Shown here in pieces: positions 1 through 60,481 of a stretch of DNA of 60,481 nucleotides; the stretch's first letter is position 1, and each line of letters starts with the position of its first letter. The stretch spans positions 1 through 60,481 of the forward strand of contig NZ_CALEFV010000051.1 of assembly GCF_937877005.1 (NCBI RefSeq). The letters are read 5' to 3'. The translations under genes were made by a program, and so were the position numbers. The notes beneath the pieces are model-generated. The model was not told where the DNA came from. It ran no database searches and saw only the letters and a program-made list of their open reading frames with translations. The DNA comes from an uncultured Fibrobacter sp. GTDB taxonomy: Bacteria > Fibrobacterota > Fibrobacteria > Fibrobacterales > Fibrobacteraceae.

Positions 1-855
1 GTTGTAATCGAAGGCGCGCACGTTCAGCGCGGCGAAGATTTCGTTCAAGGCGTTCTCAGCGTAGCATTTGTCCTTGCCGTCGGAGATGAAATGTACAACT
101 TTGCCTACCCATGCGCTGGCCGTGGCTTTCTGGAGTTTGTAGAAGGGCTGGAAGGCGTAGCAGTCGGCATCAAAGATCTTGACGGATACCTCAAGCACGC
201 GGCCGTCTTTCACGCGGCCCTTGAAGTCCTTGCCGCACGGTTCCTTGACGCTGTCCACATATTTCTTGATGGCGGGGCTGAAGTCCTTCGGCAGGTTTGC
301 ATCTTCCATGAACTTGGTCTTGACTTCTTCCCAGCTAATGTTCAGCGCTTCGGCGCTGCGGTCGACCTTGGCGAGGTAGCTGTGCTTCAGCTTCGGATGC
401 GGATACAGCGTAAAGCTAATTGTTTCGCCTTCCTTACCGGGCGCCTGTCTGCGGTGGCACATCTCGTAGACCTTTCCGGTTTCAAGCTCGTGGACTTCCC
501 AGTCTTCGTCGCCAATCTTGTGCAGAATGCCGCGCTTTACGCGGGTCTCGGTAGACTTGTCGTTCTGCCGGCGACTACGGGCGCCAGGTCGGCGGTTATC
601 TTCGGGATACTGTTCTGCGATTTTCTTAATGCGCTTTTCGCGCTTTTCCTCGACCGGTTCTCCGTCGCCGAGTTGGTATTCCTTGTGGCTGGTACGCTTC
701 AGCAAGCCTTGTTCCACCATGTCGGCGAGCATCTGCTTGAATGCCATTTTCTGTTTTTTAGGAAGTCCAAGTGCGCTGCGCAGGCGGCTACCGACCATGG
801 GTTCGTCGCGGAGAATTGCGATAATCTGGTCTTCGCTAGGTAAGTTATGAGCCAT
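1..855 (-). CDS. rnr: Ribonuclease R-like protein, N-terminal part (runs off the window edge)
   Basis: Manual translation from ATG at 855: MAHNLPSEDQIIAILRDEPMVGSRLRSALGLPKKQKMAFKQMLADMVEQGLLKR...NLPKDFSPAIKKYVDSVKEPCGKDFKGRV, open to base 1. Resembles the RNase R N-terminal HTH and the LP..F..GR lead-in to the RNB domain. The expected TID..D.DDA motif does not follow (see findings). Confidence 0.6.
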   Translation of the reverse strand, partial: MAHNLPSEDQIIAILRDEPMVGSRLRSALGLPKKQKMAFKQMLADMVEQGLLKRTSHKEYQLGDGEPVEEKREKRIKKIAEQYPEDNRRPGARSRRQNDKSTETRVKRGILHKIGDEDWEVHELETGKVYEMCHRRQAPGKEGETISFTLYPHPKLKHSYLAKVDRSAEALNISWEEVKTKFMEDANLPKDFSPAIKKYVDSVKEPCGKDFKGRVKDGRVLEVSVKIFDADCYAFQPFYKLQKATASAWVGKVVHFISDGKDKCYAENALNEIFAALNVRAFDYN

Positions 856-856
856 T

Positions 857-1600
857 CTATGCCTCCTTGGATGCTTCGGCGTTTTCGGCCTGCTTGTAGG
901 GCAACGCGGATTCGATCATGTCATGGATCTCGTTGCGCAAATCGTTCATAGTCTTTTCGGCGTAACTTTCGGGAGTCTGTAGCGGGTGCACCACAATTTT
1001 CACCACGCCCGGAGTCTGCGCCCACTTTACCTTGGAAAGTCGTTTACCTGTATCTACCAATGTAATCGGTAAAAGGGGAAATAGGTTATCTTTTGCCATT
1101 CTGAATATTCCATTCTGGAATGGTAGCAGGCGACCATCGGTGCTGCGGTGGCCTTCGGGGAACACGGTGATGGTGTAGTTATGTTCAAGTCTGTCTTTGA
1201 CGAGCTTGCCCATTCCAGCGTTCTTGCGCGGGTCCTTGTGATTTACGGGAATGCAACCGACCTTTGTCAGCACCCAGCCAAACAGGGGAATATTCCAGAG
1301 TTCGCCCTTTGCAATAAACGCGGTGATTGCGATCGAGGGCCATAGCACGTTGATGTCCAGGAAACTTTGGTGGTTAGCTACGATGACGAATCGCTTGTCG
1401 CTTGGAATGTTCTCCTGGCCCACAATTTCGAGCTTGATGCCGAAAATCCTGAAAACGGCCCTGAAGAAGGAGGCGCACACACGGGTGCATTCTTGCCACT
1501 GTCCGAGCAGGCCTCCCCTAAAGAGCATGTAGGGGATTCCGATGAAACAGAGCGAAATGCCGATAGTCAGGTAGTATAGAATTGCGCGAATGAATGCCAT
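857..1600 (-). CDS. plsC: 1-acyl-sn-glycerol-3-phosphate acyltransferase
   Basis: NHQSFLD and FPEGHRS acyltransferase motifs; start moved to ATG 1600, which has AAGGA upstream. Confidence 0.9.
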   Translation of the reverse strand: MAFIRAILYYLTIGISLCFIGIPYMLFRGGLLGQWQECTRVCASFFRAVFRIFGIKLEIVGQENIPSDKRFVIVANHQSFLDINVLWPSIAITAFIAKGELWNIPLFGWVLTKVGCIPVNHKDPRKNAGMGKLVKDRLEHNYTITVFPEGHRSTDGRLLPFQNGIFRMAKDNLFPLLPITLVDTGKRLSKVKWAQTPGVVKIVVHPLQTPESYAEKTMNDLRNEIHDMIESALPYKQAENAEASKEA

Positions 1601-1631
1601 AGTAATCCTTGCGACGGTTGAATATACAGAA

Positions 1632-2636
1632 TTAGACCTTGATTTTCCAGTCGAGGGTCTGGCCTGCGGCAAGCGGAACGACTCCGTTAACAATGTTGGG
1701 CACGACCCATGATTCCTTGACCACTTCTATCTGCTGGGTGGTGCGCGGAAGCCCGTAGAAATCGGCTCCGAAACCTGCGATGAAGTTCGAAAGTTTGTCG
1801 AGGTGGCCTGCGCGTTCAAATTCCTGAATGAGTAGCGGAATTGCTACCGGAGCGCTGTAGACGCCCGCCGCACCGCACGGACATTCCTTTTTGCTCAGCT
1901 GGTGCGGTGCGGAGTCCGTGCCGAGGAAAAACTTTGGATTGCCGCTGAAGGCGGCTTCGCGGATGGCGGCACGATCTTCAGGCCGTTTCGGCAGCGGCTT
2001 GCAGAAATGGTGCGGCCTGAGGGCGTCTCCGACGATATCGTCGAGGGTCATCATCAGGTGATGTACCGTGAAGGTTGCTGCTACGTTGGCAGGAAGTCTC
2101 TTGACAGCCTCGACGGACTTGGCGGAACTCAGGTGCTCAAAGACAATCTTCAGCTTCGGAAACTTTGCCGACAAGGTCTCGACGCGCCTAATGAAGGCGG
2201 GTTCGCGGTCCAGGCAGAATTCGCCGGGTTCCTCGCCGTGCACGCAGAGTATGAGTCCGAGTTTTTCCATCATGGCGACTACGGGGAAGATTCCCTCGAA
2301 ATCACTGATGCCATCTGCGCTATTCGTGGTGACACCTGCGGGATAGTACTTACCGGCGACGACGCCCACGGCCATCATGTCCTTCAGGTCCTGTTCCGTG
2401 TAGTTTGGGTTCAGCTTGAATGTCATGAGAGGCACGAAGTCGGGACGCACGCTCCTGGCGGCATCGAGAATTTGAGCCTTGTAATCGGCAATCGCCTTTG
2501 CGCTTGTCATCGCGGGAACGGTGTTCGGCATAATAATCGCGCGGCCGAATTGCTGCACGAGATCGCGAACGTATCCGGGCATCAGTTCGCCCTGACGGAG
2601 GTGGGCATGAAAATCGTCTGGTAAGGGAAGTAGCAT
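1632..2636 (-). CDS. pyrC: Dihydroorotase (homodimeric type)
   Basis: DFHAHLRQG, MPNT.P, KYYPAGVTTNS, FLGTDSAPH motifs. Confidence 0.95.
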   Translation of the reverse strand: MLLPLPDDFHAHLRQGELMPGYVRDLVQQFGRAIIMPNTVPAMTSAKAIADYKAQILDAARSVRPDFVPLMTFKLNPNYTEQDLKDMMAVGVVAGKYYPAGVTTNSADGISDFEGIFPVVAMMEKLGLILCVHGEEPGEFCLDREPAFIRRVETLSAKFPKLKIVFEHLSSAKSVEAVKRLPANVAATFTVHHLMMTLDDIVGDALRPHHFCKPLPKRPEDRAAIREAAFSGNPKFFLGTDSAPHQLSKKECPCGAAGVYSAPVAIPLLIQEFERAGHLDKLSNFIAGFGADFYGLPRTTQQIEVVKESWVVPNIVNGVVPLAAGQTLDWKIKV

Positions 2637-2650
2637 ACCTTTGAATGTAG

Positions 2651-2741
2651 AAAATAGAGTTTAGAAATTAGAACTCAGAATGTGCGATGTGAGATGCGTA
2701 ATGACGAATTTTTCATTTGTCACTTCACATTTCACACTTTC
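2651..2741. repeat. Short degenerate heptamer repeats in intergenic DNA
   Basis: ttagaaa-ttagaac-tcagaa, tgtgcga-tgtgaga and the complementary ttcacat-ttcacac. Confidence 0.4.
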
Positions 2742-2743
2742 TA

Positions 2744-3559
2744 CTACCCGCTGGTACGCAAATCGCGGAACAGTTCCCTGGAAATGTCGTTGTTCGCGTT
2801 GACCCAATAGTCGAATGGCATGGGTTCTGTCAGCTGTTTCTTGTGCAGGAAACAGATGTTGCAGTCCAGTTCCTTGGACATCACCAGGTCGTGAGTCACG
2901 ATGATGATGGTCGTCTTGAACAGCATTCGCATGTTGTCGATCAGCGGAAGCAGGTTGCGACGGTTGTAGTTGTCAAGACCGGCCGTAGGTTCGTCCATCA
3001 GCAAAAGCTTCGGGTCCATGGCCCAGCTGCGGGCAATTGCCACACGCTTCTGCATGCCCATGCTGAGCATGTGCGGAAACAGGTCCGCTTCTTCGCGTAC
3101 GCGCATGAGGTCCATGGCCATGTTGATCTTTTCGTCGATTTCTGCCGGCGTGCCCATCTTATGGTATCGTAGGGGCAGGGCGATGTTGTCGCGGACCTTG
3201 AGATTTGAAATCAGCGCTCCGTTCTGAAACACCATTCCGACCTGGCGCTTGGCCACTTCGAGTGCAGTCAATCTTTCAGGTGGAATATATTCCCCGAAGT
3301 AGTAGAGGTTTCCGCGGGTAGGACGGATCAGTCCAGCGATGATTCGGAGAATTGCGCTCTTGCCCTGGCCGGACGGACCTCCGATGCAGATGGTTTCGCC
3401 CTTCTTGACAATCAGATTCGCCCCGGCAATCAGTTCCTTTTGCGGGTCGTAGTCGTCGGGCCTGAAGAAACCCAGTGTTCTCGGCGTCGAGAAAGCCGTC
3501 CCTGCGATGTCGCGATACGCAAGGTGAACATCTTCCATCTTTAAGGCTTCGTCTAGCAT
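2744..3559 (-). CDS. ABC transporter ATP-binding protein, MlaF/Mkl-like
   Basis: Walker A GPSGQGKS, signature LSMGMQKRVAIAR, Walker B LLMDEPTAGLD, VTHD; start at 3559 overlaps the permease stop (TAATG). Confidence 0.9.
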   Translation of the reverse strand: MLDEALKMEDVHLAYRDIAGTAFSTPRTLGFFRPDDYDPQKELIAGANLIVKKGETICIGGPSGQGKSAILRIIAGLIRPTRGNLYYFGEYIPPERLTALEVAKRQVGMVFQNGALISNLKVRDNIALPLRYHKMGTPAEIDEKINMAMDLMRVREEADLFPHMLSMGMQKRVAIARSWAMDPKLLLMDEPTAGLDNYNRRNLLPLIDNMRMLFKTTIIIVTHDLVMSKELDCNICFLHKKQLTEPMPFDYWVNANNDISRELFRDLRTSG

Positions 3560-4437
3560 TAGATAATCATCGAAAGGTTGTTCATGTAATCGACAAAATA
3601 GAATAGCGATAAAATCACGTCGGCAATAACGACATACAGGAAGGACTTGATGACGGAACGCGATGTCGCCTTGGGAACTTGGCGCACGTCGCGAGGAATG
3701 TTTAGGGCCTGGTAGCAAGCGTTGGTCGTGATGATGGCTCCGAATACGAGCGGCTTCAGGATGATGAATACGAAGTCGCTCAGCGTGATGGCGTTCAGAA
3801 TTTCGTTACTCAGGTATGTCCAGGTCAGCTGAATGTTGATGATGTTGCCGCTTAGGATAATCGCGCCCTTAGTTACAAGGTAGCCTGCGCAGATGGCACT
3901 TACACTAAAGAAAATGTTCATGATGAACATGGCGATGCAACCGCCGATGAGTCCCGGCATGACTAGGTATCGGATCGGGTCGACTCCCATGCTGGCGAGA
4001 GCGTCCACTTCGGAGTTGATGACCATGCTTCCGATATAGGTCGTGAGCGAAGATCCGCTACGGCCAGCAATGAGGAATGCCGTGAGAATGGGACCCAGCT
4101 CGCGGATGATCACGACGACGATGAGGCTTCCGATGATGTCCGAGAAACCCATCTTGCCCATCATGGTTATGACTTCGATAATGACGATTGTTCCGAACAG
4201 GGTTGCAACGACAAAGAGAATGGGAAAAATCTCGACACCCGTAAAGAAAGTCTGCAGGATAATGTTTCGGGAGTCCGTCTTGAAACTGCGGCTGCTTGAG
4301 AATAGACTGGCGATGGCCTTGATGAACAGTGCGATGAGCTGTCCCCATGTACGGTTCAATATGAAAAGGCCAAGCGAGTGGAACATCCTCGCCGGAAGCG
4401 TCAGCCTTTGCCAGTTTCTATAGCTCTTCTTTTCCAT
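3559..4437 (-). CDS. MlaE-family ABC permease
   Basis: IRELGPILTAFLIAGRSGS and EVDALASMGVDPIRYLVMP motifs; multiple TM segments. Confidence 0.9.
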   Translation of the reverse strand: MEKKSYRNWQRLTLPARMFHSLGLFILNRTWGQLIALFIKAIASLFSSSRSFKTDSRNIILQTFFTGVEIFPILFVVATLFGTIVIIEVITMMGKMGFSDIIGSLIVVVIIRELGPILTAFLIAGRSGSSLTTYIGSMVINSEVDALASMGVDPIRYLVMPGLIGGCIAMFIMNIFFSVSAICAGYLVTKGAIILSGNIINIQLTWTYLSNEILNAITLSDFVFIILKPLVFGAIITTNACYQALNIPRDVRQVPKATSRSVIKSFLYVVIADVILSLFYFVDYMNNLSMII

Positions 4438-5089
4438 TCACCTGTCCCACGGTTCCTGCCGTACCCAAGGCTTCCAGAAGGTTTTCCCATAAGTGATCGA
4501 GGCCGACCTTCTTGAAAGAGCTCACGCACAGCGGATTCGAATCCAGCCCGAACTTCTCGCGGATGGAGCGGAGTCCCTTCGCCAGTTCCGACTGGTTTAC
4601 CTTGTCGCGCTTGCTTGCGACAATCAGCACGGGGCAACCCGAGGCGCGGATGTTCTCGACCGTTTCGATGTCGATCGCGTGTCCGCCGTGGCGGATGTCC
4701 ACCAGATAAACGAGTCCTTTCAGGTCCTTGCATTTTTCCACGTATTCGCGGATAAAGTCCGCCATCTGGTCTCGTTTGCTGTTACTGACCTTCGCAAAGC
4801 CTACACCTGGTAAATCTACAAGAAAAAAACTCCCGTTGATTTTGAAAAAGTTTAATTCGCGGGTTTTTCCGGGGGTTCTTCCCACTTTAACGAGGTCCTT
4901 GCGGCCTAGAAGGGCGTTCATGAGCGAGGATTTGCCCACATTGGAGCGCCCGAGGAAGGCTATTTGCGGGAGCCGCTCTTCGGGAAGGTGTCTGAGGCTT
5001 GTCGCTCCTTTGACAAATTCTGCCGAAATGATCTTGAATCCGCCAACGACGACTGGAGCGTGATGAGGCTTGTTTTGCTTTTCGATCAT
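4418..5089 (-). CDS. engB: Ribosome biogenesis GTP-binding protein YihA/YsxC
   Basis: GRSNVGKSS, PGKTRELNFF, DLPG, SKRDK G-motifs. Confidence 0.95.
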   Translation of the reverse strand: MIEKQNKPHHAPVVVGGFKIISAEFVKGATSLRHLPEERLPQIAFLGRSNVGKSSLMNALLGRKDLVKVGRTPGKTRELNFFKINGSFFLVDLPGVGFAKVSNSKRDQMADFIREYVEKCKDLKGLVYLVDIRHGGHAIDIETVENIRASGCPVLIVASKRDKVNQSELAKGLRSIREKFGLDSNPLCVSSFKKVGLDHLWENLLEALGTAGTVGQVNGKEEL

Positions 5090-5682
5090 AAGCTGACTCT
5101 CCCTTCGAAGGCGCGGAGCATGGTGACTTCGTCTACAAATTCAAGATCCGAACCCATCGGGATGCCACGAGCAAGTCGTGTGCGCTTCACGCTAGTTCCC
5201 TGCAACATGCGGTCGAGCATAAGTGCCGTGCTGTCGGCTTCGGGGCTTGAACCGAGTGCGAGAATGAGTTCTTCGATATTTTCCGTCTTGATGCGCTGCA
5301 CGAGTTCGGACAGATGCAGATGCTCGGGACCGATTCCGTCGAGGGGAGAAAGGACTCCGCCCAGCACGAAGTACTGACCTCGGTAAATGCCCGAGCGCTC
5401 GAAGGGCACGATGTCCGAACTCTTCTCGACGACGCAGATTGACTTCGCGTCGGACCTTGTTCTGCAGATGGGGCAGAGGTCCTCGTCGGTGAAGGCATGG
5501 CAGCGCGCACAGGGATGGACCCTGACCGATGCGTTTATCAGATTTTCCGCAAAGCGCTGGACATCGTCTTTCCGACATGTCAGTATGTGATAGGCGAGGC
5601 GCCGGGCGGTCTTCTGTCCGATACCTGGCAGCGAGGCGAATTCACCTATCAGTGCTTCGAGACTTTGCGGCTCAATGTTCAT
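5086..5682 (-). CDS. recR: Recombination mediator RecR
   Basis: LPGIGQKTARRLA HhH, C4 zinc finger, ICVVE Toprim, LARGIPMGSDLEFVD. Confidence 0.97.
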   Translation of the reverse strand: MNIEPQSLEALIGEFASLPGIGQKTARRLAYHILTCRKDDVQRFAENLINASVRVHPCARCHAFTDEDLCPICRTRSDAKSICVVEKSSDIVPFERSGIYRGQYFVLGGVLSPLDGIGPEHLHLSELVQRIKTENIEELILALGSSPEADSTALMLDRMLQGTSVKRTRLARGIPMGSDLEFVDEVTMLRAFEGRVSL

Positions 5683-6907
5683 TGGCGAAACTGTATGATT
5701 CGTTGATGCAGAGCTTGAGTTGAGCGAAGTTCAGTCCGAGGTCCGTCAGGCAAATGCGTATCGATTCGCGGTCATCGAGTTCGACGGCATCGGCAAGTCG
5801 CAGCAGGTTGCCGAGGCGTCCGCTGCGGTTCAGCAGGGCGTCCTGCATTTCGTCGTCGGCAGGGGCGTCGGGCAAGATTGTTTCGAGCGGTGCACGTACC
5901 AGGGCGTCCATGCGGCTGATGAGCCCCACCATGAAAGCCTTTGCGCAAAAATCGCTGTCTTCGTTGTCGATTGTGCGGGCGAGGCTCTCGAGGAATTTGG
6001 CTCGGTGGCTTGCATTCTGGAACAGGGGAGACGCCTGTGGCGTCATGCCGAGTTCTGGGCGCGCGTAAAGCATGAGCATCAACCATTCCTGGATGCGCTG
6101 GATGCCGATCCAGACGATGGCGTCCTTGACCGTCCTGATGGTTCCGTGGCGAGTCAGTGCGTCGGAATTCACGAAACGTAGCAGGTTTTCGGAAAGGTCC
6201 GGGTTCCTGTCCAGGAATTCGCAGAGGTCCTCGAGGTTCGGCTTGGACTTGAGACGGAGAAGCAGCTGCAGGATAGTCGCCGAAGTGGCGTCAATCTTCT
6301 TGCCTGTCACGAGTTCGGGCTTGGCAAAGAAGAATCCCTGGAAGTAGTCGTAGCCCGCTTCCTCGCAGCGCTTGAAAGTCGCCTCGTCCTCTACTTTTTC
6401 GGCGAGCAGGCGAATACCCTTCTGCTTGAAGAAGGTGGCGGCCTTCGTCATGGAGTCGAGCGAGTTGTCCACCACGTCCATCTTGATGTAGGACACGTAG
6501 GGAAACAGAGGCTCGAAACGCTTGATGAATTCGTCATTGAAGATGAAGTCGTCGATTGCAAGCTCAAAGCCTAGCGAACGATAACGCTGTACCGATTTCA
6601 CGATGGCGTCATCCACCAGGACATCCTCGAGAACTTCGAGAACGAAATACTTCGGGTTCAGAAGTCCAAACAGGTTGTCGAGCAGCATGTTTCGGCTACA
6701 GTTCACGAAGGCCTTGTTCTTGCCGATCAGACGCTGGATGCCGATATTGTTCAGGACATTTTCGAGTACCTGCGCTGTAGCGAGGACATCGCTCGCTATG
6801 ACGGCGATATCGCTTTCAGGCGAGTCGCGGAACAAAAGTTCGTAGGCGTAGATTTTGCCTTCGCGATCGAGGATGGGCTGGCGTGCTAGATAGGCGAGAG
6901 AATGCAT
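5672..6907 (-). CDS. EAL + HDOD domain protein (YuxH/PdeH-like putative c-di-GMP phosphodiesterase)
   Basis: ARQPI..AYELLFR, LEVLE, IDDF, LLAEKVE, FQGFFFAKP, followed by an HDOD-like C-terminus. Confidence 0.88.
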   Translation of the reverse strand: MHSLAYLARQPILDREGKIYAYELLFRDSPESDIAVIASDVLATAQVLENVLNNIGIQRLIGKNKAFVNCSRNMLLDNLFGLLNPKYFVLEVLEDVLVDDAIVKSVQRYRSLGFELAIDDFIFNDEFIKRFEPLFPYVSYIKMDVVDNSLDSMTKAATFFKQKGIRLLAEKVEDEATFKRCEEAGYDYFQGFFFAKPELVTGKKIDATSATILQLLLRLKSKPNLEDLCEFLDRNPDLSENLLRFVNSDALTRHGTIRTVKDAIVWIGIQRIQEWLMLMLYARPELGMTPQASPLFQNASHRAKFLESLARTIDNEDSDFCAKAFMVGLISRMDALVRAPLETILPDAPADDEMQDALLNRSGRLGNLLRLADAVELDDRESIRICLTDLGLNFAQLKLCINESYSFANEH

Positions 6908-6910
6908 GCG

Positions 6911-7750
6911 TTAAATTCTTGCGCTCTTGATACCGAACAGGAGAATGCTCCTTGCACCGGCATCCCAGAGCTTGTCCATGATGGAGTTCGCCTCTTCTTG
7001 TGGAACCATGGCCTTTACGGAGTACCATTCGCGGCCGTGCAGCTTGGTCACGGTCGGGGCATCGAGACCCGGCGTGAGCTCGCAAGCCTTGGCCAGGAGC
7101 TCGGCGGGGCAGTCGTATTCGATCATCATGTACGACTGGGCGACAAGCTTGCCTTCGATGCGACGGATGAGCGTGTGGACTTCTTCGAGTTCGGTCTTCT
7201 GAGGGTTGCAGAAGAGGGCTGCGTTGCTGCGGAAGAGCGGTTCGCCCACGATGCGGAGTCCGGCCTGCTTAAGGGTCGTTCCCGTTTCGACCACGTCGAC
7301 GATCGCATCTGCCACGCCGAGGCTCACGGAAATTTCGACGGCGCCTTCGAGCACCACGAAGTTCATGTCCTTTTTGTAGAAACCTTCCACGATGTGCGGG
7401 AAGCTAGTCGCAATGGTCTTGTCCTTGAGCTCGTCGAGCGATTGTACCGGACTTTCGTTCGGCACGGCGGCGCACATCTTGGATGCGCCGAAGGGGAGGT
7501 CCAGGACCTTCACTGCGGGGCTCTTTGCTTCGGCATTGAAGTCAATGCCTGTAATGCCAGCATCGATGATGCCGCGTCCCACGTACATGGGAATATCGCT
7601 CGGACGCAGGAAGAAAAATTCGATGCCGTTCTTGGTGTCGAGCTGTGTTAATGTCTTGTAGGGCTTGGAAGCCTTGTAGCCGCAGGCCTTCAGGAGTTCC
7701 TGGGTGGGCTCAAACAGCATGCCCTTATTGGGGAGAGCGACCTTAATCAT
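6911..7750 (-). CDS. hisG: ATP phosphoribosyltransferase (long form)
   Basis: MIKVALPNKG start, GAVEI..LGVADAIVDVVETGTTL, C-terminal regulatory domain TPGLDAPTV. Confidence 0.96.
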   Translation of the reverse strand: MIKVALPNKGMLFEPTQELLKACGYKASKPYKTLTQLDTKNGIEFFFLRPSDIPMYVGRGIIDAGITGIDFNAEAKSPAVKVLDLPFGASKMCAAVPNESPVQSLDELKDKTIATSFPHIVEGFYKKDMNFVVLEGAVEISVSLGVADAIVDVVETGTTLKQAGLRIVGEPLFRSNAALFCNPQKTELEEVHTLIRRIEGKLVAQSYMMIEYDCPAELLAKACELTPGLDAPTVTKLHGREWYSVKAMVPQEEANSIMDKLWDAGARSILLFGIKSARI

Positions 7751-8007
7751 AGTTTTGCGTATACTTCTTCGAGGGTTAAACCTTTTTCGGCCATCATCAC
7801 GGCCACATAGTAGAGCACCTGGGAAAGCTCGAGACATTGGGCGTCACGGCTTTCGAAACGGGCAGCCTGCCAACTTTCGGCGGCTTCTTCGACGAGTTTC
7901 TTGCCGATGGCGTGCGGGCCCTTCTTGAAGAGTTCCGTGGTTCCCTTGCCTTCGGGCATTTCTTTTTTGCGCTGGCATGCCAGTGCGTACATTTCTTCAA
8001 ATGTCAT
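7747..8007 (-). CDS. hisE: Phosphoribosyl-ATP pyrophosphatase
   Basis: KKLVEEAAE..E.SQVLYY..VMM...GLTLEEVY; 4-bp overlap with hisG. Confidence 0.93.
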   Translation of the reverse strand: MTFEEMYALACQRKKEMPEGKGTTELFKKGPHAIGKKLVEEAAESWQAARFESRDAQCLELSQVLYYVAVMMAEKGLTLEEVYAKL

Positions 8008-8110
8008 GATAGACCTCGTTATGTTTCTTTACGGTTTAAAAGATAGAAAAGTTGATAGTAGGAAGTAGGAGGCCGGGAGCGGGAAGGGCTCCCCATTTAT
8101 TATATTAGTG

Positions 8111-9331
8111 ATGATGAAGAAGAAAACTCTACTCAACCTTTCTATTTCCCTTGCCTTTTCCCTGTCGGCACTCGCAGGCTGTTCTAAGGGGCTTAATCCC
8201 GACGATCCCAATGTTTATCGCAACAAGACCGGAATCATAGGCGTCTTCCGCCAGGCGGCCTTCTACTGCGAAAATATCGAACCCCAGTACATGACGCTTG
8301 GACAGCAGAAAATAATGGTCAAGTCGGGCTGGAGCAGTGAACAGGATAATTTGTTCATAAGTGAAATGAAACCTGGTCTCGCTCCGCTCTATAGCTACGA
8401 ATACCGCTGCGGCGAAGATGGCAACAAGCTAGTGCTCGATACGACCGACAATGGCAAGAAGGCTTTTCCCTATGCGGTAAAGATTCCCGATAAGGGTTTC
8501 TGCAAAATCGTCATTTCGTTCCTTGAGAACGATAACCTGTTCTCGCACAATGACGAGCTGCTTATCGAGTATTTCAAGAAGAACGAGGTTTCCGAAGGAT
8601 TCCACAACATTCCTTACTGCGAAGTGATCGATACCAAGGGCAACTCGGTCTCGTTCATGGATCGGGATTCCCTGAATAGGGCCCAGTACGAGGCGGCGCT
8701 CAAGAATGCTCAGAAACTGACTTCGGACGACATATATCCGCTAGTCTCGATTGATGGTAATTCCGACCTTGCGACCCTGAGCGGCGACAATTCGCAGGTG
8801 GTGCTCGTGACCTGGCACAACACCCCAGATGCTTTCAAGGACGGTGAAAATGTCGAACATACCGATAAGGTCATCTGGGCCTTTACCGACAAGGAATTCC
8901 TGAAGTGGTTCAGCGAGAACCATGAGAAAGTGGACAACTGGGAACTCCGTCTCAAGCAGCTGTTTGGTATGTCGCCCGAAACGAACTACAGCTACTTTAC
9001 AGTGTTCTGGGCCGATGTCAAGGACGTGTTCCGTCCCGCATTCTATCCGGAAATCAATTCTACCATCATGAACACGACCTTCTCCAATTCCCTCGAGGAG
9101 GATACGAGTGAAAATGCCATGTGGTTCAAAAACTGGTTCGACGAGACGCGTGGCAGGGCATACGGCAAAGATGGATTCCCGTGGACGCGCCTCGGCTATA
9201 CCTATGACTGGGGCAATCCCGAAAAGAAGTATGGTCTTTCGGAATTTATCGTGAAAGATGGCTCCCGCATCGAAGTCAAGTTCACCCGTAACAACAAGGC
9301 GTTCCTGAGCTGGATCAAGGACAGGATGTAA
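8111..9331 (+). CDS. Lipoprotein of unknown function
   Basis: Lipobox LAGC after a basic/hydrophobic signal; C-terminal block FPWTRLGYTYDWG...YGLSEF. Confidence 0.8.
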   Translation: MMKKKTLLNLSISLAFSLSALAGCSKGLNPDDPNVYRNKTGIIGVFRQAAFYCENIEPQYMTLGQQKIMVKSGWSSEQDNLFISEMKPGLAPLYSYEYRCGEDGNKLVLDTTDNGKKAFPYAVKIPDKGFCKIVISFLENDNLFSHNDELLIEYFKKNEVSEGFHNIPYCEVIDTKGNSVSFMDRDSLNRAQYEAALKNAQKLTSDDIYPLVSIDGNSDLATLSGDNSQVVLVTWHNTPDAFKDGENVEHTDKVIWAFTDKEFLKWFSENHEKVDNWELRLKQLFGMSPETNYSYFTVFWADVKDVFRPAFYPEINSTIMNTTFSNSLEEDTSENAMWFKNWFDETRGRAYGKDGFPWTRLGYTYDWGNPEKKYGLSEFIVKDGSRIEVKFTRNNKAFLSWIKDRM

Positions 9332-9355
9332 TCCTTCCGGATAGATTTGACGAAA

Positions 9356-10048
9356 CTAGCGGCGGACTAGGACTCTGTAGAGTTTCTGGTCCGCTTCTTT
9401 GTATTTGCGTTCGAAGGCGGTTTCGGGAATGGCGGGAGCAAAGGATGAGCATTCCGCGCTAAGTTTGAGCGGGAGCGCATCGCTTGCGATACGGGCTGCT
9501 TCCGCAAATTCGCGAGCGTAGATTTCCCAGTTGGTGCGCAGCTCCGTGACGGGACTCAGCTTGAGGAGTGTCGGAAAAATCGGATGCAGGTGGAACCGTC
9601 TTGTCGCCTCGCTTTCCTTAGGCCACGGATTTGGATAGTAGAGGGCGTGGTGTATGACATTCCATTCTCCGGCCATGACCTTTTCAAGCGCAAGTCGCCA
9701 GAAGTCGATGAGTTCCGCGCGAATCCAGATGGCGTTTGGGGGAATGTCGCCGCGCTGCGCCTTCGAAAGGCGGACGGCCGACTTGTCGGTTCCGATGACA
9801 GGAATGCCCGGAAACTTTTTCGCGAGGTGTATCGTGCTTTCGCCTGTGCCGCACCCCGAGTCAAGAACGAGCGTGTTGCCCGCAGCGAAGGATTCGATAA
9901 ACTTGTTGGCAATAGCGAATGATTCGCGGGTGTGTTCCGCTATGGGACGCAAAAAGGTCGTGGCGGCGTATTTTCGCACCACGGCCTCTAAATTTCGGTA
10001 TATGTCGTCTTGGTTGCTCGAAACGGAACGGACTGCGTTTGCAGGCAT
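9356..10048 (-). CDS. TrmB-like SAM-dependent tRNA (guanine-N7) methyltransferase
   Basis: DSGCGTG motif I, YPNPWPK, ELRTNWEIYA, TAFERKY; TGATG overlap with the upstream gene. Confidence 0.8.
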   Translation of the reverse strand: MPANAVRSVSSNQDDIYRNLEAVVRKYAATTFLRPIAEHTRESFAIANKFIESFAAGNTLVLDSGCGTGESTIHLAKKFPGIPVIGTDKSAVRLSKAQRGDIPPNAIWIRAELIDFWRLALEKVMAGEWNVIHHALYYPNPWPKESEATRRFHLHPIFPTLLKLSPVTELRTNWEIYAREFAEAARIASDALPLKLSAECSSFAPAIPETAFERKYKEADQKLYRVLVRR

Positions 10049-11304
10049 CACTTTTCCCAGATGCTTAAGCGGTCGCCGCCAATCAGTTCGATGTCGTCAA
10101 GCCAGAGTTCGAACGAGGAATCCTCGTTCGTGGTCTTAAAGTCCCAGGATAGCTGGTTTGCGCACTTGAGTGCTTCCTTGGCATCTTGTAAAGGAATGCT
10201 CACGCGTTCCCACTTATCTGCGAGACCATGTTCGTGCTGGATGATTTTCTGATGATCCTGTTCCAGATTCTCGTTGATGACGCTGAATACGATGGCGCCC
10301 TTGCCCTTGACGAGGAATGCCACGGAATCGACGGAAGAAATATCGTTGCAGAGCGACTTGTCGCTCTTGCCTAGTTCGATGCCGATGGTCGCCCAGGGCC
10401 AAATGGCGTTTCCGGAAGAATCCTCTACGACCTCGCCAAATTCGGCGGCGATATGTGCCACGATGTTGCCGTCCAGGTTTGCCAGCGAAAAACGGTGCTC
10501 CTTGCCGACAACGAATTCCGGCGTGACGTTTTCGGCGGAATAGTCAAAGTACCACCAGCCGCCATCATAGACATGCGCCGGCATGAAGCGGTTCTGGTAG
10601 TTTGAATCCTGGAAATCGTCGAGCAGGAGCGAGCGGCTTTCTTCGGCGAAGGTGCTTGCGATAGACTTTTCGCCGGCAGAAACGGCCACGTAGCTGCTAG
10701 TCGTGTCCCCGTTCCCTTCGGGGATGTAGACCAGGCTCAGGGGGCCTTCCGGGAGCGAATCGAGGGTGAAGTCGCCCTTCTTGACCTTGGTGGAGTGTTC
10801 CATGCCGCGAACCTTGATGGTTCCGTTTGCAGAGGTATCGCCGACAGATCCCTTTACCGTCGCCGTGGACTTGAGGGTGGTCTTGCCGAGATCGACACCT
10901 TCGCTTGAAACCTTCACGTGCTGCTGCAGGGCCTCGCCGTTCAGCCTTGCCTCGAGAATGTAGTCGCCGTCGGCAACGCCCTCGATATTCACCATGCCGT
11001 CGTCATTGGCGTCGGTTTCGTATGCGTCGGTTCCGTTTAGGCTTTCGCTATCCATCAGGCGGACCTTGGCGAGGGCTGCGGGAGTCTTGTCCGCGGTCAG
11101 AATCTGTGCGGTGATGGCGTTGCCTGCTTCGGTGCCGCTGGGGCCGCCGCCGGCCGTCTTGTTCTCGCTATCGCTACATGCGGAAAAACCTAGCCCAAAG
11201 GCGAGGGCCAGGGAAACGCCGGAAAGCGTCTTCGCGATGCGCGCAGCATTGACGGAACGGTCTAGCATGCTTGAAAAATACAAAAAATTATAAAATTTGC
11301 GCAT
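10048..11304 (-). CDS. Lipoprotein with carboxypeptidase-regulatory-like beta domains and C-terminal CBM11/CIA30-like domain; partner of TIGR02147 protein
   Basis: Lipobox FSAC, GGGPSGTEAGN motif, LLLDDFQD...GWWY...VAFLVKGKG...LWLDDIEL; TGATG-coupled to the upstream TIGR02147 gene. Confidence 0.7.
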   Translation of the reverse strand: MRKFYNFLYFSSMLDRSVNAARIAKTLSGVSLALAFGLGFSACSDSENKTAGGGPSGTEAGNAITAQILTADKTPAALAKVRLMDSESLNGTDAYETDANDDGMVNIEGVADGDYILEARLNGEALQQHVKVSSEGVDLGKTTLKSTATVKGSVGDTSANGTIKVRGMEHSTKVKKGDFTLDSLPEGPLSLVYIPEGNGDTTSSYVAVSAGEKSIASTFAEESRSLLLDDFQDSNYQNRFMPAHVYDGGWWYFDYSAENVTPEFVVGKEHRFSLANLDGNIVAHIAAEFGEVVEDSSGNAIWPWATIGIELGKSDKSLCNDISSVDSVAFLVKGKGAIVFSVINENLEQDHQKIIQHEHGLADKWERVSIPLQDAKEALKCANQLSWDFKTTNEDSSFELWLDDIELIGGDRLSIWEK

Positions 11305-12179
11305 CAGGCCCCCCTGTTTGGCGTGGAGGAACCCGTATCCGGGTCGTCCACCTTGTCGGAGAGGGGGAACATGGCGATGTTCAATGCATATACGCGGTCG
11401 GCGCGTTCGCTCTTGCGGGCAAATTGCAGCAGTCCGCGGCGGAATTCCTCGATACGGTGGCGAATTTCGGGCAGGTCGGTCTCGTCGGCCGTGAAGACAA
11501 CCGAGGAAATGTCGCGTTCTTCGGGCTTGTGGCGGTCGATGGATTCTTGCGCGAGCTCAAGCGTGTGACGGTGGAAATCGCGTACGGCCTGGCTCTTGAC
11601 TTCGCCCCCCGTACTGATGATCTGGTCGGTAATGTTCCAGCCGCCATTGCCATCGGGAACGACAAGTCCGAGCTGCTTCAGGATGCCGAGCGCCGTACGG
11701 GCTTCGTCCTGGGAAATGGCCGGGTTCAGACTCTTGGCGAGCTTGCCGATGTCGCTCGTGTCCTTGGAAATGCCAATCAGGGCGCGTAGCGCCGCGCAGG
11801 CCCAGCTGCCGAAATAGGAAAGTTCCGGTGTCGAGAGTACGCGGGTTTCCAGGGAGCGCAGTTCCATGAGCTTGTAGTAGAGCTCCGAAAGCGTCTGCTT
11901 CGCCTTGGTCTTGTTGAAGCGATATAAAGTCTTGAAATATTCGGCGCGACGGTCGTCAAGGCCGCAAATGCGGATGAATGCAGGGAGCGTCCCCTCGTTC
12001 AGGTGACCTTCTTTCTGGAATACGCGGACAAGCCAGGCCGGGTCCACGCCGGTCTTTTGGCCTAGATAGCGGTACGAGGTGAAGGGGTTGTCCTTCTTCG
12101 TTTCGACGAACCAGTCCTTCAGGAACTCGCGGTATTCCAAATAGTCTAATACTTCGGGCATGTCTATAAATTTACCCAA
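11304..12179 (-). CDS. TIGR02147 / DUF4423 family protein (putative DNA-binding regulator)
   Basis: DYLEYREFLKDWF...FTSYRYLGQKTGV HTH-like start; W...ALR..., ERDISSVVF, VYALNIAMFPLS C-terminus. Confidence 0.88.
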   Translation of the reverse strand: MGKFIDMPEVLDYLEYREFLKDWFVETKKDNPFTSYRYLGQKTGVDPAWLVRVFQKEGHLNEGTLPAFIRICGLDDRRAEYFKTLYRFNKTKAKQTLSELYYKLMELRSLETRVLSTPELSYFGSWACAALRALIGISKDTSDIGKLAKSLNPAISQDEARTALGILKQLGLVVPDGNGGWNITDQIISTGGEVKSQAVRDFHRHTLELAQESIDRHKPEERDISSVVFTADETDLPEIRHRIEEFRRGLLQFARKSERADRVYALNIAMFPLSDKVDDPDTGSSTPNRGA

Positions 12180-12309
12180 TTAAAGACAAGAAATGTTTAC
12201 ATATTATAAAATACTGACGATTTCCGTTGCAAAATTTTCAACAGGTTGGCGTTTTTAGACGAAAAACGTCAATTTTCGCTGTTGATTTTTGCAAAAACGG
12301 GACATTGGG

Positions 12310-14409
12310 CTAGATCTCTATACCCGTGTCGCGCTCAATGACCGTCTCGCAGGCTGCCTTGAAGGTTTCGGGGGTCGCGATGAGGGTGACGGTCTTCTTG
12401 GCGCGGGTGATGCCGGTGTAGAGGATCTGGTTGTTCAGAAGAGGGTGGCCTTCCTGTTTAGGGAGGAACATCGTCACGTGATCATACTCGGAACCCTGCG
12501 ACTTGTGGATGGTAATCGCGAAGGCGCTCTCCACGGCATCGGCAGGCAAAAGGGAAAGGGGGTAGAAAACGTATGGATTATCCGTCTCTTTTTCCGCATT
12601 CTTTTGCGCTTCAGACTTTTGCAACATGATACAAGGGGTAGTACCATCATAAACAACGATTCCTGTATCGCCATTGTACAGTTTGTACATTGATTGGTTC
12701 TTGGTAACCATCAAGAGCTGTCCTGGGAAATAGGATGTGTCAACAAAATCACCTTGTTGCTCTAATTTTTTCTGCACAATGCGCTTGTAATGTTCACGCA
12801 CAACTTTGCATACGACCTTATTTATTTGTTCCACCCCAAAAACGCCGCGTCGTTCGGCAGACAAAATGCGTTTCGTGAGCGAAAGTTCCCAAATGGCATT
12901 TCCCTTTGTAATATCGAGATTTGACGGATCCAGCTCCATGGCCATCCTGGGTAGATTTGCAAAATCACCCACCCACGACTTCAAGATGGTTTCAATGTTC
13001 TCGATTTCTTGCTTTTTAGTCTGCTTTTCAGTCGGAGCAGAATAATAGAACACCTTGTCTACGAGATTCGTTTCCTGTTTCGCAATCTTGGCTAAAGCCG
13101 GATGCAGCACGAAAACATGCTCTTGCGCCTTGGCTCCGTCTTCGACACACTTTTTTATTTCAACGGCCAAATTACCGATAACAGAATCATCCGAATAGCG
13201 ATTCGTTTTCGTCAATCTAACGCAAAAATTTTTATTCGATTTCGGCTTCAGAATTTCGCCAAGCACTGCCCCCGCATCAACGGACGGCAACTGGAACGGA
13301 TCCCCCAAAATGAACAACTTCGCCTTTTCCGGAATAGCCTGCAAAAGCGACGCAAACAGATTCACGTCAATCATGCTCGCCTCGTCAATCACGAATATTG
13401 ACTTTTCGGAGAATTGCTCCTTCGCATTATAAGTAAAGCCTCCCTTGCTAGGCGAAAACTTGAGCAATCGGTGAATTGTCGAACCTTCCAAATCCTTCAG
13501 TTTTTTGTAAACTTTGGAATTTTCCTTGTATTCCTCCTTAATACCCTTCAAACCTTTCTGCAAACTTTCCTGCATACGGTCGGCCGCCTTGCCACTCGGG
13601 GCCGCAAGGTATACTGAATAGTCGCACATTTCGTCGTTGGGAGTTTTTAAATCCTCTTGAGTCAAGAGGCTCCAGAGAATATAGAGGACAACCGTTGTCT
13701 TTCCGGTGCCAGGGCCACCCGTAATTACAAGATTCTCGTTCCGCCCACGAAGAACGGCCTCCGCCTGTTCTTCATTCAACTGTAGCGGGAAAAACTTTCC
13801 ATTCTTTTTATAGGAAGCTATCTTGGCAATCGACTGTTGGCATTTTTTGATTTCCGCATTGTCAGGTAGCTTATCGCAAACATCTACGAACAGCAATCCT
13901 GCATACTTTTCAATCAGCAATTTCGCCCTAAAAAAACGTTCAAGATAAAGATAAGGACATTCTCCATCCACCTTCGTCATAATAAGTGGTGTCGAGGGAA
14001 TGGACTTTCCCGCATATTCCTCCTCATTCAGCTTGCATTCCGTTTTCACGGTCAGAATTTTTGAAAAATTTTTTTCTTTAAGGCTTTCTATTCCGGCAAA
14101 AATGATCTGCTTGAAGTCAAGCTGGTTTCCATCATGGAATTCCGAAGTCGTATCAAGACTTTCTTGCAATTTTTTAAGACTGTTCCACTTGCGATTCCAG
14201 ATACTCTCAAATTTAGCGGCATCCAGAGGGACACGCGTATTGCCATCATCCCACAACGAAAAACAGAGGCAAAGAAATTTCTGCGTATTCCCATCAATTT
14301 CTGGTTGTTGCTGGATCAGGAACCGCATTAAATACAAATTCAAGTCAGCAATGCCTCGCATATTCTTCAGGGTTTCAAAGAAAGTTTCAAAAGAATTATT
14401 TGAATTCAT
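12310..14409 (-). CDS. recD: Exodeoxyribonuclease V alpha subunit
   Basis: ITGGPGTGKTT, AAPSGKAA, VIDEASMID, LGDPFQLPSV, AITIHKSQGSEY, LYTGITRAK. Confidence 0.95.
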   Translation of the reverse strand: MNSNNSFETFFETLKNMRGIADLNLYLMRFLIQQQPEIDGNTQKFLCLCFSLWDDGNTRVPLDAAKFESIWNRKWNSLKKLQESLDTTSEFHDGNQLDFKQIIFAGIESLKEKNFSKILTVKTECKLNEEEYAGKSIPSTPLIMTKVDGECPYLYLERFFRAKLLIEKYAGLLFVDVCDKLPDNAEIKKCQQSIAKIASYKKNGKFFPLQLNEEQAEAVLRGRNENLVITGGPGTGKTTVVLYILWSLLTQEDLKTPNDEMCDYSVYLAAPSGKAADRMQESLQKGLKGIKEEYKENSKVYKKLKDLEGSTIHRLLKFSPSKGGFTYNAKEQFSEKSIFVIDEASMIDVNLFASLLQAIPEKAKLFILGDPFQLPSVDAGAVLGEILKPKSNKNFCVRLTKTNRYSDDSVIGNLAVEIKKCVEDGAKAQEHVFVLHPALAKIAKQETNLVDKVFYYSAPTEKQTKKQEIENIETILKSWVGDFANLPRMAMELDPSNLDITKGNAIWELSLTKRILSAERRGVFGVEQINKVVCKVVREHYKRIVQKKLEQQGDFVDTSYFPGQLLMVTKNQSMYKLYNGDTGIVVYDGTTPCIMLQKSEAQKNAEKETDNPYVFYPLSLLPADAVESAFAITIHKSQGSEYDHVTMFLPKQEGHPLLNNQILYTGITRAKKTVTLIATPETFKAACETVIERDTGIEI

Positions 14410-14412
14410 ATT

Positions 14413-17400
14413 CTACACCTTCCTGCTTTTCATCAAGTTCTTGACATTTTCGTAAGCGGATTTTAGAGTCGCATAATCCTTCCATGTCTGGGCATAGATT
14501 CCACGATTACTCTGTCCATCAGTCCCTCGGAGGAACGCATAGTAAATGCCTCCAAAATGTTTACTGAAAATTTCTTCTTCCATCAAATTTTCCGCAGTAC
14601 CCTTGCCGTAGAATTGCTTCAACCACTGGATCAGGCAAAAACTGTACAGCACGCGCTGAACAGAATACTCCTCATCCACTTTTTTCTTGACAGAAGAATC
14701 GTCGTAGGCTTCAAGCATATCCGATTTCCAGTCCAAAATGGAGTAATATTTTCGTCCATCGATTTCGCGGACGAACACCAAGTCGATAAAGCCCTTGCAC
14801 AGCCGACGCAATAATTGAGAGGCTGTTTTTTCTTCAGAACATTTCGTTTCGTCGTTCGAAAAATCGGCATTCAGGCCAAACTGTACTTCGGGTTTATGAC
14901 TTTCTAGCGGGAGCGATACCAATTTTACAGGTTTCCCGCCCGTAAACGATCCGCCGGCAATTTCGGGAAGTTCCGCATTTAATGTATTCCACATAAACCG
15001 ACCAACAACCTTATTCCATTCTGGATGGCTTGCGATGGGGAGTGAAACGGCCTTGAATTCCTCTTCAACCGCATTCAAGAAACTTGGCGTCGGTTTTTCC
15101 AAGATGTCTTTAATAGTTTTAAATTTTTCTCCGAATTTCTGGAAGCGGGTTCGTTCCAGGATATTATGCAAAGCATCGCCAACCTTGCTTCCGCGCGGGA
15201 ATTTTTCGTCGACATCATTCAAAAGAGCAGTCTCGGTACCGACAATATCTATAGACGGCAACAAGGTGACGACTTCGGGATCTACTGCATTTATCTTAAC
15301 ATCCTCCGTTAATTCGGAACGATAGTCTGAAAATCCAGATTCATCCTTGTCGGTGCGAGAATCATCGGCTTCCGCCACCACCGATTCACCACGGCCAGAA
15401 AGAGACGAATAGGAATACTGCATCATCGCTTTGCCAGGAAGTTTCTTCTGCAAAGCGGACATTCGTGCAAGAGCTTCCTCCCTTGCCTTAGTGTAATCGG
15501 AATTTTCTGCAGGTTTTGCCAGAATTTTAACTACATCCGCATACTTATCGGCAGGGTCCCACTGGCAGTCTGTAACAAGGTCTTCAAGGGGTGCTTTTGA
15601 TTCGGGGTTGCGATAGTCCTCAATCGCATTTTTTAGAAAGGTGTATTCCGGTGCCGCGCTACGCCCCGTTTCATACCACTTTTTATACTGAGGCAAAACA
15701 AGGATAGATGACGCTCGCGTGAAATCCACATAGAATAGGCGCTTCCATTCTTCCAACTCTTCTGCCTTGCGAGCGCTTTTCGCTTCCGAACCAAAGCCCA
15801 TGTGTATTGAATCGTCTTGAATGTTATGGTAAATATACGGGGGTGTAGTCTTGTCATTGTATTTTTTGTAACCCGCAGCCGAAATAACCACCGGGAATTC
15901 AAGTCCCTTGGATGCGTGAATCGTCATTACCTGTACAGCATCGAAATCGGTGCCCTTTTCGACCAAGTCTCCATTTTCGTCATCGGCAACTTCCTCATAG
16001 CGAGCAAGTCCTTCTAGGTGTCTAACCAAATCGTCAATGGAACAACGATGATTGTACAGGTAATCAACGGCATAATTTCCAATCTGTCGCAGGCGAGTCA
16101 TGCTCTGCATTGTCTTGACATTCATCAGGGTCTGTTCGATACCCGTATCTTCGTAAATTTGCTCAAGCATTTCTGCATAACGGAACTTCAGTGCAAGCGA
16201 ACGCCACTTGGCAATTTGCATTCGTTCTGCATTTTGTGGGTTGTCGAACTCCTTGCTTTCGGCATAATGTAATTCCAGAAGTCCGTCATGGGCGCCTGCC
16301 TGCGATATAGACTGTTTTGCCTTTTCGGAAACGACATCCTTGAAAAAATCCGTTATCAAGACTTCGCTCAGCAACTGTCTATTCCAGGATGAAAAATCGG
16401 GAGCGTTAATTGCGCGGAAAAGAGCGATCCATTCGGCACATTCACGGCTACGGAACAGGTTGCTTTCCTTGTAGCGCGTATAAGGCACACCGACCGAGCG
16501 CATCGTCTCTTCAAAGATTTCCATTTCAGGACGCGAACGCGCTAGAATGGCAAAATCCTTAAAAGTCACATTCTTGTATTCCGAATGACCATCCTTGTTG
16601 GCGTCTTTGTCAAAAACCCGCAACACGGTGTTTCCACTTTCATCGCGGGAACACCATTCGATGATCTTCGCGACAACTGTCTTTGCATAATTTTCGGGAG
16701 TGATTTCAGGTTCACTCAGCCAAATGGAATTGACATTTTGACCAAGAAGAAGAGGAGGAGCCTTCTTTTTATCGGCATTTTCACCTTCGGGAGCATAGGA
16801 CTTACTAAAGTCCACCAATTTCGGCTGATTTTGTGCAGGCGTAAAGTATTCTCCACGGAACAAGACGTTACACCCGTCAATAACTCCGTCCGTTGAGCGG
16901 TAATTATGCTCCAAGGGCATCCCCACACCTATTTCATCAATAGCCTTCTTGTAGACATTGACATCTGCGCCCTGAAAGCTGTAGATAGACTGTTTGGGGT
17001 CACCAACCACAAAGATGGAATGGTTTTCTACACATTTACCATCTTCTTTCAGGAACACCTGTCGGAATATATCCCATTGCAGCTGATTTGTATCCTGGAA
17101 TTCATCAATAATTGCATACTTGTACTGACTCCGGAGTCGCATCTTGAGCAAATTATCCGAAGCAAGTACTGCCTGATGTACCGACAGAATCATGTCATTG
17201 AAGGATTGCAGCTTGTTTTCGCACTTATACTTTTGCCAGGTTTCAAAAACCTTGGGAGTCCATTCAACAAGGAATTTATTTTTTAAAGCGTTTGACACTT
17301 CTGCCAAATACTTGTTGACATTTTTTATGCATTCAAAAGGCTCTTCCAGATCACCACTGAACTTTCTGAAAGTCTGTCCATTGTACAATTTCTTTCCGGG

Positions 17401-18189
17401 AAGCCACTGTTGAAGTTGCTCTGTAAAAACTTTTGCCTTTTCATCTTTTTCCGCGGTACGTTCAAAAGCCTTGACACTTTCTGCAAAATTAGGGATGATA
17501 TTTAAATCGTTCAACTTTCTGGCGTAAACTATTTGACGCACCATGTCTATGGACACATCTTCATCACCCAGTTTCGGCAACTCTACATTATCAAGTTTTA
17601 CAATTTCGTTTCCGTCCGAATTCATTCCCTTGTACAGGTTTACGGCATTTACAAACCGTTCCTTCAAATCGTCCATGAAGGTCGAAGTCTTTTCGGCGCC
17701 CAAGACCAAGGCCTTGAAATCCTCATCATCTTTCCACTTATCGCGAATGAACTGTTCTACCAAATTTATGACCGCACCATCATCGATCATGGACATATCA
17801 AAAGATCGTCCCGCATCGTAGGCGTATTCCTTCAGCGCTTTCTGGCAAAACGAATGAATCGTGAATATTGCTGCATTATCGACATCCTGGTAAGCCTTGC
17901 GGAAAAGGTTCAGCTGTTTTTCCGTCAGACGGGGCATGGTCTTGTCTATGGTTCCCTTTTCTAGCACCTCGTCTATTTTTTTGCGGATTCTATCCTTGAG
18001 TTCACCGGCAGCTTTTTCGGTATAGGTGACAATCAGGATTTTTTTGAGAGGAGTCTCTTCGGCAATCATCTGCGCCACCATCAACTGGATGGTGTAAGTC
18101 TTGCCAGTACCCGCGGAGGCTTCGATATAGAGGCTATTTCCCGTCTTAAATTCGCTAATTTTAAATTCATTACCGTTGCTCATGTTCAC
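14413..18189 (-). CDS. recB: Exodeoxyribonuclease V beta subunit
   Basis: EASAGTGKT, IDEFQDT, VGDPKQSIYSFQGAD, MTIHASKGLEF, nuclease motif GFIDLVF...LDWKS. Confidence 0.95.
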   Translation of the reverse strand: MNMSNGNEFKISEFKTGNSLYIEASAGTGKTYTIQLMVAQMIAEETPLKKILIVTYTEKAAGELKDRIRKKIDEVLEKGTIDKTMPRLTEKQLNLFRKAYQDVDNAAIFTIHSFCQKALKEYAYDAGRSFDMSMIDDGAVINLVEQFIRDKWKDDEDFKALVLGAEKTSTFMDDLKERFVNAVNLYKGMNSDGNEIVKLDNVELPKLGDEDVSIDMVRQIVYARKLNDLNIIPNFAESVKAFERTAEKDEKAKVFTEQLQQWLPGKKLYNGQTFRKFSGDLEEPFECIKNVNKYLAEVSNALKNKFLVEWTPKVFETWQKYKCENKLQSFNDMILSVHQAVLASDNLLKMRLRSQYKYAIIDEFQDTNQLQWDIFRQVFLKEDGKCVENHSIFVVGDPKQSIYSFQGADVNVYKKAIDEIGVGMPLEHNYRSTDGVIDGCNVLFRGEYFTPAQNQPKLVDFSKSYAPEGENADKKKAPPLLLGQNVNSIWLSEPEITPENYAKTVVAKIIEWCSRDESGNTVLRVFDKDANKDGHSEYKNVTFKDFAILARSRPEMEIFEETMRSVGVPYTRYKESNLFRSRECAEWIALFRAINAPDFSSWNRQLLSEVLITDFFKDVVSEKAKQSISQAGAHDGLLELHYAESKEFDNPQNAERMQIAKWRSLALKFRYAEMLEQIYEDTGIEQTLMNVKTMQSMTRLRQIGNYAVDYLYNHRCSIDDLVRHLEGLARYEEVADDENGDLVEKGTDFDAVQVMTIHASKGLEFPVVISAAGYKKYNDKTTPPYIYHNIQDDSIHMGFGSEAKSARKAEELEEWKRLFYVDFTRASSILVLPQYKKWYETGRSAAPEYTFLKNAIEDYRNPESKAPLEDLVTDCQWDPADKYADVVKILAKPAENSDYTKAREEALARMSALQKKLPGKAMMQYSYSSLSGRGESVVAEADDSRTDKDESGFSDYRSELTEDVKINAVDPEVVTLLPSIDIVGTETALLNDVDEKFPRGSKVGDALHNILERTRFQKFGEKFKTIKDILEKPTPSFLNAVEEEFKAVSLPIASHPEWNKVVGRFMWNTLNAELPEIAGGSFTGGKPVKLVSLPLESHKPEVQFGLNADFSNDETKCSEEKTASQLLRRLCKGFIDLVFVREIDGRKYYSILDWKSDMLEAYDDSSVKKKVDEEYSVQRVLYSFCLIQWLKQFYGKGTAENLMEEEIFSKHFGGIYYAFLRGTDGQSNRGIYAQTWKDYATLKSAYENVKNLMKSRKV

Positions 18190-18191
18190 CT

Positions 18192-21100
18192 CTACTTTTC
18201 AGCCTTCTTGGATCGGGTTGTTTTCACTTTTGCAGGCTTTTCATCTTTCGGTTTTTCGGGCGTTTTGTACTTCTCAATCTTAATAAGATTTTTCATTTTA
18301 CTAACGGCAGCATCCCATTCGCCTTCAAATTCTTTTGCTGAAAATCCAACATCCGTTAGGGGATTAAAAAGACTTTTCTTGTCGAAATACGCCCATTTCC
18401 CATGCTCGCCAAGCAACTCGTTCCTATATTCAAAAATAGTCTTGTCTTCGGTTTTCTTAGGCCAGCCTTCCAGCATGTCGGCCGGAACGGATTTACTATA
18501 TGGGAAAGTCCTGTTTTTTTCGTCGCCAAAAGCCTCCGCATAAATTTCTTCCAATTTATTCGTGGCTTCATGCGGAGTCATCGTGACGCTAGTTTCAGCA
18601 GGACCGTTCTTGCCTTTGTCACAGGAATAAATAGAAATTTTGATGGTCTGTGACTTTTCTGTCAAGGAATCATCCTTTACACCCTTGTACGCAATCAGCG
18701 CCAAAGCCTTGATGTATGGCGACATGTACTTGCCAAATGCAATATCGTCCTTGTTGGATTCAGAAGATGTCACCTCCATGATCTGCGTTACCTTTTCGAG
18801 CGAGTTTGAATTCGCGTTGCACCAGTCCAATCTTCCCGACAAGGACCAATGGGTTCCATCGGTACGGGCAAGTTGCAAGTCCTGAATTTTTCCGCCAAAG
18901 CTCCATCCAGTCGAGAATTCTCCTTTCGCCTTGACTTGGTCAATAATCAGTTTTTTCTTTACATTCAGCAAGTCAAGCTGCTTCTGTCCAAAGACGTCTT
19001 TGGGCATCTTGCCACTCAGTTCCAGATCTTCCTGCAACTTTTCAAGTTCTTGCTTTTCGCTAGTTGTCGTTCCTTCAGATAATTCTGCAGCGACCATCTT
19101 CTTTAAAATCGAAGCTACATCCAGATGATTAAAGAAAACGGGTTCGAAGAGTTCCTTTTCGACATCTTCATCATTCTCTTCCCTAAGCATTGTGTCAACG
19201 CGGAATTCAAAAGGATCCTTCAAGAACGAGGCCAACGAATAGAAGCTCACTCTTTCAGGAATCTTTACCAAATATTCCTTTGGCTTAGAAATTTCCTGGT
19301 AAAGTTTTTCCTGGACGAATGTGCGGATTTTTTCAAGCCGATCCTCTTCACCCAAGTTCATCCATTCGTACGCATTTCTGTTTCTAAGGCTCCGGGGCGT
19401 CCATAATTCATCATAATCCCGATTTTCGTCAAGCGAAATTTCTTTTTCTTCCCACTTAGGCTTTTTTCCGTTTTCACCTACAGCTGCAGAATTCTCAATA
19501 AATTTCCGTAAATCGATCACAACAGAAGACGGATAGAATTCGGCGTCCTTTTTAAGATCACGATTAACATAGCTCAAATGGAAACTATCGCTTATACTCA
19601 TCAGCAAACACAAAAAACCGTAGCGGTTGCGAGCTACCGGGGAATCGTCGCCGGGCCATGGGTAACAGGACTTTCGCAGGTCAAGCGTATTTCGTTGACG
19701 AGATCCCGGGAAAGACATTGCATCGGCTCCAATAAAGAAGAGATGCTTTGCAGGAAGAATTCTGTTAGGCGCAAACTTCATAAAGGTGATGCCGTTCACG
19801 AACAAGTTTCCACAACTGTACTCCGTTCCTTGAGCAGCATACAAAAGGCTCTGTTCCACAATTTTCATCGAAATGCTGTCCGACCCAGCTTCCATTTGCC
19901 AATGTAGTTGTTCCAGGCCCTCGGCAACGCGTTTGTAGACAATCGATTCACTTTTTAGAGAATCCGATACATGGCTCAATGCAATCCATTTATCCAGATA
20001 TTCCGAAAGCAGTCCCAAGTTAGTACAATCCTGCTTGCCGAATTCGATCCATTTTTCCAAATCTTCGACACATTCTATGAATCGGCACAGCGAAGCCTTG
20101 TTTGAACAAGCCATATCGGAATAAGGACGTAACTTTTCGGCTTCTCCATAAGCGAAATCTTCCGCAGTCATCTGCGACAGCAGCAAGCGGCGAACCGTCT
20201 TGCTCCAGTCTCCGCCGTTTTTATCGCGACATCGATAGGTATTCGTGTCAGACACCCACTGTTGCCAGGCATCGACTTCGTCATTCTTGATTCCGCGTGC
20301 AGACTGCACAACCGGATTTCGTACTAGGGCGAAAAAGTCGGGTCTTGTCACGGTTCTTTGATTCAGAATCGCAAATAGGCTCGCTAGTGCATTTTCGGTA
20401 AGTGAATTCCTGGCAGGCGAATCAACAATCGCAAATGGGACATGCAAAAAACCGTTTTCTTTTTTCGTTCGTTCATCAGGTTTGGCTGCAGTCTGGTCAA
20501 AGACCATGCTAATTGCCGTGCGATATTCGTCTAAACACGGCGATACAACAAGAATGTCCTCAACGCGGACTTTCTCGTCGTCTAGTAGCGCACAAATTTG
20601 GGTATGTAGGTTTTCAATTTCGCGAATTCTGGTGGGAGCCGCAGTCACGTCAAGCGAGCCGTCTGTCAATTCCGGCAAATTTACGTCGCGGAGCGATTCA
20701 CGATGCGCTACGGAATATTGCACCTTGTGTAAAAGGCTGTCTTGCGGTAAATCGGATTTGCCCGTGCCCTGAAAGTTGAAATCGTAATCTGAAGCCTGAC
20801 ACCAAAGTTTGATATTGTCCCTGCCGGTTCGTCCCCAATTCAGAAGCAGTGCGTTTTCCTGGTCGGCTAAAGCGCTTTCCGGAATGTCTTCGACATCCGT
20901 CACGGGATTCTTTTCTGGATTATCAACAATCTTCTGGACACTCATGCGCTCCTTAATGCCGGACATATCCGCATTTTCTGCAGAGTTCCATTCACCGTCC
21001 TTTGAAACATTCCATGATCTACACACATTTCTGTTATCGTGGACTGATCCCAAATCCTCCCAAAATTCCATACACGGATTTTGGATGTAAGCAAAAATTT

Positions 21101-21956
21101 CGTGCTGTTCAGCAAATTTTTGCAAAATTACGCGATAGAACTGCCCCATTCCCGAGAGACCAAAAATGAAAACAGGAGCCCCGTTCAGTTTTTTCTCAAA
21201 AAAGGGTTTCTCGCCTTTTTTTTCGCGTTCTTCGCACAAACTGAAAAGATATGGAATTGTAAGATAGTCAATCTTCTGTTCAATTTCAGTTCGCCCCTTG
21301 CGTTGGTTTTCTTTTTCAAAAACCCGTGTCAGCAAGGATTTGTCTTTTCCATGGAAAATGGCTGAATAGAGTTTCTGCTGCCAAGCTTCACGCTCAACGA
21401 TATCGTCTGCATTGTTGTTTTCTGAAAAGAACGGTCGCAGAGCTCCGTCTTTCCATTTTTCTAAAATGCCAGGAGCGTCTCCTTTCACATTTCTGGCAAA
21501 GCCTGCCGGTCGACTCGTTTCGTACTCGAGGAACAGCGACGCCATTTTTGAAGCAAAATCAAAAAGACAATTTTCATCCAAATTGCCGTTTTCGCCACTA
21601 AGGTAGCGACACACCTCAGGCGCCAGCGTTTGCCAATGCTTTTTCGTTGAATCAAGTTCGTCTTCTTGGCTCAAATACGCAAGAATCACATTACGGACCA
21701 TATCCGCCGAAAGCTTGAGTTTCGTGTCATCTTCCCCCACCAAAATATCAAACAAAAACCTGTCAATGGTACTCTTGTTCAGGTTGGCGAGCACACCCTT
21801 CTTCTTCATCCAGCGCAGGCGGAACCACTGTTCTAGTTTCGGGTCCGGGAATATCACGACCGGGGCATTGAACGGGTCGGTCCAGGCGGCTGTGAGTGTA
21901 TCAATCATTTCATCAGCGAGATTTTCCAGATTCAGGGCGAATTTTAAGTGTAGCAT
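18192..21956 (-). CDS. recC: Exodeoxyribonuclease V gamma subunit
   Basis: Start MLHLKFALNLENL at 21956; DPF, NPCMEFWED, NALLLNWGRTGRD, REIENLH..I; position upstream of recB-recD. Confidence 0.9.
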   Translation of the reverse strand: MLHLKFALNLENLADEMIDTLTAAWTDPFNAPVVIFPDPKLEQWFRLRWMKKKGVLANLNKSTIDRFLFDILVGEDDTKLKLSADMVRNVILAYLSQEDELDSTKKHWQTLAPEVCRYLSGENGNLDENCLFDFASKMASLFLEYETSRPAGFARNVKGDAPGILEKWKDGALRPFFSENNNADDIVEREAWQQKLYSAIFHGKDKSLLTRVFEKENQRKGRTEIEQKIDYLTIPYLFSLCEEREKKGEKPFFEKKLNGAPVFIFGLSGMGQFYRVILQKFAEQHEIFAYIQNPCMEFWEDLGSVHDNRNVCRSWNVSKDGEWNSAENADMSGIKERMSVQKIVDNPEKNPVTDVEDIPESALADQENALLLNWGRTGRDNIKLWCQASDYDFNFQGTGKSDLPQDSLLHKVQYSVAHRESLRDVNLPELTDGSLDVTAAPTRIREIENLHTQICALLDDEKVRVEDILVVSPCLDEYRTAISMVFDQTAAKPDERTKKENGFLHVPFAIVDSPARNSLTENALASLFAILNQRTVTRPDFFALVRNPVVQSARGIKNDEVDAWQQWVSDTNTYRCRDKNGGDWSKTVRRLLLSQMTAEDFAYGEAEKLRPYSDMACSNKASLCRFIECVEDLEKWIEFGKQDCTNLGLLSEYLDKWIALSHVSDSLKSESIVYKRVAEGLEQLHWQMEAGSDSISMKIVEQSLLYAAQGTEYSCGNLFVNGITFMKFAPNRILPAKHLFFIGADAMSFPGSRQRNTLDLRKSCYPWPGDDSPVARNRYGFLCLLMSISDSFHLSYVNRDLKKDAEFYPSSVVIDLRKFIENSAAVGENGKKPKWEEKEISLDENRDYDELWTPRSLRNRNAYEWMNLGEEDRLEKIRTFVQEKLYQEISKPKEYLVKIPERVSFYSLASFLKDPFEFRVDTMLREENDEDVEKELFEPVFFNHLDVASILKKMVAAELSEGTTTSEKQELEKLQEDLELSGKMPKDVFGQKQLDLLNVKKKLIIDQVKAKGEFSTGWSFGGKIQDLQLARTDGTHWSLSGRLDWCNANSNSLEKVTQIMEVTSSESNKDDIAFGKYMSPYIKALALIAYKGVKDDSLTEKSQTIKISIYSCDKGKNGPAETSVTMTPHEATNKLEEIYAEAFGDEKNRTFPYSKSVPADMLEGWPKKTEDKTIFEYRNELLGEHGKWAYFDKKSLFNPLTDVGFSAKEFEGEWDAAVSKMKNLIKIEKYKTPEKPKDEKPAKVKTTRSKKAEK

Positions 21957-21982
21957 ATTACGAATATATAAATGTGAAAACT

Positions 21983-24316
21983 TTACAGCCCCATGGTACG
22001 GCCTTCGCGGCCGTCCTTGTAGGCTATTTCGGACTTGAGCGCCTCTAGGATGACGCCATCGGTGAGTTCGCACTCGTCGTAAAAACGGAGCGTGGCATAG
22101 GCCGCGTTGAAGTCGCCCGGAGTGAGCATGCGCATGTTGCGGGCTGCGTCGGGCATCTGCACGGTGGGGAAGAAGCCCTTCCACAATGCTTCGATGCCTT
22201 CGGGCTTCAGGTAGCCGAACTTCACCTTCAGCGCGAAACGCCTGCGGGACGCCGTATCAAGTTCCCCCTCGAAGTTCGTTGCCGCTATGAAGATGCCCTT
22301 GAAGTTCTCCATTTGCGTGAGCATCTCGTTCACCTGCGTTACTTCCCAGTTGTGGGTGGCGCCGCTACGGTCGCGGATAAGACTGTCAGCTTCGTCGAGG
22401 AAGAGAATCGCCTTCTTCTCCTCGGCATCCTTGAACATCTTGCGGATTGCCTTCTCCGTTTCGCCCACGTAGCAGTTCAAGAGATCGCTCGTCTTCTTGA
22501 TAATGAGATTGCGGTTGAGCGTGCGCGCCAGATGCTTCGCGAATTCCGTTTTGCCGGTACCCGGTGCTCCGTAGAGGAGCATGTTCAGGCTGTCGGGGCG
22601 GTCGCCTTCCTTCATGTCCTTCCATTTCGCATCGAATGTACTCAGAACCTTCAGGATTCTTGGCATGTCCGCATCGGTATTCAATGCATCGAGAAGGTAG
22701 CGCGGGGCGCGTGTCTCCTTGTCGCGATTCACATATTCCGTGTCTAGTTTCAGGAGCTCGGCCTGCGCTTCCGCGATGGTGCGGATTGTCTTTGCCGGGT
22801 CTACCTTGCAGCCTGCGTCCAGCAACTTCTTGGTGCCGACAATCGCCTGCGTAATGCCGCCTGCCGTAATTTGGAGCTCGGAGGCGAACTTCTTCATGGT
22901 TTCTTCGGGAATGATGTCCTTTGCTCCCTGCTCGCTCACCACCGATTCCCATACCTGCGTACGCCTCTCGGCGTCGGGGCGGTCGAAATGGATGGAATAG
23001 TCAAAGCGGCGCAGCGTGCTATTTTCGATCCAGTTCACCGTATTCGAAATCCAGATGACGGGTACCTTGATTTGCTCCAGGAAGAAGTTCAGCGCACCCT
23101 TTTCGCAGCAGTTGAGGATTACGTCGGCCTCGTCGACTAGGAGGATCGCCTTCTTCTTCTGGTACTTGGTGGCTGCGTAAAGGATGCTGCCCATACGGCT
23201 ACGTACCACCGAATTGTCCTTGTTTTCGCGATGGGAGCCTTCGGTGCTGATGTTGGTGAGCACGAGCGGGCGATTGAGTTCCTTCGCGATTGCTTTCGCA
23301 AGTTCGGTCTTGCCGGTGCCTTCGACACCGTAGAAGAACATGTTCAGGCCATTGCCTACCTTGTTGTGCTTGAGCATGTTGAAAGCGAGTTCCACCTTCG
23401 GATTCTTGCGGCAGAGCTTCTTGAACGGTACGCAGTTGCTATCGTAAACCCGGAAGTAGAGACTGTCGAGATCACTTCCCGAATGACCGTCCAGAAACAT
23501 GCCGATGCGCTTGGAAATGTCGAGATCGTCGTCCAGGATGCTCATTTTCTTGAGCGTTCCCCTGTTCGAAACGGTATTCTCGAAATCGACATTCGGGTAA
23601 AGCTGCGGGAAAATGTCCGGAAGGGTCGCGTTATGGAACCTTCGGGAGCCCAGCATGTCTAGAAGGGAGCTACACTGCTCCTTGTTGAAAAAGATCCACG
23701 AGAACATCAGGATTTCCATCTCATCGTCGTTCAGGTTGAAAGCCTTCTGCACGATGTTTAGGCGCCTGAAATAGCCGTCGTCAACTTCGGAATTCTCTTT
23801 CAGGAAGTTTTTCAGTTCGCGCATGGCGCTTTCGTAGAACACCTTCTGCGAGGAAATGTCGAAAATTCCCTCGCCGCACAGGTAATTGCGCACGAAGTCG
23901 CTGATGTCCTTGATGGAGCACGACCTGTCGATGACATCGTTGAAACGCACGACAGCCATTTGGCGCCTCTGGTAGGCGACGCTCATTTCCTCGCTGTCCT
24001 CGTTGCAGCGGAGCCTCTTTCCGGCATAGGTCACGTTCGCTTCCTTGACGAAGGATTTCTTCTTGGAGATGGGAATCCGGTCTTCTTCGGCGTTGAGCCT
24101 TTCGAAGTGGTCCGAGAGGTCCTTTAGTACGCGCGAGGCGCGTTCTTTCGGGAAAATGGCGATGCAGTCATCCGCATCGGGAAAACTCTTGCTAATCCGC
24201 ATCATGCGGATCCAGTATTCGTAGCTCTTGAGCGTCACAAAATCGAGCGATACCTTCTTCTCGATATTTCCGGCGTGAAGCGAGCTCAGTACACCCTTAA
24301 AATAATCTTTTCTCAT
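21983..24316 (-). CDS. Tandem AAA+ ATPase (SpoVK/Ycf46/Vps4-like)
   Basis: Two modules: GVEGTGKT/LLVDEAD/RRFD and GAPGTGKT/LFLDEAD/ATN...RRRF; C-terminal GRTMGL. Confidence 0.9.
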   Translation of the reverse strand: MRKDYFKGVLSSLHAGNIEKKVSLDFVTLKSYEYWIRMMRISKSFPDADDCIAIFPKERASRVLKDLSDHFERLNAEEDRIPISKKKSFVKEANVTYAGKRLRCNEDSEEMSVAYQRRQMAVVRFNDVIDRSCSIKDISDFVRNYLCGEGIFDISSQKVFYESAMRELKNFLKENSEVDDGYFRRLNIVQKAFNLNDDEMEILMFSWIFFNKEQCSSLLDMLGSRRFHNATLPDIFPQLYPNVDFENTVSNRGTLKKMSILDDDLDISKRIGMFLDGHSGSDLDSLYFRVYDSNCVPFKKLCRKNPKVELAFNMLKHNKVGNGLNMFFYGVEGTGKTELAKAIAKELNRPLVLTNISTEGSHRENKDNSVVRSRMGSILYAATKYQKKKAILLVDEADVILNCCEKGALNFFLEQIKVPVIWISNTVNWIENSTLRRFDYSIHFDRPDAERRTQVWESVVSEQGAKDIIPEETMKKFASELQITAGGITQAIVGTKKLLDAGCKVDPAKTIRTIAEAQAELLKLDTEYVNRDKETRAPRYLLDALNTDADMPRILKVLSTFDAKWKDMKEGDRPDSLNMLLYGAPGTGKTEFAKHLARTLNRNLIIKKTSDLLNCYVGETEKAIRKMFKDAEEKKAILFLDEADSLIRDRSGATHNWEVTQVNEMLTQMENFKGIFIAATNFEGELDTASRRRFALKVKFGYLKPEGIEALWKGFFPTVQMPDAARNMRMLTPGDFNAAYATLRFYDECELTDGVILEALKSEIAYKDGREGRTMGL

Positions 24317-24391
24317 AAATATCTCCCACCATATATCGTCTTTTTCAACGAAATCGTAAAAGATATCGCATTAATATTTCTTTATGGATTC

Positions 24392-24423
24392 AATATACAA
24401 TATGTTTGCGACAAATAATGTCA
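24392..24423 (-). promoter_or_regulatory. Palindromic TGACA-N5-TGTCG box 11 bp upstream of a TATATT -10 element
   Basis: Minus strand reads tgacattatttgtcgcaaacatattgTATATT, upstream of the AAA ATPase. Confidence 0.5.
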
Positions 24424-24424
24424 T

Positions 24425-25084
24425 TTATTGATTTTCCTGAAATTCCCTCAATTTCAGTTCCGAAATCATCTTTTCCAGGCTGCACTGTTCGCTCACCTTG
24501 CCGAAAACCCTCGAGGAAAATGCCTGCGAGACCGCCGCCTCTTCGTTGTCGAGGGTGATTCGCACTTGCCGGACATAGTCGCCAAAGGGCCTGCTACGGA
24601 TCCCGTGAGTCTCGTTCTTGCAATGCGGGCAAATGGCCCCCGCGACGGAAATTCCCGTAAGCGGGGAACCGCCGAAGGAACGGATGTAGGCTGTATTGCC
24701 GCAGCTGCAATTCACCTTGTATGTCGCCGTTCCCCAAATTCCGAGAAGCGAGCCGAGCGTGATACCCACCGTAACGGGAACCCCGGCTGCACAGAACTTT
24801 CTTTGCATCGCAATCGGACCGATATAGGCGCCGCCTCCACGCAGCGCGTAATGCATGTCAATTTGGGCATACCGGGGCGTTTTCATGATTTCGTCCCGAT
24901 GCCGCATGATTAAGTCGAGGTTGTCGAATAGCAACTTGCGCTTGCGATCCAGCCGTTTTTCGAGCCACTCGAAGTAAAGCTTCTGCTCCGATTCTTCCTG
25001 GTTAATGGCGTCCGTCGCGAGCGATATGCCTTCTTGCTGGCGCTTGCAGAACTGAGCGAACCCTTCCCTGACGACTTGGGACAT
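24425..25084 (-). CDS. Hypothetical protein with possible zinc ribbon
   Basis: Start MSQVVREG with AGGAG RBS; CSC...CPHC cysteine pairs. Confidence 0.75.
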   Translation of the reverse strand: MSQVVREGFAQFCKRQQEGISLATDAINQEESEQKLYFEWLEKRLDRKRKLLFDNLDLIMRHRDEIMKTPRYAQIDMHYALRGGGAYIGPIAMQRKFCAAGVPVTVGITLGSLLGIWGTATYKVNCSCGNTAYIRSFGGSPLTGISVAGAICPHCKNETHGIRSRPFGDYVRQVRITLDNEEAAVSQAFSSRVFGKVSEQCSLEKMISELKLREFQENQ

Positions 25085-25291
25085 AAAAATCTCCTTTTTT
25101 TGCCGGTTTTCGGACGATATTGACAAAAAAGCCCCTTTGGGGCAATCATTCAACTTTCGCGGTCTTTTGTATTATGCGTATATATAAATATATGCATAGT
25201 TATTATCAAAATGCAAGGAGATTTTGTAAAAGAATTGTCAAATTTTTGTTGAAAGTTCTAATTGAATGTTGTCGCCTTCGTTATAAAAACA

Positions 25292-26302
25292 CTATTCCCG
25301 ATGCTCGTGCAGGTACAGGTTCGCTTCGGGCACAGCGAGGTCGGAGCCCTTGATTTTCCATTCGTCATCGGTGCCTGTGCGGTAGCTGACAACGACACGG
25401 TAGCGGTTGTCGGTCTGTAAAACCGTCTCGGGGACGACCCAGAAGTTTTCGGCACCGTCAAACAGCTTGAGTTCATGGTAATCACGGGTGTCTATACCAT
25501 TAATCGCGATAGACTTGACCATGTCTTTCGGATTTCGTACCTGAACAACGCCCCAGAAAGCATTTGCTCCGTCCTTTACGAACAGCGAAGTAGAATCGCC
25601 CCACACGCCGTCTATGCCTTCGCAGCTCACGAATTCCCATTCGCCGTAGTAGCGGCCTACCTGATTCCCCATGATGTCTGCGGCAGGAGCGCCGCCCAGG
25701 TCCACGCCACAGTTTGCGTCGGGACAGCGGTCGGTAATGCGCACGGTCACCTTTTTCCAGCCGTCGGGTGTTTTCGCCTTCACGCGGACGCAGCCGCCGC
25801 AGGCAAGGCCGTCATTCCACGGACCCAAATCATCGCCGGGGGAGACGTTTACATGGATTGCTGCGTAGTACTGGATGTTTGTTTGTCCGTAATTACAGGC
25901 GCCACCGAGGCTCGTTTCTTTTTCCGTAATGCTCCCATAAGTGGTCACGGATCCCTTGCCGCCGTTTTCGGTAAGTTCGGGATCTGCCGCGGTGTAGCTG
26001 TCGCAAGCGGTACACTTGCCGTCGTCACCACCGCTATTGTCGGATGAGTAGGTCTCTTCACTCGACGAAGATATCACCTTTATCACGGACGAAGAAGACT
26101 CTGGTTCAATGAATGCAGAAGATCCTGACGGCGATTCGGAAGAAGTCGCTGCTTTTTCAGAGGAACTAGAACCTTTGGCGGGTTCCTTGGTTTTTTCGGA
26201 TGACTCTTGATTTTCTGCGGAACTGCTCGAATCGTCTCCGCAGGCGACAAAGCCTGCGCCTACTAGAGCGCAAAAACATAAAACATGGGCAAGATTTCTC
26301 AT
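25292..26302 (-). CDS. Expansin-like (EXLX1-type) lipoprotein
   Basis: Lipobox FVAC, Ser-rich linker, GGACNYG, ACGGCVRV, VRITDRCPD, VDL, then a CBM63-like W.VVQVRN domain. Confidence 0.85.
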   Translation of the reverse strand: MRNLAHVLCFCALVGAGFVACGDDSSSSAENQESSEKTKEPAKGSSSSEKAATSSESPSGSSAFIEPESSSSVIKVISSSSEETYSSDNSGGDDGKCTACDSYTAADPELTENGGKGSVTTYGSITEKETSLGGACNYGQTNIQYYAAIHVNVSPGDDLGPWNDGLACGGCVRVKAKTPDGWKKVTVRITDRCPDANCGVDLGGAPAADIMGNQVGRYYGEWEFVSCEGIDGVWGDSTSLFVKDGANAFWGVVQVRNPKDMVKSIAINGIDTRDYHELKLFDGAENFWVVPETVLQTDNRYRVVVSYRTGTDDEWKIKGSDLAVPEANLYLHEHRE

Positions 26303-26325
26303 ATTTAGCAATATAAAAAAAGGAA

Positions 26326-26347
26326 ATCCCGGCGCTGTGGCCGGGGT
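26326..26347 (-). terminator. Probable intrinsic terminator after the GH43 operon
   Basis: cccggc/gccggg stem followed by a T-rich run on the minus strand. Confidence 0.5.
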
Positions 26348-26383
26348 GAACTTGCCTTACCGCAGCTCTATTGTTAGTTATTG

Positions 26384-27967
26384 CTAGAACATCACCCGGT
26401 ACGGAATCTGCTTGTCGAAACTGCGGCCCTTGAGGTCGCGGTAACCCTTGCGAGCAGGCACCTGCATTCCCTGGCGAGCTGCGCGCGGAGCAATCGCGGT
26501 AGTTCCACTGCTAGAACTTTCGGGCGCGACTTCGGAACTCGAAGAATTTTCGGCAACAACGGAACTGGAAGATTCCTCGATGCTAGAAGACGATTCCGGT
26601 TCAACTACCGGAGGGGTCGCCTTCGCGAGTTTCACCTTCTGGTTGTCGGCACCGGTGCGCACCCAGGTAATCACTGGCATGCCCGCGTCCTTCGAGACAT
26701 TCAGCACGTCGCCCACAAAGTCGCTGTCGTAGTCACCGTACAGGTAGTAGCCCTTCGCGGCAGAGGCGTTCTCGATGCGGATTTCGCAGGCAGTCGCCGA
26801 CGTCTTGACGGTATCGAGCAGCGTCTTGGACGGGCAATAGTAGCGGCCGGTACCATAATTCTTGAGCGTGTAATGGCGGGCATTTTCCGCGCTGCGTTCC
26901 ACGGTCCAGAACTGTTTCGCATCCTTTTCGTTTTCGGGGCGCTGCACCACGATTCCGTTTTCTTCGACAAAAGACAGGTTGCTGTGCGAAACGGTCAGGC
27001 GGTATGTTCCATTCTCTACGAGTGCGTTATTTACTTTGTCTACACCCGTGGTGGTACGCTTGATTTTCTGGATATTCGCATTCTCGTCGTAGTACAGGTA
27101 GTCAATATTCACGGAGCGGCGGTAAGTCCAGCCGCCCGGAGCGTTTGCGCCATGATACATGAAATACCAGTGCCCGAGATACTTGAAAATCGCCTGGTGA
27201 TTCGTCTCGGAATTGTCGAGTTTGTCGTTCAGCACGCCCTTCTGCGTCCACGGGCCATTCAGGCTCGTGGCCATGGAGTAGTTTGTCGTAGACGGGTAGC
27301 CCGAGGCGTAACTGAAGTAGTAGTTGCCGCGGTACTTGTGCATCCAGGGAGCCTCGAAAAAGTCCCTTATCTTGATGTCTTCGGGCGTACTCGCGAGCTC
27401 AATCATGTTTTCCTTGAGTTTTACGCGACGGCCCGCGTTCCACGAGCCCCAATACATCCAGATATCGTTCCCGTCGTAGAAAATTGCGGGGTCGATATTC
27501 AGCGCGACATCGTTCGGGGTGTCGTCGGTCACGAGCGCCTTGCCAATGGCATCCTTCCACGGACCCGAGGGATGATCGGCCACCGCGACGCCAATCGCGA
27601 AACCTTCGTCGCGCACGACGGTCGCATGATGCACAGCTACGTACCAGTAGAACTTGCCGTTACGGTATTCACAGTGGCCCGCAAAGGCGTTGCCGCTTGC
27701 CCACTTGAAGGTCCGCCACGAAAGTACCGCACCGTAGTCATGGTAGTTTTCCATGTCGTCGGTCACCAGCACGTGCCAGTCGTTCATCAAGAAGAACTTG
27801 TTGTTATTCCCCTGAGCGCCCTGCTCGTCGTGGCCCGCAAAAATGAACAGGCTGTCGTTGTGCACGAGCGCCGCGGCATCGGCAGAGTAGAATTTTGTAG
27901 TGAGCGGGTTTGCAGCCATCGCAACGGCCGCCACCCCCATCAGCATAGATAAAGTGCGTTTAAACAT
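26384..27967 (-). CDS. GH43 glycoside hydrolase (arabinofuranosidase/xylosidase-like) with ricin-type (CBM13-like) domain
   Basis: SADAA, NIDPA, FFEAPW GH43 motifs; GADNQK ricin repeat; signal peptide; SSS linker; basic tail. Confidence 0.88.
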   Translation of the reverse strand: MFKRTLSMLMGVAAVAMAANPLTTKFYSADAAALVHNDSLFIFAGHDEQGAQGNNNKFFLMNDWHVLVTDDMENYHDYGAVLSWRTFKWASGNAFAGHCEYRNGKFYWYVAVHHATVVRDEGFAIGVAVADHPSGPWKDAIGKALVTDDTPNDVALNIDPAIFYDGNDIWMYWGSWNAGRRVKLKENMIELASTPEDIKIRDFFEAPWMHKYRGNYYFSYASGYPSTTNYSMATSLNGPWTQKGVLNDKLDNSETNHQAIFKYLGHWYFMYHGANAPGGWTYRRSVNIDYLYYDENANIQKIKRTTTGVDKVNNALVENGTYRLTVSHSNLSFVEENGIVVQRPENEKDAKQFWTVERSAENARHYTLKNYGTGRYYCPSKTLLDTVKTSATACEIRIENASAAKGYYLYGDYDSDFVGDVLNVSKDAGMPVITWVRTGADNQKVKLAKATPPVVEPESSSSIEESSSSVVAENSSSSEVAPESSSSGTTAIAPRAARQGMQVPARKGYRDLKGRSFDKQIPYRVMF

Positions 27968-27987
27968 ACCCAAACATCCCTTTTCTG

Positions 27988-30105
27988 TTAGCGACTCATC
28001 ACCTTGAAGACGTACTTTCCTTTTGGCAGTCCCTGCAGCGACACTTCAGATTCCATGCGCACCGTCTTTCGAGCCATCAGCTGACCCATCGGGTTCATCA
28101 CGAAGACTTCGTAATTGCCAGGACGATCAAAATGGAGGGTGTAGCCCAAAGCATTTGCAGTCAATTTATAGCCGGTTTTCAAAGACTTTGCCTGAGCGAG
28201 AGCCGTCGAAATTTCGCTGGAACTGGAAACTTCAGCGATGCTGGAGCTAGATTCCACCGGAGCCGCGCTAGAACTAGATGCCGGCGGATTCACGCTAGAA
28301 CTAGATGCCGGCGGTTCGATAGAGGCTGCCTTTCCGAAGCGGATGTTGCCCACCAGCACTTCGCCGCTCATGCCGCTACCCGTGAGGTAGAAGTCCTTGA
28401 CGCCCGAAAGCTTCTTGGTGGCAGAGCAGTTCACTTCGGTCCAGGCGCCGTTTGCGCAGCTCGAAGGAACAGTGCACTTGGAAAGTTCCGTACCCGAGGC
28501 AGAACCCTCGCGGATACTGAGCGTCCCGCCGCTGCACTGCTGCAGTTCGACCTTGACTTCGGTGCTCCTGATGGAATCCGTCACCACGTTTTCGAAGATG
28601 GCGTAGCCACCGTTCTTGACGGCAAGCTTGTCGTCCTTCGTGAGGCGCACCTTGATTCCGTTATCGAATCCGTTGCCCGGAATGGTATCGCGAATCACGC
28701 GCAAGAAGTCGATACGGTCCAGTTCCGCAAAATTCTGGTCAGGTTCCACCTCAATAAAGTTGCCGCCGCGCTTGAGCTTTGCAGGCACCATCGCCACGGA
28801 CTTTTCGGGGAAACTGCCCCAGGCGCCCGTCTTCGGGAGCTTTACCGTCTGCGCCTTTCCATTCACCGTTACTTTATGCGTAGCATCATTATCGCCGCCG
28901 TTCGCGTAACGGTAACGCATAATGTAGTCGCCCGCCTGCATAATGTTCATCGGCAAGCGAATCTTGGAGCCCTTCGTATTGATGTAGCCCACGTATTCGC
29001 CGTTCGAGGCTTCCTTCGTGTAATTGAAGGTCAGGTCATCCGTCGCACCGCGTGTCATGATGCCGTGTTCCGCCTCGGCACTCAGGTAGCGCCCGAGGAA
29101 GGGCTGCCCCATTTCGGGCCAGTTGTCGTCGGTAAACACCAGGTCGCGAATGTGGATGTGGTTGTACTTGTCGCCGGTCAGGTCGTAGTAATGATGCACA
29201 AAGCGGATGCGGTTCAGGTCCTTGAAGGCCTCGCCGCCGCCCGGGCCCACATAACGGCTGTAACGCTGCATCAGGATGGTTCCGCCGCCCTTGTTGAGTT
29301 CCTTGCCGCTGCGGTCCTTGTAGGTTCCGTTCACCTTGTCGGCGCGGCCCATGGCCGTCTTGTAGGTGGTCTGTTCGATTTCGTTACCTTGTTTGCAACA
29401 TACGTCCCAGGCCGTGAACAAGAAATACTGCCCGCCGTGCTCGATGAGGCTCGGGCCTTCGATACCCGTACCGCCACGCGTCGCAATCTGGTAGTTCGTC
29501 TTGTCATCGCTCGCCTGCTTGCCCGTCTTGGGGTCCAGCTTGATCAAGCGGATACCGCCCGCATTCCACGAACCGTACGTCATCCAGTACTGGCCATCGG
29601 GAGTCACCACCACGTCGGCATCAATCGCGTTGTAGTTGTTGCTGTTCGTAGTGCGCGTTACCTCACCCTGGTCCGTCCAACCCTTTGCCGGATCCGAGAA
29701 GTTCAGGTTCGCGTTCGTCGCGACACCGATGGCAGAGGTGCGCTGGCCAAAAACGGAGCCGCAGTAGAACACGCCGTACTGGTTATTGAAATGGAACAGG
29801 TCCGGAGCCCAGATGCCGTCGGTCTTGCCGCCCACGGCATTCTTGAGCCACTGCGGGCTATCCCTGAAAATCTGGCCCTTCGAACTCCACTTGACCATGT
29901 CCGTCGAGGTCCACATGGCGAGGTTGTTATTCGTGGACATAAGGATGTAGCCATTCTCGTCCCTGTACATGGAGGGGTCATGGCCCCCTTGACGCACGTC
30001 AGTTGCATACCACGACTGAGCGAACGCACCTTGGCCCGCCAAGGCGAGCGTGAAAATTGCCGCGGATACCACTCCGCGAGAATTCAATCCCATCACACCA
30101 AACAT
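27988..30105 (-). CDS. GH43 endo-1,5-alpha-L-arabinanase-like protein with CBM35/CBM6 modules
   Basis: HDPS, IWAPD, NAIDAD, GIEGP, WDVCC, GPGG motifs; AEAEHG...YANGG...TGAW CBM; T9SS-like C-terminal domain. Confidence 0.9.
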   Translation of the reverse strand: MFGVMGLNSRGVVSAAIFTLALAGQGAFAQSWYATDVRQGGHDPSMYRDENGYILMSTNNNLAMWTSTDMVKWSSKGQIFRDSPQWLKNAVGGKTDGIWAPDLFHFNNQYGVFYCGSVFGQRTSAIGVATNANLNFSDPAKGWTDQGEVTRTTNSNNYNAIDADVVVTPDGQYWMTYGSWNAGGIRLIKLDPKTGKQASDDKTNYQIATRGGTGIEGPSLIEHGGQYFLFTAWDVCCKQGNEIEQTTYKTAMGRADKVNGTYKDRSGKELNKGGGTILMQRYSRYVGPGGGEAFKDLNRIRFVHHYYDLTGDKYNHIHIRDLVFTDDNWPEMGQPFLGRYLSAEAEHGIMTRGATDDLTFNYTKEASNGEYVGYINTKGSKIRLPMNIMQAGDYIMRYRYANGGDNDATHKVTVNGKAQTVKLPKTGAWGSFPEKSVAMVPAKLKRGGNFIEVEPDQNFAELDRIDFLRVIRDTIPGNGFDNGIKVRLTKDDKLAVKNGGYAIFENVVTDSIRSTEVKVELQQCSGGTLSIREGSASGTELSKCTVPSSCANGAWTEVNCSATKKLSGVKDFYLTGSGMSGEVLVGNIRFGKAASIEPPASSSSVNPPASSSSAAPVESSSSIAEVSSSSEISTALAQAKSLKTGYKLTANALGYTLHFDRPGNYEVFVMNPMGQLMARKTVRMESEVSLQGLPKGKYVFKVMSR
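28266..28314. repeat. Tandem duplication (22-bp identical core, 27-bp period) in the arabinanase linker
   Basis: cgctagaactagatgccggcgg at 28266 and 28293; encodes PPASSSS twice. Confidence 0.9.
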
Positions 30106-30118
30106 ATTTATCTCCCTT

Positions 30119-30139
30119 TTTACTATAAGGTTTACTATT
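30119..30139 (-). promoter_or_regulatory. Direct-repeat operator candidate AATAGTAAA-cct-TATAGTAAA
   Basis: Lies between TATATT (30142-30147, minus) and the RBS of the arabinanase gene; same 12-bp period as other cluster sites. Confidence 0.65.
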
Positions 30140-30273
30140 CAAATATACGCTTGTTTTTATTAAAAGTCAATGGTTTTGCAACAATTTCAGATAAAATGAT
30201 GAGATTTCTGCAACGCTTTGCTTGAAAAAAGTCTACACTTTGTAAAAGTTTGTTTCAAAAGGAATCATCAAAG

Positions 30274-30306
30274 AAAAATCCCCGACTACCTCGGCTGGGG
30301 ATTTTT
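30274..30306 (-). terminator. Intrinsic terminator after PL1 gene
   Basis: aaaaatcccc...ggggattttt stem-loop. Confidence 0.75.
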
Positions 30307-30339
30307 CATCAAGTTCTATACAATTCAGTCGCAACGCGA

Positions 30340-32118
30340 TCAGTCTTTTCGGATCAGCTTATTTACAATTCCACCATTCAGCTTCTGGCGGACGATGTAG
30401 CGGCCCTGCGGAAGGCCCTGCGTAGTCATGCCCACATAGTGGCCGTTCATATCAAAGATGCCTACCGTGACAGCATCTGCGCGAAGACGATACGTGTCAG
30501 CGAGGCGCGTAATAGATGAATCTTGCGTTGCCATGTCCGAGTCGCTTGAATCCTGCGCCGTCGTATCGGCGGCGATATCGTTTTTTTCCACAAGCACCTC
30601 GACGCGGCCCGTATATTCGGTATTGTCGTTGCCCTTCACGGTGTACTTGAACGAGGCGAGCCCGCTGAAATTCGCCTTGGGCGCAAACCTTGCCGTATAG
30701 CCGTCACCCGCCAGCTCCACGGTTCCGTTCTCCGCAGCAGACACACTGTAGGTCGGCGACACATCCTTGAACCCGCGCGTAATCGTGCGCAGGTCAAAAT
30801 CGAGGGACTTCCCGCCCACAGCCGACGCGTGCATGGCGCCCAGCCAGTTGATGTATTTCTCGATACGCACGTAGCCGTCGCTTTCATTGGTCATCGCGTC
30901 ATCTTTCGAGTTGTCATAACCCATCGCTTCTTCGAAGTAATCCGGCATACCGTCCTTGTCGGAATCTGTCGCGGCCTTTCCCGCAATCACCTCGCCCCAG
31001 CCGTTATTGGTTTTGATTCCCATGGCACCAACGCTTTTCACCAAGGCTCCTTCTTTCCCAAGTGTCCCCACCTGGTGCCATATCAGGGAATCAATGTCGT
31101 CGTACGGGAGCACGCCACTCTGCGACGTCACGTAGCGCCACGCACTTGCGGCACTGAGCATCGGGCCCGATGTCGTAAGTTCGCTCCAGGGTTTCGCAAG
31201 TTCCTCGCCCGCGCCCTGGTAGTAGTAAATGCTTGAAGGCCCGCCGTTCAGTTTTCCGTCGCGGTCCGTGTCAATCATGTTCCCGCTGGCGTAGATGCTC
31301 TGGTTCTTGTCTACCTGGAACCATGGGTTGCTTCCCTTCGGACCGTAGACAAAGTAATTGTTTACGATGTCGTGGTTGAAGTGCGTGCTAGTGTGCGTCG
31401 TGTAGCCCGCCTCGAAGTTGTAGAGGATGTTGTTCACGAACACGTCGTTGATCTTGTCAAGCGGGTTTCGGTTGTGCGTATTCACGAAGGCATTGTAGTA
31501 CCACGCCCAAGTGCCATCTACCGATTCGATGTGCGCCCCGAACTGCTGTCCGATAGGGTTTGCAATCAGCGAGTTCTGCACCGTTACGCCCGTCACACGG
31601 TAATCTTTATTATCAGAACTTCCGCCGAAGTTGTTCCACGACGCAAGTTCCACCGAGCAGTGATCCACAATCACGTTCTTCGCATCGTAAAGGTTGAGCG
31701 CATCGTCCTTTTCGGAGGCGGTATTTTCGCCCGGGCGTATACGCAGGTAGCGGATGATGATATTGCTCTGCTTGCCCGTGCTGAGCTTGCCGCCGTGAAT
31801 GGCGATTCCCTCGCCCGGGGCCGTCTGCCCCGCGATGGTAATGTTACTCTTGATGGAAACTGCCGTCTTGATGTTGATGATGCCACCCACGTCAAAGACC
31901 ACAATGCGGTTTCCCTGGCTTACCGCGTCGCGGAAGGATCCCGCACCGTCATCGTTCAGGTTCGTCACGTGATAAACGCTGCCGCCGCGGCCACCTGTAA
32001 CATTCGCCCCGAAGCCCAAAGCTTCAGGAAAGGCTAACGGCTCGGCACCCGCCCCGATAAAACCAAACACTGTTAGGCAGAGCGCCGATACCGCCGTCCT
32101 TGAACCAAGCATACCCAT
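30340..32118 (-). CDS. Pectate lyase family 1-like protein
   Basis: AFPEALGFG...GGRGG.VYHVTNLNDDGAGSFRDA, TIAGQTAPGEG, VDHCS, RNP, DSDKDGMPD. Confidence 0.88.
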   Translation of the reverse strand: MGMLGSRTAVSALCLTVFGFIGAGAEPLAFPEALGFGANVTGGRGGSVYHVTNLNDDGAGSFRDAVSQGNRIVVFDVGGIINIKTAVSIKSNITIAGQTAPGEGIAIHGGKLSTGKQSNIIIRYLRIRPGENTASEKDDALNLYDAKNVIVDHCSVELASWNNFGGSSDNKDYRVTGVTVQNSLIANPIGQQFGAHIESVDGTWAWYYNAFVNTHNRNPLDKINDVFVNNILYNFEAGYTTHTSTHFNHDIVNNYFVYGPKGSNPWFQVDKNQSIYASGNMIDTDRDGKLNGGPSSIYYYQGAGEELAKPWSELTTSGPMLSAASAWRYVTSQSGVLPYDDIDSLIWHQVGTLGKEGALVKSVGAMGIKTNNGWGEVIAGKAATDSDKDGMPDYFEEAMGYDNSKDDAMTNESDGYVRIEKYINWLGAMHASAVGGKSLDFDLRTITRGFKDVSPTYSVSAAENGTVELAGDGYTARFAPKANFSGLASFKYTVKGNDNTEYTGRVEVLVEKNDIAADTTAQDSSDSDMATQDSSITRLADTYRLRADAVTVGIFDMNGHYVGMTTQGLPQGRYIVRQKLNGGIVNKLIRKD

Positions 32119-32237
32119 AATCATCCAACCTTTTGATCCGTTTAAGGATTTCCTTTGGGGAATATACCTTCTTTTTACGCCAAGAGGGCGACATTCCCTA
32201 ATAACGGTTGTCCATGGACAACACGCAACCACAATCC

Positions 32238-33590
32238 CTAAAGGTCACCAGCCACACGTTTTTGCAGGGCGTAGAAGAGCCGCATCCAGTCGTTGGACTG
32301 CGTGCCGTCAAAGAAGAACACCTCGTCGATTCCGCCGCGAAGTCCGCCGTAGCCGATCGACGGGTTGAATGCGGTGGCAAAGCCTTCGCCCGCATCGAAC
32401 TGCCTGGTTTCAAGCAGCGTTCCGTCGATGAACGTAGTCACGCTATCGCCATGAATCTTGAACGAGTAGTTGTGCCACGTGCCGTCGAGCGCTCCGTTCG
32501 CGCGGCCCACGACCGTATTGTAAACGCCCGTACGCGTGTCGAGCCTGAGGTTCACCGCGCCCGACGTTCCGCGTTTCTGCAATCTGAATCCCGTGCTGTC
32601 CTTCTTGGCTGAAATAATTTGAGCGTATTCGCTCACCTGCATGGAATCGATATTGAACCAGATTGAAAGCCCCATGTAGTAGCCGTCTTCGGAGAAGGGC
32701 CTGAAATCGGAGATGTAGAACCAGTTGTCGGTAGAATCCGTCCAACGGGAATTGCCAAGCACGGATGTGAGTTCGTTGCCGGTAGCGAGAGCCGCTTCCG
32801 AAGGCGTGGCCGAGTCAAAATGTTCCGCGTAGCGGGCGAGTGCAAGTTCAATCCGGTCGCTGGACTGGCACGATTCTACGATGTCAAGGGAAATCGCGCC
32901 ATTCTCGTCGAAGGCGACCTGCGGCAGCATGCCCCAATAAACAGCGGAATCGGATGCTTTTACCGTAGGGGAGTCCGAAAGATCGGCACGACTGAGGCGC
33001 ACCATGTTGCCGTTAGCATCCAGCAGGCAGGGATTCTTTACTTCCGGGAGCCGGACCGCGAAAGGCATATCTTCGAACACTTCATCCGACAAGGCCAAAT
33101 CTTCAAAGCCCTCAGGAAGCACAAGCGCGACAGCGCCCTTGAATTCCGCATCCAGCGCGCGGTCGATATTCGTGGAATTTTCCTCGACGTTCCAGGAAAC
33201 AGCCACCGTACGCACGTTACCTTCCAGAGGGTGCACCGAAACGGATTCGTAATCGCCCACGGGCAGGCTATCGAGCGACATCACGCCCGACGCGCACTCA
33301 ATCGAGGTCGCCACATGCCTGTAATTCACCGTATCTACATACAAAGTGTCGCCCACGGTGTCGGCGCTCACCTTGAACACCACGACAGTATCGCCTGCGA
33401 CAATGTTCAGGTTCTCGACAGAAACGAGAACCCGAGCGACGCTCTTGTTGCCGGTATTCGTCTCGATAAGGATTCCGGCGGAATCCGCAGAAGACGTATC
33501 GCTGCAGCCCGCAAAGAAGGCGAGCGCGCACGCCGCGACAAAAGCGAACGCAAGTCGTCCCGAGCTAAACATATTCCTAAAGCGTCCCAT
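32238..33590 (-). CDS. Lipoprotein with C-terminal LamG/ConA-like jellyroll domain; partner of TIGR02147 protein
   Basis: Lipobox FAGC, AGILIETNTGN motif, LSIWFN...DGTWHNY...FIDG...GGIDEV...WMRLFY. Confidence 0.8.
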   Translation of the reverse strand: MGRFRNMFSSGRLAFAFVAACALAFFAGCSDTSSADSAGILIETNTGNKSVARVLVSVENLNIVAGDTVVVFKVSADTVGDTLYVDTVNYRHVATSIECASGVMSLDSLPVGDYESVSVHPLEGNVRTVAVSWNVEENSTNIDRALDAEFKGAVALVLPEGFEDLALSDEVFEDMPFAVRLPEVKNPCLLDANGNMVRLSRADLSDSPTVKASDSAVYWGMLPQVAFDENGAISLDIVESCQSSDRIELALARYAEHFDSATPSEAALATGNELTSVLGNSRWTDSTDNWFYISDFRPFSEDGYYMGLSIWFNIDSMQVSEYAQIISAKKDSTGFRLQKRGTSGAVNLRLDTRTGVYNTVVGRANGALDGTWHNYSFKIHGDSVTTFIDGTLLETRQFDAGEGFATAFNPSIGYGGLRGGIDEVFFFDGTQSNDWMRLFYALQKRVAGDL

Positions 33591-33604
33591 AAACACCTTC
33601 CTCC

Positions 33605-34462
33605 CTACGCCTCGCCCGTTCCGGACGGTTTATTGTTTTCGCGGATGTTGCTGAACACGTGTAGGTTCACGTGCTCTACGACGGTCGGTGTCTCGTTGTC
33701 GGCCATCACGATCTGGCGCACCTGCGCCTTGAATTTTTCGGCAGCCTTCTCGACCTTCGCCTGCGCGGATTTCGACACCGCGAACGTGAACGTGGTCATG
33801 TCGCGTGATTCGCTCCCTTCGGATTCCAGTGCCTGCTTCGAGAGTTCCAGGCACTGCTTCTGGAACTGGAGCACCATCTGGCTCTTGCTCTGCTGCACTG
33901 TGGCAAGGCTATCCTTCGTCGGCTTCCAGAACCCGCGTTCGTCCTTGCGCACGAGCGACATCTTCTGCATGAGTTCAAGGCTTGCCTTCAGGCGCTTCTC
34001 GGACACGGGCGGGAAAATCTTCGCCGCAAGTTCCGACACGTCGTCGCCCACATCCATCACCTCGAGAATCGCATAGACCGTGCTGTTGTACCAGTTGCCA
34101 AAGAACTCGTAGCTGTCCGGGTCCACAATCGCCTGCGGGTTCTTGTTCAGGCGCATCATGGCATCGAACGCCGCTTCGCGCACCTGGGCAGTCTTCCCCT
34201 GGTCGAAATCGACCATCGCCTCGAAATACCTCGCCTCATTTCCCTTGAGCCCGATGACGTTTATAAAACGCTCGCGCATGTTGTCGGTCACGCGTTTGCC
34301 CTGCACCACGTCATTGAAATAGCTGCGGGTATTGGGAAGTCCCAGAAGATTACAGAACTCGGTACGCGAAAACGAGGGCTCCGCCGCCTGACGGCGCTCC
34401 TGGTATTCCGCCAGGAACTTGCGGAACTTGGTAAACTCGAAAATGTTTACGAAGGTATTCAT
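33605..34462 (-). CDS. TIGR02147 / DUF4423 family protein (putative DNA-binding regulator)
   Basis: IFEFTKFRKFL..Y......PSFS...F...LG...RSYF..V..GKR; FFGNWY; RDMTTFTF; HVNLHVF. Confidence 0.9.
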   Translation of the reverse strand: MNTFVNIFEFTKFRKFLAEYQERRQAAEPSFSRTEFCNLLGLPNTRSYFNDVVQGKRVTDNMRERFINVIGLKGNEARYFEAMVDFDQGKTAQVREAAFDAMMRLNKNPQAIVDPDSYEFFGNWYNSTVYAILEVMDVGDDVSELAAKIFPPVSEKRLKASLELMQKMSLVRKDERGFWKPTKDSLATVQQSKSQMVLQFQKQCLELSKQALESEGSESRDMTTFTFAVSKSAQAKVEKAAEKFKAQVRQIVMADNETPTVVEHVNLHVFSNIRENNKPSGTGEA

Positions 34463-34483
34463 ATTATTAAATATACATAAAAA

Positions 34484-34504
34484 TGTAGTACATGGTATAG
34501 TAAA
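34484..34504 (+). promoter_or_regulatory. Direct-repeat operator candidate TGTAGTACA-tgg-TATAGTAAA
   Basis: In the divergent TIGR02147/PL11 intergenic region, 8 bp from the TIGR02147 TATATT element. Confidence 0.65.
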
Positions 34505-34774
34505 AGTTGAAAATTTTCCCTGTACGGGACGCGTTCAAGCCCCGCCTCGGGGTGTTGACACTCGAAACAGGCGCAAAAAATGGCGAAAACGGGGCATTTT
34601 TCGGCAATTTCTCTACAAATGTGGACATTTTATAGTAATAAACAATCGACAGACTTTGTAAAATAAGGTAAATTATTGAGAAAATGTAGACTTTTAATAA
34701 AAATTTAGATTATATTAAAAATCGGTACGATATGTACCGTTTGGTGAAACATCTACCCTTTTGGGGAGGAAAAT

Positions 34775-37357
34775 ATGGTGTATTGTGGTAAGAAAGCGCC
34801 GCTTGCGGCGTGTGTAGCGTTGTCCTTTGGACTCGCCATCCCGTCTTTCGCGGCCCCGCGTCAGATGGAAAACCTGAGCCGCGGTCTCGTGGCTTCTAAC
34901 GTCGGAAAAGGCATGCTGGTCAGCTGGCGACTGCTCGGGAGCGACGCCCCGAATACCGAATTCAACCTCTACCGCGACGGGACAAAAATTGCGACCATCG
35001 CAGGCAACGGCGCGACAAACTACCTCGACGCTTCGGGCAAGGCGACCTCCAAGTATACGGTCGCCGCAGTCGTGGACGGCAAGGAAGGCGCGCAGGCCAG
35101 GCTCTCGTTCGTGTTCGACAAGTCGGCCAATTCCGACGGCAAGAACATCCCGTACGCGACCCTCAAGCTCGACCGCCCGGGCGACCTCAAGATGCCCGAC
35201 GGTTCCAGCTGCAGCTACACCTCGAACGACATGAGCGTGGGCGACCTGGACGGCGACGGGGAACTCGAACTTGTCGTAAAGTGGGACCCGAGCAACCAGA
35301 AGGACAACTCGCAGAGCGGCTACACGGGCAATGTGTATATTGACGGCTACAAGATGAACGGCAAAAAGCTGTGGCGCATCGACCTGGGCAAGAACATCCG
35401 CGCGGGCGCCCACTATACGCAGTTCATGGTCTACGACCTGGACGGCGACGGCATCGCCGAAGTCGCCATGAAGACAAGCGACGGCACGGTCGACGGTACG
35501 GGCAAGGTCATCGGCGACAAGAGCAAGGATTACCGCACAAAGACCGGCACCATCATGAGCGGGAACGAGTTCCTGACCGTGTTCAACGGTAAAACCGGTG
35601 CGGCCATCACGACCATCGACTACGTGCCGGGCCGGGGCGTCACCAAGAACTGGGGCGACACCTACGGCAACCGCAGCGAACGCATGCTCGCGGCCATCGC
35701 CTACCTCGACGGTGTGCACCCGAGCCTTATCATGTGCCGCGGTTACTACACCAACGCCTACGTGGTGGCCTACGACTTCGACGGCAAGCAGCTCAAGCAG
35801 CGCTGGTACCACAAGTCCGAAACGAGAGGCCAGGGAATCCACGGCCAAGGCAACCACAACCTTTCCGTGGGCGACATCAACGGCGACGGCAAGGACGAAA
35901 TCGTGTACGGTTCCGCGGCCCTCAAGTCCGACGGCACGCTCCTTTACCGCACGGGGCTCGGCCACGGCGACGCGCTCCACCTTTCCGACATGGATCCCGA
36001 CCGCCCGGGCCTTGAATCGTGGGATGTTCACGAAGAAAAGTCCGCCGCCTATACCGACGACTTCCGCGGCCCCGACGGCAAGATCATCTGGGGCACCAAG
36101 CAGCCGAACCCGGGCGTAGACAACGGCCGAGGCCTCGCCGCAGACATCGACGCGGACCACCGCGGATTCGAGATGTGGAGCAGCGCGGGCGACGGCGTGA
36201 AGAACGTGAAGGGCCAGAAGATTTCGGGCAGCAAGCCCTCGGTGAACTTCCGCATCTATTTCGACGGCGACTTGCAAGACGAACTGCTTGACGGCGCAAT
36301 AGACAAGTGGAGCACCAAGGACAAGAAGGCGAACCGCTACTTTACCTACGGCAACGTGAACAAGTCCACTACGAACAACGGAACAAAGAAGAACCCGAGC
36401 CTCGTGGCCGATTTGTTCGGCGACTGGCGCGAAGAACTTATCCTGCGTTCGGGCAGCGACGCCTCCATGATTACGATTTTCGGCACTCCGGTCACGACGG
36501 ATTACCGCGTGTACACCCTGATGCACGACCCGCATTACCGCGTGAGCATTGCCTGGCAGAACGTGGCCTACAACCAGCCACCGCACCTGGGCTACTACCT
36601 GCCCGACGCGGTAAAGAACCTGAAGCAGCCTTCCATTTATCTCGCAGGTGACGGTACTACCCCTGTGGTTATTGACCCGGTGATTGTCGACCCCGTTATT
36701 CCCGAGATCAAGCACGACATGACGAAGGAATCGTTCGTGGATGCATCCGCCCCGGCAGAAGGTAAAGGTACCTTCGAAGACACGAACGAAGGCTGGAAAG
36801 AGAAGGGCTACTACAACTTCGACAACGATGCGGCGAGCTTTGCCACCTGGAAAGTGACCGCGAAGGAAGACGCGAAGACGACCGTCTCCATCGTGTTCGC
36901 AAACGGCGGGAACGATGCCCGCGACATGAACCTCTCCGTAAACGGTGGCGAAGCGGTCAGCGTAAGCCTGCCTTCTACCGGCAGCTGGACCACATGGCAA
37001 GAAGTCCAGGTTCCCGTGAACATCGTGAAGGGAGAGAATACGCTCAAGCTCTCCTCCACCACGGAGAACGGCGGCCCGAACGTGGACGGTTTCTACTTCG
37101 GGGTACCGGGTGTGACGCTTTCCTCTGCAGAAGGGACGACCGCCCTTGCGACAAGCGTACAGAAGCTTGCCCGTGGCGGATATGCCGAAATCGAGATTTA
37201 CAACATGAGTGGCCGCATCGTGGGGACCATCGCGAAGTTTGTCGCCGCGGGCGAGAGCGCCGTGGACCTCTCGCAGGAACCGCTCCCGAAGGGGAGTTAC
37301 CTCGTGCGCGTAAAAATCGACGGCAAGTACATCTCCAAGGGAATCTTTAAGAAATAG
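34775..37357 (+). CDS. Rhamnogalacturonan lyase family 11 (YesW/YesX-like) with CBM35-like module
   Basis: RQMENLSRGLVA, LVSWRLLG, DLDGDG repeats, NIRAGAHYTQFMVYD, QGNHNLSVGD, WQNVAYNQPPH. Confidence 0.95.
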   Translation: MVYCGKKAPLAACVALSFGLAIPSFAAPRQMENLSRGLVASNVGKGMLVSWRLLGSDAPNTEFNLYRDGTKIATIAGNGATNYLDASGKATSKYTVAAVVDGKEGAQARLSFVFDKSANSDGKNIPYATLKLDRPGDLKMPDGSSCSYTSNDMSVGDLDGDGELELVVKWDPSNQKDNSQSGYTGNVYIDGYKMNGKKLWRIDLGKNIRAGAHYTQFMVYDLDGDGIAEVAMKTSDGTVDGTGKVIGDKSKDYRTKTGTIMSGNEFLTVFNGKTGAAITTIDYVPGRGVTKNWGDTYGNRSERMLAAIAYLDGVHPSLIMCRGYYTNAYVVAYDFDGKQLKQRWYHKSETRGQGIHGQGNHNLSVGDINGDGKDEIVYGSAALKSDGTLLYRTGLGHGDALHLSDMDPDRPGLESWDVHEEKSAAYTDDFRGPDGKIIWGTKQPNPGVDNGRGLAADIDADHRGFEMWSSAGDGVKNVKGQKISGSKPSVNFRIYFDGDLQDELLDGAIDKWSTKDKKANRYFTYGNVNKSTTNNGTKKNPSLVADLFGDWREELILRSGSDASMITIFGTPVTTDYRVYTLMHDPHYRVSIAWQNVAYNQPPHLGYYLPDAVKNLKQPSIYLAGDGTTPVVIDPVIVDPVIPEIKHDMTKESFVDASAPAEGKGTFEDTNEGWKEKGYYNFDNDAASFATWKVTAKEDAKTTVSIVFANGGNDARDMNLSVNGGEAVSVSLPSTGSWTTWQEVQVPVNIVKGENTLKLSSTTENGGPNVDGFYFGVPGVTLSSAEGTTALATSVQKLARGGYAEIEIYNMSGRIVGTIAKFVAAGESAVDLSQEPLPKGSYLVRVKIDGKYISKGIFKK

Positions 37358-37373
37358 AACCCCCATAAACTCC

Positions 37374-37414
37374 CCGTCTAGCGCCCTTTCTCGGAAGGGC
37401 GTTAGGCGGCTTTT
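37374..37414 (+). terminator. Stem-loop / terminator after PL11
   Basis: ccgtctagcgccctt...aagggcgttaggcgg followed by ctttt. Confidence 0.65.
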
Positions 37415-37451
37415 AACATTAACGGATTTTACAAAAAGGGATTGGTTTAAA

Positions 37452-39224
37452 ATGAACGGATTTTATTCAAAGATTTGGCAAAGCCTCGTGGCAATTTCCA
37501 TGGTCATTGCCCCGGCAGCCGTATGGGCGAAAGTAACCATCTACATGTGCGGCGATTCCACCATGCAGGACTGGAACGCAGGCTATTACCCCAAACAGGG
37601 CATCGGCCAGAATTTCGGATACTTCTTCGATTCCGGGCTCGCGACCGTCAAAAATTACGGTGCGGGCGGTACCGCCGCAGAAACTTATTACAACGGCGGG
37701 AAATGGACCCCGGTCAAGAACGCCCTCCAGAAAGGCGACTACGTATTCATCAAGTTCGGAATCAACGACCGCAACTACAGTTCCGAAGCCGGTTACCGCA
37801 CCTACATGACCAAGATGATCAACGAGGCGAAGGCCAAGGGAGCCTACCCCATCATCGTGAATCCGGTACGCCGCAGCGATTTCCGCGGAACAAAGCAGGA
37901 TTCCATTTACGAGTCCTACCACAATTACCCGATTATCGCACGCGAACTTTCGAAAACGCTCAACACGCCCATCATCGACATGGACACCCTGAGCCGCAAC
38001 TACTTGCTTTCCGTAGGCCAGTTCTACGCTCACCATTACCTGAACGTGGTGCTCGACAAGGGCGAATACAGCAACTACGCGAACGGGAACAATGACAACC
38101 TTCATTTCCAGCAGAACGGAGCCATCGCTTTCGGGCGCATCATTACCGAACAGTTGCGCGTACATCCGGACGCTCAGGTGAAAAAACTCGCCGACTACTT
38201 GGCGCCCATGTACAAGGTAGACGTGAAAGTCAGCCCCGCAGGTTCCGACCAGGCAACGACTATCAGCTCCTATTATCCCAAGGGCATGACGGTGACGCTC
38301 AAGACTACACCAAAATCCGGCAAGAAATTTCTTGGCTGGTATGACGGCAACGGCAAAAAGGTAAGCGGGAACGCGAATACCACGGTAAAATCAGACAAGA
38401 TATACACCTTCGTCATGGGTTCTGCCAGCACGCAATACACCGCAGTTTATGAAGGCGGCACCGCAGAAAAATATACCGGCGACGGCAAGGCTTTGACAAG
38501 TTTCCCGACAGGGACGCCGAAAAAGCTTTCCGACGTGACTTACTCCGTAGACACTACCGCGAAAGACTCCGTCCAAGAAGAAGAAAAGCATATAAGCCTA
38601 GACATCAAGAACTTTATCGACGCCGCCAATCCCGACACGGGAAGCGGCGCCACCGAGGCAAACCACGAAGGCTATACGGGAAACGGTTTCTTCAATTTTG
38701 AAAACGTGCTGAATTCTTCCGCCGAATACAAGATGAAGTTTCCCTCCGCGGGCTACGTGACCATGGGAATCCGCTATTCCTTTGCCGGCACCGAAGAGCG
38801 CTCGCTGAACGTGTACCTCGACCACGATTATATCGTGAAGTTCAAGCCTACGGCAGATTGGGACACCTGGGATACCGCCTACGTGGATCTAGACCTCATC
38901 AACGGCGAAGGAATCCTCAAGTTCATTTCCATGACCGAAAACGGAGGGCCGAACATAGACGCATTCGGGTTCAGCGTTGACGGTGTGGAACGAATCGTCC
39001 CCGAAGTCGAAACAACGTCCCTGAAAGGCAACATTCTTTCTGTCGCGAAAAACGAAAACACGAGGATAGATGTTTTCGACATGTCGGGCCGTCTGGTCGC
39101 CCGCAAGCTCTCCGGCAGCGACAACATAGACCTGTCCGACATCGTCCAGGCAAGCGGCATCTACCGCATCATCGTCCGCAACGGGAAACACAAATTTAGC
39201 ACCACCTGGGCCAACGTAAAATAA
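37452..39224 (+). CDS. CE12 rhamnogalacturonan acetylesterase (SGNH) with B-repeat and CBM35-like module
   Basis: GDSTM, FGIND, DNLH catalytic motifs; C-terminal VFDMSGRLV domain. Confidence 0.88.
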   Translation: MNGFYSKIWQSLVAISMVIAPAAVWAKVTIYMCGDSTMQDWNAGYYPKQGIGQNFGYFFDSGLATVKNYGAGGTAAETYYNGGKWTPVKNALQKGDYVFIKFGINDRNYSSEAGYRTYMTKMINEAKAKGAYPIIVNPVRRSDFRGTKQDSIYESYHNYPIIARELSKTLNTPIIDMDTLSRNYLLSVGQFYAHHYLNVVLDKGEYSNYANGNNDNLHFQQNGAIAFGRIITEQLRVHPDAQVKKLADYLAPMYKVDVKVSPAGSDQATTISSYYPKGMTVTLKTTPKSGKKFLGWYDGNGKKVSGNANTTVKSDKIYTFVMGSASTQYTAVYEGGTAEKYTGDGKALTSFPTGTPKKLSDVTYSVDTTAKDSVQEEEKHISLDIKNFIDAANPDTGSGATEANHEGYTGNGFFNFENVLNSSAEYKMKFPSAGYVTMGIRYSFAGTEERSLNVYLDHDYIVKFKPTADWDTWDTAYVDLDLINGEGILKFISMTENGGPNIDAFGFSVDGVERIVPEVETTSLKGNILSVAKNENTRIDVFDMSGRLVARKLSGSDNIDLSDIVQASGIYRIIVRNGKHKFSTTWANVK

Positions 39225-39233
39225 GGAGCCAGC

Positions 39234-41120
39234 ATGAAGAGTCTTTTCAAATACGCCATCGTGGCCGGCCTGTTTACAAGCCTTGCCGTGAGCGACAGCA
39301 CATCCTTCACCATCCATGTCATCGGCGATTCTACGGTCTGCAACTACAAGGATTCCGCATACCCGCAAAAAGGTTGGGGCCAGGTGCTGAACAACTTCTT
39401 CGACGCCTCCCGCGTGAAAGTAAACAATGTGGCCATTGGCGGGCGCAGTTCCAAGAGTTTCATCGTTGACGGGCGTCTAAAAAGCCTCGAGCCAAACATC
39501 CAGAAAGGGGATTTCGTGTTCGTGCAGTTCGGGCATAACGACCGCACCGCAAACAAGCCGGAACGCTACGTGCCCCAGGATTCCTTCCCGTATTACATGA
39601 AGCAGTACATCACGACGGCGCAAAAGCGCGGGGCAACCCCGGTGCTGGTTTCAACCGTCACCATGAGCGGGTCGCGCAACGTATTTTCTACCGGGAGCAA
39701 CAACTACGATTCCCGCGGCATGATGCTAAAACTTGCGAAGGATTACAAGATTCCCTTCGTAGACCTGAACATGAAATCCTACAATACCTATAACAATACA
39801 TACAAAGGAATGATGGATTCGTATGTCAAGAAATTCCTTTATATGCAACTGGATGCAGGACTTTACCCCAACTACCCCAACGGCAGTAACGACGGGAATA
39901 CGCACTTCCAGGAAATGGGCTCCATGGGCCACGGCACCATGATTGCAGAAGAACTGGAAAGGGGCGTAAACGACACCTTCCTTTCGCCCGAATCAAAGGC
40001 AGAACTCACAAAGCTCGTTTCGGCGTTACGCCCCCGCTACAAGGTGACCGTAAAGGCGAACATCGCGACAAAGGGCGCTATCACGCAGGATCAGAGTTTC
40101 CCGGGAGGTTCCCCCATGACCCTTCGGGTGGCCCCCGCAAGTGGCGAGACCTTTGAATACTGGGCAGACGAGAATTGCAAGAAGATTTCGTCCAACAAGC
40201 TCTACTACGGTTTCAAGACGCCCAACCACAATACGACCTACACCGCCATGTTCAAGGGCGGCGCCGCCTGTGTCGCAAGCTCAACTACCGAAAACGAAAG
40301 TTCCAGCTCTGTAATGCCCGCTTCTTCCAGTTCCGAAATCCCGCAATCCAGTTCCGCCATCGTAGAATGCTCCAACCTCAAGGGAATCAAGGCTTGGCCG
40401 TCTCCCATCGATATGGCGAACCCGGACAAGGGAGACGGCACCACCGACACGAATCACGAGGGCTACGTAGGCAAGGGATTTTTCAACTTGACCAACGACA
40501 TTTCCAGCACAGCTATGTACAAGCTCACTTCCGACAGGTCAGCCACCAACGCGCGAGTTATGGTGCGCTACGCATTTGACGGAACCGAAAATCGCGATAT
40601 GAAAATCAAGATCGATGCAGTCACCTACGATATAAAGCTACCCCCTACCGGCGGCTGGGATATCTGGGACACCGCCTACGTGGAAGACGTTTGGCTCGAT
40701 GCCGTGGATTTCGACATGGTCCTCTATTCCACGACAAATAACGGAGGCCCCAACATTGACATGGTGTCCTTTACCAACGAGGCCGTACACCGGGTCGGAT
40801 GCCCCGTCGCCGAAGTACTCAAGGACTCTAGCGGCACGCAGGACCCCGAAAAGGGCACCACCATCGCCGCCACCATGCAAAAGAAGCAAATGGGTTTTGA
40901 CCCTCGGAACCTCACCTTCCGTTCTGCCGGCGGCTTGGCACACATACAAATCATGAATGCACTCGGCAAGACGGTTGTTGACGAGACCCGCATGGTTTCG
41001 GCCGGCAGCACAGCACTCCTGCAGGGAGGCGCTCGGCTTTCGGCCGGTCGCTACTACCTGCGCATAGAACTTGACGGGAAAATCGCCATTTTGGCGCATT
41101 TTGCGGTTTCAAGAGAATAA
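39234..41120 (+). CDS. CE12 rhamnogalacturonan acetylesterase (SGNH) with CBM35-like module
   Basis: GDSTV, GWGQ, AIGGRSSKSF, QFGHND, NTHF. Confidence 0.88.
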   Translation: MKSLFKYAIVAGLFTSLAVSDSTSFTIHVIGDSTVCNYKDSAYPQKGWGQVLNNFFDASRVKVNNVAIGGRSSKSFIVDGRLKSLEPNIQKGDFVFVQFGHNDRTANKPERYVPQDSFPYYMKQYITTAQKRGATPVLVSTVTMSGSRNVFSTGSNNYDSRGMMLKLAKDYKIPFVDLNMKSYNTYNNTYKGMMDSYVKKFLYMQLDAGLYPNYPNGSNDGNTHFQEMGSMGHGTMIAEELERGVNDTFLSPESKAELTKLVSALRPRYKVTVKANIATKGAITQDQSFPGGSPMTLRVAPASGETFEYWADENCKKISSNKLYYGFKTPNHNTTYTAMFKGGAACVASSTTENESSSSVMPASSSSEIPQSSSAIVECSNLKGIKAWPSPIDMANPDKGDGTTDTNHEGYVGKGFFNLTNDISSTAMYKLTSDRSATNARVMVRYAFDGTENRDMKIKIDAVTYDIKLPPTGGWDIWDTAYVEDVWLDAVDFDMVLYSTTNNGGPNIDMVSFTNEAVHRVGCPVAEVLKDSSGTQDPEKGTTIAATMQKKQMGFDPRNLTFRSAGGLAHIQIMNALGKTVVDETRMVSAGSTALLQGGARLSAGRYYLRIELDGKIAILAHFAVSRE

Positions 41121-41146
41121 TTTACAAAAAATTTTGAAATTTTTTC

Positions 41147-41185
41147 TTGCATTTTTAAAAATTTTATAGTACATTTTGTAGTACA
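41147..41185 (+). promoter_or_regulatory. Promoter (TTGCAT-17-TACATT) overlapped by direct repeat TATAGTACA-ttt-TGTAGTACA
   Basis: -35 at 41147-41152, -10 at 41170-41175, repeats at 41165-41173 and 41177-41185. Confidence 0.7.
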
Positions 41186-41216
41186 AGTATAAACGCGTGT
41201 TCAAAGGGATGGAATT

Positions 41217-42881
41217 ATGGATTACAAAACTGAAATCAAGGGCTACGATACCCTTGTCAAAACCGCCACGATGGTGACTGTCGCAGCGCTTCTGGCAGCT
41301 TTCTCTATGGCAGAAGCCGCAGAAAACTACAAGTTCGACTTTGGCGAGGGCCCGGTTGCCGCGGGCTACACGCAGGTCAAGGCCAACACCAAGTACAGCG
41401 ACTCGCAGGGCTACGGTTTCGAAAGCGGGACGGTTTCTTCGGTAGACCGCCTGTGGGACGACGACCTCACCACGGATTTCCTGACGGCGAAGGGCGACAT
41501 GGTTTTCTCGGTGGCGCTCCCGCAAGGCAATTACGAGGTGACATTCATTCTCGGTGACGGCGAAAACGAAAGCGAAACCACCGTATGGGCCGAAAACCGC
41601 AAGCTCATGCTCGACCGCATCACCCTCGCCGGCGGCGTGTTCAGCAGGCAGACCGTTTCGCTCAGGCGTATGGAAACAAGAAGCATGGACGGCTCGGTGA
41701 CCATGAGCATCAAGGACCGCGAAAAGGATTACCGCACCTGGGACAAAAAACTCACCTTCGTCATCAGCGGCAAGGCGCCCGCCGTCGCAGGAATCGAAAT
41801 CAAGCGTAACGACAACGTGACCACGCTCTGGCTCTGCGGAAATTCCACCGTGGTCGACCAGATAATGGCACCGTGGGCGGGCTGGGGCCAGATGGCCCCG
41901 GGATTTTTCAAATCCAGCCTTGCCATCGCGAACTACGCCGAATCGGGCCTTACCGCCAGCGGGTTCTACAGCATGAAGCGCCTCGCAAAGATTCTTTCCG
42001 AAGTCAAGAAGGGCGACTTCGTGACCGTGCAGTTCGCGCACAACGACCAGAAGAACCAAAACGACGTGAACAACTACGAAGCGACCCTCACCAAGTACGC
42101 AAACGAAATCAAGGCGAAGGGCGCCATTCCGCTGTTCGTGACATCCACCGCAAGGCAGAACGAGACCGACCCGAAAACAGCCGTGGGCGGGCTTCCCGAA
42201 CGTATGCGCGCCCTCGGCAAAAAGCTCGGCGTCACCGTGCTTGACCTGAACCAGCACAGCATCACGCTCGGCAAGGCGCTCGGAGGCAACAAGGAAAAAA
42301 TGTACATGTACACCGCGAGCGACAAGACGCACTTCTGCGAATACGGCGCCTACGAACTCGCCCGCGCGAACATCGAAGAAATCAAGGCGAAGGTACCCGA
42401 ACTCGCCAAGCACCTGCGCGATGATCATGATGCGTTCGATTCCAGCAAGCCCGATCCGCTCGACATTCTCACTCGGGCAAAGACGCCCATCACCGAAGGC
42501 GGGCTGATTCAAGTGGAACCGGAATCCAGCTGTTCCGAAGATCCGGAATCCTCTTCAAGCGAAGAAATCACCGGTCCGCAGTCTTCCAGCGCAGAAGGCG
42601 CATCTTCCGGCACAGAAGATACCGAAGGCGTCACCGCTGTTGAATCCTTGACTCCGCACAACGCCATCAGCGGGCGAATCGACGGTAGCACGCTCCGTCT
42701 CGAAGGCATCGACGGAGGCGCGCACGACATCAGCATCTTTGACATGCAGGGTCACCGCATCGCTGAATTCCGCGCCATGCAGGGGAACGAACTCCACATC
42801 ACCCTGCGGCAAGGAGCCTTCCTCGTCAAGGTCGCGCAAGGCAACAGAACTCTCGGTTTTTTCAAAGCCGTAAGGTATTAA
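41217..42881 (+). CDS. CE12 rhamnogalacturonan acetylesterase (RhgT/YesT-like)
   Basis: YKFDFG N-terminal domain, GNSTVVDQ..PWAGWGQM, NYAESG, QFAHND, DKTH. Confidence 0.9.
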   Translation: MDYKTEIKGYDTLVKTATMVTVAALLAAFSMAEAAENYKFDFGEGPVAAGYTQVKANTKYSDSQGYGFESGTVSSVDRLWDDDLTTDFLTAKGDMVFSVALPQGNYEVTFILGDGENESETTVWAENRKLMLDRITLAGGVFSRQTVSLRRMETRSMDGSVTMSIKDREKDYRTWDKKLTFVISGKAPAVAGIEIKRNDNVTTLWLCGNSTVVDQIMAPWAGWGQMAPGFFKSSLAIANYAESGLTASGFYSMKRLAKILSEVKKGDFVTVQFAHNDQKNQNDVNNYEATLTKYANEIKAKGAIPLFVTSTARQNETDPKTAVGGLPERMRALGKKLGVTVLDLNQHSITLGKALGGNKEKMYMYTASDKTHFCEYGAYELARANIEEIKAKVPELAKHLRDDHDAFDSSKPDPLDILTRAKTPITEGGLIQVEPESSCSEDPESSSSEEITGPQSSSAEGASSGTEDTEGVTAVESLTPHNAISGRIDGSTLRLEGIDGGAHDISIFDMQGHRIAEFRAMQGNELHITLRQGAFLVKVAQGNRTLGFFKAVRY

Positions 42882-42904
42882 CTCTCTCGCAACAACACAC
42901 CTCC

Positions 42905-42938
42905 AAAAAATCCCCGGCCGATTGGTCGGGGATTTTTT
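42905..42938. terminator. Bidirectional intrinsic terminator between convergent operons
   Basis: aaaaaatccccggcc...ggtcggggatttttt. Confidence 0.85.
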
Positions 42939-42954
42939 TATCGCTATAAGAAAA

Positions 42955-45732
42955 CTACTTGCGAATCACCTTGATGGTCTTGTTCATATTCTTGCCGTCA
43001 ACAAAAGTTCCACGGACATTCACAAGATAGATTCCGCAGCCATAGGGCCTCAAGTCAGCCGAAGCCACTCCATTTGAAGATACAACAGATTTCTGCATCA
43101 TCACGCTCTTACCACTCATATCGGTAACGGTAATGCGAGCCTGAGCCGGAATTCCATTCAGTAACACGACATTATTCGAAACAACTGCAGAAAAGCGCCT
43201 CAAGTCGCCCTCGGCAACTCTCAAGGCGGTCGTTTCGCCCTGCGAAGAATCCGCTTCGTTTGTCATGGACTGTCCCTGCGTCACGCCGATGTAGCGGCTA
43301 AAGGTATCGCCCGCGTTGTCCTTCAGCGTAAATTGCACATAGCCCGCACCCGCAAAGCTGTCGGCGAGTTTCACCGTCAACCTGGAACCGCTCACGGTCG
43401 CCGTCACGCCGCTCGGAGCCGACACGGTGTAGGTTCCGCCGTCGTAACCGCGGGTAAACTGCGAAAGGTCTATCACCTGGGTTTCGCCCTTCGCGAAGGT
43501 GTAGTGCGCGCGGGCCATCCATTCCAGGTAGCGTTCCAGTTCCGTCCAGCCGTCACCCAGGCGGTCCTTGTTTGCATCGCTAAAATCGCCGCTCTTGGAT
43601 TTCGGATTGTAGCCGTACATATTTTCCCACCAGTCAGGAAGCCCGTCCAAATCGCTGTCGTAATCATCAGCCCAACTCACGCTCGGGTACGGTTCCCATC
43701 CCTTGATGTTCGCCGTATCCTTCACGTCGGTTTCGCGGTCGGGAATGCCCGCCATGCCGCCCACGGAGCCTCTCATGCTGTAAGTTCCGTTCTTGGTCTC
43801 GTCTATCACGCGGGTATCGTGATTGTCAAGTACCGGCATGCGCTGGCCCACATCGCTCAGCACATCCTTGTAGGCGGCCTTCGCGCTCTGGACAGTCGCA
43901 TACGAGGCAAAGAAGGGCTTGCTGTTCCAGGGTTCCCAATCCAGCACCTGCCCGCCGGAAAGCGAATACTCGCGACCGCAATTGTCGTTGGTGCCGTCGC
44001 AGGTGAACTTGCCGCCCGCAGCCTCGAGAACGTTATTGTGATAGTAATACGCCTGCGAACCCTTGCCCGTACCTTCGAACTGCGCACGCAATGTATAGCC
44101 GTGCAAGGTGGTGGCGGCGCCCTCCTTGTAGTAATTGCCCACGAAGTTCACCTCGTGCGCACCGCCATCGGTCACGCGGCTCACCCAGTTATAGACAACG
44201 TTATTGAATATGTCAAGGCGACCCGCGTAGTAGCCGTTCCCGTCGAGGCCACCGCCCAGGCTCCAGTTGCGGCCCGCATTGTGCGCAAGCAGGTTGTGGT
44301 GGAAACTGCCGATATCGCCGCCGATGGTCGCCGCGTACCCGTGCCCCGTCCCGACAGGGTAATTCTGGTGGTCCGCAATGTTCAGCGCTTCCGAAATCAG
44401 CGTGCGCTGCAGCGTAAGGTTCTTGCCGCCTCGGCTACTGAAGGCTTCGTCAATCGTCCAGCTGATGCTCGCATGGTCCAATATGCTGTGGTCGCCGCCG
44501 GTGAGCCCCATACCGTCGTAGGTAGCGCCGTAGCCCAGGCGCACGCGCATGAAGCGGATGACCATGTCCTTGCCCGTGAACCCGATGGGGGCGCTCTTGA
44601 TGGTAATACCCTTGCCGGGAGCCGTCTGCCCCGCAATCGTCACGTAATCCTGATTGCAGACCAGGCGCGATTTCAGCTGGATCATTCCCGACACCTTGAA
44701 CACGATGGTACGCGGGCCAATTTCTGCTGTGCACGCCTCGCGCAAGGAGCCTGCACCGTCATCGTTCAGGTTCGTCACATACACCACCTTGCCGCCACGG
44801 CCACCCAGGGCGTTGCGGCCATAACCTTCGGCACCTTCGAACGCGACGCGGCCCGGCTTGAACGACCAGACATTCCCTGCCGTAACTGTTCCGTTCGCAT
44901 CGACCTCATCTACGCGCCAGTAGTATGTCTGGAGCGGAGTCGTACCGCTCACCTTATACGAACTGCCGGATTGTTCACCCTTGTAAACCGCAGTACTCGA
45001 GGGCGTTGCCGCAAGCACAGCCGCCGAATCCGTCCCGAAATAGACGCGATGCTTTACGGCTGACTTCGCCGCCGTCCACGAAAGCGTCAGCGCTCCGTTT
45101 TCGTGCGGAGCGTGATAATCCAGATCCGCAGGCGAAGGCCCTGTCGCCTGTGCCGCCGCATTGGGCACGTTCAGCTCAAAGCCGTTCAGGGTAACCGTTC
45201 CCGTATTCAGCTTTATCGCGGTCGAGGCACCCGTACCGCTTACATTAAAAGTCACGTAGGCAATCGCCGCCTCGCCTGTCGAGAGCGCACGATTCGTGGG
45301 CTTGACCGACGCCTGCTTCGAGTTGTTCACGTAGACATCGATGCTGTTGCTTGCTGCAATTCCATCGACATTGTTCAGGTACAACAAGAGACTGTGCGTC
45401 CCTGCCGCAAGATTCGAGAAGGTGAGCGTAATCGCCCCACCGCCTTCGACCATCACGCCGTCGCACACAAGGCGCGCATAGCTCGGGGACTGCACCCCGG
45501 CCTTGTACCAGTTGGCCTTGAGGTTCGCGCTTCCGGCGACATTCACCTTCACACCCGAAAGCGTCGTATCTTTCGAAGCGACACCCGAAACCACCCAGGG
45601 CACGTAATTCGGTTCCGTAACCTCGCTCGAATTGCGGCCGCTCATGTCAAAATCGACCTTGATGACGGGCGATGCAGCAAAGGCAAGCGCCGCCGAGAGG
45701 CCCAAGACGCGAATAGAGTTCAAACATCCCAT
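42955..45732 (-). CDS. Pectate lyase family 1-like multidomain protein
   Basis: AFEGAEGYG...GGRGGKVVYVTNLNDDGAGSLR, IAGQTAPGKG, DHASISWTIDE, HHNLLAH, DSDLDGLPDWWE; AAAGGAG RBS before ATG 45732. Confidence 0.9.
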   Translation of the reverse strand: MGCLNSIRVLGLSAALAFAASPVIKVDFDMSGRNSSEVTEPNYVPWVVSGVASKDTTLSGVKVNVAGSANLKANWYKAGVQSPSYARLVCDGVMVEGGGAITLTFSNLAAGTHSLLLYLNNVDGIAASNSIDVYVNNSKQASVKPTNRALSTGEAAIAYVTFNVSGTGASTAIKLNTGTVTLNGFELNVPNAAAQATGPSPADLDYHAPHENGALTLSWTAAKSAVKHRVYFGTDSAAVLAATPSSTAVYKGEQSGSSYKVSGTTPLQTYYWRVDEVDANGTVTAGNVWSFKPGRVAFEGAEGYGRNALGGRGGKVVYVTNLNDDGAGSLREACTAEIGPRTIVFKVSGMIQLKSRLVCNQDYVTIAGQTAPGKGITIKSAPIGFTGKDMVIRFMRVRLGYGATYDGMGLTGGDHSILDHASISWTIDEAFSSRGGKNLTLQRTLISEALNIADHQNYPVGTGHGYAATIGGDIGSFHHNLLAHNAGRNWSLGGGLDGNGYYAGRLDIFNNVVYNWVSRVTDGGAHEVNFVGNYYKEGAATTLHGYTLRAQFEGTGKGSQAYYYHNNVLEAAGGKFTCDGTNDNCGREYSLSGGQVLDWEPWNSKPFFASYATVQSAKAAYKDVLSDVGQRMPVLDNHDTRVIDETKNGTYSMRGSVGGMAGIPDRETDVKDTANIKGWEPYPSVSWADDYDSDLDGLPDWWENMYGYNPKSKSGDFSDANKDRLGDGWTELERYLEWMARAHYTFAKGETQVIDLSQFTRGYDGGTYTVSAPSGVTATVSGSRLTVKLADSFAGAGYVQFTLKDNAGDTFSRYIGVTQGQSMTNEADSSQGETTALRVAEGDLRRFSAVVSNNVVLLNGIPAQARITVTDMSGKSVMMQKSVVSSNGVASADLRPYGCGIYLVNVRGTFVDGKNMNKTIKVIRK

Positions 45733-45837
45733 ACAAAACTCCTTTCTGCCCACAAAAATACCCTCGGATTTGCTCCGGGGGTAGGGTAAAAGAAATTTCC
45801 AGTTGTCCGCGGACTACGGCGGGCACCTGCGGTGCCA

Positions 45838-48084
45838 CTACTTTGCGAATGTGGGCTGCATTGCCTTGCGGTTGCCTGCACGCCGGGCATTCACCGCGCG
45901 GCCATTCACGTAGAACCGCTTGCCTGTGCGGGCCTTGGATATTTCCGCAGGGGCAATCTTGCGCAGTACGGTCGTACCGGAGTCTGCCCGCACGAACTCA
46001 ATCTTGTCGATATTCGGGGCACCGTCTTCCGTGAGCGACGCAATTTCCAAGGTGTTTACGCCGGCAGGAATCTTGAGCGTCAATTCCGCATCGTTCCATG
46101 TGGTCCATCCACCCGTCGGCTCCAGGTCCAGCTTTTCTAACAGAACCTTGCCGTTTACCGAAATGCTTACGGGGCGGTTCGCACTCCCGCCATTTGCGAA
46201 AGTCAGCTTGACATTGCGTTCATCGCCTTCGGGTAGGCAAAGTGCAAACGTAATCGAGGAACCCACCGCATTGTTCAGGTTCGCGTAGCCCTTGCCCGAA
46301 AAGCCTTCGTGCTTGTCCTCGAAAAGCGTCTGATTGAATACGGTATTTTCCGCCTCATATTTGAGCGAATCCTTGCCCACGAACTTGAACGCGGCACCAA
46401 GATTCACGTCCTTCGCGAGACTTGTCACAATGTATTCCTTGTCGAGCCCGCTTGCATCTCCGCTCCAGCCTGCAAATTCCCAGCCGTCCAGAGGTGTCGC
46501 GGTAAATGTGACATTCGAGCCCTCGGGAATTTCCGTGCCGGCAATATTCTGGGCAATCGTCCCGCCAGTTCCCGCATCGAGCGACACCTTGTAGCTCTTG
46601 CCCGACTTGATTAGTTCGATGTCGTCGACAGCAATCCACTGGCTAGAAGAACCCGCGGTGCTAAACCCGATGGTTATCTTCCCGTTCGTCACGGTGATGT
46701 TTTCCACTGCCTTCTTCGTCCAGTTGCCTGCAGCCGCGGCAATAGACACGCTCTGCTCGCTGCCGCCGAAATCCTTCGCGAACATCTTCGCGGAACTCTG
46801 CCCACCGCTACTCTGCACATAGGCGCTCAGGGTGTACTTCCCGTTGGGCACCGTCAATGTCTGCGTAAGCGTCTTGCTGTCCGTCAGGTAGAGCCCCCAG
46901 CGGCCCGTGCGTTTCTTGGATGTGGAATTGATATTGTTGGCATCGGCCTTGTCCAGTTTCCAGCCCGTCAAGGTCGTCTGGCTCACGCGATCCGCCTCGA
47001 ATGTCGGATTCAGGCAATAGTTGTTGCCCGCGCCCACGCTCCACGTGCCTTCCTTCACGTTGATGTTCCACTCGCTCAGGGAATGGAACACGGGTTTGCC
47101 CGTCTCGAAAGAAATAGGCAGCCACTGGTTGTAACCGAGTCCATTCCCTGCGAAATCGCTCCAGCGGTCACCCGCGTTCACCACAAACGAACCCTTCGAG
47201 CCCTTCACCATGACAAAGAACCCGGTCTGAGTCACGTGACTAAAGTCGTGCTGCGTTCCTTCAAGTACGAACTCTTCGCTGTAGGGGCCCAGGATGTTTG
47301 TCGCCGACATGCAATACGTCTGCGAAGTGTTCCAGCCGTGCAAATCAGAAGAGCAGAAGTAGTAAACGCCGTTCTGCTTGAACATGGCGTTCCCTTCGCG
47401 GCCACCCACGCGACTCTTGTGGATATTCACCGTCCTGGAACCGTCAATCGCCAAAAAATCCGATTCACGGAGCGGTGCTACATACAAGTTAGTACGGCCC
47501 TTCACGTTAGACGCAATCACGTACGCCTTGCCGTCATCATCCTGGAAAAGCGTCTGGTCGCCGGTATTGTTGTTCACGAAGAACGTCATCTCGCTTTCGG
47601 GCTGCACGCGTGCAAACTTGAACGGCCCCGTAGGGGAATCGCTGGTAGCAAAATACTCGCCGAATTCCCAGCTCGGGCTTGCACCCTGGCCCGCGAGCAC
47701 ATACTTCTTACTCTTCGCGTTGTACACGACGCCAATGCGCCCGAACCATCCACCGCCCGCTTCGCTCGGCTTCAGCACGATTCCCTCGAATTTCCAGTTG
47801 ACCAAATCCTTCGAGGAATAGCAGGTGACGCCCGCAAATCCGGTATCGTCGTTTTTCTTGGTAGGGTTCGCCGCGTATGTAACGGCGCCGTTGTACTTGA
47901 CTCCGTACCAGTAGAACGTATCGCCCACCTGGAGCACGCCACCGCCCTGCGAATAGATAAAGTTGCCGTCTGTATCTTTCCAGAAACGGTCATTTACGAT
48001 AGTCTGCGCCGTAGCCGTACCGGCAAGGGATGCAACAAGCAATCCCCCGGCAAGCGCCGTCTTGAATAAACTCATCTTTTTCAT
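45838..48084 (-). CDS. GH43 hydrolase (resembles subfamily 24 beta-1,3-galactanases) with B-repeat and CBM35-like modules
   Basis: WKDTDGN.I..QGGG...GDTFYWYG, YSSKDLVNW, DQTLFQDDDGKAY, REG..MFK, GDRW. Confidence 0.8.
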   Translation of the reverse strand: MKKMSLFKTALAGGLLVASLAGTATAQTIVNDRFWKDTDGNFIYSQGGGVLQVGDTFYWYGVKYNGAVTYAANPTKKNDDTGFAGVTCYSSKDLVNWKFEGIVLKPSEAGGGWFGRIGVVYNAKSKKYVLAGQGASPSWEFGEYFATSDSPTGPFKFARVQPESEMTFFVNNNTGDQTLFQDDDGKAYVIASNVKGRTNLYVAPLRESDFLAIDGSRTVNIHKSRVGGREGNAMFKQNGVYYFCSSDLHGWNTSQTYCMSATNILGPYSEEFVLEGTQHDFSHVTQTGFFVMVKGSKGSFVVNAGDRWSDFAGNGLGYNQWLPISFETGKPVFHSLSEWNINVKEGTWSVGAGNNYCLNPTFEADRVSQTTLTGWKLDKADANNINSTSKKRTGRWGLYLTDSKTLTQTLTVPNGKYTLSAYVQSSGGQSSAKMFAKDFGGSEQSVSIAAAAGNWTKKAVENITVTNGKITIGFSTAGSSSQWIAVDDIELIKSGKSYKVSLDAGTGGTIAQNIAGTEIPEGSNVTFTATPLDGWEFAGWSGDASGLDKEYIVTSLAKDVNLGAAFKFVGKDSLKYEAENTVFNQTLFEDKHEGFSGKGYANLNNAVGSSITFALCLPEGDERNVKLTFANGGSANRPVSISVNGKVLLEKLDLEPTGGWTTWNDAELTLKIPAGVNTLEIASLTEDGAPNIDKIEFVRADSGTTVLRKIAPAEISKARTGKRFYVNGRAVNARRAGNRKAMQPTFAK

Positions 48085-48095
48085 AAACCACCCCG

Positions 48096-49754
48096 TTATT
48101 TTGAATAAGTCCTGATTCTCGATGCCTTGCGGTCACCTGTACGCAGCGCATTTACCGAGCGACCGTTCACGTAGAACAGGCGGCCCGGCTGCTGCATGTT
48201 CGGCTTGCGTTGCGGAAGCGGGCGCACAAACGTCGTCGAATCACCCACAGAAACTTCCGTAGAATCCGCAATCGTATCGACCGGCGCAACCGACGTATCG
48301 ACCGGAACGACAATCGGCGTTACAGCAGTATCCTTCGGCGTGGTATCGACCGGCACTATAACAGGCGACACATAGCCGTATTCGTATGCGCCCAGGTCCG
48401 GAGCCTTGCCCTCGTACTTGAGACCCATGTTCACGCCCTTGTCAATCATCTGGCTGTTCTTTGCGAGCTTCAGGAAGTCAACATCCGGAAGGCTACCGTC
48501 GGCCTGGCGCGGGCCGAACGCACCGCCGAGAGGCCCGAGTTCCCTGCCCGTCACGGTCATGCTCGGGTCCGACACGCTCACGAAATCCGATTCCTTCGGG
48601 GTGATGTTCAGGTTCCAGGTATTGTATTCGCCCGCCGCATATTCACCGCCGATGTAGGCCGTCTTGTTCGGGAAGGCAATGTTATTCTTCATTACGTGAG
48701 CCTTGCTGCCCTTGAGCACGACACCGTCGGTGCGGTTGTCATTTGCATCCCAGGTGCTCGCCCACATGTTGAACGCCGTGCCGTTCATATAGGCCGTATT
48801 GTTGAACCAGTCGTTACCGCCGCTGCTGTGGTTTGCGTAAAAGCCCGACGCCTTGTTTTTCCAGGCGACGCAGTTGCGGATGGTGTGGCGCACACCCGTC
48901 TTGCTGCTCCCCGCCTTGAAACCGTTGCCGTTGCCATCCTTCGGTTTGCCGGTCCCGTAGTTGCTGTAGCCGTGGCCCATCGCCCAGCTGTTCTCGATAA
49001 CCACCGGGAACTCCTGGCTAATAAAATCCCAGCCGTCGTCGCTGTTCCACCAGGCACGGCAACCGATGAACTTCGTTGTATCGCCACCCTGCTGGTAGTG
49101 CACGCCAAAGCCATCGGCATTCTGGCCGTCTCCCTGGCGTCCGTTGGGGTCGTAGTTGTCGTGACTGTCGCAGTTCAAGAACAAATGTCCGCCGCCGCTT
49201 CCCGAGCCCTTCTCGTTTACGAAGAATCCCGAACCGCCGTTGTGGTGGCTATCGATCAGTTCCAAGAAGATATGCTTACTGCGGGACACGTACACGCCCA
49301 CATTCGATTCGCCCTTCATGGGAACGTTCTTGACTTCGAGCCCCTTCAAGTGCAAGTACTGCGCCTGAATGAGGATACCCGAAGTGTACCTTACGTTGTT
49401 CGAACCGTTGGCAATCGGCATCTTGCTGAAGTCAATGACCGGCTTTTCGCCCGGGTACGCGAGGTAATGAATGCGCTTGTTGTCACTTGAACCGCTCTTG
49501 GTCAGGTGAATGCCCGCGAACATGTTGTCGTTTTTCACATAGTTCGTGTCCGTGTGCAGGTAGGTGCCGCCGCGAATCCACACGGTATCGCCCGCGTTCA
49601 CCACGGAATTCGCCTTGTTGAGGGTCGCAAACGGGCTATCCTTCGTTCCCTTGTTCGTATTCTTGCCAGCGGGGGCCACGTAGTAGGTCGCCCCGAAAGT
49701 TTCCGCAGCAGCCAGGGCAATCACGGCCGCACACAACACGCGCTTCATTTTCAT
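48096..49754 (-). CDS. Polysaccharide lyase family 9 (PelL/RG lyase-like)
   Basis: YYVAPAG..GT...PFAT, NADGFG, WNSDDGWD, GNGNGFKAG, APDLGAYE. Confidence 0.9.
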   Translation of the reverse strand: MKMKRVLCAAVIALAAAETFGATYYVAPAGKNTNKGTKDSPFATLNKANSVVNAGDTVWIRGGTYLHTDTNYVKNDNMFAGIHLTKSGSSDNKRIHYLAYPGEKPVIDFSKMPIANGSNNVRYTSGILIQAQYLHLKGLEVKNVPMKGESNVGVYVSRSKHIFLELIDSHHNGGSGFFVNEKGSGSGGGHLFLNCDSHDNYDPNGRQGDGQNADGFGVHYQQGGDTTKFIGCRAWWNSDDGWDFISQEFPVVIENSWAMGHGYSNYGTGKPKDGNGNGFKAGSSKTGVRHTIRNCVAWKNKASGFYANHSSGGNDWFNNTAYMNGTAFNMWASTWDANDNRTDGVVLKGSKAHVMKNNIAFPNKTAYIGGEYAAGEYNTWNLNITPKESDFVSVSDPSMTVTGRELGPLGGAFGPRQADGSLPDVDFLKLAKNSQMIDKGVNMGLKYEGKAPDLGAYEYGYVSPVIVPVDTTPKDTAVTPIVVPVDTSVAPVDTIADSTEVSVGDSTTFVRPLPQRKPNMQQPGRLFYVNGRSVNALRTGDRKASRIRTYSK

Positions 49755-49770
49755 ACCTCGCCTCATCCTG

Positions 49771-51600
49771 TTACTTTGTATATACCCTGATTCTTGACGC
49801 GCGGTTCTTCAATGCACCCGCAGAACGCCCGTTCACCAGGAAGTTCCGGCCACCGTTACGGAGCGTATTGCTGCGCACAGGGATCCGCTGGAGCACCGTC
49901 GTGCCGCTGTCGCCCACCGCCGAGTCGCCGGGATTGACAGGAACCACCGCGTTTTTATCCACGAACTCGATGCGGTCGATATTCGGGCCGCCATCCTTCG
50001 TGAGCGAGGCAATAGTGATGGCGCTTGCACCCGCAGGCAACCTGAGCGTCACCACGCTAGAATCCCACGATTCCCAGGCACCCGTCGATTCGAAGTCCAC
50101 CGATTCCACCTGCACCTTGCCATTCACCGCAACACTTACCGGGCGGTTTGCCGTAGAGCCGTTCGCAAAGACAATCTTCACGTCCTTATCGCCCTCGTCG
50201 GCAGCAACCACGGAAAGCGTCACCGAAGACCCCTCCTCGTTATCGAGATTCGCGTAGCCCTTGCCCGAAAAGCCCTCGTGCGTCGATTCAAGAACCGTCT
50301 TGTTGAACACGCCGTTTTCCGCCTCGTACTTGAGCGAATCCTTACCCACGAACTTGAAGGTCGCGCCCAGGTTCACATCCTTGTCGAGACTTGCCACCGT
50401 GTATTCCTTGCCGTTACCCGTATTGTCGCCGGTCCACGCCACGAATTCCCAACCCTCCTGCGGAACGGCCGTAAAGGTCACCTTGCTCCCTTCGGCAATT
50501 TCACTACCCTCGATGCTCTGCGCAATCGAGCCGCCGTAAGCGACCGTCGTCTTCACGTTGTACTTCTTTACGGCCTTGCCGTTCTGCACCCAGTCCGGGA
50601 GCGTCGCGTTATATTTTTTCGCGATATCGCGCAGTTCCCTAAGGCGCGCATTCGCCGTATATTTCTGTCCGTCGCGATCGAACATCGGTTTTTTGCTGTA
50701 GCGGGTCGGCTCCCACACGAAGGTTCCCCAGCCCAGGTCGCCAAATTCATAGAACACCGAGTTCACGAGGGCCGTGCGTTCGCCCGTATATTCGCAGCTC
50801 AGCACCGCCTTCTTGTTCTTGACCACGAGCCCGAACATATCGCGCCAATCCTGCCCGTTGTTCGTGGTGCCGTAGGTGGAACCGCAAATGGCATCGTAGT
50901 CGATGTTCGCGTGAATCTTGTTGTACCAATCCGCGAAGCCCTTCTCGGGGCGCGGCTGACCATGCTGCATCACAATCTTGATAGAAGGATCCGTCTCGCG
51001 CACCGCACGCACACCCGAATTGATGATGTTCGCGAAGTCCGCCGTCTTGCTCAGCGAAACGCCCGCCACCCTCGAGTTGATTTCATTACCCACCTGCACC
51101 ATGTCGGGGCGAAGTCCCGCCTTCATGAGCGCATCCATGGTCGTCTTCACGTGGTTATAGGCGAGCTTGCCCATCTCGGCATTGCTCTTGCCCGCCCAAG
51201 AGGCCGGAACATCCTGGTGGCCGATGGAGGCCCACGTGTCGCTCATGTGGAAATCCAGGAAGAATCCCATGTTGTGCGCCTTGATGCGCTTCGCAAGCGC
51301 AATGGTATGTTCCAGATCGCACCAGCACACGTTGGAATTTGCGCCGGAGTAGCTGTTCTTCGCGTAGCCGATGCACGAATTCACGAAGGTGCGCACGCGG
51401 ATAAAGTTGATTCCGTGGTTCTGCAGGATATCAAAAAGGTCCTGCTGCTTGCCGTTATCGTAGTATTTTGCCCCCAGCGACTCGTCTTCGAGCACCCACG
51501 AGACATCGACACCCACGATATACGGGCGCGCAAGCGCCGCAACCGCCACGGCACCCAGAACCAGCACCGTTTTCCTGATGACTTTTCCCAATCCAAACAT
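49771..51600 (-). CDS. GH53 endo-beta-1,4-galactanase with B-repeat and CBM35-like module
   Basis: GVDVSW, G.NFIRVR.FV, LDFHMSDTWA..G.Q..P.SW, MVQVGNE, FVWEP. Confidence 0.92.
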   Translation of the reverse strand: MFGLGKVIRKTVLVLGAVAVAALARPYIVGVDVSWVLEDESLGAKYYDNGKQQDLFDILQNHGINFIRVRTFVNSCIGYAKNSYSGANSNVCWCDLEHTIALAKRIKAHNMGFFLDFHMSDTWASIGHQDVPASWAGKSNAEMGKLAYNHVKTTMDALMKAGLRPDMVQVGNEINSRVAGVSLSKTADFANIINSGVRAVRETDPSIKIVMQHGQPRPEKGFADWYNKIHANIDYDAICGSTYGTTNNGQDWRDMFGLVVKNKKAVLSCEYTGERTALVNSVFYEFGDLGWGTFVWEPTRYSKKPMFDRDGQKYTANARLRELRDIAKKYNATLPDWVQNGKAVKKYNVKTTVAYGGSIAQSIEGSEIAEGSKVTFTAVPQEGWEFVAWTGDNTGNGKEYTVASLDKDVNLGATFKFVGKDSLKYEAENGVFNKTVLESTHEGFSGKGYANLDNEEGSSVTLSVVAADEGDKDVKIVFANGSTANRPVSVAVNGKVQVESVDFESTGAWESWDSSVVTLRLPAGASAITIASLTKDGGPNIDRIEFVDKNAVVPVNPGDSAVGDSGTTVLQRIPVRSNTLRNGGRNFLVNGRSAGALKNRASRIRVYTK

Positions 51601-51659
51601 CCTTCACTCCTTTGATTTTAGTTTATCGCTATTTTGTTTACGCCTTTTTCAAACTTTGT

Positions 51660-51723
51660 TGTACTATAAATTGTACTATAATTTTCTATAAATATAACTC
51701 TTTTTACTACAAAGCGTACTATA
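51660..51723 (-). promoter_or_regulatory. Two direct-repeat operator candidates flanking a TATATT -10 element
   Basis: Minus strand: TATAGTACG-ctt-TGTAGTAAA (51703-51723), TATATT (51691-51696), TATAGTACA-att-TATAGTACA (51660-51680). Confidence 0.72.
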
Positions 51724-51759
51724 ATTTTTGAAAAATTTTAAAATTGGCGATTTTGGGCG

Positions 51760-51787
51760 AAAAACGGGCCCACAGGGGCCGGTTTTT
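51760..51787 (-). terminator. Probable terminator after yhcG-like gene
   Basis: aaaaacgggcc...ggccggttttt imperfect stem. Confidence 0.5.
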
Positions 51788-51805
51788 GCTGTTTTAGGTC
51801 GTTTT

Positions 51806-52948
51806 TTACAGTCCCATCTCCTTCACTTCCTTAATCAAGAAGTTTTCCAACTGTTCACGGTCGGGAAGCCGCAACTTGTATGTCGAGACAAACAGTTTCT
51901 CGTCCATGCCGTTTAATACATATTGGACCATTTTCGGTCCTTTTTCCGTACAGAGCAAAATCCCGATCGGGGGATTATCCCCGTCCGCCATCTCGCAATC
52001 CTTGAAATAAGAGATGTAGGCATTCAGTTGAGCAGCGTGTTCAATGCGGAATTTGCCAACCTTCAACTCCACGATTACATTGCAGTGCAGCAGACGGTTA
52101 TAAAGCACCAAATCGATAAAATAATACTCGTCATCTATGATAATGCGCTTTTGCCGAGCCTCGAAGCAGAACCCTTTGCCCATCTCCAACAGGAACTCCT
52201 GCAAATGGTCCATGATAGCCTGCTCCAATTCGGTTTCGGAGAACGCATCCTTGGCATCCAGGTCTAAAAAGTCGAGAGTATACGCGTCCTTGACCGACAA
52301 AACGGCATCAGTTCCGCCCTTTTCCACCCTTTGCAGCAACAGTTCCGGCTTTTTGCTGATTCCGCTCCTGAAATAGAGTTTCGTGTCGATTTGCCGACGA
52401 AGTTCTCGCACGCTCCATGTGCCTTTGATACATTCAAGTTCATAGAAGAACCTCTCCATAGGGTCGTCAATGGTCATTATTTCTTTAATATGCGAGAATG
52501 AAAGCCGACTGACAAGCAATTCCGGCGGCGTTTGGAATTTGCGAGACACTGTCTCGCAAATTGCCTCCCTGATTTTTTTCTTAATAACAACCAAATTTTC
52601 GGGAAAATAGTCTATTCCCTGCAATTTGTGCGACACCGTCGCACAAATCTGTGGATATTTCACGTAAAACATCCTGCATGCGTTCAACAACTGACGGTCA
52701 AGCCCCTTGATGGACAGTTCGTCGGCCAAATTTTGCAATAACCGAGCCCCGTATTTGGCGCGGTCGCACCCCTCTTGCTCATATTCGACTATATAGCAGC
52801 CGATAGCCCAATTTCGTATAGTCAGAAGCTGGTTTACGGCACCCTTGGCTACGGAACTTGTCGCATTATGGACGTCTTTTACCCGTTCCGCAAGGATTTC
52901 AAAAGTTGTTCCGTCGGCCTTACTGATAGGCGGTTCACGCTTATTCAT
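51806..52948 (-). CDS. YhcG/DUF1016 family PD-(D/E)XK nuclease-like protein
   Basis: RNWAIG.YIVEYEQ.G.DRAKYG, LSFSH, WSVREL.RQI, IDLVLYNRLL...VELK, PIGILLC. Confidence 0.92.
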   Translation of the reverse strand: MNKREPPISKADGTTFEILAERVKDVHNATSSVAKGAVNQLLTIRNWAIGCYIVEYEQEGCDRAKYGARLLQNLADELSIKGLDRQLLNACRMFYVKYPQICATVSHKLQGIDYFPENLVVIKKKIREAICETVSRKFQTPPELLVSRLSFSHIKEIMTIDDPMERFFYELECIKGTWSVRELRRQIDTKLYFRSGISKKPELLLQRVEKGGTDAVLSVKDAYTLDFLDLDAKDAFSETELEQAIMDHLQEFLLEMGKGFCFEARQKRIIIDDEYYFIDLVLYNRLLHCNVIVELKVGKFRIEHAAQLNAYISYFKDCEMADGDNPPIGILLCTEKGPKMVQYVLNGMDEKLFVSTYKLRLPDREQLENFLIKEVKEMGL

Positions 52949-53004
52949 CTTCTACTCCTTCCGCCTACAAGCAAAAAAAGGCGGGGTAAAGTGTTCTCGA
53001 TACA

Positions 53005-53036
53005 AATATACATTCCCCGGATGTCACATTATGACA
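53005..53036 (-). promoter_or_regulatory. Palindrome TGTCA-N5-TGACA 11 bp upstream of a TATATT -10 element
   Basis: tgtcacattatgaca at 53022-53036; aatata at 53005-53010. Confidence 0.55.
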
Positions 53037-53119
53037 ATCGTCGAAATTCGCGGAAATTTTGAGAATTTTGACGCCCCCCCCCGCAGGCGGTTGAAATCTG
53101 CATTGTCACCTTGTAATGC

Positions 53120-54082
53120 CTAGCTTTCTTTTTCTGCCTGAATCTTCTGCGATTCCTTCAACACTTCGTCCAACGTGAAATCTTCCTGCGTAAAGAAAAA
53201 CGTATTCTTGCCCAAATCCTTGAGCGAAGCCCCGAAGTGGTAGGCCGTATCGTCTATGAACAAGAATCGGTCGTGCATTCCGTAACTGGGCAGAACTTGC
53301 ATAGGGCTGTCTGGATATTGTTCGTTGTAAGTTGCCAGGTCTAACTCGAGAACCTTGCTCTTGTCGTAGGTGTAAATAGTCACGGAAACGCCTTTTTCCC
53401 GCTTGAGCATCATCGTCAAGGTTTTCTCGTTTACATATCTATCGACCAGCACAATTCTCTTTTTGGCTTGACGAATGAGGTTGCAGACAAATACATAGGC
53501 ATCGAACTCCTGGTTGTTGTAAAATAAGCCCTTAGATTTAAGCTCGCCACGGTCCATCGCCTCGAAAAGTTCGTCAAATTTACGGTCGTGGTCAAGCAGA
53601 TGTTCGTCATGACCAGTCAAGCGGCTGTCCTGTTCCAAATCCTTCGCTTCGACATTAGAAAGGCGATTGACAATTCCGCCATTTTGATATAAATACTGCC
53701 GCATGGCGACAAACGCATCCATGATTGCGATGGATACATTCACGGCAACCTTGCTTTTCAGGACGGATGAAAGCATGGCAAAGCCCTGTTCTGTAAAAAC
53801 ATAGGGCTTAAACCTGTCTCCGCCCCAACTTGAAATCACATTTTGTGATTTCAAGTTGTCTAATTCACTTTTTTCCAATTGGAAACAATATCTGTCAGGG
53901 AAACGTTCTATATTTCGCTTGACGGCCTGATTTATCGCCCTAGTTTCAACACCGTATAATGTTGCAATATCGCGGTCCAGCAGCACCTGCTTGCCACGAA
54001 CAACCCGAATCATCTTTTCTACATCCAACTCCATAAGCGGGTTAGGTGCGAGATTATCCGTTTTTTCGGTCTTTTTAGCCAT
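53120..54082 (-). CDS. ORF6N domain DNA-binding protein with C-terminal PLD-like domain
   Basis: RGKQVLLDRDIATLYGVETRAINQAVKRNIERFP, PYVFTEQG.AMLSSVL; HDRFLFIDD..YHFGASLKDLG. Confidence 0.9.
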   Translation of the reverse strand: MAKKTEKTDNLAPNPLMELDVEKMIRVVRGKQVLLDRDIATLYGVETRAINQAVKRNIERFPDRYCFQLEKSELDNLKSQNVISSWGGDRFKPYVFTEQGFAMLSSVLKSKVAVNVSIAIMDAFVAMRQYLYQNGGIVNRLSNVEAKDLEQDSRLTGHDEHLLDHDRKFDELFEAMDRGELKSKGLFYNNQEFDAYVFVCNLIRQAKKRIVLVDRYVNEKTLTMMLKREKGVSVTIYTYDKSKVLELDLATYNEQYPDSPMQVLPSYGMHDRFLFIDDTAYHFGASLKDLGKNTFFFTQEDFTLDEVLKESQKIQAEKES

Positions 54083-54103
54083 CTTCTACTCCTATAAACG
54101 CAA

Positions 54104-54169
54104 AAAAGCCGACCTTTGCTATATAAGAACGCCCAATTTTATTGGGGATATAACAAAAAGTCGGCTTTT
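54104..54169 (-). other. Long hairpin in the 5' leader of the ORF6N gene
   Basis: aaaagccgac...cccaat-ttt-attggg...gtcggctttt nested inverted repeat between TATATT (54224-54229) and the RBS. Confidence 0.6.
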
Positions 54170-54312
54170 CTAGTCGAACTTGGCTTGCAAGCGGATATTC
54201 GCTGCCGGTGCCTGTCATGGTGCAATATACAAAAAGCTGAGTAAAAAAAGGCAAGGGAACTCCCTTTTTGTCATCTTTTGCCATTCCAAAAATCTATATT
54301 TCAAGGCAAATA

Positions 54313-54643
54313 GAGTTTTCTCTTGTTCTCTACTTGAAACTTCGACAATTTCTGCAACGAGAACAAGGCGACGCTCACGTCTGCGACCGGCGCAAGCCTG
54401 CCGCATCGTTTTGGTACATGCATATTTTGTAAATCTGCCTGTAGGCAAACGGCCATTTGGGGCGTGAGTTGTTTGCGTTTATTCGTTGCGGGCAGTCGAA
54501 GGCCTCAAGTAGGTAAATGCATTCAACTCCACGCCTTTTTTATTTCCCAAAAAGACTGAAGAAATGCAGAACAGGGGTGGACTCGCTGAGTTTTGCTCTT
54601 GTCCTCTACTTGGAACTTCGACACTTTCAGCAACGAGAATAAG
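54313..54643. repeat. Two imperfect direct repeats (54313-54367 and 54588-54643), each forming a hairpin
   Basis: Manual alignment gives 5 substitutions and 1 indel over 56 columns; each copy is closed by cttgttctc/gagaacaag-type arms. Confidence 0.85.
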
Positions 54644-54725
54644 ACAATAACTCGCCATCGCCCGTGGATTGCATGGGCGTAGTGTACCCTGGGCGTACTG
54701 TATCCGCTCGGGCTTGTTTTGCAAC

Positions 54726-54758
54726 GTCATTGCGAACCCTGAAAGGGTGAAGCAATCC
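54726..54758. repeat. REP-like palindromic element of the GTCATTGCGA...GCAATC type
   Basis: gtcattgcgaaccctgaaagggtgaagcaatcc. Confidence 0.7.
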
Positions 54759-54810
54759 ATTGCAAGATTATGCGGGTGTATTGTATTCTTTTGAAAATGT
54801 CGCGCTTTTA

Positions 54811-54846
54811 GGCGGGGAGTGAGTCGGCTCCCCGCCGTTCTTTTTT
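54811..54846 (+). terminator. Strong intrinsic terminator about 80 bp upstream of the methyltransferase
   Basis: ggcggggag...ctccccgcc followed by gttctttttt. Confidence 0.7.
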
Positions 54847-54926
54847 GCCCGCACCCCGGCCAAGCGAATCGGCCAGAACCGCTTCCGCGAGAGTGAACTC
54901 GTTCACTTTCAACACGGAGCGAAAAG

Positions 54927-56015
54927 ATGCCGAGTAAAAAGGTTGTCAAGGACGATAAAAGCAAACCGAAGTTCAAGTTCATCGATTTGTTTGCTGGTAT
55001 CGGAGGATTTCACTTAGCAATGGAATCTGTTGGCGGTGAATGCGTCTTTGCGAGTGAAATAGATAAATTCGCTCGACAAACTTATCAAACAAATTTTGAA
55101 CGAAAATCTCCTGAACTGTTCAGCTTAGGAATGTTCAACGAAGATATAAATAAAATCGCTCCTAAAGATATACCAGACTTTGACTGCTTGTGTGCGGGAT
55201 TTCCTTGTCAGCCTTTTAGCTACGCTGGACAAAAAAAGGGCTTTGAAGATAAGACTAGAGGAACTCTTTTCTTCAACATTAAAGAAATATTGAAAGAAAA
55301 GAAACCGAAAATGTTCTTCTTGGAAAATGTCAAGGGACTGGTTTCACATAAAGGGGGTGAAACCGTTAGTACAATTCTTGACATTCTTGAAAATGAACTT
55401 GGTTATCATGTATTTTCAACTGTTTTGTCGTCTCTAGATTTTGGACTACCACAAAAAAGAGAACGTTGGTACTGCGTTGGTTTTCGCGAAGATGTGAATT
55501 TTGATTTTCCTAAGCCTTTAAACAAAAAAGCTGTATTACGAGACATTGTTGATATTAATAATGATGACCCGACATTGAAATTGACTCAGTTCGAGTTGGA
55601 TCGCATCAAATATCATTTTGAACATGCTAAGGATGAAGTCAGGGTAAAGCACGATAACTCCAAGTATAAGCCAAATACTAAAAAAGGGAAATATGGCATC
55701 TATTCATTCCAAAAGGCTGATGGTTCTTTGAGATTTCATGTTGGCGATCATGCAAAGACGCAGATACAAGAAGCATTCTACTCTTGCTTGGATACATATG
55801 CGTCAACCATAATTGCGAATAGAACGCCAAAACTTTGGGATTTGGGCCGAAAACTATCTGTTAGAGAATCACTTCGTTTACAGGGTTTCCCAGAATCATT
55901 CAAAATGCCTGTTTCCGATATGCAAGCGTTTAAACAACTTGGGAATTCAGTAAGTGTTCCCGTTCTTAAGGCTATTGCAAGGCAAATGCTAAAAGCATTA
56001 GAAGGGGGTAAATAA
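54927..56015 (+). CDS. DNA (cytosine-5)-methyltransferase
   Basis: IDLFAGIGG, AGFPCQPFS, LENVKGL, PQKRER, RLQGFP, KQLGNSV. Confidence 0.97.
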   Translation: MPSKKVVKDDKSKPKFKFIDLFAGIGGFHLAMESVGGECVFASEIDKFARQTYQTNFERKSPELFSLGMFNEDINKIAPKDIPDFDCLCAGFPCQPFSYAGQKKGFEDKTRGTLFFNIKEILKEKKPKMFFLENVKGLVSHKGGETVSTILDILENELGYHVFSTVLSSLDFGLPQKRERWYCVGFREDVNFDFPKPLNKKAVLRDIVDINNDDPTLKLTQFELDRIKYHFEHAKDEVRVKHDNSKYKPNTKKGKYGIYSFQKADGSLRFHVGDHAKTQIQEAFYSCLDTYASTIIANRTPKLWDLGRKLSVRESLRLQGFPESFKMPVSDMQAFKQLGNSVSVPVLKAIARQMLKALEGGK

Positions 56016-57769
56016 TGAGATTGAGCCTACAAACCGTTCAACGGGCTTTTGATGAAATTGCTCAATTGGGAATTGACAATAAATTTTGGGGCGTTCTGAC
56101 AATTGTAAAGAATGTCAAAAAATATTTGAAATTGCCTACATCAATTGGAACCATGAGTCTCATTGTTTGTGATAAAAATGGTGTTCAAAATGATTTAAAA
56201 AATTTCTTTTCTCTTCAAAATACAACAGATAATAATAAACAGGCGAATGATGATGATTGGCTGTTGTTGCGAAAAGATTTTGCTTCTTGGGTTTCTTATG
56301 AGTTACTCGCCAATAAAAGGGTAAATTTTCTTTCTTTGGCTGTATTTTTATTTCGAAATACATCTTTTCAGGAACGACTTACAAGTGATTTATTAATACA
56401 GAAAGTCAAAAGTTTTTTGAATATTCCCAAAGAATGGGAAAAAGATTGGTTTAAAGAAATCGCTTCATTTGATATAGAATATGAAGATTCCTTTAATGAA
56501 TCTTGGAGTTGCGATTTTTCTGTTGGATGGCGTAAATATAAATTTGACAAAACGCATGGTTCTATTGTATTTAAACCATCTAAAGATATTTATTCTGTTG
56601 TTGCAAAACCTGATGAATTAAGTAGAGGGCCTTTTTATCAACCTTTGTATGCCGCTCAAGGAAATGCAATTTTATTTATAAAAAAGGATTTCTTTGAAAA
56701 TGTTGAGGAGATAAAGAAAACTAATGAGGATGTTGGTGAGGTTAAGAAACAGAATAATACAAATTCCATCACCCCCTCTCAAATCATCTACTATGGTGTT
56801 CCGGGGTGTGGAAAGAGCAATAAAATCAGAGAGCAACTGAAGGACGTTCCTGAGAAAAACAAGGTTCGCGTCGTGTTCCACCCGGAATACACCAACGCCG
56901 AGTTCATCGGGCAAATTTTGCCAGTCACAAATGACGGTATTCGCTATGAATTTACACCCGGGCCGTTTACGCAAATTATCAAGCGGGCTTATCTCAATCC
57001 CAACGAACAATTCTACCTGGTTATCGAAGAAATCAACCGCGGTAATGCGGCTGCCATTTTCGGGGACACCTTCCAGTTGTTAGATAGGCTTAAAGCGGGG
57101 GAAACGGACTCTCTCGGCAATGACCCTGCAAATGCTTCTGTAAACACGTTTACAGAAGGCTGGAGTCAGTATTTTGTCCAGAACGATGATGTCAACGCCT
57201 ATATTCGGGGAACTGAAAACAGCATTCAGATTGGGAATATTCGCTTTGATTCGAATACGGCTATCCGCTTGCCGCCTAACCTTTCCATCTTGGCGACAAT
57301 GAACACCAGCGACCAAAATGTGTTCACGTTGGATAATGCCTTCCAGCGTCGTTTTGACATGGAACTAGTCCGCAACGAATTTGACCTCACTAAGCCTGCC
57401 GTCAATGCTCAGTACAACGCAGAAATTGACGATACCGGTATTAAATGGGGGCAATTCTGGGGATGGATCAATGCCAAAATTACGGCCACCCTCAAGGGTC
57501 TTTCCAGCACCGAAGACAAGCGGCTGGGAGTTTGGTTCGTGAGCAACGTGGGCGGTATTATTGACGACAAGGTCTTTGCCGAAAAGGTTTTGAAGTTTCT
57601 GTGGGATGATGTTTTCAAATTCAAGCGTCCGCAAGTATTTGCCGAAGGAATTGATACTCTGGAAAAGTTGATTAACTCCTTTGAAAAACCGTCTGAAGGG
57701 AAAGAACGCTTTGACGTTTTCAAGGACAAGGCGAATCTTGTCGCATTTGTAGCATCGCCAACGCTGTAA
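56015..57769 (+). CDS. McrB-like AAA+ GTPase restriction subunit (R1.LlaJI-like)
   Basis: YGVPGCGKS, FHPEYT..EFIG, IEEINRGN..AIFGD.FQLLDR, TMNTSDQNVFTLDNAFQRRF; TAATG-coupled to the MTase. Confidence 0.93.
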   Translation: MRLSLQTVQRAFDEIAQLGIDNKFWGVLTIVKNVKKYLKLPTSIGTMSLIVCDKNGVQNDLKNFFSLQNTTDNNKQANDDDWLLLRKDFASWVSYELLANKRVNFLSLAVFLFRNTSFQERLTSDLLIQKVKSFLNIPKEWEKDWFKEIASFDIEYEDSFNESWSCDFSVGWRKYKFDKTHGSIVFKPSKDIYSVVAKPDELSRGPFYQPLYAAQGNAILFIKKDFFENVEEIKKTNEDVGEVKKQNNTNSITPSQIIYYGVPGCGKSNKIREQLKDVPEKNKVRVVFHPEYTNAEFIGQILPVTNDGIRYEFTPGPFTQIIKRAYLNPNEQFYLVIEEINRGNAAAIFGDTFQLLDRLKAGETDSLGNDPANASVNTFTEGWSQYFVQNDDVNAYIRGTENSIQIGNIRFDSNTAIRLPPNLSILATMNTSDQNVFTLDNAFQRRFDMELVRNEFDLTKPAVNAQYNAEIDDTGIKWGQFWGWINAKITATLKGLSSTEDKRLGVWFVSNVGGIIDDKVFAEKVLKFLWDDVFKFKRPQVFAEGIDTLEKLINSFEKPSEGKERFDVFKDKANLVAFVASPTL

Positions 57770-57775
57770 TCCTTG

Positions 57776-59188
57776 ATGCAAAAACTGAACGAAATATGTT
57801 CCTGCGAATCCAAGGCTAATTCGGAGACCGAGTTTGTCGGCATTCGTTGCGAAAAATCAAAGGAAGGTGGTGTGCTAGAAACAAGTATCATCTTTCCTTT
57901 GGGATATTTCAAAGATGATTTGACTTTGCGCGAACTTCCCGAAGAAGAATTGCGGGAATGTGTCGTCAATCTTTTTACGGTGCTTTCCGATCGTTCGTTG
58001 CAGGAACAGATTCATCAGGATTCCTCTATTTCCACATTCGCAGAGGAACATGGCGAATCTGAATTCCCGATGGTTTCGTACTTGAATGTTATCCGAAATT
58101 TTCTCAATTTCGGTTACCTTGATGAAAAGGAAATTCTGTACAAAAAGGGCGCGAACGGGAAAATCAGTTGGGGCCGGACAATCAAGGCCGTGCAGCCTGT
58201 CATTACCGAAGATGCACAGAATCTTGTGTACCTAGACTTTATCGCCCGTAAAGTCAGTTATAACGAAGATACGCTCATTACGCAGGTCCACAAGTTCTGC
58301 GTTCATGACGCTCTTGTGAAACTCGGATTTTTATTCGGCATAGAACCGTCCGAAGAGCCGCATTTGGATTTTGATTATGACCTGTTCTGTAACGCAATCC
58401 ATTCCAAACTAGCAAAGACATTTAACGACCGTGATTTACGCCTGCTTGCTGATTTGGCACGAATTGTGGAATATCTTGCCGGGCATAAAACCGAAGACGG
58501 AAAAACGGCAGACGATTTTTATTTCGGAGTAAACAAGTTCGCCCCCGTGTGGGAAGCGATGGTGGATAAGATTTTCGGGAAGTTGCCGCAGGGAGTTGCC
58601 AAGGATAAATTTAATCCGCATTTACGGTGGAATGACGGATGCCGCGATGAAAAACTTGATGAATCTGAAGAAGAAATAGTCTTGAATGACCCGAAACGTT
58701 CCACACTCCGACCAGATACGATAATGGTTATGGGGGAGGGAGTGTATATCCTTGATTCCAAGTACTACAAATATGGCTTGACCGGATTCAATTCACATTT
58801 GCCGGGGGCCGAATCCGTGTGTAAGCAGATGGCTTATGCAGAATATGTGGAAACGCACTGGAAAGAAATTTTAGAAGAGAATGGAGATCCTTCGACTCCG
58901 TTACACTTCGCTCAGGATGACACCTCGCCAAAGCGTATTTATAATGTCTTCATTATGCCGTACTGTGCGGATGCTGGGAAATGGAATGAGATTGCCACGG
59001 CTTCGCCTCGCAATGACGTTTATGCAATGAAACGCGTCGGCTATATCTACGGCGACTGGAAAAACGTGAAGGACGAAAACCGACCTTACCACAAAATCGC
59101 CTGCATCCTCCTCGACACAAAATCCGTCATGCAGAATTATGCAAACAATCCCGCTGCACAAAGTGAACTGGCAGGGTTAATTAAATAA
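57776..59188 (+). CDS. LlaJI-family (McrC-like) restriction endonuclease subunit
   Basis: FVGI, GKISWGRTIK, F..VWEAMVD, LRPDTIM...ILDSKYY, S..KQMAYAEY. Confidence 0.9.
   Translation: MQKLNEICSCESKANSETEFVGIRCEKSKEGGVLETSIIFPLGYFKDDLTLRELPEEELRECVVNLFTVLSDRSLQEQIHQDSSISTFAEEHGESEFPMVSYLNVIRNFLNFGYLDEKEILYKKGANGKISWGRTIKAVQPVITEDAQNLVYLDFIARKVSYNEDTLITQVHKFCVHDALVKLGFLFGIEPSEEPHLDFDYDLFCNAIHSKLAKTFNDRDLRLLADLARIVEYLAGHKTEDGKTADDFYFGVNKFAPVWEAMVDKIFGKLPQGVAKDKFNPHLRWNDGCRDEKLDESEEEIVLNDPKRSTLRPDTIMVMGEGVYILDSKYYKYGLTGFNSHLPGAESVCKQMAYAEYVETHWKEILEENGDPSTPLHFAQDDTSPKRIYNVFIMPYCADAGKWNEIATASPRNDVYAMKRVGYIYGDWKNVKDENRPYHKIACILLDTKSVMQNYANNPAAQSELAGLIK
58884..58921 (+). repeat. REP-like element inside the endonuclease CDS
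   Basis: gagatccttcgactccgttacacttcgctcaggatgac, read as GDPSTPLHFAQDD. Confidence 0.7.
58988..59017 (+). repeat. Second REP-like element inside the endonuclease CDS
   Basis: gagattgccacggcttcgcctcgcaatgac, read as EIATASPRND; ends match the reverse complement of the 54726-54758 element. Confidence 0.7.
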
Positions 59189-59451
59189 AAAACGCCTCCA
59201 TTAAATTCTATGGGGCGAAAAAATGAGCCAATTCATGTCAACATATCAACAAAAGTTATTTCGTTGTTCGACAACCTAGGAATGGACGGCCCTTACAACG
59301 CCTTCGCCAAACGGCTTCTGGAAAACAGGGCCGTTCCTTGATGGAGATTTTCCATTCCGTCGGGTTCAGTGCTTGGAAATACCCGCGGGGACATTGCCGT
59401 GTTCGTTTTATTATAATTTCACGATAGAGAATTTTAAGAGGAGAAAAGAAA

Positions 59452-60231
59452 GTGAACTTCAAGTGGATATTCATTATCGGTGTTCTTGCTGCGGTCCTGT
59501 GTGCGGCAGAATGCGAAGTTGAGCATCATCAGGGCGAATCCAGTGTCGATCCCTATATGGGATATCCGGCGACCTCTCTTTACCTTTTCGAGGACAGCTA
59601 CTTGGATCTCTCCAAGATGAACCAGAGGGAGCCTGCCGTTAAAAATGCCTCGGCGTCCGATACGGTGTGGGTGTACAGGTCTGAACTAGATTCCACCATG
59701 ATTGTGATCGTGACCGAGAAGGTGGTCAAGGTGGCTCGGGTCGCCTATTCCAAAGACGAGTCGGCCGTTGTGGACACGCTGTTTGCCGTACATCACGATG
59801 ACGTGTATAGGGACGAGTTTCCACGACTCCAGAAGGCGGGTGCTTTCAGGGGAACGGCGGAGCAGGCGGATTCCCTCGTGAACCATGTGTTTGAATTGTG
59901 TCAGCGGTATTATTCCAAGGAATGGGGTTACGCCGGTTGCGAGTTTAACCCTCCTGAAATGAGGCGGGAAAACGGGGGAATGGATGTCGACGGGATTGAT
60001 GTCCCGCTTGCACTCGCTGCTGTTGCGGGGGAGTTTACCTGGCTTCTCGATACGCTGAACACCTGTCCGGAACTCAAGTTTCCGGCTCCCGAGGTGTCGC
60101 CCGATGGCTTGAGGCGTCTTAGGGGCCGCGATGGCTTTCTGCCACGAGTGCCGTCTAGGGTGTATGACCTCAATGGGCGCCAGTCGGACTGTGTCGATCG
60201 CAAGAATCGGCGGGGTCTTATTTTCCGATAA
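59452..60231 (+). CDS. Secreted hypothetical protein
   Basis: GAGGAG RBS, GTG start, signal peptide, basic tail VYDLNGR...RRGLIFR. Confidence 0.8.
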   Translation: MNFKWIFIIGVLAAVLCAAECEVEHHQGESSVDPYMGYPATSLYLFEDSYLDLSKMNQREPAVKNASASDTVWVYRSELDSTMIVIVTEKVVKVARVAYSKDESAVVDTLFAVHHDDVYRDEFPRLQKAGAFRGTAEQADSLVNHVFELCQRYYSKEWGYAGCEFNPPEMRRENGGMDVDGIDVPLALAAVAGEFTWLLDTLNTCPELKFPAPEVSPDGLRRLRGRDGFLPRVPSRVYDLNGRQSDCVDRKNRRGLIFR

Positions 60232-60236
60232 ACCTC

Positions 60237-60265
60237 AGGGGGCGCCCGTGATTGGGCGCCCCCCT
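60237..60265. terminator. GC-rich hairpin between convergent genes
   Basis: agggggcgccc-gtgatt-gggcgcccccct. Confidence 0.7.
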
Positions 60266-60374
60266 TGGTTTGGTTATGGGATTTTGTGGTGCAGTTTATT
60301 TGTTTATTGTAGTGGAAGATCCCCCTTTTTTGATTTTGGGATAGGTCATATGGGATTGGTTTGGTGTGGAAAAA

Positions 60375-60481
60375 CTATTTGATGAAAATGGATTCGCTCA
60401 TTGATCCAATGCGGAGCATGTAGCGTCCTGCCTGCGGAACGGTAAGGTTCAGTTGACCATTTGCGGAACCCGTGGCGATTG
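60375..60481 (-). CDS. C-terminal end of a secreted protein (T9SS-like/basic terminal domain), gene continues beyond the window
   Basis: Manual translation ...IATGSANGQLNLTVPQAGRYMLRIGSMSESIFIK-stop. Confidence 0.65.
   Translation of the reverse strand, partial: IATGSANGQLNLTVPQAGRYMLRIGSMSESIFIK

Follow-up and report, generated by a model that had tools for sequence, protein, structure and literature searches.

The DNA analyzed here, referred to as the window, is a stretch of 60,481 nt from an uncultured Fibrobacter sp. (genome of 3,445,186 bp in 357 contigs). On the minus strand it carries two tandem GH43 genes (26384 to 30105; 27988 to 30105 with a CBM6 and 26384 to 27973, by Pfam), which lie 14 nt apart and, from this spacing, presumably form one operon behind a repeat pair at 30119. 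A gene for a TIGR02147/DUF4423 protein of 285 amino acids (33605 to 34462, minus strand; NCBIfam, Pfam, and structure model), the candidate regulator, is followed after 8 nt by a Laminin_G_3 lipoprotein gene (32238 to 33596, minus strand; Pfam, with a lipobox-like N terminus) and, 5 nt farther on, by a PL1-type pectate lyase gene (30340 to 32232, minus strand; Pfam and NCBIfam), and the short gaps suggest that PL1 belongs to the presumed operon of the regulator and the LamG lipoprotein. A LamG-type gene followed the regulator gene in all relatives examined. On the plus strand lies CE12c, the third CE12-type esterase gene (41217 to 42881; GDSL and galactose-binding-like domain, by Pfam), and on the minus strand a run of GH53 (49771 to 51600), PL9 (48096 to 49766), and GH43 (45838 to 48084; all by Pfam), with gaps of 4 and 11 nt, which is presumed to be an operon (45838 to 51600). 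One RNA-library contig covers 45769 to 51131, which is not proof of a single transcript.

Five repeat pairs with a 12-bp period were confirmed at the positions given in a preliminary description of the window, namely, 30119 to 30139, 34484 to 34504, 41165 to 41185, 51660 to 51680, and 51703 to 51723. The repeat unit is 9 bp long (T-R-TAGTA-M-A) and occurs in two or three copies at that period, and its invariant G has the same orientation in both units, i.e., the repeats are direct. The consensus proposed earlier, TRTAGTAMA-N3-TRTAGTAMA, was exact in three pairs (34484 and 41165 on the plus strand, 51660 on the minus strand; 0 expected in 100 shuffles) and was off by one mismatch each in the pairs at 30119 (AATAGTAAAcctTATAGTAAA, minus strand) and 51703 (TATAGTACGcttTGTAGTAAA, minus strand). 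The single 9-mer was found nine times in the window (shuffle mean, 0.44; largest, 3), one of these copies being located inside a long open reading frame (ORF) at 18492. Genome-wide, TAGTA-N7-TAGTA had 5 matches, which were exactly the five pairs; the preliminary description had noted no copies of the repeat in intergenic DNA outside the cluster. Allowing up to one mismatch to the 21-mer likewise yielded 5 sites in the whole genome, all within the window; a single site had two mismatches, and 23 had three, including two re-readings of the window's own sites. The raw count of pairs is by itself unremarkable, as TAGTA pairs at a 9-bp period (5 matches) and the backwards-read pattern (6 matches) were equally frequent in the same genome. 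Exceptional is that all five pairs lie in one 21.6-kb stretch, are intergenic, are located on core promoters, and have extra conserved flanking positions.

The close association of the pairs with −10 elements that had been described was borne out at all four promoters, of which that of the GH43 operon was found by consensus scan and the remaining three were deduced from the sequence itself and the conserved TATATT or TACATT, with start positions inferred; RNA-library contigs cross the CE12c and GH53 operators and therefore do not support the assumed start sites. The putative GH43 operon promoter (TTGACT-17-TATATT; 30142 to 30170, minus strand) is a consensus match only, with 10 of 12 positions matching, and the pair begins 2 nt past its −10 hexamer and therefore spans about −4 to +17. 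This pair upstream of GH43a was kept in G005, G077, G013, G101, and G002. The CE12c pair (TATAGTACAtttTGTAGTACA, about −16 to +5) lies over the −10 box and start site of a presumed promoter, TTGCAT-17-TACATT (41147 to 41175, plus strand), in which the 3′ end of the first repeat makes the −10 box; TTGATT or TTGCAT together with TACATT was conserved in the alignment, and the operator was kept as a pair or triple repeat in 6 further aligned genomes. At the GH53 operon, the presumed −10 box (TATATT; 51691 to 51696, minus strand) lies between two pairs, and TTATATT was invariant in all 8 aligned genomes. The distal pair, likewise conserved throughout these 8 genomes, lies upstream of this −10 box, ending 6 nt from it, and therefore spans about −39 to −19, and the proximal pair (TATAGTACAattTATAGTACA, minus strand), conserved in the same 8 genomes at 10 to 19 nt from the −10 box, here starts 10 nt past it and therefore spans about +5 to +25. 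The presumed −10 box of the regulator gene (TATATT; 34470 to 34475, minus strand), read from the sequence, is only 7 nt before the ATG, which would imply a leaderless or near-leaderless mRNA; the same layout was found in many paralogues and in orthologues. The pair at this promoter (TGTAGTACAtggTATAGTAAA, plus strand) faces away from the regulator gene and lies upstream of the −10 box, ending 8 nt short of it, so that it spans about −41 to −21. The common orientation relative to the downstream carbohydrate-active enzyme gene that had been reported holds as written in this genome.

All operator positions fall between −41 and +25 and differ from promoter to promoter. Since every operator is thus within DNA that RNA polymerase needs to occupy, the protein that binds there most likely represses. 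The same sites and protein could instead serve activation or a dual role, with the pair replacing a missing −35 element and recruiting RNA polymerase at the GH53 operon and the regulator's own promoter. Reading of the sequence and alignments revealed no −35-like hexamer 16 to 18 nt upstream of the conserved TATATT at either of these promoters, which is where the pair sits, whereas other promoters of the same genome show a clear TTGACW-17-TATATT; the joint rise of regulator and targets in Fibrobacter succinogenes S85, as far as the published expression data considered here go, suits auto-activation as well as auto-repression. Activators usually bind at fixed positions (−41.5 or −61.5). Here, however, the site centers are near −30, −6, +7, and +15, the near-consensus GH43 promoter needs no activator and has its pair on the start site, and the second GH53 pair is downstream of the −10 box, and we therefore consider activation unlikely.

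An orthologue of the candidate regulator (at least 61% identity, with the next best hit at 48% or less) was found in 22 of 101 genomes of the genus, and in 22 of these 22 a pair was located 20 to 50 bp upstream of the regulator start; 12 of the 21 relatives are 95 to 100% identical in the regulator, and the independent lineages number about 5. Among the 79 genomes lacking the orthologue, G062 and G097 were the only ones with such double sites in the rows listed, and each has a contig break exactly at the expected position of the regulator gene. Further pairs were present on GH53, CE12, and GH43 gene promoters of relatives. Footprinting of orthologous promoters, which the preliminary description had proposed as a check, showed conserved repeats and diverged flanks: in aligned upstream regions of the GH53 (8 genomes), CE12c (7 genomes), and regulator (9 genomes) genes, the fully conserved blocks were the repeats, the −10 box, and the ribosome-binding site, and the flanks contained substitutions and indels (GH53 protein identity among the compared genomes, 68 to 100%). 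By these alignments, the pairs are phylogenetic footprints.

It is highly improbable that the repeats are not operators but alternative sigma factor elements, an RNA leader signal, recombination sites, or chance occurrences, although transcription would include three of the five pairs in part or in full, species differ by rearrangements at module borders, and control patterns are just as frequent genome-wide by raw count. The geometry of −35/−10 elements is not matched by two identical units spaced 12 bp apart, whose positions also vary relative to the −10 box. The regulator pair is upstream of the −10 box and on the opposite strand and so is absent from that RNA; moreover, Rfam gave no matches at the gathering threshold between 29000 and 53000, and repeat-containing leaders were not more stably folded than shuffled sequences (z, −0.25, 0.12, and −0.80). 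No recombinase gene traveling with the sites was found in the relatives examined, and chance is excluded by conservation across about 5 lineages.

Species differ in the arrangement of the locus, with rearrangements at the borders of modules. Judged from sequence, PL11-CE12a-CE12b is an insertion in this lineage into an ancestral divergent region between the regulator and CE12c; in relatives without the PL11 insertion, the pair corresponding to that at 34484 faces CE12c, away from the adjacent regulator gene. The 34484 pair had been assigned to a divergent TIGR02147/PL11 region, but it belongs to the regulator's own promoter and not to PL11. PL11 has its own promoter (TAGACT-18-TATATT) and a different conserved motif (AATGTRGAC), and for this reason the RG-I lyase module is probably not under the TAGTA operator. 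A further half-site reported at 34631 to 34639 (TATAGTAAT) has one mismatch to the consensus and is not conserved, being absent from the close relative G077. Of the pectin/RG-I regulon under one transcription factor, with the protein encoded at 33605 to 34462 as candidate, that had been postulated, the local, pectin-related part is supported, and the PL11 RG-I module probably lies outside.

The candidate regulator matched NCBIfam TIGR02147 (Fsuc_second paralogous family) at 249.4 bits (cutoff, 50) over residues 5 to 273 of 285, and its sole Pfam family was DUF4423 (PF14394; 76.8 bits; gathering threshold, 30; residues 107 to 271); none of the Pfam helix-turn-helix (HTH) families matched at an E value of 0.001. 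In the structure model (pLDDT, 88.7; below 50 at residues 109 to 111, a flexible linker), helices comprise residues 13 to 27, 33 to 39, 48 to 53, 60 to 70, and 74 to 88. Comparison of the family profile with PDB sequences gave weak matches to XRE regulators over residues 24 to 84 (E, 0.0066 to 0.15), among them C.BclI (E, 0.0066), C.AhdI, CI, and HigA. By VIA, residues 8 to 96 resembled HigA/3pxp (Z, 7.4 to 8.3, where Z values under 8 may stem from a commonly occurring arrangement; root mean square deviation [rmsd], 2.4 to 3.0 Å over 73 to 80 residues), and residues 106 to 195 resembled ArsR, PadR, and MarR proteins (Z up to 9.1; rmsd, 6.5 Å over 97 residues for 2oqg and 2.9 Å over 78 residues for 2p4w). 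This winged-helix-like region had no Foldseek match at an E value of 0.001 and no sequence-level match. The predicted protein architecture is thus an N-terminal XRE-type HTH followed by a winged-helix-like domain, with a dimer interface toward the C terminus. The homodimer model scored 0.59 (best control, 0.00), with 20 of 30 known homodimers attaining this mark, compared with 1 of 23 monomers; the model had an interface at residues 198 to 274, at least 91% agreement in contacts between runs, and a partner pLDDT of at least 79. The predicted dimer is two-fold symmetric. Such dimers are usually paired with inverted repeats, and binding to direct repeats would need the flexible linker.

HTH residues 33 to 53 (helix 2, turn, and helix 3) hardly varied among 10 orthologues with overall identities as low as 61% and were highly variable among 24 paralogues, 23 of which lack P43, an insertion. 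The pairs might nonetheless be genuine operators that serve a different transcription factor, whose gene lies elsewhere, in which case the TIGR02147 gene would be one regulated member of the cluster. The evidence linking this protein to the sites is indirect, namely, its adjacency, its co-occurrence, and its conserved reading head, and no characterized member was found in the TIGR02147/DUF4423 family. In addition, GH53 orthologues were found only in genomes with the locus, which genomes carry or lack as a whole, and since regulator and targets are gained and lost together, co-occurrence cannot separate this protein from another binder. Against this, the ORFs that were scanned between 26.4 and 54 kb included no further regulator-like gene, the presence of the site in the promoter of the TIGR02147 gene itself, seen in 22 of 22 genomes, is the usual signature of autoregulation, a paralogue has a different repeat at the same place, and the HTH is frozen among the orthologues that share the motif, which together make a distant regulator improbable.

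In F. succinogenes S85, nine consecutive genes, regulator included, match the locus by annotation, and these gene types follow one another in the same order in G101, where they fall into three strings with TAGTA pairs at the head of each. According to the part of the S85 RNA-seq report available to us (PMC6204037), Fisuc_1993 to Fisuc_2001 (annotated as PL, CBM6, hypothetical, GH53, three GH43, hypothetical, and TIGR02147) all belong to expression cluster 15, which holds 29 of 3,119 genes, and Fisuc_2002 belongs to cluster 16. As far as that source goes, this gene set varied with growth rate and attachment to cellulose in cultures without pectin, and the signal may therefore not be pectin derived.

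Genome-wide uniqueness, footprints, own-promoter sites in 22 of 22 genomes, the modeled DNA-binding fold, and S85 co-expression, within the published data cited, argue for a single transcription factor. These properties and the placement of the sites are observations; from them we infer that the TIGR02147 protein is the binder, that it represses, where transcripts start, and that it responds to an inducer. On balance, it is probable that the repeats are operators of the adjacent TIGR02147/DUF4423 protein, most likely an autoregulated local repressor of four transcription units. The protein would probably bind as a dimer, with one reading head per repeat and a flexible linker joining the XRE-type HTH to the winged-helix-like and C-terminal dimerization domains, and would repress regulator-LamG lipoprotein-PL1, the two GH43 genes, CE12c, and GH53-PL9-GH43 until a signal releases it. 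This candidate pairing of operators and regulator would offer a first handle, open to testing, on the switching of such enzymes in this fiber-degrading bacterium.

The genome has 28 TIGR02147 matches, and the TIGR02147/DUF4423 family comprises 5,090 representative clusters at E values of 0.001 or less. TTCTCA repeats with a 12- to 13-bp period are located just upstream of the −10 box of the nearest paralogue (46% identity). They comprise two or three units in G000 and in 3 of 5 inspected orthologues, and the TTCTCA pair recurs once in G000 upstream of a PL1 gene. A 12-bp repeat was not seen as a general feature across 27 paralogue upstream regions. A tentative and rather doubtful extension is that TIGR02147/DUF4423 is the missing lineage-specific transcription factor family that wires expression of plant cell wall enzymes in Fibrobacter, each paralogue with its own motif and its own two-gene cassette. 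If so, the motifs would be TAGTA here, TTCTCA for the nearest paralogue, and AATGTRGAC at PL11 genes and the C317 and C302 paralogues; each paralogue would autoregulate a cassette whose second gene encodes a surface lipoprotein (with LamG, Fib_succ_major, CarboxypepD_reg, CBM, or PL1 modules) that may help to sense polysaccharide outside the cell.

The candidate regulator resembles XRE (Cro/CI-type) regulators such as C.BclI, C.AhdI, phage CI, and HigA in its modeled N-terminal five-helix HTH, by weak profile hits and by structural matches, in sites that overlap its own promoter, which implies autoregulation, and in its predicted dimeric state. Unlike these regulators, which read inverted repeats, it is associated with direct repeats, sometimes of three units, and its C-terminal two-thirds (DUF4423, with a winged-helix-like and a helical, strand-swapped dimer domain) have no counterpart there. 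In AraC of Escherichia coli, which mainly activates, a symmetric dimerization domain on a flexible linker allows two heads to occupy direct-repeat half-sites by or over the promoter. The likeness to AraC would be in the proposed mode of action only, as the DNA-binding domain is unrelated (no AraC-type HTH in Pfam) and the ligand domain differs. OmpR/PhoB-type response regulators on pho-box-like sites share with the system described here tandem direct repeats spaced at close to one helical turn (10 to 11 bp) and located over the −35 region, whereas here the period is 12 bp, sites are also found on the −10 box and start site, and Pfam detected no receiver domain. KdgR, an IclR family protein that senses a pectin catabolite, is the repressor of pectinolysis in Dickeya and Pectobacterium, with operators overlapping promoters of pectate lyase and accessory genes. 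Since F. succinogenes hydrolyzes pectin and does not use it, according to the available part of the source (PMC3079729), a KdgR-like catabolite signal is unlikely. The system would be like that of KdgR in pairing a candidate repressor with operators on pectate lyase-related promoters of a pectin-type regulon; it differs in protein family (no IclR-type protein among 14 ORFs scanned between 27988 and 54082) and in that KdgR operators are palindromic. Polysaccharide utilization loci of Bacteroidota carry hybrid two-component or ECF sigma/anti-sigma regulators beside their target genes. The locus described here shares with them a locus-specific regulator encoded beside carbohydrate-active enzyme genes but had no SusC/SusD, histidine kinase, or sigma factor among the ORFs scanned, and its candidate regulator is a small cytoplasmic protein of the one-component type.

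All five pairs of a 9-mer with a 12-bp period named in the preliminary description were confirmed on the sequence. The pairs at 34484-34504 (+), 41165-41185 (+), and 51660-51680 (-) fit TRTAGTAMA-N3-TRTAGTAMA exactly, and those at 30119-30139 (-) and 51703-51723 (-) had one mismatch each to this consensus. The repeat had not been seen in intergenic regions outside the cluster, and this held for the whole assembly to which the window belongs (G000; 3.45 Mb, 357 contigs, 95% complete), in which all matches to TAGTA-N7-TAGTA (5 of 5) were the reported pairs. A search with the 21-mer gave five sites with at most one mismatch, one with two, and 23 with three. The raw number of matches was ordinary (a 9-bp period also gave 5, and a backwards-read control gave 6). 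The five core-pattern matches lay in one 21.6-kb stretch, were all intergenic, and were all on promoters; by our own arithmetic, the chance of four more matches falling within 21.6 kb of the first in 3.45 Mb was about 2.5e-8. Clustering on the promoters of one stretch, unlike the raw count, is not given by chance.

Genes were called with Pfam and NCBIfam. The minus strand carried two GH43 genes (27988-30105 and 26384-27973), a PL1 gene (30340-32232), a Laminin_G_3 gene (32238-33596), and the gene for a TIGR02147/DUF4423 protein (33605-34462), the candidate regulator. These were followed on the plus strand by PL11 (34775-37357) and three CE12 genes, CE12a (37452-39224), CE12b (39234-41120), and CE12c (41217-42881), and again on the minus strand by a PL1-like gene (42955-45753), GH43 (45838-48084), PL9 (48096-49766), and GH53 (49771-51600). 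A plus-strand open reading frame at 26381-27952, for which no Pfam match was found, was rejected as a gene, being an antisense shadow of the GH43 gene at 26384-27973 (-); long shadows of this kind over carbohydrate-active enzyme genes were also seen at 28132-30225 (+) and 34715-37366 (-). The stretch 45754-45837, upstream of the PL1-like gene, held a GTAGTCCRCGGACAAC-like block together with a hairpin and, after it, a T-run. These are conserved in G013, G101, G095, and G002, and in part also in G053 (G numbers denote genomes of the genus), and may be a terminator plus a further regulatory site.

Operator positions were counted from the presumed -10 hexamers. At the GH43 promoter (TTGACT-17-TATATT), the pair follows after 2 nt and spans -4 to +17, and at the CE12c promoter (TTGCAT-17-TACATT), the first repeat itself forms the -10 element (operator at -16 to +5). 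At GH53, the distal pair, 6 nt, TATATT, 10 nt, and the proximal pair follow one another (operators at -39 to -19 and +5 to +25), and at the regulator gene, the pair is followed by 8 nt, TATATT, 7 nt, and ATG, a leaderless arrangement (operator at -41 to -21). The pairs thus overlap or closely flank the presumed -10 elements, as had been described, with spans from -41 to +25 over the four promoters. Because the positions vary yet stay within the polymerase footprint, this layout suggests that the candidate regulator represses. The rival reading is that it activates instead, in favor of which the GH53 and regulator promoters have no -35 element; repression is the reading that the variable positions suggest. 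A role of the repeats as an RNA-level signal was rejected, since there was no Rfam match and the repeat-bearing leaders folded no better than shuffles. In many TIGR02147 genes, among them the regulator gene (upstream stretch 34463-34475) and many of its paralogues, TATATT stands 6 to 9 nt before the start codon (ATG or GTG) and a Shine-Dalgarno sequence is absent, which suggests that mRNAs of this family are leaderless.

An orthologue of the regulator was present in 22 of the 101 genomes of the genus (G000 counted), at 61 to 100% identity; the next best matches in the 101 genomes were paralogues with at most 48% identity. By coordinate comparison, a TAGTA pair lay 20 to 50 bp from the regulator start in all 22 orthologue-bearing genomes. 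The locus was fetched from 13 of the 21 relatives, in full from 12 (loci L031 to L034 and L063 to L070) and on a 3-kb contig from G103 (L078), and the pairs recurred at the same functional places despite rearrangements. Upstream of GH53, the relatives had a conserved TTATATT with a pair on either side; the TACATT of CE12c was covered by a pair (G000 type) or by three units running (G001, G011, G066, G071, and G053); the GH43 promoter pair was present in G005, G077, G013, G101, and G002; and the pair before the regulator gene recurred as well. In the upstream alignments, the repeats, the -10 element, and the Shine-Dalgarno sequence were the sole fully conserved blocks; orthologous promoters do keep the motif. 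The single half-site at 34631-34639, also part of the preliminary description, did not survive this comparison and was lost even in G077. Because twelve relatives have a regulator 95 to 100% identical to that of G000, the independent evidence amounts to about five lineages. G062 and G097 had GH53-type double sites without a detectable regulator orthologue among the matches listed, and the contigs of both stop exactly at the expected position of the regulator gene. G048 had a triple match on contig C108, of a different spacer type. GH53 orthologues were found in 22 of the 101 genomes, each of which has the locus, whole or on a broken contig, and GH53 therefore cannot separate the motif from the regulator. 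Taken together, the cis-element is real, conserved, and locus specific.

In G001, G011, and G066 (L031, L032, and L068), the GH53 leader measures about 95 nt; the three share its conserved sequence, GTCTRGGCG...GGGATGATTGGATA, which has no counterpart in the window. A gene for a YhcG/DUF1016 PDDEXK nuclease and one of ORF6N/Rha type (51806-54082) abut the GH53 promoter; this region looks like a strain-specific insertion, because the DNA 5' of the distal GH53 pair is different in G005, G013, G075, and G101.

The regulator gene and CE12c were divergent neighbors in seven genomes (G005, G013, G001, G011, G066, G053, and G071), where the intergenic stretch between the two genes held both the 34484-type and the 41165-type sites. 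In G000, G077, and G097, a PL11-CE12a-CE12b block (34775-41120) stood between them; judged by gene order, this block is an insertion relative to the seven. Because it interrupts neighbors of the ancestral type, the 34484 pair belongs to the regulator promoter and not to PL11. The earlier assignment of this pair to the divergent TIGR02147/PL11 region was thus upheld for the regulator, beside which relatives without the insertion keep the site, and fell for PL11. The PL11 gene had a promoter-like site of its own, TAGACT-18-TATATT, with two AATGTRGAC copies. The string PL11-CE12-CE12-TIGR02147-PL1 on contig C317 of G000 is the same module as that inserted in the window.

The regulator scored 249 bits against TIGR02147. 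The TIGR02147/DUF4423 family comprises 5090 representative clusters at an E value of 0.001 or better, and no function was found in the literature under these two names, one DUF4423 protein being merely listed in a proteomics table. In the AlphaFold model (pLDDT 88.7), five helices made up the N-terminal domain, residues 109 to 111 formed a poorly defined linker, and beyond it came a helix-helix-helix-hairpin unit and then long helices at the C terminus. For residues 25 to 84, the family profile gave weak matches to XRE regulators of the PDB (E from 0.0066). A Foldseek search of the model against the PDB gave no match at E 0.001, and domain-level matches came from the wider VIA search alone: residues 8 to 96 matched HigA/3pxp (Z 7.4 to 8.3) and residues 106 to 195 matched ArsR/PadR/MarR proteins (Z up to 9.1), both middling by the tool's own note. 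A homodimer model reached 0.59 versus 0.00 for the best control, a mark that 20 of 30 known homodimers attained, as did 1 of 23 monomers, with runs agreeing in at least 91% of contacts, a partner pLDDT of at least 79, and a predicted two-fold interface at residues 198 to 274. Residues 33 to 53 (helix 2, turn, and helix 3) were almost invariant in 10 TAGTA-sharing orthologues (mean column entropy of about 0.11 bits) and strongly variable in 24 paralogues, and the winged-helix "recognition" helix (155 to 167) was less constrained (about 0.51 bits; both means are our own arithmetic on the per-column table). On these grounds, the XRE head is taken as the putative reader of the repeat.

G000 had 28 TIGR02147 matches. 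The nearest paralogue, on contig C173 (46% identity), had TTCTCAAAA (TTCTCA) repeats with a 12-bp period just 5' of the TATATT and GTG start of its gene (C173:1277-1340), and the only other TTCTCA pair in G000 lay 47 bp 5' of a PL1 gene (C328:3966-3985). Its orthologues had two or three TTCTCA units in G001, G071, and G101 and one in G013 and G005. A 12-bp repeat as a family-wide rule was unconvincing: over 27 paralogue upstream regions, the mean best match at period 12 was 6.0 of 10 versus 5.0 to 5.7, with a match of at least 8 of 10 in 4 of the 27. A third motif, AATGTRGAC(W)TTTT, occurred at several G000 loci: at the PL11 promoter (34618-34626 and 34683-34691, +; the -35-like TAGACT is overlapped by the proximal copy), in a single copy about 100 bp 5' of GH43a, the GH43 gene behind the 30119 pair (about 30227-30235, -), twice 5' of each of two TIGR02147 paralogues (C317:8544 and 8567; C302:1526 and 1545), and in three copies 5' of a PL11 gene (C335:20282, 20309, and 20373). 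The GH43a copy was kept in G005, G077, G013, G001, and G066, and in G001 and G066, GH43a had this motif and no TAGTA sites. The motif may be the operator of another TIGR02147 paralogue; both paralogue-motif links are leads, not proofs.

A second paralogue in the window (11304-12179, -; 66 bits weaker) had no obvious repeat on its 5' side and adjoins a downstream lipoprotein gene (10048-11304). Downstream of TIGR02147 genes, a few bases away or overlapping them, came a gene of about 280 to 1000 amino acids. All 18 downstream products inspected (window 32238-33596 and 10048-11304; loci L086 to L102) begin, judged by eye, with a hydrophobic stretch and then (A/G)C(S/G/T), which we take to be a lipobox-like motif. 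Many continue with a VAGG-type motif, and their C-terminal parts match CarboxypepD_reg, Fib_succ_major, Laminin_G_3, CBM_4_9, or pectate lyase, or no known domain. Regulator and lipoprotein genes appear to form a conserved cassette.

The 89%-identical protein P0014 is named FSU_2524 of Fibrobacter succinogenes S85 at NCBI, and we infer that Fisuc_2001 is the same gene from the constant tag offset in a table of PMC3079729 and the label "TIGR02147." Fisuc_1993 to Fisuc_2001 all belong to cluster 15 (29 of 3119 genes) of the S85 RNA-seq data, annotated in order as pectate lyase, CBM6, hypothetical, arabinogalactan endo-beta-1,4-galactosidase, three GH43, hypothetical, and "hypothetical protein, TIGR02147" (PMC6204037). 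Fisuc_2002 is in cluster 16, and clusters 13, 15, 16, and 17 hold genes rising at slow growth (PMC6204037). The PL1-like gene at 42955-45753 likely has its S85 counterpart in Fisuc_2002, in another expression cluster than Fisuc_1993 to Fisuc_2001. In G101, the gene-type order matching Fisuc_1993 to Fisuc_2001 forms three same-strand strings with TAGTA pairs at the head of each: GH53 and the genes downstream, three GH43, and the regulator with a LamG-type protein after it. The placing of these nine genes in S85 cluster 15 lends independent experimental support to co-regulation, regulator included; the co-expression fits repression and activation alike, and the variation was seen without pectin in the medium. 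Four gut metatranscriptome runs (Logan contigs; X1 to X3 from one study, X9 from another) held relatives of the cluster as contigs, which covered it with a likeness of at least 93%. Nothing was drawn from them, because contigs cannot reveal starts and some cross the CE12c and GH53 operators (41137-42598 and 47882-51768); the four regulator-gene contigs, which stop at 34217-34445, short of the ATG, were given no weight.

The cis-element is best explained as the set of operators bound by a local, autoregulated repressor of the TIGR02147/DUF4423 family, which would control galactan, arabinan, and pectin side-chain enzymes. The finding supplies a concrete cis-element, a candidate cognate protein from a family whose function has not been described, and a promoter set ready for testing; if true, it would give DUF4423 a function and open regulon mapping in Fibrobacter, a key degrader of rumen fiber for which genetic tools are scarce. 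It bears on an open question of Fibrobacter biology, transcriptional control of S85 cellulase genes having been called an unanswered question, with few recognizable regulators near these genes (PMC3079729). S85 hemicellulase genes were described as "tightly regulated" in passages that name no regulator, and the terms "regulator" and "transcription factor" give 0 matches in the body of the paper (PMC6204037).

A single unit (TGTA-G-TACA) is close to a palindrome, and the 21-mer can therefore be read as a near-palindrome too. Over 52 distinct sites gathered from the window and 16 loci (15 genomes in all), the flanking positions, which lie outside the selection pattern, were asymmetric: position 8, C or A, did not complement position 2. 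The central base was G in both units at every site, which is descriptive only, the column being fixed by the selection pattern. The flank asymmetry and the triple units at CE12c, with the central G as description, favor head-to-tail units. Given a flexible linker, a symmetric dimer could bind such direct-repeat units, as in AraC, whose flexible linker allows this and to which we propose the candidate regulator may be likened. The system is of a conventional kind; its regulator family is undescribed, and its direct-repeat operator is unusual.

Follow-up and report, generated by a model that had tools for sequence, protein, structure and literature searches.

How does a Fibrobacter control its large set of plant-cell-wall enzymes? 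This is an acknowledged open question; the genome paper on F. succinogenes S85 records few recognisable regulators near cellulase genes and calls transcriptional regulation an unanswered question (PMC3079729). We examined a pectin cluster within a 60,481-nt stretch of DNA from an uncultured Fibrobacter sp. (the whole stretch is called the window here), where a gene of the TIGR02147 family is followed by a gene for a lipoprotein. The regulator and a cluster-specific DNA signal probably switch the pectin-degrading genes on or off, and the locus raises the further question of what the lipoprotein does beside the regulator.

The regulator matched NCBIfam TIGR02147 over the full length of the profile (positions 2-270 of 272; E 4.2e-74, 249.4 bits against a curated cut-off of 50) and Pfam DUF4423 (PF14394; E 2.2e-21, 76.8 bits, cut-off 30), which places it in this family as the original prediction had done. 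It had also been named the sole regulator-like gene of the cluster, and no other regulator-like domain was found between 24.4 and 51.6 kb when the 39 window ORFs of at least 150 aa were scanned with Pfam (E<=1e-4). The AlphaFold2 model of the protein (pLDDT 84.3) was compared by VIA-align, where residues about 10-96 resembled XRE/HigA-like helix-turn-helix (HTH) proteins (Z 8.2 for 2eby, 8.0 for 3pxp, 7.6 for 2ict HigA, 7.5 for 3trb), and residues about 106-195 resembled winged helices (Z 9.2 for the PadR-family Rv1176c, then 8.9, 8.7 for CzrA, and MarR/ArsR/HxlR chains); Z values of 7.5-9.2 are middling and fall in the range common for that tool. The best winged-helix match covered 71 residues (model 120-195) at an rmsd of 3.2 Å, with many wHTH families tied within 1 Z unit, and two long helices follow it in the model (residues 191-214 and 231-254). 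Foldseek of the model against the PDB returned nothing at E<=0.001 (best weak match E 0.03). Pfam HTH models gave no match on the regulator sequence at E<=0.1, XRE/HTH_3 included; HTH_3 is present on 14% of the members in one atlas cluster of its relatives. The HTH-like N-terminus that had been predicted draws its support from the modelled fold, at these middling scores, and none from sequence profiles. The regulator has no membrane segment (across 24 paralogues, no 19-mer exceeds KD 1.38 in hydrophobicity), and no ligand-binding domain could be recognised in it; neither it nor the lipoprotein was matched by PADLOC. Judged by its model, the regulator resembles soluble DNA-binding proteins, in agreement with the cytoplasmic DNA-binding role first given to it. 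No functional study of TIGR02147/DUF4423 was found in the literature searched, where the family surfaces in a single paper, in a table row on a protein of Bdellovibrio.

Table 1. Positions in the window of the regulator/lipoprotein locus, the candidate operator copies and a second cassette.
Feature	Position	Strand	Details
TIGR02147/DUF4423 gene, candidate transcription factor	33605..34462	-	285 aa; coordinates include stop codon
XRE/HigA-like helix-turn-helix region	34175..34435	-	residues about 10-96; VIA-align fold match
Winged-helix domain	33878..34147	-	residues about 106-195; VIA-align
Lipoprotein gene	32238..33590	-	ORF, 450 aa from ATG 33590; alternative GTG 33596; includes stop codon
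Signal peptide and lipobox FFAG/C	33504..33590	-	cleavage before Cys29 (ATG numbering), invariant in 31 homologues
Post-lipobox peptide AG-ILI-ETNTGN	33447..33479	-	residues 38-48; one version of the family-wide motif AG-x3-(S/T)-E-T-x-N
C-terminal LamG/ConA-like domain	32301..32732	-	residues 287-430; Pfam Laminin_G_3
Pectate-lyase-like gene	30340..32232	-	directly downstream of lipoprotein; Pfam Pectate_lyase_4 E 2.7e-5
Candidate operator TACTATACCATGTACTAC	34485..34502	-	22 nt upstream of regulator ATG (34462)
Candidate operator copy	30121..30138	+	16 nt upstream of GH43-CBM6 gene (27988-30105, -)
Candidate operator copy	41166..41183	-	33 nt upstream of galactose-binding-domain + GDSL esterase gene (41217-42881, +)
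Two candidate operator copies, 43 nt apart	51662-51679, 51705-51722	+	upstream of GH53 galactanase gene (49771-51600, -)
Second cassette, outside cluster	10048..12179	-	regulator 11304-12179, lipoprotein 10048-11304

A candidate for the DNA signal is the direct repeat TACTAYA-N4-KTACTAY, found 5 times in the window versus 0.02 expected (0 of 100 shuffles reached 5). The five exact copies are the only ones in 3.45 Mb and all lie inside the pectin cluster, and the reversed-pattern control gave 0; with up to one mismatch allowed the repeat is not enriched genome-wide (8 matches versus 21 for the reversed control). The original prediction placed one copy beside the regulator's own promoter, and a copy does lie just upstream of the regulator ATG (Table 1). 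It lies in the divergent region common to the regulator and the RGL11 lyase gene (34775, + strand), and its orientation toward the RGL11 gene is that of the other copies toward their genes; this copy may serve the RGL11 gene instead of, or besides, autoregulation. The copy upstream of the GH43-CBM6 gene lies just downstream of a sigma-70-like -35/-10 sequence, TTGACT-17-TATATT, at 30170-30142 (-).

The repeat is specific to the pectin cluster and travels with the regulator's orthologues. An orthologue (78-100% identity) was present in 5 of the 25 other genomes of the genus, and the repeat was found within 190 nt upstream of it in all 5, with the position of the 34485-34502 copy kept; it was absent from 19 of the 20 genus genomes without the orthologue, counts that come from related and not from independent genomes. 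GH53 and the GDSL esterase are the conserved repeat-bearing neighbours, and the tandem pair also precedes the GH53 orthologues in G065, G061, G071 and G073. Upstream repeats were also seen at other paralogues. In a second paralogue subfamily, a direct repeat with a 12-bp period precedes the start by about 50 nt in 10/10 genomes. A coarse scan of the regions before all 24 regulators for repeats with a period of 9-14 bp overlooked even the known repeat; its follow-ups gave a family of the form CTAAGTTC-N6-CTAAGTTC and a CTCAAAA repeat rich in A, of uncertain meaning.

The lipoprotein gene starts 8 nt (GTG 33596) or 14 nt (ATG 33590) past the regulator stop codon on the same strand, within the 15 bp first claimed, and the junction was bridged by RNA-library contigs from two runs of one study; the contigs of runs X1 and X2 leave 34342-34508 uncovered, a gap that is uninterpretable, and run X10 gave no contig here. 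The pectate-lyase-like gene, on the same strand and about 113 nt past the lipoprotein stop if its ATG at 32124 is used, is probably the third gene of this operon; an inverted repeat with a T-run (30274-30306) lies past it.

We tentatively propose, at somewhat short of an even chance, that a locus-specific TIGR02147 transcription factor autoregulates the operon with the glycan-binding lipoprotein and controls galactan/rhamnogalacturonan enzymes. Two tandem protomers of the regulator would bind the 12-bp-period direct repeat (G/T)TACTAYA through the winged helix and/or the XRE-like HTH; the copy before the regulator ATG would serve autoregulation of the three-gene operon (regulator, LamG lipoprotein, pectate lyase), and the four further copies would control the GH43, GDSL-esterase and GH53 genes, all targets together making up a galactan/rhamnogalacturonan side-chain regulon. 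This would be a first predicted operator and regulon for a TIGR02147 member, and the predicted binding of the repeat rests on co-occurrence among related genomes. Only one promoter could be recognised, and the operators are placed at it or a little past it, from which repression is, by a weak inference, more likely than activation. As at OmpR/PhoB sites, seven-base direct repeats about one helical turn apart fit tandem head-to-tail binding by winged helices; unlike OmpR/PhoB, the regulator lacks a receiver domain, its candidate operator has a period of 12 bp versus 10-11, and the modelled winged helix is nearer to PadR/ArsR/MarR than to OmpR.

We hold it very improbable that an unlinked regulator reads the repeat and that TIGR02147 is non-transcriptional, with a role bound up with production of its partner (translation, targeting or quality control of the pre-lipoprotein, for instance). 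Folds of the winged-helix and HTH kind can also contact protein and RNA, their scores here are middling, and the translational coupling is tight; against this, the repeat co-occurs with and adjoins the orthologues of this paralogue, and the cluster has no other regulator gene. Against the reading that we prefer, a cytoplasmic inducer is hard to name, because the regulator has no recognisable ligand-binding domain and relatives of the organism hydrolyse pectin that they do not use: S85 hydrolyses pectin and xylans, leaves the products unused, and is without genes for transport and metabolism of hemicellulose products (PMC3079729).

The partner has the sequence of a bacterial lipoprotein, with a signal peptide that is its lone strongly hydrophobic stretch (KD19 1.89 at residue 13) and ends in a lipobox with an invariant Cys, from which lipid modification and a membrane location are predicted. 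Its 67 homologues, where the source is named, all come from Fibrobacter. Both features originally described in it, IETNTGN just past the lipobox and a LamG domain at the C-terminus, were found: AG (residues 38-39) and I42-E43-T44-N45-T46-G47-N48 are invariant or at least 90% conserved among 31 homologues, some of which carry the peptide in tandem duplicate, and Laminin_G_3 matched with E 1.2e-6 (29.2 bits, cut-off 27.6). In the AlphaFold2 model (pLDDT 85.4, pTM 0.82) residues 28-46 fall below pLDDT 50 and are modelled as a flexible tether; Foldseek matched ConA-like/LamG jelly-rolls (CBM40, neurexin LNS) at E about 1e-7 and prob 1.0, so that profile and fold both place the domain in the LamG/ConA-like lectin superfamily. 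The mature protein starts C-S-D-T-S-S-A-D, with one acidic residue within +2 to +6, and C-S-D/E-rich starts are seen in many paralogous partners. The Bacteroidetes lipoprotein export signal, as described in the accessible part of PMC5080379, is a polar or Lys residue and then at least two acidic residues at +2 to +6; the S-D/E-rich residues of the partners resemble its forms SDDDD/SDDFE, and the partners' extra peptide, AG-x3-ETxN, is not described in that part (PMC5080379). In the reading that we prefer, the partner would be a glycan-binding protein with a lipid anchor, probably exposed at the surface.

We examined if the pairing is general, as the prediction would have it. TIGR02147 comprises 20,618 clusters at 50% identity in public data, occurs in 55 of the 61 genomes sampled from the phylum, and is expanded in this 3.45-Mb genome, where 28 matches were found; 3 lie at contig ends. 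Of the 25 assessable genes, 23 have a peptide-bearing lipoprotein ORF directly downstream (-56 to +15 nt), one is separated from its lipoprotein by another TIGR02147 gene, and one is without any lipoprotein. Beyond Fibrobacteraceae, 20/20 sampled loci were coupled (15 genomes from nine other Fibrobacterota families; 15 recognised by pattern and 5 by eye). The regulator gene is always first in the cassette and is translationally coupled. One further cassette lies in the window (Table 1): its regulator matched DUF4423 (E 6.9e-34), and its lipoprotein has a lipobox, the peptide AGGGPSGTEAGN and a CarboxypepD_reg-like domain. Regulator and lipoprotein form a fixed two-gene unit, recurring about 25 times in the genome and across the phylum, and the pairing idea was not refuted by this survey. 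A toxin-antitoxin pair was ruled out, the second gene encoding a secreted lipoprotein of 400-1000 aa.

The post-lipobox peptide AG-x3-(S/T)-E-T-x-N is almost exclusive to the TIGR02147 partners. When a profile of the N-terminal module was run against six-frame ORFs of this genome, just 2 matching ORFs were not adjacent to a TIGR02147 gene; in genome G028, which was not in the profile training, 15/18 matches lay directly downstream of such a gene, as did 4/4 at E<0.01 in G044, and three genomes without TIGR02147 gave no true match. The profile missed the partner at C344, which was absent from its training set. NCBIfam has no model for the module, a sub-threshold 22-bit match to TIGR04134 on one partner being all that was seen. 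Within the genome about 25 lipoproteins carry the peptide, out of at least 206 lipoprotein candidates, the latter a rough figure because the crude detector recovered just 12/23 partners. Synonymous codons of the peptide vary between paralogues, therefore selection acts on the peptide, and conservation of the motif as DNA or RNA was ruled out by these variable sites. Behind the peptide the domains differ: FISUMP in 7 partners, CarboxypepD_reg-like in about 10, LamG in 2, CBM4_9 in 1 and pectate lyase in 1. Carboxypeptidase-regulatory-domain lipoproteins are tabulated in the S85 envelope proteomics (PMC6851124).

In the explanation that we prefer, the lipoprotein would be a co-expressed product of the cassette, held by its flexible N-terminal peptide at a docking site on envelope machinery common to all of the about 25 paralogous partners. 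Two observations count against a docking or sorting role, which leaves unexplained both the restriction of the peptide to regulator-linked lipoproteins and the tight translational coupling.

The original prediction saw in the lipoprotein a candidate sensor. In a reading of this kind, the variable C-terminal domain (here LamG) would bind an extracellular or periplasmic glycan and relay this to the cognate cytoplasmic regulator, the N-terminal peptide being a transmitter that contacts a putative membrane component. This is unlikely in our estimate, although the coupling is near one-to-one and exclusive in both directions, as in dedicated signalling pairs, a variable outer domain on a short conserved module is the architecture of a sensor, many cassettes sit among housekeeping genes like self-contained signalling pairs, and the regulator has no obvious ligand-binding domain; an outside sensor would also fit S85 not using pectin and xylan products (PMC3079729). 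The difficulty lies in the path of the signal. The pair has no membrane-spanning component and no conserved membrane-spanning third gene was found beside the cassettes; the lipoprotein has no cytoplasm-facing part once signal-peptidase II has cut, and its acidic start, similar to the export signal, suggests that it is exposed at the surface, with two membranes between it and the regulator. A common transducer reading a peptide that is shared could not tell about 25 paralogues apart, so the peptide alone cannot give paralogue-specific signalling. Fused regulator forms (551-2000 aa) were searched for and none was found, which is weak evidence. Some partners carry an enzyme domain in place of a lectin (one with a catalytic pectate lyase). 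Complex prediction of the regulator with lipoprotein residues 1-60 scored 0.14 against a mark of 0.32 and was counted neither way. If the lipoprotein is a sensor, it would be a new way to carry a signal across the Gram-negative envelope.

Bacteroidota polysaccharide loci (PULs) come with regulators of their own (SusR, hybrid two-component systems, ECF sigma/anti-sigma pairs) and surface glycan-binding lipoproteins. The Fibrobacter cassettes are like them in that each glycan locus has a regulator to itself and the binding proteins, with a predicted lipid anchor, combine Ig-like spacers with binding domains that vary; many partners also have acidic residues close behind the Cys of the lipobox, and the paralogous units are numerous in a genome, the two phyla being related (FCB); they differ in that there is no SusC/SusD pair here and the regulator is a 285-aa soluble protein without periplasmic sensor, kinase or sigma domain. 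In the Bacteroides hybrid sensor a single membrane protein holds the AraC domain together with the receiver, the kinase and the periplasmic sensor; the regulator here has DUF4423 alone, and none of the 39 ORFs scanned in the window is of that kind. The clostridial pair consists of a sigma factor, SigI, and an anti-sigma factor, RsgI, that spans the membrane and has a domain in the cytoplasm. Multiple paralogous two-gene units linked to CAZyme genes, with a second protein ending in variable carbohydrate-binding modules, are shared with SigI/RsgI, whereas neither protein here has a sigma domain and the sole hydrophobic segment is a cleavable signal peptide. The proposed analogy to SigI/RsgI or to hybrid systems survives as a functional one, with none of their defining parts present. 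RcsF and NlpE of Enterobacteria are outer-membrane lipoprotein sensors that act via inner-membrane IgaA/RcsCD and CpxA, are single-copy, and are encoded away from their regulators. The partner lipoprotein likewise has a flexible N-terminal linker, as modelled, and might inform a regulator in the cytoplasm of what happens in the envelope or at the surface; unlike RcsF and NlpE, it has no dedicated inner-membrane partner identified here. In enterococcal PrgX/TraA, XRE-type cytoplasmic regulators receive a signal derived from the signal peptide of a lipoprotein precursor, which by pure analogy would be a conceivable route for a paralogue-specific cue into the cytoplasm.

It is rather unlikely, in our judgment, that the cassette represents an unrecognised class of signalling pair that replaces two-component or sigma/anti-sigma systems in Fibrobacterota, in which the outer domain senses polymer and the AG-x3-ETxN tether informs the soluble regulator via shared envelope machinery or a processed fragment. 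Such a class would count tens of members in each genome and, across public data, about 20,000 sequence clusters, and would explain how a bacterium controls enzymes that remove pectin and xylan when it does not use the products.

The surroundings of the cassettes bear on one more reading. Most have no CAZyme neighbours, and housekeeping genes lie downstream in at least 8 of 20 loci, which would suit positively autoregulated, bistable cassettes with their own lipoprotein as main target, about 25 of them diversifying surface binding proteins from cell to cell and CAZyme control being a local addition. The regulator gene, first in every cassette and translationally coupled, and the 12-bp-period repeat of the second subfamily (10/10 genomes) would also fit. 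We consider this improbable: bistability and heterogeneity are without evidence, the operator placement at the GH43 promoter suggests repression, and those 10 genomes may merely have recent common ancestry.

The expanded regulator family, its strict genetic partnership with lipoproteins having a common short peptide, and the predicted operator and regulon give the question of enzyme control in Fibrobacter something definite to work on. Of FSU_2522-2526 of S85, FSU_2522 alone turned up in the literature searched, as a GH43 in a table. The S85 orthologue of the regulator is FSU_2524 (89% identical), which makes the predictions directly testable.

The predicted pair at the centre of the CAZyme cluster, a TIGR02147 gene (the regulator) followed by a LamG lipoprotein gene, was confirmed by domain searches (see table). 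The regulator stop codon is separated from the lipoprotein start by 8–14 bases; the peptide AG-ILI-ETNTGN sits nine residues past the lipobox Cys, and the Laminin_G_3 score (29.2 bits) is barely over the Pfam cut-off of 27.6. The cluster, at 26–52 kb, encodes three GH43 enzymes and a GH53 galactanase, lyases of PL1-like, family-11 rhamnogalacturonan (RGL11) and Pel9A-like type, and three GDSL esterases. Among the 39 ORFs of at least 150 aa scanned in the window, none within the cluster showed a second regulator-like domain, so that the regulator is, as supposed, the only one found there. Metatranscriptomic contigs matching 32676–34341 and 32893–34291 span the regulator/lipoprotein junction and reach into both genes. 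Co-transcription is compatible with these contigs, which come from two runs of one study, do not prove a single transcript and could reflect DNA carry-over.

Features of the window and of two other contigs of the home genome
Feature	Position	Strand	Description
Regulator ORF, 285 aa	33605–34462	-	Full-length NCBIfam TIGR02147 (E 4.2e-74), Pfam DUF4423
Lipoprotein ORF, 450–452 aa	32238–33590/33596	-	Signal peptide, lipobox FFAG/C (cleavage before C), C-terminal Laminin_G_3
Candidate operator	30121	+	16 nt upstream of GH43-CBM6 gene
Candidate operator	34485	-	22 nt upstream of regulator ATG
Candidate operator	41166	-	33 nt upstream of galactose-binding-domain/GDSL esterase gene
Candidate operator pair	51662, 51705	+	61 and 104 nt upstream of GH53
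Second cassette of the window	10048–12179	-	Partner with peptide AGGGPSGTEAGN and Ig-like domains; outside CAZyme cluster
Orphan lipoprotein	C124:28940–30772	+	Peptide C-SSDSHV-AG-NSAETGS; upstream gene an opposite-strand ATPase, no TIGR02147
Orphan lipoprotein	C352:423–2168	-	Near-identical to the C124 ORF, same peptide; contig ends at its edge

The window contains five copies of the direct repeat TACTAYA-N4-KTACTAY versus 0.02 expected, and one of them does lie just upstream of the regulator, as had been noted. No further exact copy exists in the genome, where the reversed control pattern gave none at 0 mismatches; with up to 1 mismatch there was no genome-wide enrichment (8 hits for the repeat, 21 for the control). 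The four copies away from the regulator share one orientation relative to their downstream genes, and copy 34485 is oriented likewise with respect to the divergently transcribed RGL11, which suggests that it may act on RGL11 as well as on the regulator. The single sigma-70-like match near any copy (TTGACT-17-TATATT, 30170–30142, minus strand) stops four bases short of the GH43 copy, which would therefore span the expected transcription start; this weakly suggests the placement of a repressor site.

We compared 25 other genomes of the genus, taking as orthologues of the regulator proteins with E≤1e-100 (78–100% identity; the nearest paralogue within the home genome has 46%). Five genomes (G061, G062, G065, G071 and G073) carry an orthologue and all five contain the exact repeat; a sixth, G074, has two scattered repeat hits and no orthologue, and the other 19 have neither. 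In 5/5 genomes the orthologue is preceded by a copy on its own strand: 22–32 nt away in G065, G073 and G062, and about 35 nt away with one mismatch in G061 and G071, where more copies extend to about 190 nt. The LamG lipoprotein follows the orthologue in G073, G061 and G062, and the remaining copies in these genomes precede GH53 and a GDSL-esterase gene. Because this non-coding element is conserved at 78% protein identity and presence and absence coincide cleanly, a functional link between regulator and repeat is likely, on comparison of genomes that are related and thus not independent samples. The regulator probably binds the repeat, with its own operon and the neighbouring galactan/RG-I genes under its control.

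The locus in G065 (L043, contig C12), whose regulator is 100% identical, lacks the RGL11 gene and two of the GDSL esterase genes that in the window (34775–41120) separate the regulator from the 41217-type esterase gene, and its two operator copies are about 105 nt apart within one divergent region; the cluster has undergone rearrangement between close relatives. Upstream of the 46%-identity paralogue by 26 nt (C173:1315–1334) is a 12-bp-period A-rich repeat, CTCAAAA-N5-CTCAAAA, also found about 50 nt upstream of a subfamily of 58–63% identity in 10/10 genus genomes (e.g. G078:C8:9075–9094). Every paralogue group may have its own direct repeat, or the CTCAAAA repeat could reflect shared ancestry. 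Another paralogue is preceded by a 14-bp-period repeat, CTAAGTTC-N6-CTAAGTTC (C302:1566–1587), with 8 occurrences at up to 1 mismatch, mainly on very short contigs (1.6–2.5 kb), which could represent another regulon or a repeated element.

TIGR02147 matches number 28 in the home genome (357 contigs, 3.45 Mb), three of them at contig ends without downstream DNA and left out. The original prediction supposed that paralogues are consistently coupled to such lipoproteins, and this was borne out: 23 of the 25 assessable genes have a partner ORF placed between -56 and +15 nt relative to their stop codon, with signal peptide, lipobox Cys and related peptide (22 identified by pattern, that on C344 by eye). 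On C173 a second TIGR02147 gene intervenes before the partner-type lipoprotein, and on C98 no same-strand downstream ORF was found. Elsewhere in the phylum, TIGR02147 is present in 55 of 61 Fibrobacterota genomes sampled, with up to at least 34 matches per genome (the family numbers 20,618 clusters at E≤1e-3), and the arrangement recurred in 20/20 loci (15 by pattern, 5 by eye) sampled in 15 genomes that span nine other families, a non-random choice of the highest-ranking hits. No conserved third gene was found among the neighbouring genes compared. Some cassettes are followed by housekeeping genes (rRNA methyltransferase, GidA, RuvA, BipA), others by GH5, GH43-CBM6 or additional FISUMP lipoproteins. 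A TrmB-like methyltransferase gene follows the second cassette of the window, overlapping it by 4 nt.

Partners share the consensus C-(S)-(acidic/polar)2-8-[VIT]-A-G-x3-[ST]-E-T-x-N, then an Ig-like (CarboxypepD_reg-type) domain; synonymous codons differ among copies, so conservation acts on the peptide and not on the DNA. A profile of this N-terminal module (37 sequences), searched against six-frame ORFs of at least 60 aa of the home genome, returned the 22 training partners plus just two further ORFs at E<0.02, the orphans of the table. In G028, a genome outside the training set, 15 of 18 hits (E≤1) were immediately downstream of a TIGR02147 match, two were one gene farther in the same string and one was an orphan; in G044, from another family, 4/4 hits with E<0.01 adjoin TIGR02147 genes, at a limited sensitivity (4 of its 11 cassettes detected). 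Two TIGR02147-free genomes (G042, G015) gave 0 hits, and a third (G009) gave one, spanning just the Ig-like portion of the profile. The peptide is nearly exclusive to TIGR02147 partners. The IETNTGN unit shows ≥90% conservation across the orthologous lipoproteins, and several homologues carry it as a tandem duplicate (…IETNTGNKVLIETNTGx…; columns about 70–95 of the homologue alignment), a pattern that protein-bound short linear motifs or docking peptides tend to show.

The AlphaFold2 model of the regulator (pLDDT 84.3, 24 paralogues aligned) partly upholds the HTH-like N-terminus: this helical domain aligns to XRE/HigA-type HTH with Z 7.5–8.2, but such values are within the tool's "common" range and Foldseek returned no match at E≤0.001. 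In the centre is a PadR/ArsR/MarR-like winged helix (Z up to 9.2, likewise "common"; rmsd 3.2 Å over 71 residues), followed by two long C-terminal helices; the modelled folds fit DNA binding, short of proof. Across the 24 paralogues, 19-mer hydrophobicity does not exceed KD 1.38, so a membrane segment is not expected. The lipoprotein model (pLDDT 85.4, pTM 0.82, 31 homologues) has confidence below 50 for residues 28–46, containing the peptide, then a pair of β-sandwich domains ahead of a LamG jelly-roll resembling CBM40 and neurexin LNS domains (Foldseek E about 1e-7).

That the lipoprotein is a product of the regulator's operon rather than its sensor is a tentative reading, at slightly under an even chance. 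It is favoured by the absent membrane link between the two proteins, by a peptide common to all partners, which thus cannot encode specificity, by the possible similarity of the lipoprotein start to an export signal (PMC5080379), and by one partner being fused to an enzyme. A sensor role, as originally proposed, seems rather unlikely; for it speak the strict coupling in both directions, the cassettes among housekeeping genes, the lack of a ligand-binding domain in the regulator, and a sensor-like partner layout of conserved module plus variable domain (FISUMP in 7, Ig-like only in about 10, LamG in 2, and CBM4_9, pectate lyase and a weak CIA30-like match in 1 each). For sensing also speaks the model strain, which, according to PMC3079729, breaks down pectin and xylans, makes no use of the products and has no genes for uptake and metabolism of hemicellulose products. 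The remaining probability is divided between expression-switch and non-transcriptional readings.

In the way it works, the system most resembles polysaccharide-utilisation loci that combine a dedicated regulator with a lipid-anchored binding protein; the pair belongs to none of SusR, HTCS, ECF/anti-sigma or SigI/RsgI, since their defining domains are absent here. The literature searched, in its main texts, contained no functional study of TIGR02147/DUF4423, only a table entry, and for the S85 locus tags of the orthologous region only a GH43 table. There is a real chance that the cassette represents a signalling pair of a new type.

Weak Por_Secre_tail (type IX secretion C-terminal sorting domain) matches, just under the Pfam cut-off, end the RGL11 lyase (34775–37357) and the GDSL esterase at 37452–39224. 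Two similar G+C-rich inverted repeats with A-/T-runs either side (AAAAATCCCCG…GGGGATTTTT; 30274–30306 and 42905–42937), located where converging or consecutive transcription units end and absent from the list of a simple terminator scan, are probably bidirectional terminators. RecBCD-like genes at 12310–22184 (RecD-like helicase, UvrD-like of 1258 aa, Exonuc_V_gamma of 1330 aa) have a G+C of 0.44–0.46, clearly below the 0.51–0.57 of their flanks. Bordering the CAZyme cluster, a low-G+C (0.40–0.47) stretch at 51806–59188 encodes a YhcG-type nuclease, an ORF6N/Rha-like protein, a C5 cytosine methylase, an AAA_5 (McrB-like) ATPase and an LlaJI-type restriction endonuclease, and looks like a restriction/defence island.
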